Shown here: one piece after another, positions 1 to 64,000 of the stretch
Layout: every line of letters starts with the position of its first letter
Position numbering within the stretch: the stretch's first letter is position 1
Notes under the pieces: model-generated
What the model saw: the letters and a program-made list of their open reading frames with translations, nothing else
Database searches by the model: none
What the model was told of the DNA's origin: nothing
Translations under genes and position numbers: made by a program
NCBI RefSeq assembly: GCF_000143415.4
Contig: NW_003314269.1
Location: 1,495,544-1,559,543 of the forward strand
Source: Selaginella moellendorffii
Lineage: Eukaryota > Plantae > Lycopodiophyta
Direction: 5' to 3'
Length of the DNA: 64,000 nucleotides

Positions 1-129
1 TTCTCAAGAACCCTAAGTTTTCATTTTTCGCGATTTTAGGGTTTTTGGAAAGACAATGTGGATTTGCCCCTGGGAGCCATCCTACCACTACGGTCGCATT
101 TGAGGCTCTAGGTTTGTGGGGAGTGGGAA

Positions 130-3100
130 ATGGAGACGCAGCAGCTCCTGGATGCCCTGACGGATCATATGGCCGTCTATCACTGCCGGAAGAGGCAGCT
201 AGAGCGGCAGCAATCTTCGTCTTCCGGTAAGAGTGATAGGCACAGGGTCGTGGAATGGCTCGCTCGATTGAGCGTTAAAGAGCGGCAGATTGCTTGCACG
301 ATCGTGGACGAAGCGTGGGTGGCCTTACTCCTCCAAATGCAGAAGGCTTTGGAGTCGGAGGGCCCCGGATTCTTCTTCGTGCTCCCGGATTTTCCTTCGG
401 CCGCCAAAGATCGGCAGCAAAATGCGAACTTGTCCAAAAGTTCTCCTCCACTTCCGGGGCTGTGCTTCCGGAAAGCCAGGGGTCTTCTTAAGAGACAGAG
501 CTCTAACGGGGAGCTTCTCGCTACGAGCTTGCGACTCTACAGCTCCCGCGTCGGGGAAGCTTGCAAGGATTTAGCTGAGAGTAGAAGGCTATCGTCGCTG
601 GATAGCGTGACGGTGAGCTACGAGCTTCTCGAGAATGTGGAGCGGCTGGTGGGAGTTATGGACGAGATCTCTTACGGGGAGTTTCTAGCGACGCAGTGTT
701 TGTCGGGTGGTTCTCCGTGGGAAGAAACTCCATGGCTCAAACGCGTGGGATACTACAGCCTGTCAGCCTTCGTCGCGAACAAGCTGGAGATCTCGCTATG
801 GTCGGCCTGGATCACTGCTCTTGGGACCAAGCAGCCATCCAAGTCGCTTTCCCGGTCCCTTGCGCGTTGTGCGTTTGAGACGACCACCACTTCTTCGAAA
901 GTTTGTACCAGGAGACAAGGATTTGAGCAGTGGTGGAGCACTCTTGACGCGAACGACAGGCGAAAAGCTTGCGATTTTGCGCTTGCCAAGCTCTCCACCG
1001 ACGAGGTAGGAATTTTCGTGTGGTTCTTATCATAACTTTGTAAGACGCCCAGGCGCTCATGGTCCAAGAGCAAAGAAGTTTGCGACTTCCGGATGGTGGT
1101 ACTGTATGCGACAAACAATTCGGAAGGCTCTGCTCAGGCATCCAGTTTTTAAACGACTTGAGATGGACTCTGAGCGAGCGAGTTGTTTACTCGTCTCTTC
1201 ACGAAGCTCACAGTCACTCGGAGTTGGCTCTTCAAGTTTTGAGAAACACACTGATGAAGGTGATGAAGGATTATATGGAGTACGATCTTCTTGACCATGG
1301 GAACAAAGGCGTTCCTAGGGAAAACTCAGTAGCCAAGAAGATTCAGGTCAAAGCTCGAAAGAGTAAAAGCAAGAAGCAGAAGAAAAACGTGACTGCTACT
1401 CACAGAAGCGATCCCGTTGAAGACGAGAGCGCACAGCCGGACAATATGGTACAGCACGATGGCTTTTCTGAAAGAAAATTTGATCGTGAAACTTCTACTG
1501 GCAGGATCGGATCGGAGAAACTGCAAAAGACATGGCCGCACTCCATGTCAGTGAACAGTGCCAAGACTCTGGCTGGGTTCCGGGAAAAAGGAAGAAGAGA
1601 AACAAGAAAGTCAAGCATGACGCTGCAGAAACATCAGGAAAACAGACGTGTATTCCTTCTGGAGCGAAGAACACGGAAAAAGCTCAAGGTGTGGAAAACT
1701 TCTTGAGCAAAGCTAGCAGTGAAGAGGAAAGCTCTACTATTGCTGCTACAGAAGGGGTGACGACAGTAGACATGGCAAAACAGGAGCTTGAGCCGACGAC
1801 GGAGCGTTCAAGCCAACACCAGAGTGTTCCTTTCCACCTGAAGAACAACCAGGCATATCATCCGCCACCGCCCGTCATGTCTTCCTCGCACGAGTGGCCT
1901 GGAGCACCACAAAGTCGCTTCTCAGATTCGTGCGGTCGACCACTAGCCACTGAGTGGCTACATTTGGACGTGAACAGAGACTGGCACCGCTCCAAGCCAC
2001 CTTTGATTGCTTATACTCCTCGGCAAAACGGACAAGTGGACTCCAGAGTGCAAAGAAGCCTTCTCTCGAAAGCGGCAAACGTTAGCTGGGACTGGCCACC
2101 GATGGTTCAACCGGGCTTTGGGATCGCATCGCCGTTCGGGTTTACAACACAAGTCAAAGACGAGCCTCCGGGCTTTGTTTCGGTTCCACTGGCTACGATT
2201 GTGACGACGGGTGATGGTGGCGACGGTGACCAAACAGCTGCGGATGATACTGACCGCGAGGATTTACATGGAGGTGGAGACTCCGACGATTATCTGTGCC
2301 GGACCTCCGAAGGCGAGGGTGATCCTAGACAACTCTACGACACGGACTATAACCAGTTTTTCGGCGGAGGAGTAATGTATTGGACTTCGGCAGATTACAC
2401 TGGCATGGGATACTCTCGGCCTGGATCTCTCAGCTCCGAAGACAGTAGCTGGGCTCGCCGTGAGGCTGACTTAACCATCGTCGTGGACGACATTGTTGGA
2501 CTTCCGCCGATAGCTGCCTCTTACTCGGGTTTAAGTTCCGGTCCGTCAACCGTGGCATGTACCTCGTCATCTTCCGGGTCGCTGGACCATTTTGCCGAAG
2601 CTCAGAGTAGTGCTGAGGCCGTGATGTTTCCGGAGCACATCCCGCCGCCAGCTCTTCCGCCTATTGCTGTGCGGGAGCCAAAGAATTCCAAGCTGGACAG
2701 CTCGAAGTGTCACGAGGCAAGAAGTCCTCACGAACCTCGCGGGCGCAGGGATTTTGTCCGGTGCAAGCGTTCTCCGTCGCCGGTTCTTCGCTGTGTTCCG
2801 CCGGCTCCACCGCCACCTCCGCCGTCTCCTATTGCTGGTGTGAGAAAACGGCGAGGATTTCCTACTGTTCGTTCGGGAAGCTCTAGTCCACGGCATTGGG
2901 GAGTTTTCAACTGGCCTGACAACCAGCTCAAGTCCTTAACTCCCGAGGGAATTCTGCCAGCGAACGGATGGAGGAGGTGCTTTCCTACGGCAGCAATGCA
3001 TCCGTTACTCCGGGAGAGACTTGTTGCGATTCCCCCTCGGGCCTTGGAGCAAGAACATGTAAGTCGGCAACAATTTCCATTTACTATCTGACTCTATTTG

Positions 3101-4735
3101 TCTTGCAGCCAGACGTCGCGTTTCCCATGCAAACGACTTTGCTGCACAAGCAATATCCAGCAATGCCCACTGTCTTGGCCAGGCTTCACAAAGAGATCGA
3201 GGCTTTTTCCTTACAGGTAGCGTTATCTATGCAAATGCCGATAGTTATATTTATGCAGTGCTATCCAACAGGTTGCGGCTGAGAATGCCAAGCGGAAGCC
3301 CTTCATTACTATTGCGGTGAAGAAAGTCACGCATGCGCTACAGGTTCTCTGGCCCCGGTCACGGACCAAGGTTTTTGGTTCAAATGCCACTGGCCTCGCT
3401 CTTCCCAACAGCGATGTTGATCTAGTCGTGTGCCTGCCTCCCGTGAGAAATCTCGTGAGTAGCACCACCTAAAGTTTTTATACACTGCTAACTCGTTGTT
3501 ATGGACTTCAGGAACCCATCAAGGAAGCCGGGATACTAGAAGGGCGTAACGGAATAAAAGAGACATGCTTGCAAGTGAGTGTCTATGTATTTTGCTAGAT
3601 GTGAACTCCAAACTGACACGACTTCACAGCATGCAGCTCGATATCTTGCTGACCAGGATTGGGTGAAGAGTGATTCCCTCAAGACGATCGAAAACACAAC
3701 AGTAAGCTTTATCTAGGACTATCCAACGTGATTGTTTTTCTCTTTCAGATACCGATAATCATGCTGGTGGCAAAGTGCTTTCCCGATAGTGTTCTTCCTA
3801 TTCAATATGCAAGTGACGGGGAGGCCACTGGACAACATTGGGGAACAAAGGAAGACCGTCATCTTGTTCGTCTTGACATCAGTTTTGAGTCAGCGTCGCA
3901 CTCTGGGCTGCTTACGGCTGAGCTTGTAAGTTTTTTCTTTTGCATTTGCAATCTATTCTAAATCTTGGGAGTTCCAGGTTAAAGAACTTGTCAGCCAGTT
4001 TCCTGCAATCAGTCCGCTGGCATTGGTACTGAAGCAGTTCTTGATGGACCGAGGCTTAGACCACCCGTATACAGGCGGCTTGAGTTCGTATTGTCTGGTA
4101 TAATCAAGCTAGTGAGTGGGCTGGTCTCTAATATATTATATGCAGGTGTTACTCATCACAAGATTTCTTCAACACCAAAACCATCTCGGACGACCTTCAC
4201 AAGCGCAGGTTTTCACAATCATGCACGACTGAAACATCTGAAATCTTTCTTGTTTCTTTTTCTTTGGCAGAGCTTGGGAAGCTTGCTTATGGATTTCCTG
4301 CATTTCTATGGGTAAGTGTGTTTTTGCAAGGCGTCCTTGCAAGTAGTGACCGTAGTTGACAGGTGTGTTTTTGATCCGCGAAGAATGTGCATCTCCATTC
4401 GAGGGGGTGGCATGTACGTGAATAGGGACCGACTTCATGGGTATGAAATGTTTTCTTTATGTGTTTTTCGATTGACAAGTTGTGTTTAAATGACAGAATT
4501 GATCCACTTCACATCGAAGATCCGCTGCATTCTATGAACAACGTCGGTCGCAATTGTTTCCGCATTTTGCAGTGCACAAAGGTCCGGTTTGTCCCTTCGT
4601 AAAATCTATCCGATCTTTTGACTGTTTTGGGTCCCACAGGCGTTTGCAGATGCTTATGTAACAATGGAGAAGGAGCTCGTCTCTAGCACAAGCAATTCAT
4701 CGCTGCTGTCGAGGATTTTGCTGAGCATCGTGTGA
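130..4735 (+). CDS. Multi-exon non-canonical poly(A) polymerase / nucleotidyltransferase (MEE44/At4g00060-like)
   Basis: Pol-beta motif FGSNATGLALPNSDVDLVV (~3370-3430); EPIKEAGILEGRNGIKETCLQ; RLDISF; YTGGLSSYCL; PAP-associated IDPLHIEDPLHSMNNVGRNCFR; GT-AG introns; stop TGA 4733-4735. Confidence 0.85.
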
Positions 4736-5671
4736 CCCATACGTCGTGTACATTAGTCACTGGCGCTTGTGAACTACACGGTACATATTTTCTCGAAAGG
4801 TAGTCCAATCTTTTACGTGGTTTTCTTGCTGACAGTGTGTATGGACTAGGCTTATGTATTTGTGAGTACTTTTGGAACGTCAGGATTCTTTGCAAGACGT
4901 AAGAACATCAAGAAGCTCAGCGTAAGTTGCTGACCACAAGAACTATTGTAACTTTGTTATGAGACTTTTTCCCTGCAGCCTTCCGCGTGCAGTACTGCGA
5001 GAGATCTACATAACGCGTAAGTAGGCTGAGCTTCGATGGGAGATTTCTTTTTTCACATGGTTTGCAAATCATCTCATGGACTGCCATAGCCGTGTCTCGA
5101 GCCAGTGCCGAAAGCCGCTCAAGGCAGCCATCATTTGGTTTGGATGCGATGGACAAAGGCTTGGGGTGTTGATGACTTCTTCGCAAACCTGGTGACTTAC
5201 TCTTGCGAGAGAGGACTCGTCAGGTATTGTCCTGTGGTTATTACTAGTTTATCCTTTACCAGCGTGCTTTCAGGGAACTCGTGACGAGATGTATGATATG
5301 CCTAGACAGAGGTAACATTGAGAGAAAGAAAGAGTAAAGAAGTAAAAACACAGAATTCGTTTTCGGGAGAAAGAACTTATATTTCACGAGATCGATGTTG
5401 TGAAGTTCGAAGATAGATCCTTTCTTTTTGTGACATAATATTCTGGATTGCAAAGCACAAAGAACTGTGTATATACTTCTTTGTATAGATCTCTTGGCTT
5501 TTACAGAAGATACGAAGACGCTCTTTTCTTAGCGCGCTAAACTGCGCTGGAAACATCAAATTCGTTCCGTCATCGAGCGGCTTTAACCTTCTTGTGATGC
5601 AATTGTTGGTTTTTAAGACCTGCGAGAGCATGGAAAAAACTTGAGTGGTAAAAGAATCTATAAACTTGAAC

Positions 5672-6110
5672 TCATGCATGGAAGTCGATGTCGATCACTC
5701 CAGCATCTGGATTTGCGAGCTTCTCAAATGCTTCCTTGGATAGATCAAAGGCTCCAGGACAGCCGGGACACAAATCCACCACCACCACTCGGATGCTTTT
5801 GTGGCCTTTGCAAGAGCTCCCTACGCAACGTATGGTGAAGTGCTTCCCACAAGCCCTTTTGGCCTGGAAGATGCTGGGAGCTGCCGCCACGAAGAGGAAA
5901 TCCGAGGGAAGAGGAGCTAATCCATGGCATGAAGAAGCTTTCACATTACAAGCATCAAATATTGTGTGATTAGAGTTGAGTTCTCTATCAAGGCTAAAAC
6001 TCACGATAATAGGCGTCATAGAATGTGGCCGTGCTATGGATTTGTAAGCTGGGAACTGCGAGAAGCAATGCCACAAGTACGGGAATCCATACCTTTGATT
6101 GCCTTGCCAT
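5672..6110 (-). CDS. EG45-like / plant natriuretic peptide-like secreted DPBB protein (2 exons: 6110-6005, 5937-5672)
   Basis: Manual splice gives signal peptide MARQSKVWIPVLVALLLAVPSLQ, then STATFYDAYYPSSCHG...ACGKHFTIRC...VVVVDLCPGCPGAFDLSKEAFEKLANPDAGVIDIDF. Confidence 0.85.
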
Positions 6111-6868
6111 TGTAAGAAAAGAAAAGAACGAAAATAAAGAAAATGTAAGATTTTTTCTACGTTAAATTATGGTATGCTTGTGGATATGTTGAGCGCTGTT
6201 TTTATAGCCAGATTGCAAAGCGATCACGCCAATTACAAAGACAAAAGGTGTAGCTGTGGACATTTCCTGGATGTATGGGAAAGGGCTAAATCATGTTGGC
6301 CTCATTCAATTTGTTTCAAATAGAAATTTTGGTTCCTCAATCAAACAAAACCAATGATTTTTTAAAAAAAAATCTTAATAGCTGTACTGCTGGAGCTTAT
6401 AGTATATAGAGTACAGTCCGTTAAGCTCTATACAACAAATGAAGGCTGTTTTAGTGTTGTTTGTAGTGTTTGCCTTTGCCACTCTCTATCTTTGCTTTTG
6501 TCTTGGATAATGGTATTTCAGTGAACCTCAGTCACCTAAAAATTATCTTCACAACAACTTTCTATCAAAAGCTACCGAGCGAAGCTTGTCACCTCCATAA
6601 AATTGGAGTTTTGTCAAAAGCCATTGCTGCTGTTGAACCAATACTGAAATACTAGCGCAATAAAAATAACAAGCATGAAAACATAAGCGATTGTGGCTAG
6701 CCCACAAAACCTATGGCAACACAAATCAATCCATGGCTGCTCAGATTTATAGATTATGAGTAACGAAGGATTATATCGACCTGTTAGGATATATCACTCG
6801 CCTGAGATATGTTTATATTGGGACGACCACATAAAATGGAAAGCAAGTGATTTAGGGTTTAAGGAAGA

Positions 6869-8490
6869 ATGCTGGCGAGAATCGCTTGCAGCGGGCCAAG
6901 CATCCCAATGTCGATGGCGCCGGCCACACCAGCGGCGGGATGCGGTTTCATCCGGAAGCACTTGCTGGATTTGGCGCCTTACAAGCCGATCGAGCCGTTC
7001 GAGGTATGATTCTTCCTCTTGCGTCCCGAATTCTCCTCTCCTGTGAATGTAGGTGCTGTCTGCCAAGCTTGGAAGGTCTCCAAAAGAGATCGTGAAGCTG
7101 GATGCCAACGAGAACCTCTACGGGCCTCCACCAGAAGTATGTAGATTGAGAGCCTTAGAATTTTTTCCCCTTCTTCTTTTTCTAGTCCTTGTTTGTTTGA
7201 CACAGGTGATGGAATCCTTGGGAGGAATGGACTTTCCAAACATTTATCCAGATCCAGAGAGCAGGCGGCTTCGAGCAGCTCTTTCAGAAGACTCGGGACT
7301 GTCTATGGATTACATTCTTGCTGGCTGCGGTGCCGACGAGCTCATCGATTTGATCATGCGGTAAGTGAACGACTCCTAGCGTGCTTTTTTTTTTCTTTTG
7401 CTCTTCACGAGATGGTTCTTCATCTCTTTAGTTGTACATTGGAAGTTGGTGACAAGATTGTGGATTGTCCTCCCACTTTCACAATGTATGCGTTTGATGC
7501 CGCTGTCAACGGAGCAAGCGTCATCAAAGGTCTTGTTTGCGATTCAAGTTCCTTTAGTCTGTTCTTTGCTAAAGCTTCTATAGTTCCGAGGTTTCATGAC
7601 TTCCGCATCGATGTTCCTGGTATCGTGCAGGCAGTGAAGGAGCACTCTCCAAAGCTGATCTTTTTGACATCGCCAAACAATCCAGACGGGAGGTAAGTAA
7701 GAAAATCCTGTATGTCAAGTACATGTTTTGGCTCTATTTTTTCTTCAGTTTAATAACCGATGAGGATCTCATGGCCGTTCTTGCTCTACCACTTCTCGTT
7801 GTTCTGGATGAAGCATATATTGAATTTGCAGACCAACCTTCCCGGATGAAATGGGTTCAGGACTACGACAACCTCATCATTCTTCGGACTTTTAGCAAGC
7901 GTGCCGGTAAGTAACCCGGAAATAAAATCTTCCGACAAAGTGTTTGTGGTTTTTCAGGACTGGCTGGATTGCGCGTTGGATATGGTGCCTTTCCATTGAA
8001 TCTCATCCAGTACTTATGGAGAGCAAAACAACCGTATAACGTGTCCGCCGCGGCAGAAGTAGCTGCCTGTGCTGCTCTAAAAAATTCCTCTTACCTCGAG
8101 GTATGATCTCCATGCTCTAGTTTTATCTGTTTTTACGATTCTCAAGCTTCTTTACTCCAGGAGGTGAAGAGATCTCTGATACAGGAGAGAGACAGGCTGT
8201 TTGAGCTCCTCCAGACAGTGCAATACTTGTCACCATATCCAAGCTGCTCCAATTTTATTCTTTGTTCCGTCTCTGGCAACCGCAGCGCCAAGGAGCTCAA
8301 GGTAGACAGTATTTTCAAAGTGAAAAAGAAAGCATTTGGCTCAGTATTGTAAGTGCAGGATGGATTAGCAAAAATGGGAGTGATGGTTCGCCATTATGAT
8401 AACGCGGAGCTCAGGAACTACATCCGAATCTCGGTTGGAAAGCCAGAGCACACGGACGTTCTCATGAATGCTCTGAAAGCATTTGCTTAA
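6869..8490 (+). CDS. HISN6: Histidinol-phosphate aminotransferase, plastid
   Basis: [51 protein letters not shown]-lysine [16 protein letters not shown]; stop TAA 8488-8490. Confidence 0.93.
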
Positions 8491-9642
8491 TATTTTTGTG
8501 ACCTCCAAAACACTCATATCATGGAGTGTAAGAGGTTAATGTTCTCTTGATTTTTGTTAAATTTATAGACTTTTAATTACATTGGCTAGCCAAGGAGCAA
8601 AAGAGTGTCGATTTTGCTCGGTCTTTTGAAGAATAATTTTTTAGCAGTAATGATTAATTTATAATATAAATAAAAATTACTAAAATGGATTTTTAAAAAG
8701 TATACTTTTATGTAATTTATATTTTGTGTCCGTTTTGATTTGTATATTATGGCTATTATGAATTTTTTAATTGTGTTATACAAGCTTCTGGTAAAGAAAA
8801 TGATAGAGCAAAAAACTGAATTCCCTAATCTACAAAACAACCGTATAATTGTCAAATTCTTGCTAGAAATCCAGCGCTTCTAGCATTACAATGACTGGAT
8901 AAGTTGACCACTGACATAAGGCACCCCAACTAGAATCCAATAAGGTAACTCCAGGGAACCAAACACAGCTTGTTTGTTGGACTCTTCCTGCTGGCCATGC
9001 AATTTGCACGTTGGATTTTGGTGAAGCCTCCCTTGATGACAAACTTCTTGGACAATTATGCATTGTATTGTACTGTGTTGTATCATGTTGAGACCCAAAA
9101 CTTTCTCCATAGCCAGGGCCTCAACAATCCCCTCGAATACATATAATTTTGAAAATCATGAATTGAGACAAAAAACATTTCAGTTTCAAGCATGGAGCCA
9201 ACCTATAGACGATCTAAGGCCTTCTACATCCCTTATTACACTGGGCTAGACGTTTCTACAACTGAGCTTGCAAGGAGGGCAACTGAGGCATGTTGGCAAA
9301 GTGGAATGATTGTTAGGGAATGCAAGCTCTAGGATCACGTGTTGCTGGCAACAAAGTTAGGATTGGCATAACGCTAGGGTGGAGGAGTGGAATGATCACT
9401 GTTCCTCATCACCAGCAACATGGAATCCCACAAATATAAAGTACTGTGGTGGTTGTTATGCTTTTGTTTACACTTACATTTTTTTTTGTATTAGTATAAA
9501 AGAAAATCAGTTAGATTATTAGAGAATGTCTAGAATATACTTAAGTATATGCTTTATACCCTTCCTCTTGAGAGATAGAGTCCTGGCTCTAGGACCTACA
9601 GAACTGAGGGAATATTCCATTTGCCGCCATGTGAGTATTAGG

Positions 9643-10154
9643 GTCACGACCATTGGGGGGAAGTCCACTAAGGGGAAAACAGTCAATCATAGGAAGTGAA
9701 GTGAGAATAAAGGATGCCTCGACGAAGAGTTCCTCAGCGAAGCGCCCTTGATCGTGTGAATGAGCGCCTTCGGATACAAAGGGAAGAAAGAGAGCATCGT
9801 CAAGCCACCATGAGCATTTCCTGTCCTCACTGTGGGTTTACCTTAGGACAAACACCTAGTTCTTTGGGGTGTCTTCAGGACCATTAGAGCTTCTCCTCAT
9901 AAGAATTTAGAGTGCAATAGCTCACTTATTTCATTTTTTTCTTTTGAATTTGTAGAGTTTTCTTGCAAAACAAGCAAGATTGAGGGTTCTAGCAGCAAGG
10001 GATCCCTAGGATGGATAAGAGTTCATGCTAGTACGAATTTGGAGTGCAAGCTCACAGATCTAGAGTTCTTACTCATAAGTGTGAGTGGTTAGATCTAAAG
10101 AGATTATAATGGCGATCAAGAGAGAAGCTTTTGATATGAATATACTCTCGTGAC
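9643..10154. mobile_element. Possible solo/truncated LTR
   Basis: Inverted ends GTCACGA (9643) and TCGTGAC (10148-10154), followed by TGGTAT (start of an iMet PBS); terminal T/A and TSD not recognisable. Confidence 0.25.
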
Positions 10155-10285
10155 TGGTATATTGATTATAAATAATAATGTTTAAAATTTACTTATATTA
10201 TTAATTTAGTAGCACAATAAATACTTAAAGTAAATAGCAAATTTTAATACTAGTAGACATTTGCCCTAGCAAACGCGAAGAAGCA

Positions 10286-11932
10286 ATGTCTAGCAATCAA
10301 GAGCAGCATCGAGCTCGCGACATTCTTGTGAGGTATTGCAAGAGGCTGCCCAAGATTGAGCTCCACGCGCATCCCAATGGCAGCATCAGGGATTCCACAC
10401 TACTGTGAGATTTCTCTTTTGTTTTGGGACGAAATGTGTAACTCCGGTGTGTAGGGAGCTGGCTCAAGAGCATGACCAGCGTGGAACCATCTCTTCTTAT
10501 CCAAATGTCCGGGAAATCATACTCAAAGGTTTCCAGACTCTTTTCTCTTTTTTTTTTGGGCTCATTTCTTTGGTGCCTGTTGCAGAAGACCGATCACTAC
10601 AAGAATGCTTCAAGCTTTTCGACGTTATTCACGTTCTTACCACGGACCATTCATTTATCACGCGAATCACGAAAGAGGTCCGTAAGATCTTTTCCTCTTT
10701 CTTTTTTCTTTCGTTGTTTAAGCGGAAAGAGAAACTAAAGCTATGAAACGCAGGTGATAGAGGATTTTGCTGCCGAGAACGTTGTTTACCTGGAGCTGCG
10801 TACGACACCAAAGGTTTGTGACGCTCTGTGATAACTTCTTTTCAACTTTAGCTTTTAATTCAGTCAAGCTTGCAGAGCAACGTGTTGACAGGGATGACAA
10901 AACGCTCCTACGTCGAAGCCGTTCTTGCGGGAATCACCAAAGCCAATCTGGTTCTTTGTGAAAACCATCAACTTCATGCTCATGGAATTCAAGTACGGCT
11001 TCTATTAAGCATCGATCGTCGAGAGACCACGGACCAGGCCATTGAAACTGTAAGCTGTTAACTAAGTAAGCTGTCTCCTTTTTCTTTCCTTTCATTTTAT
11101 TCACGTCTTAGCTGTAGGTGAAGCTTGCGCTGGAAATGAAAAGCCACGGGGTTGTCGGCATAGATCTTTCTGGGAATCCTGTCACTGGAAACTGGTATAG
11201 ATTTAGTTTCTCAAGTCTTAGCTCACTTGTTATTACCTTGTAGGAAGACGTTCTTGCCTGCATTGACATATGCTAGGCAGTGCGGCCTCCCAGTTACGTT
11301 GCATTGCGGAGAGGTACCCGTTGTTCTAAGGTCTATGTTATAATTCTCATCGGTATCAACACTGCAGGTGCACAATCCAGATGAGGTAGAAGAAATGCTG
11401 GCCTTTCATCCTGACAGACTAGGACATGCATGTGTCCTTCAAGAATCTCAATGGGAACGGCTGCACAATCTGCGAATTCCGGTCTCCTTCATCTTTATTT
11501 TTTTTGTTGAGCATTTAAAGTTTTTATATTTTGCAGGTAGAAGTCTGTTTCACTTCAAACCTTCGTACCGGGTGCGTGAAATCCATCTGTGACCACCATT
11601 TCGGTTTGTTATGTCCGCCCCATTTAAATTTTCTCATGTGATCTTTTCTATCAGCATGGCTTTACAAAACTCACTACCCTTTGGTCATCTGCACTGACGA
11701 TCGAGGGGTATTTTCCACCAACCTCTCCTCTGAGTACGCCATTGCAGCAACCAGCTTCGGTAACTACTCGTCAGATGTATGTCAATAATGTTTCACTAAC
11801 AATTCTCCAGATCTATCGGAACACGATTTATTCGAGCTGGCAAAGAATGCCACGAGATTTATCTTTGCTGAGGAGCCTCTAAAGCGGCACTTGGATCGGA
11901 TTTTTGCCGGTGTGGAGCCGAACTATCGTTAG
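10286..11932 (+). CDS. MAPDA: Adenosine deaminase-like protein / N6-mAMP deaminase
   Basis: LPKIELHAHxNGSIRDSTL, VVYLELRTTPK, LLSIDRRE, GIDLSGNP, TLHCGE, DRLGHA, EVCFTSN, ICTDDRGVFST. Confidence 0.88.
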
Positions 11933-12136
11933 AAACACCCAATTTCTGTGAGCGACAAACTCTTTGGTACGCTTTTGATTCTCTACCTGACGCAGATAGT
12001 AATTCTCAACAGGTGTCCAAATGCTAGATTGTGCATGCATGCACGGAGAGGATTATATATCAACCAGGGATTGTCAGATCACGCGGGAGGGTGTCGAAGC
12101 TATCGATCTTTTTTGTAGTTTCATCCGTAGGTAGGG

Positions 12137-13447
12137 ATGGATTTGGTGCAGTTTTTTCTTAACCTGGTGGTTCCACCGACGGGACTCTTCTTCCTAGCGC
12201 TCGCATGGCCTCCTCTGACTTTTATGAATGCTTGCCACTGGTTTCTAAGCTTCGTTTTCAGAGAGAATGTCCGAGGTAAGGTTGTGGTTGTCACGGGAGC
12301 AACATCGGGAATTGGGGAGGTAAGCAGCTTCTTTTCTATGGTTTTAATTCACTGCTGGAGTTTTGCAGAAACTAAGCTATGAGTATGCCTCCCATGGAGC
12401 TAAGCTGATATTGGTCGGAAATCAAGAGGGCTTGCTTAGAGATGTGGCTGGTAAATGTCAGAGGATCGGTGCTATGGATGTTCGAATCGTGACTGCTGAT
12501 CTCGGGCACGAGGAAGAATGCAAGCGGTTTGTTGAAGAGACAGTTCATCAGTTTGGACGCTGTAAGTTTTGTAGTATCGGGAACTTCCTATTTTGCTCTG
12601 AATTTTCTTTCTGTAGTGGATCATCTAGTAAACAACGCTGGGATCATGCACAGCTATCTGTTCGAGGAGGCTGTTGATGTGTCCAGCTTTCAGTCGATAA
12701 TGGTAAAGTATGGATTTCGCTTTTAAGTCACTTAATGCTGTTGGTTTAGGATGTCACATTTTGGGGATCAGTTTATCCTACTTACTACGCTCTCCCTCAC
12801 CTCAAACGCTCGGGAGGTAAAGTTGTGGTGAATTCTTCGGTATCAGCTTGGTTACCAATGCCACGCCTGGCCATCTACAATGTAAGCTTTGCTTTCCAAC
12901 TTATATATTATTTAGATGCTTAACAAATAACTCCAGGCCGCCGAAGCTGCGCTGCTGAATCTGTTTGACACGCTGCGTGTCGAGGTTGGAAACAGCGTTG
13001 GTATCACAATAGCAACCCCGGGATGGGTCGAGAGCGAGATCACTCGAGGCAAGTTTGTCTCTGCCGAAGGCGAGCACGTAACAATGCCTGACCTGAGAGA
13101 CGTAAGTGAACCAAACTGGAGTTCTGACTTAGTTCCACATCTACAACTTCCTTTCCTCGCAGGTCACCGTGGGACCTGTTCCAGTCACTTATGCCGAAGA
13201 GTGTGCCAAGGCAATCTTCTCGGGGACAGTCCGTGGCGCTCGCTACGTCCGTGTGCCTTCCTGGTATGGAGTGACGCTGCTCTACAGAATCTTTGCTCCT
13301 GAGCTCATCGAGTGGACGTATCGATTGCTCTTCGTGTCTCCGGCTCCTGGCACTCAAGTTCCTGCTGCCAAGCTGATCATGGACGTTCCCGGCGCGAAAG
13401 AGATCTTGTATCCTTCGTCAATTGTTCATCCCCAAAAAACCGAGTAA
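12137..13447 (+). CDS. HSD: Steroleosin / 11-beta-hydroxysteroid dehydrogenase-like SDR
   Basis: Hydrophobic N-terminal anchor with proline knob (VVPPTGLFFLALAWPP), TGATSGIG, VNNAGI, LFDTLRVE, TPGWVESEIT; catalytic residues atypical (see findings). Confidence 0.88.
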
Positions 13448-13718
13448 TTTGCTTTGTGTGTTTGGAATATTCTGAAAGAAATTGTCAATATTTGGTTTCT
13501 ATTTCTAAATATTAAACTGCTAGACCCTTTAGGTTTGACGAAAAGGATTATCAGCGATGGAGAGCGTGGACAAGAAGACCAAAGCTCATAGCGTGGCAGC
13601 GATGGAGAGCGCCAAAGGTAACAGCGACGCGATCAAGAAGAGAAAGAACACGAAAAGGCAGTGAGAGGAGGAGGGACAAGCGGCCAGGGCCCCAAAGAGA
13701 AAGCGCCGCCAGGAAGTA

Positions 13719-14229
13719 GTGGGCATCCCAAAGAAAAATCAGGTAGCATGTAACATTGATGGGTTAGATATCACTTGGCATCAAGATTTCCATGACTTCT
13801 GGCCACGACCGACATCCAAGCTACTGGCACCGGACTACCTCCACTGCGCTGGAGCTCAAGAGCTTTACAGGCTCCTCACCCAGGAGCTCTACTGCATCCA
13901 GGAGAGAAGAGATTGCGACGATCATGACAAGAGGAACGCCCAGCTTTTGGTGGTGATTGATGAGGCGACTCGAGGACTTGTGCCACTCGACTAGATGTGC
14001 TGGAGACAAGATCTGGTATGGAGTCCAGATTAAGGAAGGTGGAAGCTTGTGCACGCTGTTCAAGTATATGTTTGATGGGACGAGAGCGTGCATGATCCGG
14101 GAGATGTCCAAGGAAATCCATGCCCAAAACTGCATGAAGAAGACAAACAACACAATCCAAGAGATCCTGTCCCATATCACGGGGAATGGTTACTTCTCTC
14201 CAATCCGTGTGGAAAGCATCCACCATTGA
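13719..14229 (+). pseudogene. Degenerate fragment with Walker-B-like motif
   Basis: Coding-like stretch with LLVVIDEA, broken by a frameshift; no complete gene structure. Confidence 0.25.
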
Positions 14230-14318
14230 TCTAAAACAGTGTATTTAATGACTATCAAAATGGAGAACAAAAAATAGTGTGTTATTTCTAGCCTCTCTCT
14301 CTCGATCGATTGACATTG

Positions 14319-14878
<560 letters not shown>

Positions 14879-15033
14879 CTGCAAAAGAAGAAAAGAGAAA
14901 AGCAAAGGATGTCACATAAGCTAACTCTGATAAAACGAGAAAATGTTTCAGTACCGCTTCGTAAGTCAGTGTACCGGACCGAGAAACAATGCCAATGCGA
15001 CCCGCATATTATTGGAATTTTTTCATACATTAT

Positions 15034-16011
15034 TGGCTTCATCTGGAAGCACTTGCTGGATTTGGCGCCTTCCAAGCCGATCGAGCCGTTCGAGGTAAGA
15101 TTGTCGAATTCTCCTCTCTTGTGAATGGCCAAGCTTGGAAGGTCTCCAAAAGAGATCGTGAAGCTAACGAGAACCTCTACGGGCCTCCACCAGAAGTATG
15201 TAGATTAAGAGCTCTAGAATTTTTTCCCTCTTCTTCTTTTTCTAGTCCTCGTTTGTTTGATCCTTGGGAGGAATGGACTTTCCAAACATTTAGATCCAGA
15301 GAGCAGGCGACTTCGAGCAGCTCTTTCAGAAGCCTCGGGACCGCCTATGGATTACATTCTTGCTGGCTGCGGTGCCGATGAGCTCATCGATTTGATCAAG
15401 TGGTAAGTGACCGACTCCTAGCGTGTTTTTTCTTTTTCTTCTTTTGCTCTTCACGAGATGGTTCTTCATCTCTTTAGTTGTACATTGGAAGGTGGTGACA
15501 AGATTGTGGATTGTCCTCCCACTTTGACAATGTATGCGTTTGATGCCGCTGTAAGCGTCATCTTGTTTGTGATTCAATTTTCTTTGGTCTGTTCTTTACT
15601 AAAGCTTCTATAGTTCCGAGGTTTCATGACTTCCGCATCTATGTTCCTGGTATCGTGCAGGCAGTGAAGGAGCACTCTCCAAAGATGATCTTTTTGACAT
15701 CGCCAAACAATCCAACTTCAAGGTAAGTAAGAAAATCTTGTATGTCAAGTATATGTTTTTGCTCCTGTTTTTTCAGTTTAATAATCGATGAGGATCTCAT
15801 GGCCGTTCTTGCTTTACCACTTCTTGTCGTTCTGGATGAAGCATATATTGAATTTGCAGACCAACCTTCCCGGATGAAAGGTTCAGGACTACGACAACCT
15901 CATCATTCTTCGGACTTTTATTAGCAAGGGTGCGGGTCGGAAATAAAATCTTCCAACAACATGTTTGTGGTTGGCTGGATCGCGCGTTGCAAATGGTGCC
16001 TTTCCATTAAA
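15034..16011 (+). pseudogene. Partial duplicate of HISN6 with introns, deletions and frameshifts
   Basis: Near-identical to ~6944-8000 including intron sequence, with many small deletions; lacks start and 3' exons. Confidence 0.92.
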
Positions 16012-18329
16012 TGCAATGTGCCCAGTCAGTGGAGACACCAAAGGGCTGGAAGAGGTGGCCATGTTTAATGCCAAGATGGCAACGGCTTCAGCTCCTTCAG
16101 GGGATCACTTTTTCGTGGCATCCAGCAATGGAACTCACGCGGACAAGCTGAGGAAGAGCGGCTGTCCAGTGCTACATCTCCAGTATGGTACCGAGGGGAT
16201 TTGAGCCACTGCGGCCGGGGCTGCTTGTCAGGGCAGCAGCAGCGCAGCAGGCTCGAGGGAGCTGGTGAGTGCGAGTCTGCTGGCTGCGAAGCTCAAGCAG
16301 AGGAGCGGTGTGGGCGGCGGCAATGGCGAGAGTGGCAGCAGCGTCTCGAGCATCGTGCAAGAGATTCTAGCGAGGGAGATTAGCTCTTCAAGCTCTGGAA
16401 CAAGCGCAGCATTCTTACGATATATTTCATAATTCTTCCAACTTCGGGTTTGCTCGCGGCTAATCCTGGCCATCTGGATTGGAGAATTCCTTGGATCGCA
16501 GCTGAATGCCAGCAGAAAGAAGGTCCTGCCACCTTCAGCTCTTCTCGCTAGTGCTCACCATATGGGGAAACAAGGTCGCAGTGGATCCACTCTTTCGAGC
16601 TACCGATCCAGACCTGCAGCAAGGATCCTTGATCTTTCGCACGTTTGTGCAAGTTCACGAGGTCCTTGGCCTTTCTCAGGTCTTTTTGATCCGGAGGATC
16701 CATTCTCGACAACTATATGGCTGCAAATCATATCATATGGTATGGAGCAGTCTCATAGGAGGAAGATCCCTTGTTCAAAAGAAGATACCAAGTAAGAAGA
16801 AACAGAGGTCCGCCCCCAGCGCGTTGAGCAGCAGCACCTCCAGTGATGATTCGAAGAACAAAGTACGCACAACCGCTCCGCGGAAAGTTCCCTCTGCCAG
16901 TAAACAATTGCAACGTCAAGCTTCTAGGGAAGGGAAAAGAGGACTACCTTTGACCTCTAGTCACGTGCGCCCGCATTTTAGCCTTTTTTGAGGATCATTT
17001 CTACAAAAAATAAAAAGATAAAAACCGATCTTTCCTTCTTTTTAACTTACCAAAATTCTGTTAACACCAACATTGGAGCTCGTTCTAAGCGGCAGATAAC
17101 CTGATAAATAATTCTCACTCTTTTTGTTCAAGCTTTTTCTTAGCATCGAGCCCTAGCCAATACAGCAAGACGTTATACATATGGCTAGCACGGTAACGCC
17201 AGCGACTTTGTGAGTACCTCACTGCCACCATAAACTTTCACGATGAGTTACTTGTCATCCTTGAACCTGCATGTCCCACCAACAGTAGATAGGATGATTT
17301 GATGGGTCCTGAAATAACTGTTATTATCATATGCTTGACTTTGCCAAACAGGGCAATGGTTTTGCTATCTGTCTTTCTGGTTATTGCATAAAATTCCTTT
17401 CATTTCCTGTTTGAATCCTGGCGAAACCAGAAGTGATATCAAAATGGAATTCCTAGGGCCAGAAAGATAATAATTTTTTAAAGAAAATCACATAGAAATT
17501 AGGCGGCGCAGAATGTGCAGAAGGAAACACGAAACAAAACAATCTCGGGGCTACGATTTTCTAATTGCGGTTGCGTAGCCTGAGCAGGTATCCTTTCATC
17601 CTTTCTCCGGGCTTGGGTCAGGGAAAACCAAGGGATATAGTTTCAAGGTTAGAAGATCCACCTCTTCACTTATTTTGACAACTAAGCATTGTCTATGTGT
17701 CTCTAAAAGTGAAATGGTGATGTAGCTGCCTTTGGAAATCTCTTCTGTGAACGTCATAATGATGCCACCTTCGTCCACGTCCATACGATAAAAGTGGAGC
17801 GCAGCCAGCCCAGAAGACTTGTGGCATCAAGCGTCTCCCTGAGGGAATTTCGAAACTCACAAGCAGCCAGAATATTTTATATCAGGAAAGGGAGATACTA
17901 CAGTTAACAGATGATCAACCTGTATTAAGGTGGTGTTCTTTGGGATGAGCTGCACCAAGTGCACCATTCCACGGAAAGAAGCATGTATTGATAGCATTGA
18001 TAGCTGAAGTATTCAATGAAGTACCAAAGTCACAAATATCAACAAAGCTAGCTCTCTCAACAAGAAATGGTTAGTTTAATGTTTATGGTTCTTGGTGGCA
18101 TTTCTACATGATCCAGGATTGAATAATTAGAATAAAACGAAATACATTCTGTTGATGATACTATTCCAAGGTTCTATTTTTGTCCTTTTGGCACGCAATA
18201 GCGAAACTTTGCAAGGGTCCAGAGCGACCAATGAACAAGGATGATAATGACAAAGGCAAGAGAATTTTATTTAGAAAAATCATATCAACAAAAACACGTT
18301 CCAAGGTGGAAATTTCTTCTATTCTATCA

Positions 18330-19673
18330 TCTAACGTCTACCCAGATTTTTGAAAGGGAATGGACACTCAACCTTTCAAACGGTTTGCCTGGATCCAACG
18401 CTGAAGTGTCCACCGGAGCACATTCCACAAGATCAAGCCACGACTTCCAGGCCCCAAACAGGCGCGGGTGCCCATCTCGGTCCTCGCTTCCGCCTCACGG
18501 CCTGCCTCTGCCTCCCATGTTGGATCGCACTGCCTGCTGCACGCGCAAAGGATCCACCACCGTCACCTTATCATCAGCCATAGAGCTTACCTTGATGTCA
18601 AGGGTCAAGAAACACTCCGTGGTAGCCACCCCGCTGAAAGGCGGAGATTCCCTTGCAAGATCAGCAATCGCAGAATCGGACTGCCTGCACTTGACCCGGT
18701 TGTGCACCCTCACGACTCCCTTGTCATCCGTGATGAAATGCTCGTCTCCGCAGTTGCAAGCCTCGGCCACAACCGCACTGTGCCTTTCCGCAGCCCCTCA
18801 ACGTCCTGCTGCGTCATGAGCTCCTTAGCTCTTCTTGTGGATCCTGTGGAATGCATTGAAGCAGAGCTTGGAGTTTGCGAGCTGCCTGACCCCGTCAGTC
18901 ACCTTCTCCAGGCCGACGAGCTTCAGCAACGACGTCCCCAGAAGCTCGGAGTATGATAATCCGCGCTATAAGCTCACCGTTGCATTCTTCATGGCCTTTT
19001 CAAGTGGGATATACAGCTCCCTGCTGCGTCCTTCATCATCCCACTTGCGCATGATACGTGCCGTCGCCAGTGAAACTATTGGCTCCATAGGCCAATCTGC
19101 TCCCATCCACCTTGAAAAGCGTCATAAGGCAAGCGTAGAAACCACGGAACAACGTGGATCAAAGCTGAGAACACACCGGGATCCCAGCACTGCAAGTGCC
19201 ATCGTCTCCGACAGCTCAGCCTGACCGCTTACGTGCTTGCCATAAGCACCGGCTCCTCCAAACAGCTTGTCGCGGCAAATACAGGTTGTGGTCGAGCAGT
19301 ATCCTGGCCTCGTCAAACGCAAAGAGCACCCGGACGCTTATTCTTCCTCAGCCTGGAGCTCACCAGCGTCCACCGGAGCCACTCTCTCAACAGCACGGCT
19401 CTCCCAGTCTTTCCAGCACTTGCCTATCGTCCGGCCCTTGGCATCGAGCAAGCCTGCACGTCCGCAGCAACAGCTCAATCCTTTCACGGATTCCCAGAAT
19501 GCTTGCCTGCCTGACAAACTCCGGGATCGTACCCTATGTCAGTGTCCTGATCACAGCATCCCGCGGTGTGATGCTCGAGTCGGCCCCCACGACGCTGAGA
19601 AACTCCGCCAGGCAATAGATCACCCACATCCCTCCTTGACCCCACCCGCATCTCCACGCGCGCAAATGTACCA
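18330..19673 (-). pseudogene. Decayed Crinkler-type (CR) NTPase + restriction-endonuclease-fold gene
   Basis: Intronless minus-strand translation with stops: VLFAFDEARIL (Walker B), LAVLGSRC, WPMEPIVSLATARIM, LCFNAF, RHSAVVAEACNCGDEHFI...VHNRVKCR. Confidence 0.45.
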
Positions 19674-19880
19674 TCGCCCTCCGCGCGATTAAGCAGATCG
19701 TGCCCACCAGATCAGGCGGCCCAAGAGCCCTAAATCCACTAGGGTTTTAAAAAGGCGGGAAAGTGATTCTACCTTTGAAATTATCGTCAGGCACTGCCAC
19801 GTAAGAAATGCCACATCTACATTGATAGTCCACGTCAGCGGAGCTTTAGGGTTTATAGTCCCCATTTTCTCAGCTAGCGA

Positions 19881-22800
19881 ATGTCTTGGGGGCTGGGCTG
19901 GAAGCGCCCGGTCGATTCATTCCACCTCACGCTCGGCTATGGCGAGCAATCCACTAATCTCCGCAGCAGGCAGGACAAGGCTGAGGAATCTGAGAGAGAG
20001 AGCCAGAAGGCGCAGGAGGATCAGGAGGAGGAAGGGAAGAAGCGCAAGCAGCTCGCGCATCTTGTTCTTCCCGATGCGGCAGATCTAGCATCGGAATGTA
20101 GATTTCGCTTCCAATTCGACTGGTCGGCCGCCGACGACGACGATCAGACCGCTCTCAAGCTCCAATCCCAGCTCATGGTGGCGTTACCGACGCCCCGGGA
20201 CGAGGTATGCGTGAGGCTTTTCTTGGATTTGGAGGATCCGGACGCCGTGAGGGTGAGAGTGAGCATGGGAGTGAGGGAGAAGCGTGAGCATCTCAAGGTC
20301 TTATCGCTGTCGCGAAGCATCGGGTCGGGAGGCCCTCCGGTGGAAAATCTTGGAGTTCTATCCAAGCTTTTGGGGCCAGCCAATTTCGCCGATAGCGCAC
20401 TTGCGAATTCGCAGCAGTGGCACGCGCTCCAGACTTTAAATCTTGCCAATTGCTCGCTCACGGTATGGTCTTTATCTTTGACGTCTCTATTCATACAAAC
20501 GACAATGCAGGTGCTTCCTTTGGAATTGACCAAGCTGCCAATGCTACGAAAGCTCCTGCTTGACAATAACAAAATCAGCGCTCTTCCAGCGGCGATCGGG
20601 CAGCTCTCGCATTTGCAAGTTCTACGTGTGGATCATAACATGCTTGTTTCGTTGCCTGGTGAGTAGTTTCTTCTTGTCTTTTCCTTTTGAAGGTACTATA
20701 TATCATATGATTGTTCTTTCAGCTGAGCTCAAGCAATGCGCGGCATTAGAAGAATTGTCTCTGGAGCATAACAAGTTGCTGCGCCTTCTTCTTGACTTCA
20801 GGTCTTGGTAGATGCATCTCCTCTTGCAAGGAGGCTGAAGTGGTCGCTGTTTGATTACCAGAGCAATGACCAAGTTGAGGCTGCTACAACTTTTTGGCAA
20901 TCCCTTGGAATTCTTGCCTGAGATCCTACCGTGCGAAGCCTTGCGCATTCTTTCGCTTGCAAATGTTCACATAAAAGCAGACGAAGATCTATCCAACATA
21001 GCCATAGACATTGAGGTATGCTTCTGTTCGTGTGTATTGATTTTGTTTACCTTCTTCTTGCAGACCGAGAATGCGTCGTATTTTGTTCAATCAAAGCACA
21101 AACTCAGCGCCTTTTTTGCTCTAGTATTTCGGTTCTCGTCCTGTCAACATCCTCTTTTGGCATCAGCGCTTGCGAAGATTGCTCAAGACCCTGGCAACCG
21201 TGCAGAAATGGGAAAGGACGAAAGTGCTGTTCGCCAACTCTTAAGCATGATACTAAGTGACAATCGCCACGTGGTACGTACGAGCTCAACTTTTGCTCCT
21301 GTTTCCAATAGCCTTGAAATTCTCAGGTTGAGCAAGCGTGCGTGGCACTCTCGTCTTTGGCAACAGAAAACCCCATAGCACTACGACTAATAAAGGCTGA
21401 TACTGTCGAGTCCATTGAAACTGTTTTGAAGTTCACGGCTCCCGAGCTTCTTACTTCGGTTCTGAAAGTTATTGTCAACCTTGCTTTCTCGTCTGATGTC
21501 ATTGCGTCGAAGATGCTTACTAAGGACATTTTGAGGCGTCTAAAACAGCTATGTGCTCATGAGAACATAGAGGTTGGTCTTTCCGTTTTTGAGATTACAA
21601 CTAAGCTCGGTGTACAGGTACAACGTCAAGCCTTGTTAGCTGTAGGAAATCTTGCATTCTGTCGAGAGAACAGACAGTTACTGGTAACTTCAGAAAGCTT
21701 ACGAGATTTGCTTTTCCGTCTATCTGGTGCCACAGATTCACGTATATCCAAGTCCGCTGCACGGGCCTTAGCTATACTAGGTAACGAGTGCTCTCTCCAG
21801 TCGCCTTTTCAAGTCGTATATTTCTATTTCAGGTGAGAATGAGTATCTCAGACGAGCAACAAAAGCCCGTTCTGTTTCGAAGCAAGGCTTGAGAATATTG
21901 GCCATGGACGGGGGTGGAATGAGGGGTCTTGCAACCGTGCAGATGCTTAGGAAAATTGAGCAAGGAACTGGAAAACGGATTCATGAGATGTTTGATCTTA
22001 TATGTGGCACATCGACGGGTGGAATGCTTGCCATTGCTCTTGCAATCAAACAGTTTAGCCTTGACAAATGCGAAGAGATATACAAGACGCTGGGTGTGTA
22101 CTTCAAATTCTTTGTAAGCTGCTTTTCTGATCCTCATACATTTCAGGAAAAGTAGTGTTTGCCGAGCCGATTCCAAAGGACAATGAAGCAGCCACTTGGA
22201 GAGAGAAACTAGATCAACTCTATAAAAGCTCGTCACAGAATTTTCGTGTTGTGGTGCATGGCTCTAAGGTGAGGCGCTTAATCTCTTTTACTTTTCTTTT
22301 ATTGATGGCAGTCTTTTTCTCTGCAGCATCATGCAGACCAGTTTGAACGCCTCCTAAGGGAGCTTTGCGCGGATGAAGAGGGCGACCTTTTGATAGAATC
22401 TGCAGTTAAAGGGGTTCCAAAGGTATTTGTGGTATCGTCGCTAGTCAGTGTCATACCAGCCCAACCATTCGTGTTCAGAAATTACCAGGTACGTAACACT
22501 TTCTGTGAGTTTAACACGGTTCGCTGAACTTTTAGAATAGTACCCAGCGGGAACTATCGAGACAGCTCCATGGACTAAGGAAGGACCAGCTGTATCAGTT
22601 TCAGGAACACCTGCAACTGCCGCTCCTTTAACAACTCAAGTAGGTCCGAAAAGATGTGCATTTTTGGGATCGTCTAAGCACCGTATATGGGAGGCTATAA
22701 GGGCATCATCTGCTGCTCCTTACTACCTGGATGATTTCTCTATAGGTACATATCGAAAATGCAGCAGTAGCCATATGTTTTTTCTTTTTCTTTTTTTTGG

Positions 22801-24775
22801 CAGATACAAATCGATGGCAGGACGGAGCTATCGTTGCAAATAACCCAGCTTTGATTGCAATTCGAGAGGCACAGCTTCTTTGGCCAGACACTTCTATTGC
22901 ATGCTTAGTGTCCGTTGGATGCGGAAATGTTCCAACAAAGGTTCTGTGGTCTTTTTTCCTTTTCGTTTCAATGCACTGAACTGCTAGGATTTCAGGCTCG
23001 TGGAAAAGGAGGCTGGCGATATCTAGATACCGGCCAGGTTTTGATCGAGAGTGCCTGCTCTGTCGAGCGGGTAGAAGAAGCCTTGGACACGCTTCTGCCT
23101 TTGCTTCCCGATCTTCAGTATTATCGTTTTAATCCTAGTTAGTATTTATGAAAAGGCTCTTCTCGTACTCATGCTTGCTTTTCCAGTTGACGAGCGATGC
23201 ATTATGGAACTGGACGAAACTGATCCGGCTGTTTGGCTGAAACTTGAGGCAGCTACTCAAGAGTATATCGATGCGAATATTGCTTCATTTCATGCAGTCT
23301 GTGACCGCCTACTGAAGTTGTCACTAGAAGAAGGAGCCCGACCAGCAGCCAAGGGATGGCCTTCGAAGAGTACGTAATCATTTTCAATGATGCTGAGTGA
23401 TGCAATTTCTTGAATGCAATGCAGAAAATGACAGTCGTCCAGGACTGGGATGGAGACGCCGACTTCTTCTCGTGGAAGCATCCCGTAGTCCCGAGATGGC
23501 GAAGCCTTTCAAGCATACTCGAACTTTGGAAGGCTATTGTGCTCGCAACAGCATCAAGATTGAGGTCGTTAGTAGCTCCGGTGGAACCTTACGCTCGGCA
23601 GCTTCTTCGTTCACGCCCTTGACGTCGCCATTATTTTCAAGCACACCGTTTCCATTCAGTCCTGACATCGCCTCACAGATATTGGGCCGCTCGGAGGTTC
23701 CACCTCTCAGCCTTGATGGTTCAAAACAACTTCACACGCCTCCAGGTTCGCCTCCTTTGGGACCTCGGCAGCTTTATGGTCCAGTGGCAACGTTGCACGA
23801 GAAGATCCGAAGTTCTCCCCAGATTGGAGTAGTGCATTTGGCATTACACAGCGACCAGATCGGTCTAGTCCTGAGGTAAATCTTTCTAGTCACAAAAACT
23901 TGCTTGCTGATCAACTCTGTTTTCCCTTGCAGCTGGAGGACTGACATTTTTGCAGTAGCTGAGCCAGGCGACATGGGCGTGGAATTTCTCCAGAAGGTGA
24001 CAACAAGCATACGCCAGTCCTTTGTAAAGAGCCATGGGAGCAAGAACGTCCAGCTTCCAACGTACACTAAGCTGGAAGACTTGGTGTCAAGACACCCTCG
24101 TTTCGTACTAGATGGAGCGCTACATTGTTTTATGGGTCGGATGCAGGTATTGTAAGCTATTTCCTTAGAGGATCTCTGACACGGGTGAATGGTAGATGCT
24201 AAGCGATGGCCAGGAAGTTGGATCGTACCTCTTTCGTAGAGTACTTCCCGATGCTCATCTCACAGCAGACGACGTCCGGTGGATGGTTTGTTTGTTTAGT
24301 TTTCTACTCGTCCATCTCTTACGCTTGATGAAAAACTGTGTAGGTAGGGGCATGGAGAGACAGAGTGGTGGTGTGCACCGGAAAGTATGCCCCGATCCCA
24401 AGCCTGGTGAAAGCGATACTGGACGCAGGAGCCAAGGCCGTGATCGCTCCCATTGCCGAGCCGCCGGAAGTGAAAGCCGCCGAATGTGGAGGAGAGAAGG
24501 CCGACTTTGAGATTGGCGAGGAGGAGGAGGAGGAGGAGGACGGGGTGGAGTTCGTCCACCACAACGAGGGCGATTGGGAGGACAGTGACATTGACGAGGG
24601 GAGCGAGAACAAAATGGAGAGGCGAGAAGTGGAGGAGCGGGGATTGTCGGCCTTCATCTCGTGCCTCTACGACGAGCTCTTCAAGAACGGCGTTGGAGCG
24701 GAGAGCGCGTTGCAAAGCGCCGTGGATTCGCATCCCAAGCAGGCCTATCGCTGCATTCTCCCGGCAAAGGATTGA
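19881..24775 (+). CDS. pPLAI: Patatin-like phospholipase A I (LRR + ARM + patatin)
   Basis: MSWGLGWKRP N-terminus, LRRs, ARM repeats, DGGGMRG, GTSTG, SSAAPYY, WQDGAIVANNP. Confidence 0.93.
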
Positions 24776-24935
24776 AAAGAGAGAGTCAACGGTCTAAGAT
24801 TTTTTGACTTGTAAGTATATTCTTTTAGTAAGCTCTAATACGAGTCAACGGTCACAAAATATTCTGCCACGCGGGACAACGCAGTCTGATCTGTGTTGCC
24901 GCTGCGTGTCATTTTTGGACCTTTTTCCTTCCAAG

Positions 24936-24954
24936 AAACCCTAGTTAGGGTTTT
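24936..24954. promoter_or_regulatory. Paired telo-boxes upstream of WDL gene
   Basis: AAACCCTAG-TTAGGGTTTT in inverted arrangement; further telo-box-like motifs at ~37, ~19740, ~19847 and ~27355 precede other genes. Confidence 0.5.
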
Positions 24955-25198
24955 AAGGGATGCCATTAAGGGTGCGCATTTAGATCGAGTCCTTAGCCAT
25001 GGGAATATGCCAGACATTTTAATCGCAAGCACCAACATTTTGTGTAGATTCGGTTCGGTCTCTTTCTCTCTTTTCTCTCTTTTCTCTCTCGCCTCCTCTG
25101 TCGTGTTCTTCGATCCCTCCCCAGGGGGAGTTTTTCCATCCGGCATTGATCGAGAGTTCTTTATAGTGGATCTTTCTTGAGGATCACACGGAAATCTC

Positions 25199-27185
25199 AT
25201 GGGAGATGCGACAGGCGCGGTTGCCGATCTAGGTTCCCAGGCGCTGCCGGACAGCTCGGAGCCGCGGCTCGGATCAATCCAGGATGATCCAGATCCTGCT
25301 CCAAAGAACCACGCCGAGGTAAAGCTTCCTCTAGGGTGTAAAGATCCCTGACGATCGGCGCTGGGATCGAAATAAATGTGCCAGGGTAACGGCAATGGAT
25401 ACAAGAAATCACTCTTCCCTGCCGCCGGTGGAGCTGGAGCTGGAGCTGGGGCACCGAAAGGGAAGAGAAATTCTCTCCTCAAAGGCTGCTCGCCTCCGGC
25501 ATCGACTCCTCGCTTGAAGGCTTCTCGATCCAACTTCACTGTGCCGCAGCCCTTTTCTCTCACGACCGAGAAGAGAGCCACCGCCGCCGGATCAAAGCCC
25601 ACTGGCAATGGTGTTCCCACCCCGTCAAAGATTTCCCAGGTAGCCTTGTGCTTTGGGTGTTCTTTCTCACGATCATTTGGCTCAGCTGGTTCCGCAGAAG
25701 AGCACGCCCAAGAAAGGAGACTTTGCTGCTCATCTAGCGAAAACCTTCGCTGCTTCTCCGAGGTAGAGTTCTCTTTCTTTCTTCAGTTTGGTTTTGGATG
25801 TCTAAAGGATTGGAGCTTTTTTATTCTGCAGTCCTGATAGTCTAGGACTCACTCCAAAGTCCAAGGCCGAGTTTGTGTTTAGATCTGATGAGCGTGCTCA
25901 GAAAAGAATGGAGGTATGGTTTTTCGTGGTTTTAAAAGCCTGGTGCCTGGATCGTGACTGTTCGTTATTATTGAGTGATTGGTTCGTGGCTCGCTGTTCC
26001 AGTTTTATGCGAACTTAACGGAGAAAACGAGAGCAAGAGAAGCGGAACGGAACCGAATCCAAGCCAGCACCCAGGTATATAAGCACGAGAGTGCCGTTTC
26101 TTTCCTTTGCGTTTGCTGATGGTGAAAGCTTGGCTCTACAGCAACAAGTGGCAGCGGAAATAAAGAAGCTGCGCAAGGATCAAACCTTTAAAGCCACACC
26201 AATGCCGAAGTTCTATCAGGAGCCACCGCCTGTGAGAATAGACGTGAAAAAGGTCTGCTGCTGCTTTCCTGGCTAGACGGGCATGACTTGCATGTTTCTT
26301 TGTCTATAGACACCTCCGACGCGGCCAAAGTCTCCCAAGCTGGGAAGGAGGGGATCGGGTTCGTCCAGCACTGAAGCTCCACCGAAGATCATTGCCCGGC
26401 GCTCGAGCGACGAATACGACGTGAGTAAAGTTCCAGATCAATTTGTTTCTCCCGAGCTCACGGCCCCGGAGAACTACGCAAATGATGCTGCCGAGGTAGG
26501 ATCGGAGCACAGCTCTCGAAAGTCCGACGGCACTCTCGTTCCAAAAGCGGCTCTCTCGGAAGACGAGGATCATCTTGTTGACGCCACTCTCATTCCCAAA
26601 GCCGCTCTCTCTGAAGGCGAGGATCATCGCGACTCCACTCTCATCCCCAAGGCCGCTCTCTCGGAAGACGGAGATCATCACGACGCTACTCTCATTCCCA
26701 AGGCCGCTCTCTCGGGAGACGAGGATCACCACCACCACCAGGATCATCATGTAGCTCAAGACCAGGAAGTTCACGAGGTGGACGATCACCACCACCACTT
26801 GCTGGAGACGTCGAGGTCGAGCAACGAATCGCCAGTGTCGGCTGTGGAAGACGAACTGGACGCTGCTTTCCAGCTCCCGGTGTCCAGCTCGCTGCTCGAC
26901 GATGGTGACGACGATCTCCAGGAGCTGGGAAGTGAGGATGATGATCCCGACGAGGAGTTTCCAAGCCCGGCGAGCGATCAGAACGATCGCGAGGAGAATG
27001 TGAGGGTGTTTATCAGCGAGGAATTCCGGCAGGCTGCTGCTCACGAGAATGACGATGATGATCGTCCAAACGACGAGGAAGAGGAGGAAGAAGAAGAAGA
27101 CGATGAAGAAGATGGAAGTGGAGCTAAAGTTTATGTCAATATGGATGGAATGAGAGCCGAGAAAGAAAACGAAGGACGCCACTAA
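25199..27185 (+). CDS. WVD2/WDL TPX2-domain microtubule-associated protein with long acidic/His-rich tail
   Basis: [17 protein letters not shown]; [22 protein letters not shown]; [23 protein letters not shown]; [13 protein letters not shown]; last exon reads through in frame into ORF 26421..27185. Confidence 0.82.
26526..26740 (+). repeat. Coding tandem repeat, 4 x 51-54 bp (DxTLI/VPKAALSxxxDH)
   Basis: Four copies visible in DNA and protein. Confidence 0.9.
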
Positions 27186-27263
27186 TGAAAGGAGAAATAA
27201 TCCATGCTTTGTTTTCTCATTCTTTGGAGAACGCCACCATAGGAGAAGAAGAAAAAAGCTCCG

Positions 27264-27288
27264 CTCTCTCTCTCTCTCTCTCTCTCTC
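27264..27288. repeat. (CT)n microsatellite
   Basis: About 12 CT units between the WDL stop and the importin-alpha start. Confidence 0.9.
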
Positions 27289-27424
27289 TTGTTTCTTAAA
27301 TGGACGAAGAAATCGTGGCCCTCCATTTTTTCTAATAAGCCCCATTCCTTAGCCTAGGGTTTGATGCTTTGCGGCTAGGGTGTGCCCGTCTGGTCGTGGC
27401 TCGCTCCGCCGGCGCTCTCGCAGG

Positions 27425-29468
27425 ATGTCGCTCCGGCCGCAAGCTCGCACTGAGGTGAGAAAGAAAGGATACAAGAATGCCGTCGATCCGGATGAGGCGC
27501 GCCGGAAGCGCGAGGACAACATGGTGGAGATCCGCAAGAACAAGCGCGACGAGAATCTCATGAAGAAGCGGCGAGAGGGCATGCAGCCGCAGCACTTTAT
27601 GACGCCCGGATCGATCGTGGAGAGAAAGGTATGCGCGTCTCTGGATTGGGGCGAGGGTGATTTGATTCACTGGTGGTGTGATTTCCTTCAGCTGGAGAGC
27701 TTGCCCGTGATGGTGAGCGGTGTCTGGTCTGACGATCCCAACTTGCAAGTCGAGGCGACGACCCAGTTCCGGAAGCTACTGTCAATTGGTAGCTTTTGAT
27801 GAAAATCTATTTTTTCTTGGTACTGACATGGGTGTTTGTGAAGAGCGAAGGCCTCCGATCGAAGAGGTCATCAAGGCAGGCGTGGTTCCTCGATTTGTAG
27901 AGTTTTTGAAGCGCCACGATTTCCACCAGCTTCAGGTATGCCCATTTTTTTTTCCTTGCGGTGTTTGGGTCGTTAATAGGAGTTTTAATGAGCAGTTCGA
28001 AGCTGCCTGGGCTCTTACAAATATTGCGTCCGGCACTTCCGATCACACGACGGTGGTTATAAACCATGGAGCTGTGCCTATCTTCGTGCAGCTTCTTTCA
28101 TCTCCCAGTGAGGATGTCCGCGAGCAGGTGATTTTTTCCTCTTGTATTTCCAAAGCTTGGAATCTGACATTGCCTACCGCAGGCAGTATGGGCTCTTGGC
28201 AATGTCGCTGGCGACTCTCCGAAGTGCCGAGATCTCGTCTTGAATAGCAATGCCATGATGCCTTTGCTAGCACAGCTGAACGAGAATGCGAAGCTGTCTA
28301 TGCTGCGCAACGCAACGTGGACGCTATCAAACTTTTGTCGTGGCAAGCCGCAGCCGAACTTTGAGCAGGTATGTGGGTCATTTGTAGGCATGTCGATACA
28401 AATTTGATCGTTGGTCGGTGTTGTTTCTTGCAGTCGAGACCTGCTTTATCTGCTCTAGAAAAGCTGATTCATTCGACTGACGAAGAAGTCCTTACTGATG
28501 CATGCTGGGCTTTGTCATACATATCCGATGGTACAAACGATAAGATTCAAGCTGTCATTGAGGCCGGTGTGTGTCCACGTCTTGTGAGTCTACTCATGTA
28601 AGTCGTGTCTTTAGCTGTGACTTTTAACTGGGCTGACGTTCCTGGTTCCAGGTATCCTTCACCGAATGTTCTCATTCCTGCTCTTCGTACGGTGGGAAAC
28701 ATTGTGACTGGTGACGATGTCCAAACGCAGGTAAACTTGAAACGGAACATCCTAGATATTTCTTACGCCTGTCTTTAAATTTATTTCCAGTTTATCATAA
28801 ACAATGGAGCGCTGCCATATTTGTTACATCTTCTTACCAATGTTTACAAGAAGAGCATAAAAAAGGAGGCTTGCTGGACAATCTCGAACATCACTGCCGG
28901 CAACAAGGACCAAATTCAGGCCGTCATTGAAGCCAACATCATTCCGCCTCTCGTGGAACTTCTTGCCAACGCAGAGTTTGACATAAAGAAAGAGGCAGCG
29001 TGGGCTATTTCCAATGCAACCTCTGGCGGTACACATGAACAAATCAAGTAGGTTGTCAATGCGCTGAGACGCTGTATCTGACTCTGGAGACGCAGGTATC
29101 TCGTGAACCAGGGATGCATCAAGCCTCTGTGCGACCTTCTCAACTGTTCCGATGCCAAGATCATTGTGGTGGCCTTGGAGGGCCTAGAAAACATCCTCAA
29201 GGTCGGCGAGACGGAGAAGGACCTGGGAAACACTGGCTCCATCAACATCTACGCTAAGTTCATCGACGAGGCGGAGGGCCTGGAGAAGATCGAGAAGCTG
29301 CAAACCCACGACAACAACGAGATATATGACAAGGTGATCAAGATCCTCAACAGCTACTGGGTGGAGGAGGACGAGGAGAACGTCGCTCCAGGTGTAGCTC
29401 CGGCCCCCGGACCATTTGCATTCGGGAATCAGCCTACTGTGCCAAGCGGTGGCTTTAATTTCGGTTGA
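27425..29468 (+). CDS. IMPA: Importin subunit alpha (intact copy)
   Basis: IBB domain [27 protein letters not shown]; ARM repeats [37 protein letters not shown]; C-terminal GGFNFG. Confidence 0.95.
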
Positions 29469-29909
29469 GGTATGTCTTTTCCTTTCCCTGGATCTCTCGA
29501 GTGACTGACTTGGTGTTTCTGTGGTAGAAGAACATCATCGAGTCGGGAGAAGAGATTTACTTGGTCCGCGATGTGAGCAGCATCCGCGATCTGTGGCAGA
29601 CGAAGCTGTGCTGGTGTAAAGTCGAGTTGAGTTTGAGCTAGTCGATGGTCGACAAGCTTTTTGCAGACCCACCGGGGGAAGGAGAGGGTCTTGTAGAACA
29701 GCAGCAAGCTCTTGCTGTCAAAGCAACGTCTCGTATTTGAGACGGTGCTCTTGTCTTTGTTTAGCCGGACGTGCTAAGTGCGGTGGTCGTTGTTGTGGCG
29801 GTGGCGTCTCCTCCTTTGTCCGAGGATCGTCATCGCTGCTACTATTACAAGGAGTGGATTTTGGGTTATAAAAGAGTCTATTACAAATTCGATGTATGCA
29901 AGGATTTAA

Positions 29910-30930
29910 ATGAATGAATGCATGAATGAGTTGAATGTCCTTGATGCTTCAAGCTTTTTGCAACTCCTTGGAAGACTTGAAGGTTTGGATCGCCAGCTTT
30001 GACTGCGTCGAGGAGGCTTTTGAGAAGATGCCGGCCAGAGATGCTGTGGTGATGTATGCCCAGACAGGGCATCTGGAGGCGTATAAGTCAATGTAATGAT
30101 CCGAGCTTATGCCCAGCACGCAAAAGATTGTTTGGAAGATGCTTGGACTCTGATTCTTGCGCTTGCTTCCGAAAAACATATATATGACACAAACTGGACT
30201 CGACTTCACACCATCACAGCTTCGTCTGCCACAGATCACTGACGCTATTCACATCGCGGACCAAGCAAATCTCTCTTCTCCTCTCTCCTGCAAACGGGGC
30301 AAATGCAGTCCTGTTTGAAAGGATGCCTCAAAGAGACGAGGTAATGACATGCCCGAGCACGATGTAGTGGTGACAACCGCAATCATGAAAAGCATATGCC
30401 CGCTCCGGGCATCTTTACCGTGTGAATGTTTTCGAGGTGTCCTGGAGTGTGTTGGTTCTTGCGGTGAGCTAGATCGAGCGCAGCAAATGGTTGAGTTGAC
30501 TTTTTAAACCATTCATTTAAACCCATACTTTATCGAAATACCCAAGAGACGATGCTGTGCTGGGGCATACGGAGCCGAGGAAATAAGTTCTTTTGAGCAA
30601 GGTTATCAAAGCAATTCCTCGCATCAATCCTTTTGACCCAACCATAAGCAGGCCGTCACAACAACCACATTCGTTTGAATTCCAATATCACGCGAGAGAC
30701 GAGATAGTCTCAGGGACACAAAAAATGTTACGTGACCACGAGTCTAAACAAGCTGGTTCTCTCGAGCTCTCCCCGGAAGTACGGTATTCCAGGCGTCCAA
30801 GCGAGGTCACATTCTTGCAGCCATGGAGGCTTGGTACCAGAAGGCTTGAGTTTGTTTTGTTCGCTGGAGCCTCTTAATCCCAGGTCTATGCACCGCTCTA
30901 GCAGAGCTTAGGGAACGCTTGGACTTAAAT
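29910..30930 (+). pseudogene. Scrambled, heavily deleted copy of PPR gene 43071..45218
   Basis: Collinear pieces of the PPR 5' part, an inverted middle segment (~30533-30815) and a forward 3' piece. Confidence 0.8.
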
Positions 30931-30939
30931 ATCTCTGGA

Positions 30940-31263
30940 CAGATTCTTTGTGTTTGTTTTAGATTGATCATTCAATCTTGCAACACACTCCCACGCGCGC
31001 TGGAGCTGCGCTCGCGAATCTCGATTCCAAGCTGCTGCAAGAGAGAGATCTGCGGAAAGCATTTGGCGTGCAAGATCCAACCCGTCGAAGGAATGCTAAA
31101 AAAACGGCGTAAGCGTACCTAAAGACTTGGATTGGAACTGACAAAGACGATCTCAGATATACACTACGGAGAATGGTCCATTGTTGTAAATTAATCAACG
31201 ATTTTAGTTGAAGCTCCACAAAGGAAGATTGAAGTTTCATGGCTTGAATTCTTTGAAACACTT
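30940..31263. pseudogene. Inverted relic of BCAT last exon plus CRR42 3' end
   Basis: Reverse complement of ~47630-47980 (e.g. KIQPVEGMLK, acgatctcagatatacactacgg, gcttgaattctttgaaacacttccc). Confidence 0.8.
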
Positions 31264-31350
31264 CCCAGGGCGAATTCCTCCATCGTTTTTACAGCATTGG
31301 AGAATTTACAATATTTGAATTCGTCGTGTTTAGATCACGAGCAGGGTTTC

Positions 31351-33298
31351 TGGTGAGCCGTGTCTGGTCTGACGATCCCACCTGAAGCTACTGTCTGGTA
31401 GCTGCCTTGTTCTTTTTGATGGAAGTCTATCTTTTCTTGGTACTGACATGGGTGTTTGTGAAGAGCGAAGCCCTCCGATCGAAGAGGTCATCAAGGCAGG
31501 CGTGGTTCCTCGATTTGTAGAGTTTTTGAAGCGCCACGATTTCCACCAGCTTCAGGTATGCCCATTTTTTTTCCTTGCGGTGTTTGGGTCGTTAATAGGA
31601 GTTTTAATGAGCAGTTCGAAGCTGCCTGGGCTCTTACAAATATTGCGTCCGGCACTTCCGATCACACGACGGTGGTTATAAACCATGGAGCTGTGCCTAT
31701 CTTCGTGCAGCTTCTTTCATCTCCCAGTGAGGATGTCCGCGAGCAGGTGAGGTTTTCACTTGTATTTCCAAAGCCTGGAATCTGACATTGCCTCGTACCG
31801 CAGACAGTATGGGCTCTGATACAAAAGGCAGCGACTGCTGGCAACGACTGCTCATATTGTATATATGAAGCTATATATACATGGGCTGTGGCAACTGCCT
31901 AATGCCACATCATCCTAACTGCCTAGCTAAGCATCTACCTGAGCATCTACTCTCAACACTCCCACTCAGGCGTGTCTACAAACTAAGACAAAGCCTGAAC
32001 ATAAGATGCTCAGCATGCATACAACTGATGAGGAAAACCTGCAAAAAGAAAAAACTCATCTGAACTGGTGGTACTCCACTGACTCCCACTCAAAGCGACT
32101 ACATCTTGTTGCTCTAGGGCTTGCTGCCTCTGCTACTCTTGGCTGCTTTGCCATCACTCCTTTGGCTGTTGCTGCTCCTCTCTTGGAGCTCTTTTGCCAC
32201 TGCTGGGCTTCTCAGCCAACTCTGCCGCTGCTATCTGCTGCCGCTCACTTGGCTGCTGCTGCTCCTCTCTTCGAGCATCTTGGCCACTCCTGCCGCCGTT
32301 CTGCTTCTCGGCCTGCTGAGTCACTGCTCTGCTGCTCCTGGGCTTCTTGGCTGCTCTGCTGCTCCTTTCTTGGAGCATATCAGCATCTTCTGCCGCTCCA
32401 GGGCTTCTGAGTCGCTACTATCTGCCACTCCTCGCTGCTGGTATGGCTCTGCCATTGCTTTGTTGCTGCTCTCTAGGCTACTCTGCTTCTGCCGTTGGCA
32501 TCTGGAAGCTTCTTCTTCTTCTTCATCCTTCACAGGTCCTCAAGATCTGTGCTCCGATACCATGATACAAAAGGCAGCGACTGCTGGCAACGACTGCTCA
32601 TATTGTATATATGAAGCTATATATACATGGGCTGTGGCAACTGCCTAATGCCACATCATCCTAACTGCCTAGCTAAGCATCTACCTGAGCATCTACTCTC
32701 AACAGGCTCTTGGCAATGTTGCTGGCGACTCTCCGAAGTGCCGAGATCTCGTCTTGAATAGCAATGCCATGATGCCGTTGCTAGCACAGCTGAACGAGAA
32801 TGCGAAGCTGTCTATGCTGCGCAACGCAACGTGGGCGCTATCAACCTTTTTTCGTGACAAGTCGCAGCCGAACTTTGAGCAGGTATGCGTGCGAGGCATG
32901 TCGATACAAATTGCGATCGTTGGTCGGTGTTGCTTCATGCTGAATAAATTATCTGGTACAGAGAACTCATGAATCTGTGCTGTGTTTGCCTTTCAGCTCC
33001 ACGAGGAGGTGGCTGAAAACATTGAATGCCTTGCTCGAGACGCCCAGATCCTTGGCATCCCGCAGCGCAGTCGAGACCTGCTTTATCTGCTCTAGAAAAG
33101 CTGATTCATTCGACTGATGTGGTAGTCCTTACTGATGCATGCTGGGCTTTGTCATCCGTATCCGATGGCATAAACGATGAGAAGCTGTCATTGAGGCCGG
33201 CGTGTGTCCACGTCTTGTGAGTTTAAGTCGTGTCTTTAGCTCTGACTTTTAACTGGGCTGACGTTCCTGGTTTCAGGTATCCGTCACCGAATGTTCTC
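31351..33298 (+). pseudogene. Importin-alpha pseudogene copy 2, interrupted by TRIM
   Basis: Near-identical to ~27711-28674 including introns; no IBB exon; TRIM inserted in the W-A-L codons; 3' half missing. Confidence 0.92.
31817..32704 (-). mobile_element. TRIM (non-autonomous LTR retrotransposon), 888 bp
   Basis: Identical 142-bp TG...CA LTRs (31817-31958, 32563-32704); 5-bp TSD GGCTC; minus-strand PBS TGGTATCGGAGC (32562-32551); PPT TGAGTGGGAG adjoining the other LTR. Confidence 0.95.
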
Positions 33299-33799
33299 AC
33301 ACTGTAGAGGCTTGATTGAGTTCTAAGCTGGAAGGCATCACTGTGAGCCCACTCTATACTTACGACGAAATCACTTTTGTTTTTTGCAAGAAGCAGCCAC
33401 CATGGAGTTCGTTGCAAATGTGGCTGCCTTTGAGTGCTTCAGCAAACGTGGATGCAGGAACTTGGTCGCTCAACTCTACTACCATGAAAAAACTTATGGC
33501 GTGATAATACCATGCCAGGTCTGTTCCTGCGAGCAGCTAGATCATTGCACTTTGGTATTGACAGATCAATTTCTGGCACGCTTCTCTCCTTTGGGCAATC
33601 TTTGCAAGCAGCTCAATCTGGAAGGAGTGAAAGAGAACGAGGTTCTCTTGCAACAACAACAGCAACAGCTATTTGAAGTCACGAGGACCTCACTGCTGGT
33701 GCGGAGTTGTGGACATGCAGGCTGAAGGATGGCAAGCAGCTCATCGCGAAGGTTTGTGGTGGCAGTGAAGGTACTTGCAAAGTTGCAGGTGTTGCCATT

Positions 33800-35300
33800 G
33801 TCCCATTCCTGTTTGTATGTTATGCAGTGTAGAGTGAAGTTTAGGGCAGTTTCAATGTGGTTTTCCCAGGGTAGTTTGGATCCCTCCTAATTACCAACTT
33901 TTGAGTGTAGGTGATGTTGTCCTACTTGATAGTGCGCCAGGATTCTAGGGTGGTGTTGTAGCTAGCAATACCGATAAGCCATTACGGGTTGATGGTCAAT
34001 AAATAGTGTTGTAATTTTGTGTCATGCCCCTTCTCAAGCCAATGATCTGGGACATCTATGGTATTTTCGTGGAGTGTGTCAAAATCCATGCGTAGATCTC
34101 TTTTCCAGAACCACAGATTGTGCCACCACCCTTTACTGGTGTCCTCAGCAAGGTATCTTAAGTAGTGTATATGATGTTGAGGATGTATTGCATTGTGTTT
34201 ATCTAGACAAGCTAGATTCCATAACTACAATCTCAATCCACTTTGTTGCAACCAAATTCAGCATTAAGGACAAATGGTTAAGTTGTTCCATTTTTGCTGT
34301 AGTCCAGATATATTATGTATGTGCATCCATAAGAAAATATTAGCTTGTGACTGCTTGAATGCATTTTATTGCCCTAGCCTTCCACAAATTCTTTTAGTGG
34401 ACCATATACCCAAGGTACTTGTAGTTTTCTACTCATTATTGTCATTTCTGTATGGTGGACAGCTAAATACTATGACTTGTGTTTTTGTGGGTTGATATGG
34501 GATACCTTTGCTTGGCACCTATCATGCATTCTACTGGTTGACTTAGGTATTTTACAAGAATTGTTGTATAGAGCTGTTGAATGGCTTGTAACAGCTTCTG
34601 GAGTGTTAGGCACCACAATTGATCACTTTTTTTGCCAATTGGATTAGGGTGTAAAGGATAGGATTTCCTTGTTAAAATAGTTCCCTTATTGAATTCTATC
34701 CAAAATAGTTGCTTCTTCTAGTATGTCTTATGTTCATGCATATAACTGGATGAACTAACACTTTCTACTTTATATTTCTCCACAGCTAGAACATGGCTAC
34801 CATTGTTTGCTTTTTATCACTCCAAAATATGGCTAAAATATAACTTGATTATAATTGGCAAGAGTCTGAACATTCCGCCTAATCTGAGTCACTAATAGTG
34901 TGGAGTCTAAGTATCTCAAACCAAAGGATGAAGTACCACATAAGTAACAAAAAAATTGTTTTACAACCATCTAATGTTGTTTATTTATTTGGCTTACCAG
35001 GCTTATGGAGTAAAATAGATTAGGTCTTATACAAACCACATAATATTGAAATATGGTATAGTGGCCATCTCTTGTTTTACTTGCTCTATCAAAGGAGAAC
35101 TTTCACAAGTGAGTTTTAGACTTGTGAGCATATGTATTAGAGTAGGAGTACTACACTTATAGAAAACCATTGGAGAATGTCCTTAATGTATTTGCTCTAG
35201 TGGAGAACAACAGAGTTATCCTTGGGATTTTGAGTCAATAGTATCTCAAAATGAGATGAAAAGACCTTTTTAATCTTAGCTAAAAACTTATATTGTTGCA
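33800..35300 (-). mobile_element. Possible highly degenerate retrotransposon pol remnant
   Basis: Weak integrase-like peptides on the minus strand (e.g. VATKWIEIV); AT-rich and stop-riddled. Confidence 0.25.
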
Positions 35301-36199
35301 AATGAGTACATAATCATTGACATAAACAATAATTTAGATTATGTTTTTTTATTGTAGTATATATGACCATGGGATGAGATTTAGATATACTATCATTATA
35401 GATCCTTAAAACCTTAGGGAATAAATAAGGATAAAATAGCTACTAAGACTTTTGTTTACCTTAAGGGGAGAAAGATAAAGTATAGGTATTGGAGTAAATA
35501 AGGTTTATTTTAGTCTGTAAATTAATTTAATGAGTCTCTAAATGTAGTTCTCTTGTCTAAGAACTTTATATCCTTCTAATAATCCATCCCAACTACTTGT
35601 GAATAGCCCTTGGCCACAAGAGCTTTGCCTTGTAACAAGAGATTAAATCATCTGGATTTACCTTAATTTATAAGGATTTTACCAAATTTTTGTTGCAAAG
35701 TGATTGTGGGTATTGAAAGTTATATGTTGGCAAGTCTTTTTAGATATTCTTCTCTTATTGTCACAATAACAAAAGATCAATATTGCTAATTCTTAGTCCC
35801 TTTTATTCAAGTGTTAATAAACTAAACTTAATATTTATATATATCTTCACATTAGGCCATGGTATGCTAAAATAATGCTAAATTCCATTTGGCTCTGTTG
35901 GACTTCCTAGAAGCTCACCCAACCCAATATCACTTAAACCCAAGGACATTTAACTCTAAATATCTTAAAACCCTTAACTAATTGGGAAAGAAAATGCACT
36001 CTTATTTATGGGCCCTTTTCCTAAACCCTTATAAATCATCTCTCAAATTATTTCTTTTTAATTGCTTACAATCCATTATGTTTCTTTATAAGTTCACACC
36101 TTTGTGAATGGAAGTTGAGAGCTATAGCTCTCTTAAGATTCCCACTCTTTTAACATCCTACCCTCGAATCAAACTTAACCAAACCAAATTATACCATCT

Positions 36200-37758
36200 A
36201 TTATAAGTAAAAAAGGATGTATGTTCTAGAAGGGGAATTAAGGAAAGTAGCTTTAAAAGAGTGTTATGATGGACCTCTTGCGGGACACGGCAGAGTGCCC
36301 AAAATGATGGGCTTATTCAAGAGGAAGTATCACTGGCTAGGTATGGTTAAAGACATTCAAGACTATGTAAAGACATATTCAACATATCAGTAGGTTAAAG
36401 CCATGACTAAAGCTAGTGGGGGCTTGTTACAAAGCATCCCAATTCCAAATCATCCCTAGAAATGTCTTATGATGGACTTCATCACAGGATTTTTCCCAAG
36501 TGAGGGGTTTGATATGATATTCGTGGTGGTGGACTGATTTTCAAAGATGGCACATTTTATACCCACCACAACGAAAGTGGATGTGGAAAGTGTGGCAAAG
36601 CTATTCTTTGAACAAGTGGTTCGAGTGCGGGAAAGGCTAAAGGAGATAATTTCAGATCAAGATAAGATCTTCACTAATAGGTTCTAAAGAAGTCTCCTGG
36701 AACAGTATCGCACCAAGTTGAAATTCAGCACAATCTATCACCCATAGACAAGTATTGGGTATTAAATCAAGTTGGATGACACTAACACTTCTTGGTAGAT
36801 GGACAAACAGAAAGGGTGAATAGGCAGCTGGAGGATTATTTGCAATGCTATGTCTTTGGAGACCAGACTGATTGGGTAAATCATTTGGGACTTGCAAAAA
36901 TGTGCTATAACAACTTACCACACTCAAGTATTAGGGTGAGTTCATGGGAAGTCATCAATGGGCAAGCTATTGAAGGTCCTATATAATTCTGCGTGGCCAA
37001 GTATCATGAAGAGTTACCCGCAGTGGAGGTATTCACAGCGGAAAGATTCAACATTTGGAATCTAATAAGGGATTCTTTGGAACAAGTTCAACAAAAGCAA
37101 ACCAAGTATGCAAACAAGAAGTGCCGAGATGTAGAGTTCTAACCTAGGGAGAAGGTGTGGCTGAACACCAAGAACCTAAGGCTACCAAGTGGGATCAGCT
37201 GGAAGTTGACCCAAAGGTAAAATGCATGTATTCTTGGAAATGAACTGATCTTGAGTTCCTTAAGCAGGTTCGTGGGGCCTTACAAGTGTAAGTAACCAAA
37301 GGGAACGACTTGAGAGACGATCTATAGGGGTTCAAATATAAAGGGAAAGGGCCCATGAACAAAAGTGCACCCCCTTTTCAATTGGTTAAGGGTCTTGGGA
37401 TATTTGGGGTTAAACGTCCTTGGGTTTGAATAATACTGGGTTGGGTGGTAAAGTGGCTTACCGCCTCCAACTTCCTCGAGAAATGGGGAAAATGCACTTA
37501 ATATTCCATATGAACTTATTCAAACCGTACTTTGAGGATCCACTTTACAAGGACCAAGTAAAACCTTTATCTAAGGTTATCCAAGGGAAAGAGGAATACA
37601 AAGTTGAGGCTATCCTCAATGCGCGCAAGAGCAAGCAACAAGGACGCAAAGTAAAGGAGTTCCATGTAAAGTGGAAAGGATTTCTATACTGCGAAGCAAC
37701 ATGGGAACCAAAGGACAATCTAGCGAACGCATGAGATCTAGTGGAGGAATTTATGTAA
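36200..37758 (+). mobile_element. Degenerate Ty3/Gypsy chromovirus integrase + chromodomain
   Basis: Zn-finger region (LKECYDGPLAGH...YHWLGMVKDIQDYVKT), MDFITG...VVVD*FSKMAHFIP, DGQTERVNRQLEDYL, chromodomain EEYKVEAILNAR...EFHVKWKGF...ATWEP; in-frame stops and insertions. Confidence 0.9.
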
Positions 37759-38269
37759 GGCAGAACTCTATGTACTTATATAAAGTTTAATTAAAGTATC
37801 AATTTGTGAAGTTGAGCAATGGCATATGTTGGGACCTATAGTTGTGCCAAAGGTAAGCTAATTAACATAGGTTAGCTATATCGACCAAGCATAGGAAACT
37901 ACGCTTGACTCTCCACAAGGATGTAAATGTATTTTACAAAAGTTGGGTTCAAGTCTCAACCCTCTAGTAAAGCAAAGTTGGGTTCAAGTCCCAACTTTAT
38001 ACTAGGGTGTGGTGAGGTGAGGTGTGTAGGAATACTTATACTCTATTGTCATGGGCTCTTGGCTGGGGAGGCTAACTTAGGCACACCGCTAAGTGGGGGG
38101 ATGCCCCGGGAGACATGGTCAACAAGTCATAGGATGTAAAAGATGTGTTTAATGTGGGTGTTGAACTTTTTCTATGGGTGGTGGAGTTGTAAAGAACCAA
38201 CTCCCTAAAGTGTCGAAGGCTAAAGGATCTCTGAAAGCACGACCAAAATGATAAAGAGTTCATCAGATG

Positions 38270-38530
38270 AAACCGAGTCTGAGATTGAGTCTGAGATCGA
38301 CTCTAAGACCGAGTTTAAGACTGAGTCCGAGACCAACTCTAAGACTGAGTTCAAGACCGAGTCCGAGACCGAGTTTGCGATCCAATATTGGATCTGAGAC
38401 CAAGTCCGAGATCGAGTCCGAGACAGGGTTTGAGGTCGGGTTCGAGATGGAGTCCGAGATGGAGTCCGAGACCGAGTCCAAAGTCAAGTCCAAAGTCAAG
38501 TCCAAGATCGAGTCTGAGACCGAGTCCGAA
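38270..38530. repeat. Degenerate 6/12-bp tandem repeat (GAGTCC/GAGACC)
   Basis: Repeated ccgagt/ccgaga units, downstream of the chromovirus remnant. Confidence 0.8.
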
Positions 38531-39744
38531 AACTAATATAGGTCATGGGGTGAAAGGCCAAAGCGTGTGTCTCCTGGGGGGGGGGGGGGAGGGGGCTGCA
38601 AGGGGTTCCAAAAGTATAGTAAGGATAGTGAGGTCCAGAAACTAGTCTTGAAGGAACTCTCCAGTAGTGCTTCCAAACTAACTTGAGGTTGAGACTGAGG
38701 CGAAGGGGCTTTGGGTGGGAGTGAGCATGGATTCGGGTGGTGCCGGAGGCCACCCAAGGAAGTGCTCAAGAATAGCTCCTACTCCCAGAAGGGAAATTGA
38801 CTGTGGTGCTCCCGGCTCATGTGGAGTGGTGCCCCACTTGAGTACCTTGCGGCTGTAGTGCATGTGGTTTTAATCCTTTATCATATGGGGCTTTACCATA
38901 AGATAACACCATGAAGCGGAACCTAAACCCTCTTTATGCCATGTGTCACATGCCACGTGTCCATAGAACAGTGGTGTGGAACCCGAGGTTCAAGGCCTTG
39001 GGCCACTGAACGAAGGAACAATGCCAAACTCCCAAGCATGGAGCCAAGGAGTGATGAAACCGAACCATGGAGCAATTCTCGAGCATACAGCCCAAGGAGC
39101 GAAGGGACAAGAGCCCAAAGCGATTGGAACAGTCCTAGAGCAACCAGCATCCCAATGCCAGGACCAACATACAAAACGGAGCCCAACAAGGTTTGGCGCT
39201 ATTTCAGCATACCAGTGGCCTAACGCAAGGACATGGGTACTCCACTAGCTAGCATGGTGTGGAACTTGGGCTTAGACCCAAGTTGGATGCAGAACAAAGA
39301 CAGACACGCAAGCAGGAGCTAGACTATGCCTACTATACATTTGGAACCCTTTACAGATTAAATACATACACGAAGAAATGATTTGCAATGAGGTGTGATA
39401 TCATTACTTATATTCACTTCATGCAATCAAGAGTTTTTATTTTGATGCATGTTAATTATGATGGTCTTACAAGTGGTGAGTCATAAGTGGATAGTGGTGA
39501 AATGCTAAATCATTTTGTTTAGACTTGCTATTGCAATACTTAATTCTTTTCCAAAGAACTTTGTTACTATTCCTTAGGTAACTTGGTGTTAAATTAATTT
39601 TGAGTTTTGTCAAGTATAAACTTGCTGATGTTATAATTGAAGTTAGTGGTGTTATATATATTATAAATCTTTGTAAGTGAAATATGATATTTATATTGCA
39701 TTTTGTTACTTGGAGTTGACACTTAATACTATAGTAATGCAAGG

Positions 39745-40490
39745 CTTGGGGCATATCCCAGGTAGGGGATATTTCCTCAGCAGTCTCAATACAATATCTT
39801 CTCTTAGCTTACTGGCTATTTCGAAAAGTACAGGTGTCAAGAACAGTCATTCCAAAAATGCAATCTTAGTGTTTTTGGAAATGAAATCTAGAGGAATTCT
39901 TCTAGACTCCATCACTTAGAAAAAACTTTGCAAAGCTGGGTCTCTTCTTGTGGCAAATCTGATTATGAGAAACTAACATCAACATGATGGTAGCTATTGA
40001 ATGTATGGGAAATGCTCTGAATTGTGGGCTGCCGATTGTGTGTTTTTCTCAAGGTTTGTTTGTACCACTGTGTCTTGGAATGCCGTGATTCAGCATATGC
40101 TCAAATGGAAATATTTGCAAAGTGTTGGGCTTCTTTATGGACATATTTTTGGACAGTGTTTCTCCACACATTCTTAGTTCTCATTCATTCATTCATATTC
40201 ATTCATAAGTTGTTTATATTTATATATATTTACATACAGTGTTTTGCCAAGTGAGGTTTTATTCTTAGTTCTATGCAGCCATGGAGGCTGGTTCAGAAGG
40301 CTTGAGTTTGTTTTGTTCAGGCTCATGTGTAGCAGAGCTTGGTGCAAAGGCTGGATGGGGAACGCTTGTTGCACGTGAAGAAAATATTGGGGCTTGGACT
40401 TTGGCATTGGCAGCATTTATTAGTGAGTGTAGACAGTGCTAAATATGCTCTTAATTTCATATGCTTTGTGTAGATAATTATGTAAATTCT
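39745..40490 (+). pseudogene. PPR pseudogene fragment (3' part of 43071..45218 paralogue)
   Basis: Collinear with ~44337-45230 (gtaggggatatttcctc, tctagaggaattctt, gtaccactgtgtcttggaatgccgtgatt, tgctaaatatgctct), with deletions and stops. Confidence 0.85.
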
Positions 40491-40546
40491 AGTTATATTA
40501 AAATCAATTCATACATTCCTTCTCTCACCTACAAGGGAAAACAAAA

Positions 40547-40985
40547 ATGACTTCTATATTGAAGAGTTGCTTGATTAATAGATTGGGAAGCCTCAAAGTG
40601 AAAGCTCTGGATGGCAATGCGAATGAGGAGCCAAGAAAAGTGGAAATTGTTCCCGAGGGATGGCAAATCTTGAAGCCCATTCCCGAGATCAACAACCTTG
40701 GCTCTGCTTCGTCATCCAAAGGGATTGGCATTGGAACTCCAGTAGTAGTCACTGAGGCTCCTCAAATCCTCAAGACTGCCGAGCCAATGCCAATGCTGCG
40801 CAAAAACGATGGAGTAATTCGCCCTGGGGATGTTGGCAGGTAAATCTCTACCACAAATTCCTTTTTGTACTCAGGAAAAACTGTGCAGGATAATTGATAG
40901 GAGACCAAAGAATGTCTGGGCTGTGAGGTTCGCCATCGGAGCTTATCTAATCGATGGGAAGTGTTTCAAAGAGTTCAAGCCATGA
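40547..40985 (+). CDS. CRR42: Chlororespiratory reduction 42-like (DUF3148) NDH assembly factor, 2 exons
   Basis: GTPVVVTEAPQILKTAEPMPMLR...IRPGDVGR|IIDRRPKNVWAVRFAIGAYLIDGKCFKEFKP*. Confidence 0.85.
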
Positions 40986-41027
40986 AATTTCAATCTTCCT
41001 TTGTGGAGCTACAACTAAAATCGTTGA

Positions 41028-41275
41028 TTAATTTACAACAACGAACCATTCATGGCCGCAGTGTAATATATCTGTGATCGTCTTTGTCAGGTTTCCACAC
41101 AGATTAAACGGGATCTCTTGTCATGCCTCGGGATCCATTGATTCGCAGGTAAGCTACGAGCTGGCCGTGTTTTTTAGCATTCCTTCGACGGGTTGGATCA
41201 TCCACCTGCCAAATGCTTCCAGCAGATCACCTCTTCCAGAAGCAGCTTCAATCTCAACCAAACACAAAGAATCTA
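41028..41275 (-). pseudogene. BCAT last-exon relic
   Basis: Collinear with 47689-47975, with deletions. Confidence 0.8.
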
Positions 41276-41405
41276 AACCCCGGAGATGCCCGATGCGACC
41301 TGGGCCTCGTTGATCTTTTGGGCTCTCTTACCTTTCAGAGAAAAGGTATAAAATAAACCTGTCGATTTGTGGAGTTTTTCCAGCTTAAGTCTATTTTTTC
41401 CTAAA

Positions 41406-42683
41406 GGTGTTTGGGTCGTTAATTCGAGTAATGGGCTCTTACGAATATTGCGTCTGGCACTTCCGATCACACAACGGTCGTTATAAACCATGTTCGCAGT
41501 TTTAAGCCTTGGAACCTGACATTGTCTCGTACTACAAGCAGAATGGGCTCTTGGTAATGTCGCTGGCGACTCTCCAAAGTGCCGAGACCTCGTCCTGAAT
41601 AACAATGCCATGACGCCGTTGCTAGCACAGCTGAACGAAAATGCGGTGCTGTCTATGCTGCGCACCGCAACGTGGACGCTATCAACCTTTTGTCGTGGCA
41701 AGCCGCAGCCGAACTTTGAGCAGGTATGCATGCGGGTCCTTTGTAGGCATGTCGATACAGATTTTGGTCGTTGGTCGGTGTTGTTTCATGCAGTCGAGAC
41801 CTTCTTTATCTTCTCTAGAAAAGCTGATTCATTCGACTGATGAGGTAATCCTTACTGATGCATGCTGGGCTTTGTCATACATATCCGATGGCACAAACAA
41901 TGAGATTCAAGCTGTCATTGAGGTCGGCGTTTGTCCACGTCTTATGAGTTTACTCATGTAAGTCGTGTCTTTAGCTCTGACTTTTAACTGGCCTGACGTT
42001 CCTGGTTCCAGGTATCCTTCACCGAATGTTCTTATTCCTGCTCTTCGTACGGTGGGAAACATTGTGACTGGTGACGATGTCCAAACGCAGGAAAACTTGA
42101 AACGGAACAACAATGGAGCACTGCCATATTTGTTACATCTTCTCACCAATGTTTACAACAAGAAGGATGCTTGCTGGACAATCTCGAGCATGGAACTTCT
42201 TGCCAACGCCGAGTTTGACATAAAGAAAGAGGCAATGCAACCTCTGGCGGTACACATGAACAAATCAAATAGGTTGTCATTGCGCTGAGACGCTGTACCT
42301 GACTCTGGAGATGCAGGTATCTCGTGAACCAGGGATGCATCAAGCCTCTATGCGACCTCCTCAACTGTTCCGATGCCAAGATCATTGTGGTGGCCTTGGA
42401 GGGCCTAGAAAACATCCTCACGGTCTGCTAGACGGAGAAGGACCCGGGAAACACTGGCTCCATCAACATCTACGCCAAGTTCATCGACGAGGCGGAGGGC
42501 CTGGAGAAGATCGAAACCCACGATAACAACGAGATATACGACAAGGTGATCAAGATCCTCAACAGCTACTGGGTGGAGGAAGACGAAGAGAACGTTGCTC
42601 CTGGCGTAGCTCCAGCGCCCATTTGCATTCGGGAATCAAGATCATTCGGGAATGTGCCGAGTGGTGGCTTCAATTCCGGTTGA
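41406..42683 (+). pseudogene. Importin-alpha pseudogene copy 3
   Basis: Collinear with ~27960-29468; 5' exons lost, splice donor mutated near 42091, multiple deletions and frameshifts. Confidence 0.92.
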
Positions 42684-43070
42684 GGTATGCCATTTCTTTT
42701 CTGGATCTCTCGAAGTGACCGACTTGGTGCAGAAGACCATCTCATGTCTCGATCGAGTCGAGAGGAGAAAGAGATTTGCTTGGTCCGCGATGTGAGCAGC
42801 ATCCGCGATCTGTGGCAGACGAAGCTGTGCTGGTGTAAAGTCGAGTTGAGTTTGAGCTAGTCGATGGTCGACAAGCTTTTTGCAGACCCGCCGGGGGAAG
42901 GAGAGGGTCTTGTAGAACAGCAGCGAGCTCTTGCTGTCTCGTATTTGTGTTGTCTTTGTTTAGCCGGACGTGCTAAATGCGGTGGGGTCACGGTTGCGTA
43001 ATGTCCTTCTATTACAAGGACATTACGCAATGTCCTTGCTATTACAAATTCGATGTATGCAAAAGATTGA

Positions 43071-45218
43071 ATGAATGAAATGAATGAGTTGAATGTCTCC
43101 AAGCTTATAGCTTCTTGCAACTCTTTGGAGGATGCGAAGGCTTTGCATGGACAAGTTGTGAGGCAAGGTTTGGATCGCCAACTTTTCATTGGCACTGCAC
43201 TTGTAAGAATGTACGGGAGATTGGGCTGCGTGGAGGAGGCTAGGTGGATTTTTGAGAAGATGCCGGCGAGAGATGCTGTGGCCTGGACTGTGATGCTCTG
43301 GGTATATGCCCACGCAGGGCATCTTGAGGAATGTAGGAGGACGTTTTATAAGATGCCCAGGCAGGACGTGGTGGCCACGAATGTGATGATCCGAGCTTAT
43401 GCCCAACACGGGTGTATGAAAGAAGCAAAAATACTGTTTGGAAATATGCTTGAACCGAGTGTGATGTCGTGGAACTCTATGATTTCTGGCTACTGCTTGA
43501 GTGGGTCTTTGGTAGAAGCCCGAGAGATGTTTGATCGCATGCCTGCGAAGGACGTGGTGACATGGACGATACTGTGCCGTAGCTACGCGCAGCATGGTTA
43601 CATTTGTGAGGCAATGAAGCTATTCGAAAATATTCCAGAGAAAAATGTTGTTTCATGGAACTCCTTAATTTCCGCTTTTGCCGAAACGGGGAAAATGCAG
43701 TACTGCGTCGTCTTGTTCGAGAGGATGCCCCAGAGAGACATTGTGTCGTGGAGCATCTTGTTTTGGGCATTTTATCATTATTTTGAAAATTTTGAAAACG
43801 CAGAAAAAGTTTTTAATGACATGCCCGAGCACGATGTAGTGGTGACAACCGCGATCATGGAAGCATATGCCCGGTGCGGGCATCTTTACCGTGTGGAAGA
43901 AATGTTTTCATATATGCCGTTTCGAAGCGAGGTGTCTTGGAATGTGTTGGTTCTCGCGCTCGTCCAGAGTGGCGAGCTAGATCGAGCACAACAAACGCTT
44001 GAGTTGATGGACGGACAAAGTCCTCACGTCTGGAACACCGTACTTGCGGGGAGAGCTCGAGAGAACCAGATTGAGAAAACCCTTTACTTGTTTAGACTCA
44101 TGGACCTGCAAGGGCTGAGAGCCGATCACGTAACATTTGCGAGCGTTTTGGGTGTTTGTGAGACTATCTCGTCTCTCGAGTTGATCCGCGCGGAGGTCAC
44201 CAGCATTGGAATTGAAACAAATGTGGTTGTTGCGACGGCCTTGATTGATGCTTATGGTAGGGTCGGAATGATTGATGCCGCGAGGAATTGCTTTGATAAC
44301 ATTGCTCAAAAGGACTTGTTCGTGTGGACTGCGATGCTTGGGGCATTTGCTAAGGTAGGGGATATTTCCTCGGCGGTCTCCGTGTTTGAGAATATGCCCC
44401 AGCACAGCATCGTCTCTTGGAACTCGCTTCTTTCCACGTATTTGAACGCTGGGTATTTCGAAAAAGCACGGGTGCTGCTCGACACAGCTCCCGAGCGCCG
44501 TGTTTCAACATGGAACGTTTTGATTGGATCATGCGTCAAGAATGGTCGTGCCGAAGATGCAATCTCAGCGTTTCTGGAAATGGAGTCTAGAGGAATTCTT
44601 CCAGACTCTGTCACTTGGATACAACTTTGCGGAGCTGGGTCTCTTCTTCACCAAAGCAAACTTGTGGCAAATCTGATCACAAGAAATTGTTGGAAGCACG
44701 ACGTGATGGTCAGTACTGCAGTTATCGACATGCATGGGAAATGCTCTGAATTACAGGCTGCCGAATTTGTGTTTAGCACGATGCCTGTTTGTACCACTGT
44801 GTCTTGGAATGCCGTGATTGCGGCCTATGCTCGGAATGGAAACATTTGCAAAGCATTGGGCTTCTTTAGGGAGATGTTTTTGGACAGTGTTCCTCCAAAC
44901 GAGGTCACATTCTTAGTTCTCATGAATTCATGCAGCCATAGAGGATTGGTCCCTGAGGGCATGAATTTGTTTTATTCCCAGGAGCTTCCTAGTTCCAGGT
45001 CTATGCATCACTCGTGTGTAGCAGACCTTAGTGCAAGGGCTGGATGGGTAACGCTTGATGCAAGTGAAGAAAATATTGGGGCTTGGACTTCTGCATTGGC
45101 AGCATTTATTCGCCAAGGGGACTACATGAATGGGGTGGATGTGATCAGACGTATTGTAACACTAGGTAATGCTAAATATGCTCTGTTAATCTCAAATCTT
45201 TATGCTTTGTGCAGATGA
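43071..45218 (+). CDS. PLS-class pentatricopeptide repeat protein, degenerate E region, no DYW
   Basis: Intronless 715-aa ORF; repeats of the type MPxRDVVSWN; ends YALLISNLYALCR. Confidence 0.9.
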   Translation: MNEMNELNVSKLIASCNSLEDAKALHGQVVRQGLDRQLFIGTALVRMYGRLGCVEEARWIFEKMPARDAVAWTVMLWVYAHAGHLEECRRTFYKMPRQDVVATNVMIRAYAQHGCMKEAKILFGNMLEPSVMSWNSMISGYCLSGSLVEAREMFDRMPAKDVVTWTILCRSYAQHGYICEAMKLFENIPEKNVVSWNSLISAFAETGKMQYCVVLFERMPQRDIVSWSILFWAFYHYFENFENAEKVFNDMPEHDVVVTTAIMEAYARCGHLYRVEEMFSYMPFRSEVSWNVLVLALVQSGELDRAQQTLELMDGQSPHVWNTVLAGRARENQIEKTLYLFRLMDLQGLRADHVTFASVLGVCETISSLELIRAEVTSIGIETNVVVATALIDAYGRVGMIDAARNCFDNIAQKDLFVWTAMLGAFAKVGDISSAVSVFENMPQHSIVSWNSLLSTYLNAGYFEKARVLLDTAPERRVSTWNVLIGSCVKNGRAEDAISAFLEMESRGILPDSVTWIQLCGAGSLLHQSKLVANLITRNCWKHDVMVSTAVIDMHGKCSELQAAEFVFSTMPVCTTVSWNAVIAAYARNGNICKALGFFREMFLDSVPPNEVTFLVLMNSCSHRGLVPEGMNLFYSQELPSSRSMHHSCVADLSARAGWVTLDASEENIGAWTSALAAFIRQGDYMNGVDVIRRIVTLGNAKYALLISNLYALCR

Positions 45219-45700
45219 TCTAAATTCAAGCACAAAAGAACATAACTTTTGTTTATGATTTTTTGCTTAGGTGTTTAAAAAATATACCTGTTGGAAATGC
45301 ATGTTTGAATCATCTCACAAGCCAGCACTTTGCTCTTTATATTATGAAACAATTAACAACTTTATTCATGATGGGATCCTCTTGAGCGGTATGTAAGTTT
45401 TAAGAAACTCATAAACAGACAAAATCTTCTAAATTTGTACAGTCATGTTCATTCTATTTCCATTGGTTATAAGTTCTTGTAGACAACAAAGATAAAAATC
45501 GTAAGAATAAAAACTTTATAAAATGTGAACTCTCAAACTTGAAAAATAAAATCTAAAGTCTTGGGAGTCATTGCAGTCTGGCTATGAATTGGCTGGCTCA
45601 AAAGCAGCAACAATCAAAAGAAAAGATCACTACTTATCACCCTCACCATGAACTATAACCTCATCCATGCCAACAGCTCTAGCAAAATTTGATTGGTAGT

Positions 45701-45924
45701 TGCAATCTCTATTACTATACAGTGACATATGAGCGCCATGTATGTTCGAGAGAAATGTGTTTTGATCAATGGTCTTGTAGGCTGCCCAAGTCCATGGTAA
45801 CAAGGGCTATGGCCTTATTTGATGGCAACTGCAATCTCTACTATACAGCAATATGAGCAGTGCCACTTATGTTGAAATGTTTTTTATCAATAGCCTCATA
45901 GGCTGCCCAAGTCCAGGTTACAAC
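45701..45924. repeat. Imperfect ~130-bp tandem duplication
   Basis: gcaatctct...ctatacag...taggctgcccaagtcca occurs at ~45702 and ~45831. Confidence 0.65.
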
Positions 45925-47399
45925 TAGGCTAACAAAGGCCATGCTTTTAACCATTAAGGTTCATCCCATTTGCTCCTATATATAGCTATATGATTTTCAG
46001 TAAACTATGCATAATAAGTCTTGTAGTGGTCAAATACTATATATAAATTATAATTCTCATAAAGAAATTCTTTATAAGGCTGCATTTAAAATGTATGAAC
46101 TATATTGGAGATTTAACATCCTATTGGAGAAGCTTTATGACAAAGTTGGGTCATTGGATTCTTTGAAACCAACCTCTAGCTGCAAGTATTGGAACTGAGG
46201 TCCCAGATAGGCAACTCAAGTTTTGGTAGATGCACTTACCACGCAAATAACAGTTGTTTGGTATTGTCCTTGAGGAGGCTCTGTGCAGTGTGGGAGAAGC
46301 AAGACGACATTGTACTGACCAACTCCTTAGGTTCAAGATGCTTAGTGTGAGCAGCTCGGTACATGAGTGAATCTAGAACAACATGCACTTAAAAAACTAG
46401 CTTTCTCCAAAAAAGGCACTATACATTGCTCAGGAGATCCACGCCTTGCAAAACATCAATATGCTAAGTCATGAAGGGTTGCAAACGAACTTATCCAACA
46501 GCAAAGAGATAAGATTTATGTCAACAAAGGTGTTTGTCATATCACTTCATATCAGCTTTATTCGGCATAAAAGGTTCATATGCTATCAACATGCTGGCTC
46601 AAAAAGATTGTTGATGACCTGACATACAAAAAAACTCACCAACTTAAAGTGAGTATTAACACTAATAAAGAAAATTATCATGTATTCCCATGCTGGTGAG
46701 CCTCTACCTGTAATGATCTCGAGAGATCATATTTCAAGGCCAGCAGAAGTGAGAAGATTTACATGCATAATGTAGATAGAAAAGATTTCAATTGTTTCTT
46801 GTCATTAGCTTGAAGGTTTTAGCAACTTATATTGTCCATTATAGTTGATTTCACTTCTAATAATCTCAATTAAAGATAATTTAACATACAAAAATTCACA
46901 AATATCTAGAAATTTTATAAGCTGGACCTAGGCAAGTCTAAACATTTTTATTTTTCTATTTTGTTTCTATCTTGAAGCCATTTACAATAGTCTTCCATCT
47001 ACTATATGTTACATTTACCCATAAATTTCATTTCCATAAAGAGCTCACAATCTTATAAAATTCATTATCCTAGTAAAGCATCTCTGAATATTTTTTTTTA
47101 TTTAGTCCAGCATAGTTAGATTACTTGCTAGTTATAACTATAAGGTGACATATCCCTATGTATTGTATGTTTAATATATATTTTTATCTACAAATGAAAA
47201 AAATCATTTTCAAAATAAGCATTTGTTTCAAATAATTTTTGATAGCTTGTGCATAATTTTTTTTGTTTTTTAAATTAAGCAGTGATTACAACGCTTTTTG
47301 CATCAAGGTTGGTTTAATTCTTTAGTTAAGTTTTAAGTAAAGAAAATTTGTCTGCACTGCAATGAGTTTGAGTTTTCTAAAAGAGCATCAATTGAGAAT

Positions 47400-47652
47400 A
47401 AAGAATTAATGGGAGCAGCTCTAAATGACGCCATAAACAAAGTAGAAATTGTTCTACTTCTATTGGCATTGGAACTCTAGTAATAGTCACTGAGGCTCAA
47501 CTAATTCGTCGTGGGGTAAATTTCTACCGCAATTTGTAAAGTGTGCAGGATAATTGATGGAGACCGGGCCGTACACATTGATTAGATGGTTCTCTAGGTT
47601 GGCCATTGAAGCTTATCTAATCGATGGGAAGTGTTTCAAAGAATTCAAGCCA
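47400..47652 (+). pseudogene. CRR42 pseudogene
   Basis: Deleted copy of 40547-40985 (attggcattggaactc, gtcactgaggctc, gcttatctaatcgatgggaagtgtttcaaaga). Confidence 0.85.
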
Positions 47653-47688
47653 ATCTTCCTACTGTGGAGCTACAACTAAAACCGTTGA

Positions 47689-49161
47689 TTAATTTACAAC
47701 AACGGACCATTCGCTTGAAACATGGCCGTAGTGTATATCTGAGATCGTTCTTGTCAGGTATCCACACAGATTAAACGGGATCTCTCGGGTTTTACAGTCA
47801 TGTCTCGAGATCCATTGATTCGCCGCTTCCAAGTTGAACGGCACGCTTATGAGCTGGCCGTTTTCTTTGAGCATTCCTTCGACAGGTTGGATCATGCACG
47901 CTGTACCAGTGCCAAATGCCTCCAGCAGATCACCTCTAGCAACAGCAGCTTCAATCTAAAACAAACACAAAGAATCTCTCAGAAGAGAAAGAAGAAAGGT
48001 TTTCCATACCTCTGGAAAGTTTAAAGGTCGCTCCGAGACTTTGAGGCCCGGTATGTTACTGGCGAGCTTGAGAACCGTGTCTCTGGTAACTCCTGGGAGA
48101 ATAGTTCCATCGAGAGCTGGTGTAACGAGCTCCATTGCGCCACTCTTGGTTCCATCTCGCAGCAGAAAGAAGATGTTCATGGAGCCTGCTTCGCCAATTC
48201 TCTCCGTCCCTTCGAGCACGTATAGCACCTGTGAGCATCCTCGTTTGGCAGCCTCCAGCTGAGGGAGCACAGTCTGAGCGTAGTTGCCACCCAGCTTTCT
48301 ATCACCAACACCACCTGGATATGCCCGGACGTTTCTTCGGTCCACAAAGAGTTTGACGGGCTTGAGACCGGTAGGAAAGTATGGACCGACTGGTGAGAGG
48401 ACCACAAAGAGCATCCCTTCTCGTGGGGCCTGAATTCCCAAGCACGCCTGTGTCGCGATCATAGCCGGACGGATGTAAAGCGAGAAACCTTCTTTGCTGG
48501 GAATCCAATCGCGTTCTAGACGGACCAGCTCTTTGATGCAGTCAAGCAGCTCCATCTACACGAAGGAAGAAAGGAGAATTACGACGCCACATCGAAGCAC
48601 GCCACATTACCTTGTCAAACTCCGGAAGAGCTAGGCGCTGAGCGGACTTGAGAAGCCTGTTCATGTGCATTAGAGGCCGGAAGAGGCGAATCCGACCGTC
48701 TTTATCCTTGTAGGCCTTCATGCCTTCGAAGCATTCTGTGGCGTAGTGCAAAACTTGTGCGCAAGGATGAAGCTTTAGGTGCTGCAGAGGATTTATTTCC
48801 GGGGAGAGCCATCCCTGCTGCTCGTTCCAAGAGATTTGGAGCATGTGGTCTGTTGTCTCGGCTCCAAATTTGAGAACGTTCGCATCAGCTACAGGCTTTA
48901 CCTGTCCAAAAGCGTGAGCTTTTCCACTAAGATCAAGGAAAAAAAACAAAAAAAACTCACCTTGAGCCTGCCAGACCGATTCACCACCAAGTTATCAAAG
49001 CATATATCCGAGCTGGGAAGTTCAACCGGCTCGTGAGCCGAAGCAACAGCCTGCTGGAGAGGCAGCGACTTGAACTCGCTGTTGAAACTCGTCCACGAAC
49101 TGATACTTCTCGCCTGGATCCAGCACCATCTCATTAACTTCGTCCTCGGGAGCCTCTCCAT
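47689..49161 (-). CDS. BCAT: Branched-chain amino acid aminotransferase (animal/fungal-like type), probable mitochondrial presequence
   Basis: KFGAETTDHML, VLHYATECFEGMKAY, RLFRP, SLYIRP, GDRKLGGNY (PLP Lys), EAGSMNIF, ILPGVTRD, EAFGTGTA; 4 exons. Confidence 0.92.
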
Positions 49162-49803
49162 CACTTGAGCTCAAGCTCCCCTCGACCGTGTCGTCCAAAG
49201 CTTGTCCAAAGCATCAGTGATGTGGAAGATGTGCACGATGACAAGGAGCTCATTCCAAGGTCGCCTGCTTGTAACACTGCGCCGGTGGCACATTTCATAC
49301 CTGTCACCGTCACACTTGTAGAGCCCCAACCAAACTCTTTACAGTTTAAGAGTCAGAAACCTCATGCTTACCATGTGAGAGGACGATAGATCCTCCAGCT
49401 CCTTGTGACCAAGACCAAATCTAATGCTCTTCCCTTTTTCTTTCCGGCTTCTGCGTTCCTGCGGCCAATCCATGGCAGTGATAACAACCCGTCTCCTGTC
49501 CCTGGTCCTTCTCAGTGCCATCCTCCTCTCTGGCTTTCACTCGAGAAGGACAAGTTTGCTCCCCAAACTCTTGAGGACTTCTTCCCTGGAATCGCGCACC
49601 TGTATTGCGGAAGACCCGAGCGTCTTCCCTGTAATCTCCACCAGCTGTACGAGCTGCCGAGAGGACACAGCCTCGAAGAAGCGTGTCCAAACTCAAGCGC
49701 TCCTGACGTGACTTTACACGGCAAAGAGAGTTGAAAACGTAACTGGATGTTATTTGGAAAGAATAAAAAAAATACCTTATTGTGAACAAGAGTTCCACGA
49801 AAA

Positions 49804-51828
49804 TCAATGCATGAACGATGCCTGGTACGCCGGTGGCGGCGGCGGCAACGAGTTCCTGAGGTTTCCAAAGCTGGGGTAAGTGTTCGTCGGGGTGGTGGAG
49901 TAGCCAGGAGCGCCGTAGATGGAGCCGTCGGCGGGGGAGTAGATGTAGGAATTCGGTGGCAAGCTCGACAGTGACACTGCACTCCGGCTGCCTGGTGCGT
50001 ACGACGGCATGTAGCCACCCTGGTTTTGCCTCTCGAACGCAACCGGTGACACGAACTGGTAGCCCGACACGCTGGGTCCGGGCGGGACGTAGCCGCCTCT
50101 CTCTGGATTCCTGTCTGGGTTCCGGTACGAGTATCCGCCGTTGTTGCTGCCACGAGGCCGCTTCGACTGGCCCTTCATTGAGCCGCCCGTTCTCTTCTTG
50201 TCAAGCTTGGCTTTCTCGAGCTGGAAAATCCGCTTGTGAAGAGGAGACGATGGGAAGTCCGCCTCAAGGTTGTACTCTTCAATGCATTTCAGCACGGACC
50301 TTGTCGCAGAGAGTTCCTTCATCATGGAATCGTTCTGGAAAAAGTGGAGCGTCAGCTCTAACCAAACTGGCTTTACAAAGAGAATCATCGTGTACCTGAG
50401 CAGCGGCTGGGCTGTGGCCTGACTTAAGCATCGAGTGGGCAATCCTTCGAGCATCCTTGAGGTAATTCTTCAACAGTGACACTGGCTGGATGCGGTCCAT
50501 GATGCCAAACTCCTTTGCCATCGACAGCGCCTCGATCGGCTTCCCATCCTCGACCAGCTTGTCAACGATAGCTGCAAAAGAAAAAACTCTTTAGAAACTC
50601 CACACTCAAGCCATCACCGATACACGCGGAAGTGGTACGCTCATTAAAGTTACCACAGAAACTGGTAACTCCCAGACAGCCAGCCAGCCAGAAGCAGCAA
50701 ACACACGGCAGTTTGGCTTGCGAGAAAACCAAACGCAAGAAACAAACGACACCAACCTGGTATCCTGGCTGACAAGCCGATTGCTCTACACAGAGCGGGA
50801 GTCTTCTTACGCCGGGCAATAGCTGATATCAGCCCACACAGCTCTTCCTCATCGTACTCCGAAGAGATACCAAATGTCGCCAGTAACTGCAGGAAAGCCT
50901 GGGCATCCAAAGAGCTGCCCCCGGCAGCGTCTTTCTGGACGTCCATCCTAGACCTCCACTTTTCGGCCATATCCTTGGCGACCTCCTTGACATGAGAAGG
51001 CACGACGGGGTGGTCTACACCCAGCACCGGATCGGCCAACACTACTTGCAAACACTCCAGGAGAAGGATGCAAGCCCGGCGACTGGCCGAGGCGTCGCTA
51101 GCCTTCCTCGTGCTGCTACTCGGGTCTGGGAGATAAGCCTCGAGAGCCACCACCACCATGCGTGCTGGATCCACAGCACACTTAAGAGCGCCGGGAAGCT
51201 CGTGGCGCAAGCTAGCAAACTCTTTCCGGTGTTCCACAATGAACCTTCTAAGCCCATCCCCGTCCATGGTCTCGCACAGTGCCTTAAGTTCTGGACGGAC
51301 ACTCACCTCTCCACTGGCGCCACTCAAGCTCAACCCAACCACGGCCCTTCCATCGATCAGCTCATCGTCGTGGCTGGGGCTCTCTTGCGGTATGTTGAGA
51401 TCCAAGTCCATCGACTGAGAGATGGAGGAGGGAACAGCGTCGATCAGAGTAAAGCTCTCTTGCGCTGCCACTGCCGCTGCGAGCAGATCTGCCTCCTCCA
51501 CCATTGATTCCTTTTTCACTACCACAACCTTTGGAGCTCGCTCCTCCTGTTCCCTGGCCGAAATCTCTTGCTCTCTCCGCTCGACGAGCCGCTCGCGCTC
51601 GTCCAGGGCGATCTGGAGCTCCCGGGCCCTCTCCTGGAAGGATTTCTCCCTCGCGGCCAGATCGTCATACCTCTTCTGGACATCTCTCTCCGTCTCGGCA
51701 AGCATCTCGTCTAGCTCCTTCCACTCTGACACACACCTGGAGAGGATTTGCCGCTCCTTGTCGAGATCCAGGAACGCGCGCTGGAGCCGCTCCCTCCTCG
51801 CCGCCATCGCCTCCATATCCACGAGCAT
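49804..51828 (-). CDS. FRL: FRIGIDA-like protein
   Basis: N-terminal coiled coil; LCETMDGDGLRRF, ALKCAVDPARMVV, RRACILLLECL, DAQAFLQLLATFGI; KELSATRSVLKCIEEYNL; Pro/Tyr-rich tail. Confidence 0.9.
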
Positions 51829-51968
51829 AAGGGAATTGCCCTAACAAGCTAACAAGAAAAGGTTGTGGGTGTCTTAATTTATGCGATCCGACGGCCACGA
51901 AAAAGGCGATCACATCGACGGCTCAGGTTGAATTTACGAATTTAGGTTTATCCGCTCTCTCGATTTTT

Positions 51969-53174
51969 ATGGCGCTAGGCTCCAGGGTTTTGGGCAGTGG
52001 TCGCGGATTTCTCTCCACATTCTCTTTGAAAAGGCAATCCTATTGCCAGGCATCTCGCTCCGACGAAGCGACTCCATCGATCTCTCCGTGTGGAGCTCCA
52101 AATCATGGAAGGTTTGAGGACCTCTCGAGGAGAAGAAAGCCAATGTGCTTGTACTTCACGCAAAATCGTTGCCAGTATGTAAGGTTTTGTGTTCTTGGTG
52201 GGAAGTCTAAATTTTTTTTGTTTTTGGACAAGATGGATAGCCCAGAACACCTGGAGAAATTTTCTCACACATTCCCGGAGCTCGATCCCGTGGTTTTGGA
52301 CGCTGCCCGGCCTCTACCACGCCAACCATTCGACAAATTTCTCGTGCTTGACTTGGAAGGCAAGGTCGAGATTCTAGAGTTTCCAGTAGTTTTGCTGGAT
52401 GCGAAAACACTCACGGTGGTGGACAGGTTTCACAGGTGAGAAAAAGTTTTTCATTCTTTGTCTTCGACTTTTTTTTTCCTTCTCCAGATTCGTGAGGCCT
52501 TGCGAGCTCAAGGGTTCCCGGTTGCAAGCTTACATTGCTGGAAAGTATGGACGCTGGAAATTGGAGAGGTTTGCGTTGTGTGCTATAAGTACTTCACTTT
52601 CATATGGATCTTCACAGGCTTTGGGAGGATACAGCCATTCCTTTCCAAGAAACACTCCTCGCGTTTGAGGACTGGCTGGAGCAGCATTCTTTGCGTGATC
52701 CTGAGAGCCATTTACTCAAGAATTCTGCCTTTGTCACCTGGTAATAGACACAGTCCCATTTAAGCTTTCGATCACGCTCTGATTTTCGAGTTTCATTTTC
52801 CCAGTGGAAACTGGGACATCAAGACAAAGATTCCAGAGCAATGCATCACGTCGGGGATTCCATTGCCGAGCTATTTCTGCGAATGGATAAACCTGAAGGA
52901 CATTTTCCTCAACTTTTACAACAAACGGGCAAGAGCTAAGTCTAAAGTTTGAGCAGCCATTGTCAAGTCCTTTCTTGTGGAGCAGGCTCCGGGGATGCTG
53001 TCCATGATGAGAAGCTTGGACATGAGAGTTCAAGGCTCGCATCACTTGGGACTGGACGATGCGCACAACATAGCTCGAATCGTTCAAAAGATGGAGTCGG
53101 ACGGAGCTGTTCTATCCATCACTGCCAAAAGGCGAGGCAATCGAGTAGAGTTTTTGTTTCAAAATAGAGTCTGA
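51969..53174 (+). CDS. ERI1-like DEDDh 3'-5' exoribonuclease (At3g15140-like)
   Basis: FLVLDLEGKVEILEFPV, RFVRP, TCGNWDI, WINLKDIF, GSHHLGLDDAHNIAR. Confidence 0.88.
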
Positions 53175-54096
53175 CAAATAAGAGTTCCACCATCTTGCAA
53201 TCTATGGTGGTGATCAATTTATTGACTTTCTAACGCCGTTGTACCGCCTGCTACGCGGACCTGGGTTTGATCTGAACGGTGAAATTCGAAAAAACACAGT
53301 GATTTGTTTGAGCCTATCAGCTGGCACAGTTTGTCATAGACTCTTAAAATGATCATTTTTTAAAATTATTTTTAATAAACTATCAGCTAGAAAATGTTAA
53401 ACAAGTTTAGATGTTATATTATGCAATTATGATTTATCTAACTTTTTTGAGTGTTTGATAGTTAAATTACTAAATTATCTCTTATAAAATTAACTATATT
53501 ATTTGTATATTCATATATATATATATAAATTTTTTTAAAAATATGTATGTATTTGTAATATATAAAGAAATACATACTCAATTTCTTTTGATATAAATGT
53601 TGTGTAAATAGATTTTTTGATAGCAATTTTGTTTCTTACTATTTTCAATAAATATGTCCAGATTTAAATTATTTTATTTAATTGTCATAAAACATACATT
53701 TGTAAAATAAAAATCTATATCTCCATCAAATTTTTTAATATTTGTTATCATATATCATATACACAAATTTTACATAAGATGATTTAACTTTAAAACTTGT
53801 TATATCTCAAAGTATGATTGAAAAGAATCATTTATAAAATAAAGATAAATTGATAAATTAATTAACTAGCTCAACAAGCTTTAAACACTTAATGATTGTA
53901 CCCAAATAACAATTAAAAATAATTTAAAATTAATAATTAGTTAGCAATATAGGATTTTGATTTGGATGTGAGTAAAAAATAAATTCTAACATCAATTGTT
54001 ATTTTACAAATAATACTAAAAATATTTAGTATTTGATATTGAAAACACAAATATAATATTTATAAATTTACTATTTTAATTCTTAGGGCATTTGCA

Positions 54097-54713
54097 ATGG
54101 CGCTTCTGGGCCTCTCCACGCTAACTCACAAGCAGGATGTGGATGCTATGATCCGGGACACCCTAGACAAAGTGTTGGTGCTCAGATTTGGGCGCGCCAC
54201 GGATCCCCTGTGCATGCAGCTGGACGAGACAGTGAGTGATTAGTTTCGCACTGCAATCTCACTTTCTTGGCTGCTCTTCTTCTTCAGCTTGGCAAAAGTT
54301 CGCGGGAGCTGTCCAAATTCGCAAGCATTGCGCTCGTGGACGTCGACGCACAAGAGATCCAAGTCTATCTTCACTATTTCGACATTACGCTCATTCCAGC
54401 GACCGTCTTCTTCTTCAACTCCCAGCACATGAAAATGGATTCCGGGTAAGTAAATGCTTCGCTACCAGGTTCTTACCACAAGTTCGTCTTGTCCAGGACA
54501 CCCGATCACACCAAATGGATTGGCGCCTTCCACAGCAAACAGGATTTCATCGATGTTGTAGAGGTACTGAAAAGAAAGATAAATCGCATTTGCTTGATGT
54601 ATTGTAATTACCAGACCATCTACAAAGGCGCCATGCGCGGAAAGCTCATCGTCAATTGTCCATTACCGGCGGACAGAGTTCCCAAGTTTGAGCTCCTGTA
54701 CAAGGATATCTAA
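54097..54713 (+). CDS. TXNL4B: Thioredoxin-like protein 4B / DIM1-like spliceosomal protein
   Basis: [62 protein letters not shown]. Confidence 0.9.
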
Positions 54714-54731
54714 AGTGAGCTCCAAAAACGT

Positions 54732-56534
54732 CTATAATCTTACCTCTGGATCTTCAGTGTAGCTCCTCGCCTTTGCTGGGAAGAACTGAGCTGCGTTGGA
54801 CTGAAAGGAGCCAACGAGAGTCGTCCAGGAAACGAAGTCCGACTTGAAAGGCATTCGAAAGATGAGCTCCCGAGCGTCTCTAAACTGGCCAGCCCTCCCG
54901 AGAACGTCCACAAGGCACGCAAAGTGCTCCCTCGCACAAACGATGCCAAAGTCGTGAGTGGCCGAGCACAGGTACTGCAGGCCTCTCTTCACCAGGCCAA
55001 CATGGCTGCACGCCGCCATAACGCTCTGCAAGGATATCTCGTTGGGCTTGAGTCCCTCGAGCAACATCTCGTGGAAAAGCTGGATGGCGATCCTCCCTCG
55101 GCCAGTTCTCGAGTAGCCGGAAATGACCGCGTTCCAGGGGACTGTATCTTGCTCGGGGATGCCATCGAAGAGAGCTCGGGCCTCGCTGATTCTGCCAGTT
55201 TGAGCGTAAGCTCCGACCATGGCGGTCCAGGAAACGATGTTCTTCTCCGGCATAACGTCGAACAAGCTCCTGGCCTCGTCCAGATAACCGTGCTGGGCGT
55301 AGGCGATGACCAAGCTAGTGGAAGAGACGCTGTCGTGGAAAGGCATCCTGTCGTGCATAAACTTGGCCTGCTCGAGGTACCCGTCGCGGGCATACGCCTG
55401 GAAGATCGCAGTCCACGACTCCACCGTGTGCTCTTGGAGGTTGCCAAACATGTCTTGAGCTTCCCGGAGGTGACCCTTTCGGATGTAAGCCACGGCCATG
55501 GAGCAGCAGCTCACCATGTCCCAGCACGGCATCACGTCGAAGACGCTCTTGGAGTCCTCGAGAAGACCCCTCTCGTTGTAAGCACTGACCATGATCGTGA
55601 ATGGAACGATGCTCGTCACCGGCATTGCGTCGAAGATCTCCTTGGCTCTTTCCAGGTGCCCGTTTTGAGCGTAGCCGGTCATCAGCGTCGCCCAGGAGAG
55701 AACGTCATACTGCGGCATCCCGTCGAAGATCTTCTGAGCGCTGTTCAGCTGCTGAGTCTCGGCGTAGCCTTGCAGCAGAGCAGTCCAGCACACGACGTTC
55801 CGCTCGGGCATTCCGTCGAACAGATGCTGAGCTTGGCTGATTTCCCCAGCTTGAGCATACGCTTGAACCATCGTCGTCCACGAAACAATATCCTGTACTG
55901 GCATGCCGTCAAAGATGCTACGAGCCTCTTCCAGGTAGCCATTCTCGGCATAAGTTCTCAGCATAGCCGTCAGAGCCACCATGTCACAGCTTGGCATTCG
56001 CTCGAACAGGCACCTCGCTTCGTCCAGATACCCGTTCTGGGTGTATGCCGATAGCATCGTCGTCCACGTTACCAGGTTCCGGTCGGGCATCCTGTGGAAG
56101 ATCCTCTCGGCGTCTCTGATCCTCCTGTGCCTGATATAACCCGAGAGCATTGACGTCCAGGATACTACGCTCTTGTCGCCCATCGAGTCGAAAACCGCCT
56201 CCGCCTGGTCGATCTGCCCGTTGCTGGCATAAGCTGCGATGAGCATGTTGCACGAGAACTCGTTGGGCCGAGCAATGGAGTCGAACGTTCTGCGAGCCTC
56301 CGTAGTACTTCCGCATTTTCCATACATCTGGACGAGTAAGTTGGCGAGGAAAGTATTGTCGCGGTACCTGCTGTGCCGGATCTGATCGTGGATGAGTCGC
56401 CCCTTGACCAGATCTTTGGAGTCGGAGCAGACTTTCAAGAGCCTAGCAAACTGCGAGTCGTCAAGTTCTTCCACAGCTCGAGATGGAGTTCTCGATGGAG
56501 TTCTCGATGGTAAGACCACTCGGCTTTGTGCCAT
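54732..56534 (-). CDS. PLS-class PPR protein with long array of 31-aa SS motifs, truncated in E domain
   Basis: Intronless 600-aa ORF; about a dozen FDxMPxxNxVSWT repeats; EHFACLVDVLGRAG; no DYW. Confidence 0.92.
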   Translation of the reverse strand: MAQSRVVLPSRTPSRTPSRAVEELDDSQFARLLKVCSDSKDLVKGRLIHDQIRHSRYRDNTFLANLLVQMYGKCGSTTEARRTFDSIARPNEFSCNMLIAAYASNGQIDQAEAVFDSMGDKSVVSWTSMLSGYIRHRRIRDAERIFHRMPDRNLVTWTTMLSAYTQNGYLDEARCLFERMPSCDMVALTAMLRTYAENGYLEEARSIFDGMPVQDIVSWTTMVQAYAQAGEISQAQHLFDGMPERNVVCWTALLQGYAETQQLNSAQKIFDGMPQYDVLSWATLMTGYAQNGHLERAKEIFDAMPVTSIVPFTIMVSAYNERGLLEDSKSVFDVMPCWDMVSCCSMAVAYIRKGHLREAQDMFGNLQEHTVESWTAIFQAYARDGYLEQAKFMHDRMPFHDSVSSTSLVIAYAQHGYLDEARSLFDVMPEKNIVSWTAMVGAYAQTGRISEARALFDGIPEQDTVPWNAVISGYSRTGRGRIAIQLFHEMLLEGLKPNEISLQSVMAACSHVGLVKRGLQYLCSATHDFGIVCAREHFACLVDVLGRAGQFRDARELIFRMPFKSDFVSWTTLVGSFQSNAAQFFPAKARSYTEDPEVRL

Positions 56535-56605
56535 TCCATAACTTAGCTAGAGACCTGAAATTAAGCGCAATATAAAATCCAATAGTAATAAGAATTCCAT
56601 CAACC

Positions 56606-58194
56606 TCAACTCTCGGATGGTCCCTGAAAAGAAGCTTGCCAAAAACCAGCAAGGGCACTGCCAAACACGGAGTGACAGACGCTGGAAATTGCACAAGGGA
56701 CAGCAGTCAATGGACTGGTAAAGTGCTGGTTTGCAAGAACCACTCCCAGTACCGAGTTCTGAAGGTAGACCAATGTTAGTGAGAGTGCAACGAAGAAGCA
56801 CTGCTGACTTGCCTGCATGCCAACCTCGATTGATATTGTCCGAGCTGTGGATTCGCTAAACCTTATGACTTTGGCAGCTAGATATCCAAGCAAAAATCCA
56901 GATGCATGCAGCATTGCGACCGCCACGAAAATCTGAGCACCCGTGGTGGTGATTGCTGCAGCACTCTGCGCGATTGCACCGGCACAAACTGCAGCAATCG
57001 TAACCACTGCAACTGTTGGAGCTAAGGGCGATAGAATCCGAACGAGTCCAGGGAGATAGTGCGCCATCCCAGCTCCTGCCAGGACCGGCAAAAGTACCAC
57101 CTACAATAGGCAAATTGTTTCAAAAAGTTCGGAACTGAAAAACTCGTTACCTGCAATGTTGACAACACGAGAGCGTTTGCATCAACAGCGACGTATTGTC
57201 CAGCGAGCTTGGCCGTCAAGAGAGGCGTCATTACCTGTTATAAAGAAACAAATAAGCATCTACGATCACCAAAGCAAATGTTATATATTCACAAACCACT
57301 GCTAAGAATGTGCTGATCGCTGTCATAATGACTGAAAGCGCAACATTGCCCCTGTATAATCCAGTGGAAGACCAGTACTTTAGCAAGTAGAAAATGGAAG
57401 AACAAAAGAAAGGATGCAACGAATTTTACCTTGCAAGGTATGTAACAACGTTACTCGCAGTTCCTGTATGAACAAGTTACACATTTGCAAGTATGAAATG
57501 AAGGAAAAAAAAACCTCCTGGGCAGCAAGATACTAGCACGAGACCCGCGGCATAGTGAGATGGCAATCCCAGAACACGAGCTACGGTAGCTCCTGTTAGT
57601 GGCATGATCTAACGAAGATGAAAAAAAAAAACCAACAAAATTTTAAGAATAGAGAAGAACATCGAAACTCTCAAACCGTGTATTGCAAGAACACTCCAGC
57701 AGCAACTTCCCGTGGCATCGACAAGGCTCCTTTGAGATCATCGATCGAAAGAGTCATTCCCATTCCTGTGATCCAAGTCATTAATTTTAACACTGGGAAA
57801 GTTTCCTTTAATACGTACCAAGCATCGTGATCGTGATCCCGACCATCTGGAGCTGCCCCTTGATCCACAAGAACGCGCTCGGCCTGACCAATGCCGCCAC
57901 ACAGGCGATCCCGACCCAGACCGGGAACAAGGACGAGAGCACACCTCCAATGGCTTCAAGCCTTTGGATCCACACGCCATCGCCCTCTTCCACGGGCGGA
58001 TCTCCAAAACTCCTGGCCGCGGGAACTGCGGGATCTGATCGCGACCGATTCTCGGTGAAGCTCCGAGATTTGTGCGAGTGGAATATGAGCCCGTTCTTGC
58101 TGCTATAGAGAGATCTTGGAGCCGATATCGAAGAAATACGGGCTCGATCCCGTAATATCACCGCTCCAGCAGAGAAACAAGCGCTTGCCGCCAT
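56606..58194 (-). CDS. Plastid bile acid:sodium symporter family protein (BASS1-like)
   Basis: Transit peptide; LFPVWV; MLGMGMTL; LQYTIMP; CCPGGTASNVVTYLA; ARTISIEVGMQNS; VPCAISSVCHSVFGSALAGFW. Confidence 0.9.
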
Positions 58195-58450
58195 GAAAAT
58201 GGAAAAACTATCGAGGGATCACAGATCCCGAGCCTCGGGAAGATTTTTAGAGATCAGCTGCCACAAGATCCAGGAGGACGAGGAGAGGATAGACATGACC
58301 ACCAGGAAGTACTTGATGCAGCACGGGCAACTACAGCACGGACAGGGCCTCTTCTCCTCTACTCTCGCCATACCCCTCAAGAACCCTAAAACAAAGTTTT
58401 GGGGGAAGTTCTGAAATTCCTCATCTAAATCTCCGCATTTTCTTCCTACT

Positions 58451-58694
58451 CTAGGTGCTCAGCCGCGCCTTGCGAGCTTCCTCTGCCTTATCCATGTAAT
58501 CCTGATGACTGGAATGCTTCACACCTGATAGAAATGGGATAGTGGCATCAATCGGTCGATCAAATCAGAGAAGAGAACGAACCTCTGGTCATGAAGTACC
58601 AGGGAATGTAGCCCACTCCCAAGATCGTCACGACACCGATGAAGACGTGCTTGTTGTCACCGCTGTAGAGGAATCGGCGGACCCATGGCTCCAT
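58451..58694 (-). CDS. Small single-TM plant protein (~61 aa, 2 exons)
   Basis: MEPWVRRFLYSGDNKHVFIGVVTILGVGYIPWYFMTRG|VKHSSHQDYMDKAEEARKARLST*; GT-AG intron. Confidence 0.75.
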
Positions 58695-58788
58695 CACAAC
58701 AAACCAGATTAGGGTTCTTGCTAAAACCCTGGGTACGGACAACGTACGGACGACAAACCAGATTAGGGTTCTTTGGTACGGTATGTTC

Positions 58789-60351
58789 TTAGTCGTGTGG
58801 GGTGTTACAATGGACGTGGTGTACGATAACGCTGGATCGCACGGAGCCTCCAATTGGACTGGACGGGCGCTTAGCAGCACCGGAGACGCAGTTTGATGGG
58901 CAGACGTTGTCGCCGATGAGCGATCGACCACTCGAGAAGAAGTAGAGGAATTGTTCCCAAGTGATGGCCCCGACTCCTGCCAATTTTGAGATGAGAATCA
59001 AAAATCGTCCACGGAAAATTGGAAGAACTACTCTTACCAGTGGAGTCGATCCTGTTGAAGACGCTTTCGAATGATTCTCTACGGCCGTCTTTGCCTTTGG
59101 CTCTAGACAATTGCATGAATGCGGCTATCTGGAATGAAATGCTTCAGCTCTCGAGAGAAAGGAGTAGCAACTTACGTCCTTGTCGCGCTTCATCGCGGCC
59201 ATGAGTTCCTTCTTAGTGATGTTTCTGTCAGCAGCGTTTGAGATTCTCTCCTGTTAAAAAAATAGCGTACCCAGTGTTTTCATAGTCGATCTTTGTAAAC
59301 ATCTCCCACAGTCGCCGATACTCTTTCACGGAGATTCCAGCAGCTCCGGCGAGAGTTCTGATGTACGAAAGCTCCCTTGCATTCTTGCTGGCCCTTCTTA
59401 CCAACGCAAACGCAGTGCTTAGCTGCTCCAAGGCCCTGAGCACAGAAGGAAACTCGCAGTTAAACAAAATCTGGCAGCTCTAGAAACAATTCCGACATTT
59501 GTGTTACCGCTTTTACGTAGTTAAGGATGCCGAGGAGAACGATTGACAAACATACTTTGCATGGAACGTGAGGCAGCTGTGGAGGAACTGCTCGACAAGT
59601 TGCTGTAAATCCACGAAGAAATGTTAAGAGAGCATGAAAGAGTTTCAATATCAAAACTTACGTGGTAAGGCTCGAAAGGATCTCCCAAATCTCCCGGCCA
59701 GCGCGGTTGCCAGCCATCGTTCACGCTTTTTATCACAGCCTTGCAGTCCACTCGCCTGTTACAGCCAACTGGAGGCTCCGGGGCCGCTGCCACTCTCGGT
59801 ACGACCCCTCGAGAACCAAATAGAAGAATCGAAGCTTCAATGGCTGCTTTGTTTCGCTCAGTCTGCAAAATGAGAAAGATGAAAAATGCATCGTAAGAAT
59901 TTTTTTCCTCTGCAAGATCCATTCTCACCATGAAACATCGACCTTCTTCCGCTGATAGAACAGCATCCGCAGCGCTATAGAGGCTAGCGACTTGTTCCTC
60001 TAAAATCACAAAGCACAGTAAGAAACTTACGAAAAAAAAGCAAGAAAAATTCCAACTCACGATGACACTGGAATGTATCGATGTCATTCGACTCATTCAA
60101 GCTCTGCTCTAGGCGAGCGCACGCTTGAATCGCTCTCGAGACATCAATGTCGTAGCGCTTCACGCCTGTATACAAGGCGCAATCTCCAATCCTAGCTCGA
60201 ATCGATCAGAATCAAACTTACGCCGCATTTCAGTCGCCCACGTCTTGAGCGCGTAGCGCAGCGCCCGGACATGGCTGCTCCGCTGGAACTGGGGATCCCT
60301 CCACACGGCGCAATCGGCGATTAGGGCTCGCCCTAGCTCTTCGCACGCCAT
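58789..60351 (-). CDS. Multi-exon protein with C-terminal EF-hand pair
   Basis: LWEMFTKIDYENTG|NITKKELMAAM and FESVFNRIDSTG...ITWEQFLYFF; GT-AG introns; exon model approximate. Confidence 0.6.
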
Positions 60352-60474
60352 GAGCTACCTTCTACACTAGCTAGTATTAAAAATCCAGCACCGAAGAACA
60401 CGGAGAAAACGGTTTGTACAGCGGACGTGGCAAAAACTCGAATATTTTGAGGCATATTCTCCATTCAAATTTTT

Positions 60475-63400
60475 CTAGAGGTCGACTGGCCTTGGCTCTG
60501 GCTTTCTTATATGCCGGAACGAAGCTCCAGGCTCGGTGGGCTTGAATGGTGGATGGGCTCCTCCGAATGGTTTTGGGAGGCCATAGTTATCAACTGGAAT
60601 GTAAGCGTTTGGCCTTGGCTCGGCAGTAGATCTGCGAGAGAAGGAAACTCGTAAGAACTCAAGACAAACAAGAGATCAAGAGCTTGCCTTCGTTCTCCAA
60701 ATTCCGAGTCGTCCCGGCTGAATCCACACGCCGAGAACGAGCGCCTCTGCATATGGTGCCATTCTCTCTCGCAATCCGCGGTTGGAGGCTGGAGAAAAGG
60801 AAAGAACAGTTGGAGAAAACTGGAAGAACAGTGTTTCTCACCTCTCCATTAGCTAGACGAGCCGAGGCTTCCAAAAGGACGGCCTCCAGACACTCTTTCT
60901 CTTGCTTCAAACTCATGGCTGTTGCCTGCACAAAACACAAATAACTCGATGAGACGATGAACTAGAAATGGAAAACTTGAATCTACTGACTTGTGTTAGC
61001 GATAGCTCCGAAACGGTGGCCATCATTTGCGTGGTGACATGTCGAAGCTGTCGCTGGAACCGGCTCATCTTTGAGACAGTTTCCACGGCGTCGGCATAGC
61101 CATCAGCCGCCTGTTTTTTCAGGTCCTCGGCCAGAGCCGTCACCTGTGAAACAGCCACACGTAGAAATCAAAGTCGATATCAACAGATAGAGAATTACCT
61201 CCTCCAAGACAAGGTTTTTCTCCAAGGATTGGTCGCCTTTCCGGTGGAGGAAGAACTCCAATGCTGTGAGCTTCGCCATGAGCTCGTTTGCCGTCGGGTC
61301 GGTGCCTTCTAGCAGCCTCCAGTGAGCTTTGTTCTCCGGATTTTCTACCAGCTTAGACAGCCTCTCGCCTTCTTGCACGGTTAATCTCAACTGGAGTAAT
61401 GACGCATAAGCGAATGCGAGGAAAGAGAAGACAAAGCATGACATACTTGAATTTTGACGTTCTTGATCTCCTTGCGTATTTCCACCGCATTTGGAAGAGA
61501 CTTGTAGCAGAGAAGAATATATCTTTCAAGGTTGATGAGCTCCGGCTTGAGTAAGGCAATTTCGTTTTCTCGTTTCAAAAGTTCAATCTCTGAATGTTTT
61601 AGAAGCTCATCCTGCATCGAGACGAACACTTAAACCACGAAAAACGATATAATTCTCGACAACAAACCTGGGCGTGAGACTTCTCATAAAGGATACAAAG
61701 CTCATCGTTGCGATCTATGAGAGATATACCAGTGTGGTTTCGGCTTAAAACCGCATGTTCATACTGTTTTCTGAACGATTCCATGTCCTTTTCGGCGTTC
61801 CGAAGGAGACCATTTAGCTTGTCAATTTCTATCATGTGCTCATCCGCCATTTCCTGGCCGATGAGCCTGAGTTAGTTCGACAAAGAAGCTGTGAAAGGAA
61901 GTAATCACCTTCTTCTTTTGCAGTGCAATGTGGCACTGCGTAATCTCTGACCGAAGAAGAAAACGGTGTTGAACAATGATGGCAAACTCTTTCCTCATCT
62001 TCGTCAAGACCTTATCTTTGTACAAAACCTCGTTCTGCAGCATGTTTACTTCGACCTCCAGCATCCCCATCTTGTCCTTGAGCTCGAGAATTGTGAGATT
62101 GCTTAACTAAAAACATCGACACAAGTCAGCAGTGATATCTCTACCACATAACAACACAGACCTGCATCAGTTTGACAGACTTATTCCGTTGGCTTCTAAG
62201 AAGATTATACACATTGAAGAACTTGGCATAGGTGTCACAGATATCCTTTTCCTTCTTTTGTAGAAATGCGATAGTAATGTCTGAGACCCGAATTCTTTCT
62301 CTGGCTTCTTTTAGTTGTTGAACCTGCAAAATCACAAACAACGTGAGGAAAACCGGGGGAAACTAGCTCGCATTACCTTCAAAGAAAGTGTACGACAAAT
62401 ATTTTCACGCATGCTCGCAAGCTCTCCCGCTTGTTGTTGCCGTTCGTAGTCAAGACTAATGGATCTATAAACCTCCCTTTCGAGCTCCGTTGCCTGCATT
62501 ACGCGCCGTAACTCTGCCGAAAGAAATCAAGGCTTACCTTTTGATGACCCTCGCGTAGTTGCGCAACCATTTCCTTGCCAACTCCTTTCAACTCGGTGTA
62601 CATACGCATTCTACCATCAATGTCTTTCTTAATCTCTAACACTGTGGTATGCACTTTCTTTCTTTCGTTTTCAACTTGCATAAGCTAAGAACTTGGCCGC
62701 AGTTAGTCGCAAAAAGGAAAAGATAGAAGGCTATACCTGCATATTTATGTTGCTCTTGACGGCTCCAAAGGATGGAAGGGTATCCTGTATTTGCTTGAGC
62801 ACATTTTCTGTGTGTTTGACCTTCTTTGTTATCTTATCCTTGTCGGTGGTACGAGTGACGAGCCTCTCCTGCTCCACTTTGTGATCTGTTTGCAGGGCTT
62901 TCAATTGCATATCCAAAGTCACCTGCATCACGAGAAACGGACCTTTTTTTTCCGGGAAGTCATTTATGAATTCTTACTCGATCCGCAAGATATTGATCGG
63001 CATCTAGACTATGAAGCTCAAGCTCCTTCTTCATCTCCGCAACTGATTGCTCCTATAGCAAAAAGCAGTAGTTATTAGGCGTTGACGACAGGATCGTAAA
63101 ATCGTACCTTCTGTTCAGTCAGTTGCCGAACCTTTTCCAGTTCAACCGCAAGCCTTGCATGTTCTTCAGTAGTTTCTCTCATGTTTTGATTTAGCTTTTC
63201 AATATGTGTTTCGAGTTCCTTGATCTGCGAAGGACGCATGTAATTTGTCATGTATTTGTCAGTTTTGCGACCATGATAACACCTTCTCGCTGTAATTTTG
63301 ATCCTGAGTGGTGAGCCCTTTGACTCCATTTGAGAGAACATCTGCCTGTTACCACAATCCACTTAACCAGAAAAATCGCAAGAAGAAAACTTGCCTGCTT

Positions 63401-64000
63401 TTTAAGCTTCTCTGGAACTCCATCGTATGTCGTCAGAGTTTGAAACTCTCCTCTTCTATGAACGGTAAGACCTTGCATGTCGGTCGCCAGGACCTCAAGA
63501 CGCGCTTGAATTTCAGCGCTCTGCCAAAAATGTGGTCGCGTGTGATGGGTGGAGCCTATAAAAACAATTGAGCAATCTGAAAACTTACACAGGAGAGGTT
63601 TTAAGTTGTAAGAACGATTATACCTCCTTCTTTAGTTCCTCAATTTTTGCAATAGAATCACCGTGCTGGCTATGCAAATCGCTAATATCCATCTGTATGG
63701 ATCACAAAACTCAGAGATAACGAAGGAGGCAGATTACCAAATGTATCTATCACCTTCAGTTGAAGCAACGTTGGCTGTAGAGCCATATCATACTCATGTT
63801 CTATCTCTTCGATCCTCTTCTGAAATTCTTCTTGCGCCCTTCTAAGATCCGTTTCTTCAGCCTGCAATGCCAAGTCCCTCTCCCTGCGGCAAAGTTGGTT
63901 GTCTAGCTAGGAAGATAAAAACATAGACAAAGAACCATACTTTACCTGCATGCCAGTGCTTCTGATTCCGCTTGCTCCGAGTCCTCACGAAGCATGTCGA
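60475..64000 (-). CDS. CCDC146: CCDC146 / MBO2 flagellar coiled-coil protein (5' end outside window)
   Basis: [37 protein letters not shown]-terminal [12 protein letters not shown]...[35 protein letters not shown]. Confidence 0.85.

Follow-up and report, generated by a model that had tools for sequence, protein, structure and literature searches.

Within a 22-kb stretch of the genome of the spikemoss Selaginella moellendorffii lie three decayed tandem copies of a segment of ~5 kb, and each of the four genes involved, encoding importin-alpha (IMPA), a PPR protein, a CRR42-like protein and a branched-chain aminotransferase (BCAT), is intact only once. From the sequence at the unit boundaries, we consider it probable that the segment was duplicated in tandem with breakpoints inside importin exon 2 and the BCAT last intron, and that the resulting junction was copied later. 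Importin-alpha and BCAT were thus probably never fully duplicated, these edge genes having been cut once and not reciprocally lost, and true loss of redundancy concerns PPR and CRR42 only.

Layout of the array

The order importin-alpha, PPR, CRR42, BCAT occurs three times between 27.4 and 49.2 kb of the window, the 64,000-nt stretch of contig NW_003314269.1 that was analysed, as established by self-BLAST and protein-to-DNA alignment (Table 1). Self-blastn and a repeat search of the window delimited the three units by collinear matches, all with E-values of 1e-17 or lower (down to 0), the first segment of the repeat in unit 1 being the importin gene from ~27711 onward. Unit 1 holds the intact importin-alpha gene, unit 2 the intact CRR42 and unit 3 the intact PPR and BCAT genes; every unit has at least one intact gene. 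Both the tandem triplication and the single intact copy of each gene had been proposed in the initial annotation; the former was confirmed by the collinear self-matches and the latter by alignments of all copies, and all elements that it listed were recovered at or close to the positions it gave.

Exons were searched singly, and the database importin P0036 was aligned to the genomic DNA with a small, purpose-written spliced aligner. Comparison of a 175-aa importin exon with the representative library returned mostly repeat matches and was used only as a source of full-length reference proteins. No match was obtained when the complete window was scanned for Rfam families and tRNAs, or when its PPR and FRIGIDA-like ORFs were looked up as exact sequences. 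A 340-aa ORF upstream of the importin gene (26304-27326, minus strand) had no Pfam match and no convincing Atlas match, and is possibly spurious.

Table 1. Features of the triplicated segment, with positions counted from the first nucleotide of the window.
Feature	Unit	Position	Strand	Description
Intact IMPA gene	1	27425-29468	+	10 exons, introns ~39-62 nt; Pfam and spliced alignment
PPR relic, scrambled	1	29947-30925	mixed	tblastn and spliced alignment with intact PPR
Inverted block	1	30941-31300	-	End of BCAT last intron and last-exon relic, CRR42 3' end and exon 1 piece
CRR42 relic	1	31240-31300	inverted	3' end and 37-nt exon 1 piece (31264-31300)
Importin fragment	2	31352-33299	+	aa ~75-294; lacks exon 1 and 3' half; frameshift at 33179
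TRIM-like miniature LTR retrotransposon	2	31817-32704	-	888 bp; in exon-5 remnant of importin
Non-coding filler	2	33300-39793		In place of importin 3' half and PPR 5' two-thirds
PPR relic	2	39794-40427	+	aa 478-682; 3 stops and 3 frameshifts; spliced alignment
Intact CRR42-like gene	2	40547-40985	+	2 exons (40547-40839, 40889-40985); TGA 40983-40985
BCAT tail	2	41028-41274	-	Last 22 nt of last intron and degenerate last exon
Junction interval	2/3	41275-41360		86 nt between unit 2 tail and unit 3 importin; no significant match
Importin pseudogene	3	~41361-42620	+	aa ~130-511; exons 1-2 missing; internal deletion, part of exon 8
Intact PPR gene	3	43071-45218	+	Single 715-aa ORF
AT-rich DNA	3	45111-47438		2.3 kb; no unit 2 counterpart; replaces 5' half of CRR42 exon 1
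CRR42 relic	3	47439-47650	+	Exon 1 pieces (47439-47454, 47462-47498); exon 2 (47542-47650)
Intact BCAT gene	3	47689-49161	-	4 exons; ATG 49161; stop 47691-47689; last intron ~48009-47956

Working genes and relics

The importin gene of unit 1 aligned exon by exon with residues 10-517 of the 517-aa P0036, without stop or frameshift, and has the IBB domain (Pfam, E = 5e-22) and armadillo repeats (Arm, E = 1e-17) that mark importin-alpha proteins of ~520-540 aa. The fragments in units 2 and 3 are not open: both lack the IBB exon and start inside or after exon 2, exon 1 being missing in both, and between them they carry frameshifts, a stop, the TRIM and truncations. The lesions in unit 3 are frameshifts at 41534, 42286 and 42317 and a stop at 42429. 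The 5' part of the unit 2 fragment is 97-100% identical to the working gene. Units 1 and 2 agree at 100% over 27981-28155 and at 91-94% further 3', where all three unit pairs are about equidistant; to judge from this alignment, the 5' near-identity looks like a gene-conversion tract from the working gene.

The intact PPR gene is an array of 35-aa motifs in one open frame, matching PF01535 (E = 8e-93) and PF13041 (E = 2e-85) with eight separately significant stretches each. It is identical to SELMODRAFT_87015 at 489 of 490 residues. The RefSeq protein P0152 (710 aa), from another scaffold, aligns with it gap-free to a shared C-terminus at 95.5% identity. The last 35 codons of the intact gene fall within the AT-rich DNA of unit 3. 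The pieces of the unit 1 relic correspond to aa 12-312 (direct), aa 321-466 (inverted, 30497-30796) and aa 619-~665 (direct), and a 96-nt inverted copy of the region upstream of PPR lies at 30190-30285 in the same unit.

The working CRR42 gene was assigned by PF11347 in exon 1 (E = 2.7e-13) and by identity to the annotated S. moellendorffii protein SELMODRAFT_73051 at 64 of 64 residues, across both exons and the 49-nt intron. In the unit 3 relic, exon 2 has a 1-nt deletion and an insertion and has lost the stop region, while in unit 1 the stretch 31264-31300 matches 40828-40790.

The BCAT exons aligned with residues 25-115, 115-297 and 299-365 of human BCATm in PDB alignments, a full-length match to this branched-chain aminotransferase, a class IV, fold type IV PLP enzyme; the gene also matches PF01063. 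The motif GGVGDRKLGGNY is aligned with human GGVGNYKLGGNY, and we take its lysine to be the PLP-binding residue. The BCAT tail of unit 1 occupies 30941-31240 in inverted orientation, with a 62-nt insertion in its last-exon relic; 30941-30967 equals 47977-47951 at 100%, and 31031-31267 matches 41243-40955.

Insertions and age of the units

The insertion in the unit 2 importin fragment, suspected from the outset to be a TRIM, can be read as such in the sequence: its 142-bp LTRs are 100% identical with TG..CA ends, and it is flanked by a 5-bp target duplication (GGCTC). A PBS-like sequence, TGGTATCGGAGC, lies on the minus strand next to one LTR and presumably matches the consensus for plant initiator tRNA-Met with one mismatch. 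The ORFs of the element have no Pfam match, and no gag/pol ORF is present. It thus has the short LTRs, target-site duplication and PBS by which TRIMs are recognized, and it resembles known TRIMs in its 888-bp length, TG/CA LTRs, 5-bp duplication, tRNA-Met-type PBS and absence of coding capacity. The insertion is very young; the identical LTRs imply that it took place long after the units had diverged.

The filler of unit 2 includes a remnant of a Ty3/gypsy-type integrase C-terminus and chromodomain (37420-37734), which bears out the retroelement debris reported earlier for this unit, and a tandem repeat with a 12-nt period (38238-38541). A search for transposon hallmarks around this filler and around the 2.3-kb insertion of unit 3 yielded only the chromodomain/integrase remnant and short repeats.

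With retroelement remains and a TRIM inside unit 2, capture of gene fragments by a transposon of the Helitron or Pack-MULE type, instead of tandem duplication, might be considered; we regard it as scarcely credible. The fragments retain the order, orientation and spacing of their intact neighbours, introns and intergenic DNA included, no terminal repeats bracketing a unit were found in the repeat search of the window, and the TRIM itself arrived too late.

At unconstrained sites, the divergence between units ranges from 6 to 28%. JC distances are 0.19-0.20 at importin intron sites for units 1-3 and 2-3 and 0.18-0.28 in the tail blocks, and each unit has its own distinct insertion. Judged by these distances, the unit copies are old and distinct (K about 0.2). 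Such divergence also bears on the idea of an assembly artefact, in which head-to-tail joining of the two haplotypes, or of collapsed reads, had produced a spurious repeat. The S. moellendorffii reference does contain both haplotypes, with near-identical PPR proteins on two scaffolds, but the units differ by more than those PPR copies do (95.5% amino-acid identity), show unit-specific insertions, inversions and deletions, and hold different intact genes, so that an artefact has next to no probability. The divergence, the lesions peculiar to single units and the kept collinearity led us to reject both an artefact and transposon capture.

Unit boundaries and origin of the array

Both relic BCAT tails end at the same base, equivalent to 47977 (41274 in unit 2 and 30941 in unit 1), which lies 22 nt inside the BCAT last intron and places the breakpoint at 47977/47978. 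Past this base the flanks are unrelated. Only ~50 nt (31301-31351) and 86 nt (41275-41360) separate the tails from the following importin fragments, intervals too short to accommodate the 1.2 kb that the BCAT tails lack or exon 1 of importin. The stretches 31291-31351 and 41275-41360 scored no better than shuffled sequences against importin exons 1 and 2 or against each other; the latter may represent filler at the junction or a remnant in advanced decay. In searches of the window (tblastn at E <= 1e-3 and blastn-short), neither the IBB exon nor the stretches 27000-27710 and 47978-49400 turned up again, not even as fragments, so that the 425 nt upstream of importin exon 1 and the 1.2 kb with BCAT exons 1-3 are likewise single, while relics elsewhere in the array are still detectable at 67-93% identity. 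The promoter-bearing 5' end of importin stands only ahead of unit 1 and the three 5' exons of BCAT only after unit 3. The inner genes were fully copied: the PPR pieces of unit 1 span aa 12-665, and traces of CRR42 exons 1 and 2 occur in units 1 and 3.

We propose that the ancestral locus had the order IMPA(+) - PPR(+) - CRR42(+) - BCAT(-), and that ~5 kb, from the middle of importin exon 2 (~27711) to 22 nt before the end of the BCAT last intron (47977), would have been duplicated in tandem. This would have created one junction, with the BCAT last exon fused to a headless importin, and that junction would have been copied as the array expanded to three units, for which unequal crossing-over is the simplest mechanism. 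Importin would then be single-copy in the first unit and BCAT in the last because the edges of the repeat unit fell within both genes. Only PPR and CRR42 were truly triplicated. Each of them later lost two of its copies, through inversions and deletions in unit 1, a large replacement by retroelement-derived DNA in unit 2 and the 2.3-kb replacement in unit 3. Gene conversion in the 5' portion of the importin fragment in unit 2, followed by insertion of the TRIM into the same fragment, would have come later.

Two features of the boundaries fit this history less well. The junction is the same to the base on the BCAT side, whereas on the importin side the start corresponds to 27711 in unit 2 and to ~27898 in unit 3; these breakpoints do not visibly coincide, and later deletion or decay in unit 3 must be assumed. 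The inverted tail block of unit 1 ends precisely on the junction base, which is unexpected for a later independent inversion, and a plain head-to-tail duplication may thus be too simple a description of the first event.

Full cassettes could instead have been duplicated once, after which one boundary deletion took BCAT exons 1-3, the spacer and importin exon 1 before the junction was copied. If the deletion came before the second duplication, the resulting sequence would be identical, and this history likewise predicts the shared BCAT breakpoint, the headless importins and the absent 5' parts. It demands one event more than duplication with intragenic breakpoints, however, has no positive evidence, and competes with partial duplicates that arise directly and often (PMC3857721); we hold it to be unlikely. 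In worm and fly mutation-accumulation lines, partial or complete duplication occurs at ~3 times the rate of complete duplication (PMC3857721).

Gene loss and persistence of the array

The initial annotation had explained the array by reciprocal gene loss (fractionation). This explanation holds for PPR and CRR42, of which all units retain traces, and is not supported for importin and BCAT, which show no 5' trace, no room for one and a shared breakpoint. Probably not all genes were once full in all units, since importin exon 1 and BCAT exons 1-3 left no trace.

In its full form, the explanation has the whole four-gene cassette triplicated, every gene then removed from two units by independent losses, and the array locked by selection against collapse. 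The four genes, each intact once, and the presence of at least one of them in every unit agree with it, and reasoning over the block map indicates that most products of unequal crossover would break or delete a working gene. Yet it requires four separate deletions of the 5' parts of the edge genes, two of them ending at one base, and no trace is left of these parts or of the BCAT-to-importin spacer. Moreover, with the edge genes fixed and survival random, each unit keeps an intact gene with a probability of 1-(2/3)^2 = 5/9, so the spread of survivors over three units needs no special explanation. Independent loss from complete cassettes is accordingly very unlikely.

The putative lock, taken alone, is mostly valid, following logically for most unequal-crossover products. 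It is incomplete, given that an exchange between units 1 and 2 in their PPR relics (30811-30911 and ~40195-40290) would remove no working gene, and the idea is not new in kind.

Comparison with known systems

The array shares with other tandem segmental duplications that have intragenic breakpoints the head-to-tail layout A-[BCD]-[BCD]-[BCD]-E, in which a complete first gene is confined to the opening unit and a complete last gene to the closing one, and the copying of one junction sequence between units. It differs in having three units instead of two, in its age (K about 0.2), in the in-situ inversions within one unit, one of which ends at the junction base, and in the blurred importin-side breakpoint of unit 3. 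Partial duplicates are frequent among new duplications (PMC3857721).

As in fractionation, PPR and CRR42 have each returned to one working copy, with the survivors in different units; reverting to a single copy is described as what happens most often to duplicates (PMC9252495). In contrast to fractionation, a concept used mostly for whole-genome or dispersed duplicates, the copies are neighbouring tandem units, and the process applies to two of the four genes, the other two probably never having been redundant.

A further reading starts from the converging CRR42 and BCAT genes, whose stop codons were 42 nt apart in the single-copy ancestor; their transcripts must, on this reading, therefore have overlapped. 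Duplication and complementary decay would have uncoupled this interfering pair, and the array would now be kept in place by selection against unequal-crossover collapse. In the present array, transcription of each working gene runs out into a dead partner. If the reading were true, the survival of CRR42 in unit 2 and of PPR and BCAT in unit 3 would be more than drift; we consider it improbable.

Significance

The pattern of the array is an ordinary outcome of tandem duplication and opens no new biological question. It offers a worked example of a trap: genes that are each intact once across a tandem array mimic reciprocal gene loss, while half of the pattern here is the signature of breakpoints inside the two outer genes. 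Also documented are a very young TRIM insertion and the apparent conversion of a gene fragment by its working counterpart. Its value for annotation is that it sorts genes from pseudogenes among the importin, PPR, CRR42 and BCAT copies at this S. moellendorffii locus.

Structure of the array

This locus, in the nuclear DNA of Selaginella moellendorffii, is an old tandem segmental duplication of an ordinary kind. It comprises three units, its breakpoints most likely fell within genes, and the redundant copies of the inner genes later became pseudogenes. Collinear blocks from self-blastn and a repeat search of the window define three units in the order importin-alpha, PPR, CRR42 and BCAT, in agreement with the tandem triplication proposed in the initial annotation. 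All 12 elements listed there are present, according to gene alignments, relic mapping, and the recognition of a miniature LTR retrotransposon (TRIM) and a retroelement remnant. Exons were searched singly, each as a separate query.

Coordinates of features in and around the array (window positions; minus-strand features are marked)
Feature	Unit	Position	Details
1-kb direct repeats		6944-8001; 15035-16012	86% identity, 8 kb apart, no long ORF between
340-aa ORF (minus)		26304-27326	just upstream of importin; ~100-nt tandem repeat inside at 26525-26728
Working importin, aligned region	1	27350-29600	10 exons, introns ~39-62 nt
IBB-domain ORF	1	27380-27799	Pfam; Arm repeats in next ORF
In-situ inverted blocks	1	30497-30796; 30941-31300	
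Importin fragment	2	from 31352 (= 27711, mid exon 2)	aa 105-294 only; frameshift at 33179
Tandem repeat in filler	2	38238-38541	12-nt period, GAGTCCGAGACC-like
Intact CRR42	2	40547-40839 + 40889-40985	49-nt intron
Tail block	2	40882-41274	
Importin fragment	3	from about 41361 (= about 27898, end of exon 3)	aa 140-511; frameshifts 41534, 42286, 42317; stop 42429; exon 8 gap
Intact PPR	3	43071-45218	715-aa ORF
CRR42 relic	3	47439-47498; 47542-47650	exon-1 scraps; frameshifted exon 2
Tail block	3	47542-47977	
Working BCAT (minus)	3	ATG 49161; stop 47691-47689	ATG opens an upstream exon
FRIGIDA-like gene (minus)		49804-51828	directly downstream of BCAT, outside repeat; Pfam PF07899 E = 9e-61 and 3e-13, two ORFs
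Second PPR gene (minus)		54792-56474	unrelated; about 26% identical to array PPR

Working copies and relics

Protein-to-genome alignment with P0036, a 517-aa reference importin, covered aa 10-517 in unit 1, with neither stop nor frameshift over those residues in 27350-29600. The residues and lesions of the two importin fragments were read from the same kind of alignment, and their starts from nucleotide alignment. The ORF upstream of importin had no Pfam match and no convincing Atlas match, and may be spurious.

The intact PPR frame is identical at 489 of 490 residues to SELMODRAFT_87015, a JGI model that skips aa 275-496. It aligns gap-free through its final residue, at 95.5% identity, with P0152, a 710-aa RefSeq PPR protein encoded on another scaffold, which presumably represents the other haplotype; the 32 differences in 708 aligned residues are high for alleles. 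Its last 35 codons lie in DNA without a counterpart in unit 2, where the relic, limited to aa 478-682, is interrupted by three stops and three frameshifts. In unit 1 the relic is broken into pieces that lie between aa 12 and about 665, and the stretch aa 321-466 is inverted.

The CRR42 reading frame of unit 2 matches SELMODRAFT_73051 at 64 of 64 residues across the intron, and what remains in unit 1 is inverted and amounts to 37 nt from exon 1 plus the final ~30 nt of exon 2. BCAT is a genuine branched-chain aminotransferase, its exons aligning to human BCATm residues 25-115, 115-297 and 299-365. CRR42 (plus strand) and BCAT (minus strand) converge, with stop codons 42 nt apart at 40983-41030 and 47650-47691, so that their 3' UTRs must overlap in a single-copy arrangement. 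Within the array, each working gene of this pair now faces a dead partner.

Unit 2 contains the TRIM-type element that the initial annotation had placed in its importin. The LTRs of this 888-bp insertion are 142 bp long and 100% identical; the element also has TG..CA ends, a GGCTC target duplication and, on the minus strand, the PBS-like TGGTATCGGAGC adjoining the right LTR. The retroelement debris reported for this unit was likewise recovered, as a chromodomain and integrase C-terminus remnant in the filler. Elsewhere in the window, the 1-kb direct repeats probably represent both LTRs of an LTR retrotransposon that is old and degraded.

Ages of the units and probable gene conversion

At importin intron sites, unit 3 lies at a Jukes-Cantor distance of 0.19-0.20 from units 1 and 2, and the tail blocks (CRR42 3' end plus BCAT last exon) differ by 0.18-0.28 in all unit pairs. 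From these distances we conclude that the three units are old and roughly coeval. An assembly artefact is ruled out by the divergences between units together with the unit-specific lesions. Over 27981-28155, identity between the importin copies of units 1 and 2 is 100%, and it is 97-100% where 27794-28196 of the working gene is compared with 31414-31817 of the fragment; further 3' the identity is 91-94%, and the three pairs are equidistant there. This gradient probably reflects a tract of recent gene conversion, with the working importin as donor and its fragment as recipient, not a young duplication. The youngest event is the TRIM insertion, since its LTRs are identical.

A shared breakpoint

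The alignment between the tail blocks of units 2 and 3 ends abruptly. The working BCAT, in sense orientation, runs from exon 3 through GTATGG...CTTCTGAG/AGATTCTTTGTGTTTGTTTTAG to exon 4, and BCAT homology in unit 2 starts exactly at AGATTC, 22 nt before the intron end. The inverted tail of unit 1 starts at the same base (30941 = 47977, 27/27 identical), and the flanks past this junction base are unrelated in each copy. Because two independent deletions are not expected to share an end point to the nucleotide within a gene of 1.5 kb, BCAT was truncated once and the truncation was then inherited. The inverted block at 30941 ends exactly at the junction base, which a later independent inversion would not explain.

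Each BCAT tail is followed by an importin fragment without exon 1; the gap is about 50 nt at the boundary of units 1 and 2 and 86 nt at that of units 2 and 3. On the importin side the two junctions have different breakpoints (equivalents of 27711 and about 27898), which requires a later deletion in unit 3. The IBB exon and the intervals 27000-27710 and 47978-49400 each occur once in the window, without even a fragmentary second copy; other relics are still detectable there at 67-93% identity. Duplication of the full cassette, followed by one boundary-spanning deletion that was then inherited, is less likely but possible from this sequence alone. Among new mutations, duplicated segments commonly have partial duplicates at their edges (PMC3857721).

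Proposed history

In the most likely history, with breakpoints inside genes, the repeat unit would have extended from importin exon 2 to the last BCAT intron, about 5 kb before later insertions, and a replication template switch is a possible origin of the first rearrangement. The layout would be A-[BCD]-[BCD]-[BCD]-E, with importin as A+B and BCAT as D+E, so that a complete importin could stand only at the left edge and a complete BCAT only at the right. PPR and CRR42 would be the sole genes ever present in triplicate. Their complete copying is shown by the unit 1 relics, which together cover most of PPR, and by traces of both CRR42 exons in units 1 and 3. Each unit was later damaged in its own way. 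Unit 1 underwent two in-situ inversions and deletions. In unit 2, about 6.4 kb of retroelement-derived DNA took the place of the 3' half of importin and the 5' two-thirds of PPR, and in unit 3 a 2.3-kb stretch of AT-rich DNA displaced the 5' half of CRR42 exon 1.

The reciprocal loss of all four genes proposed in the initial annotation holds for PPR and CRR42, whose redundant copies decayed; it is not supported for importin and BCAT, which were probably cut by the duplication edges, as indicated by the shared breakpoint and the lack of second 5' copies.

Stability and single-copy state

The accompanying argument, that the array is locked because collapse by unequal crossover costs working genes, is logically sound in part. 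For exchange between units 2 and 3, the position of the crossover would decide whether PPR, CRR42 or both are lost; exchange between units 1 and 3 would break importin or delete CRR42; and exchange between units 1 and 2 within importin would break that gene. The lock is incomplete: if units 1 and 2 recombined through their ~100-nt PPR relics, only dead DNA would be lost. PMC9252495 describes return to single copy as the commonest fate of duplicates. Once the edge genes are taken as fixed, the chance is 2/3 that PPR and CRR42 survive in different units, and 1-(2/3)^2 = 5/9 that no unit is left without an intact gene; the pattern of an intact gene in each unit therefore needs no special force.
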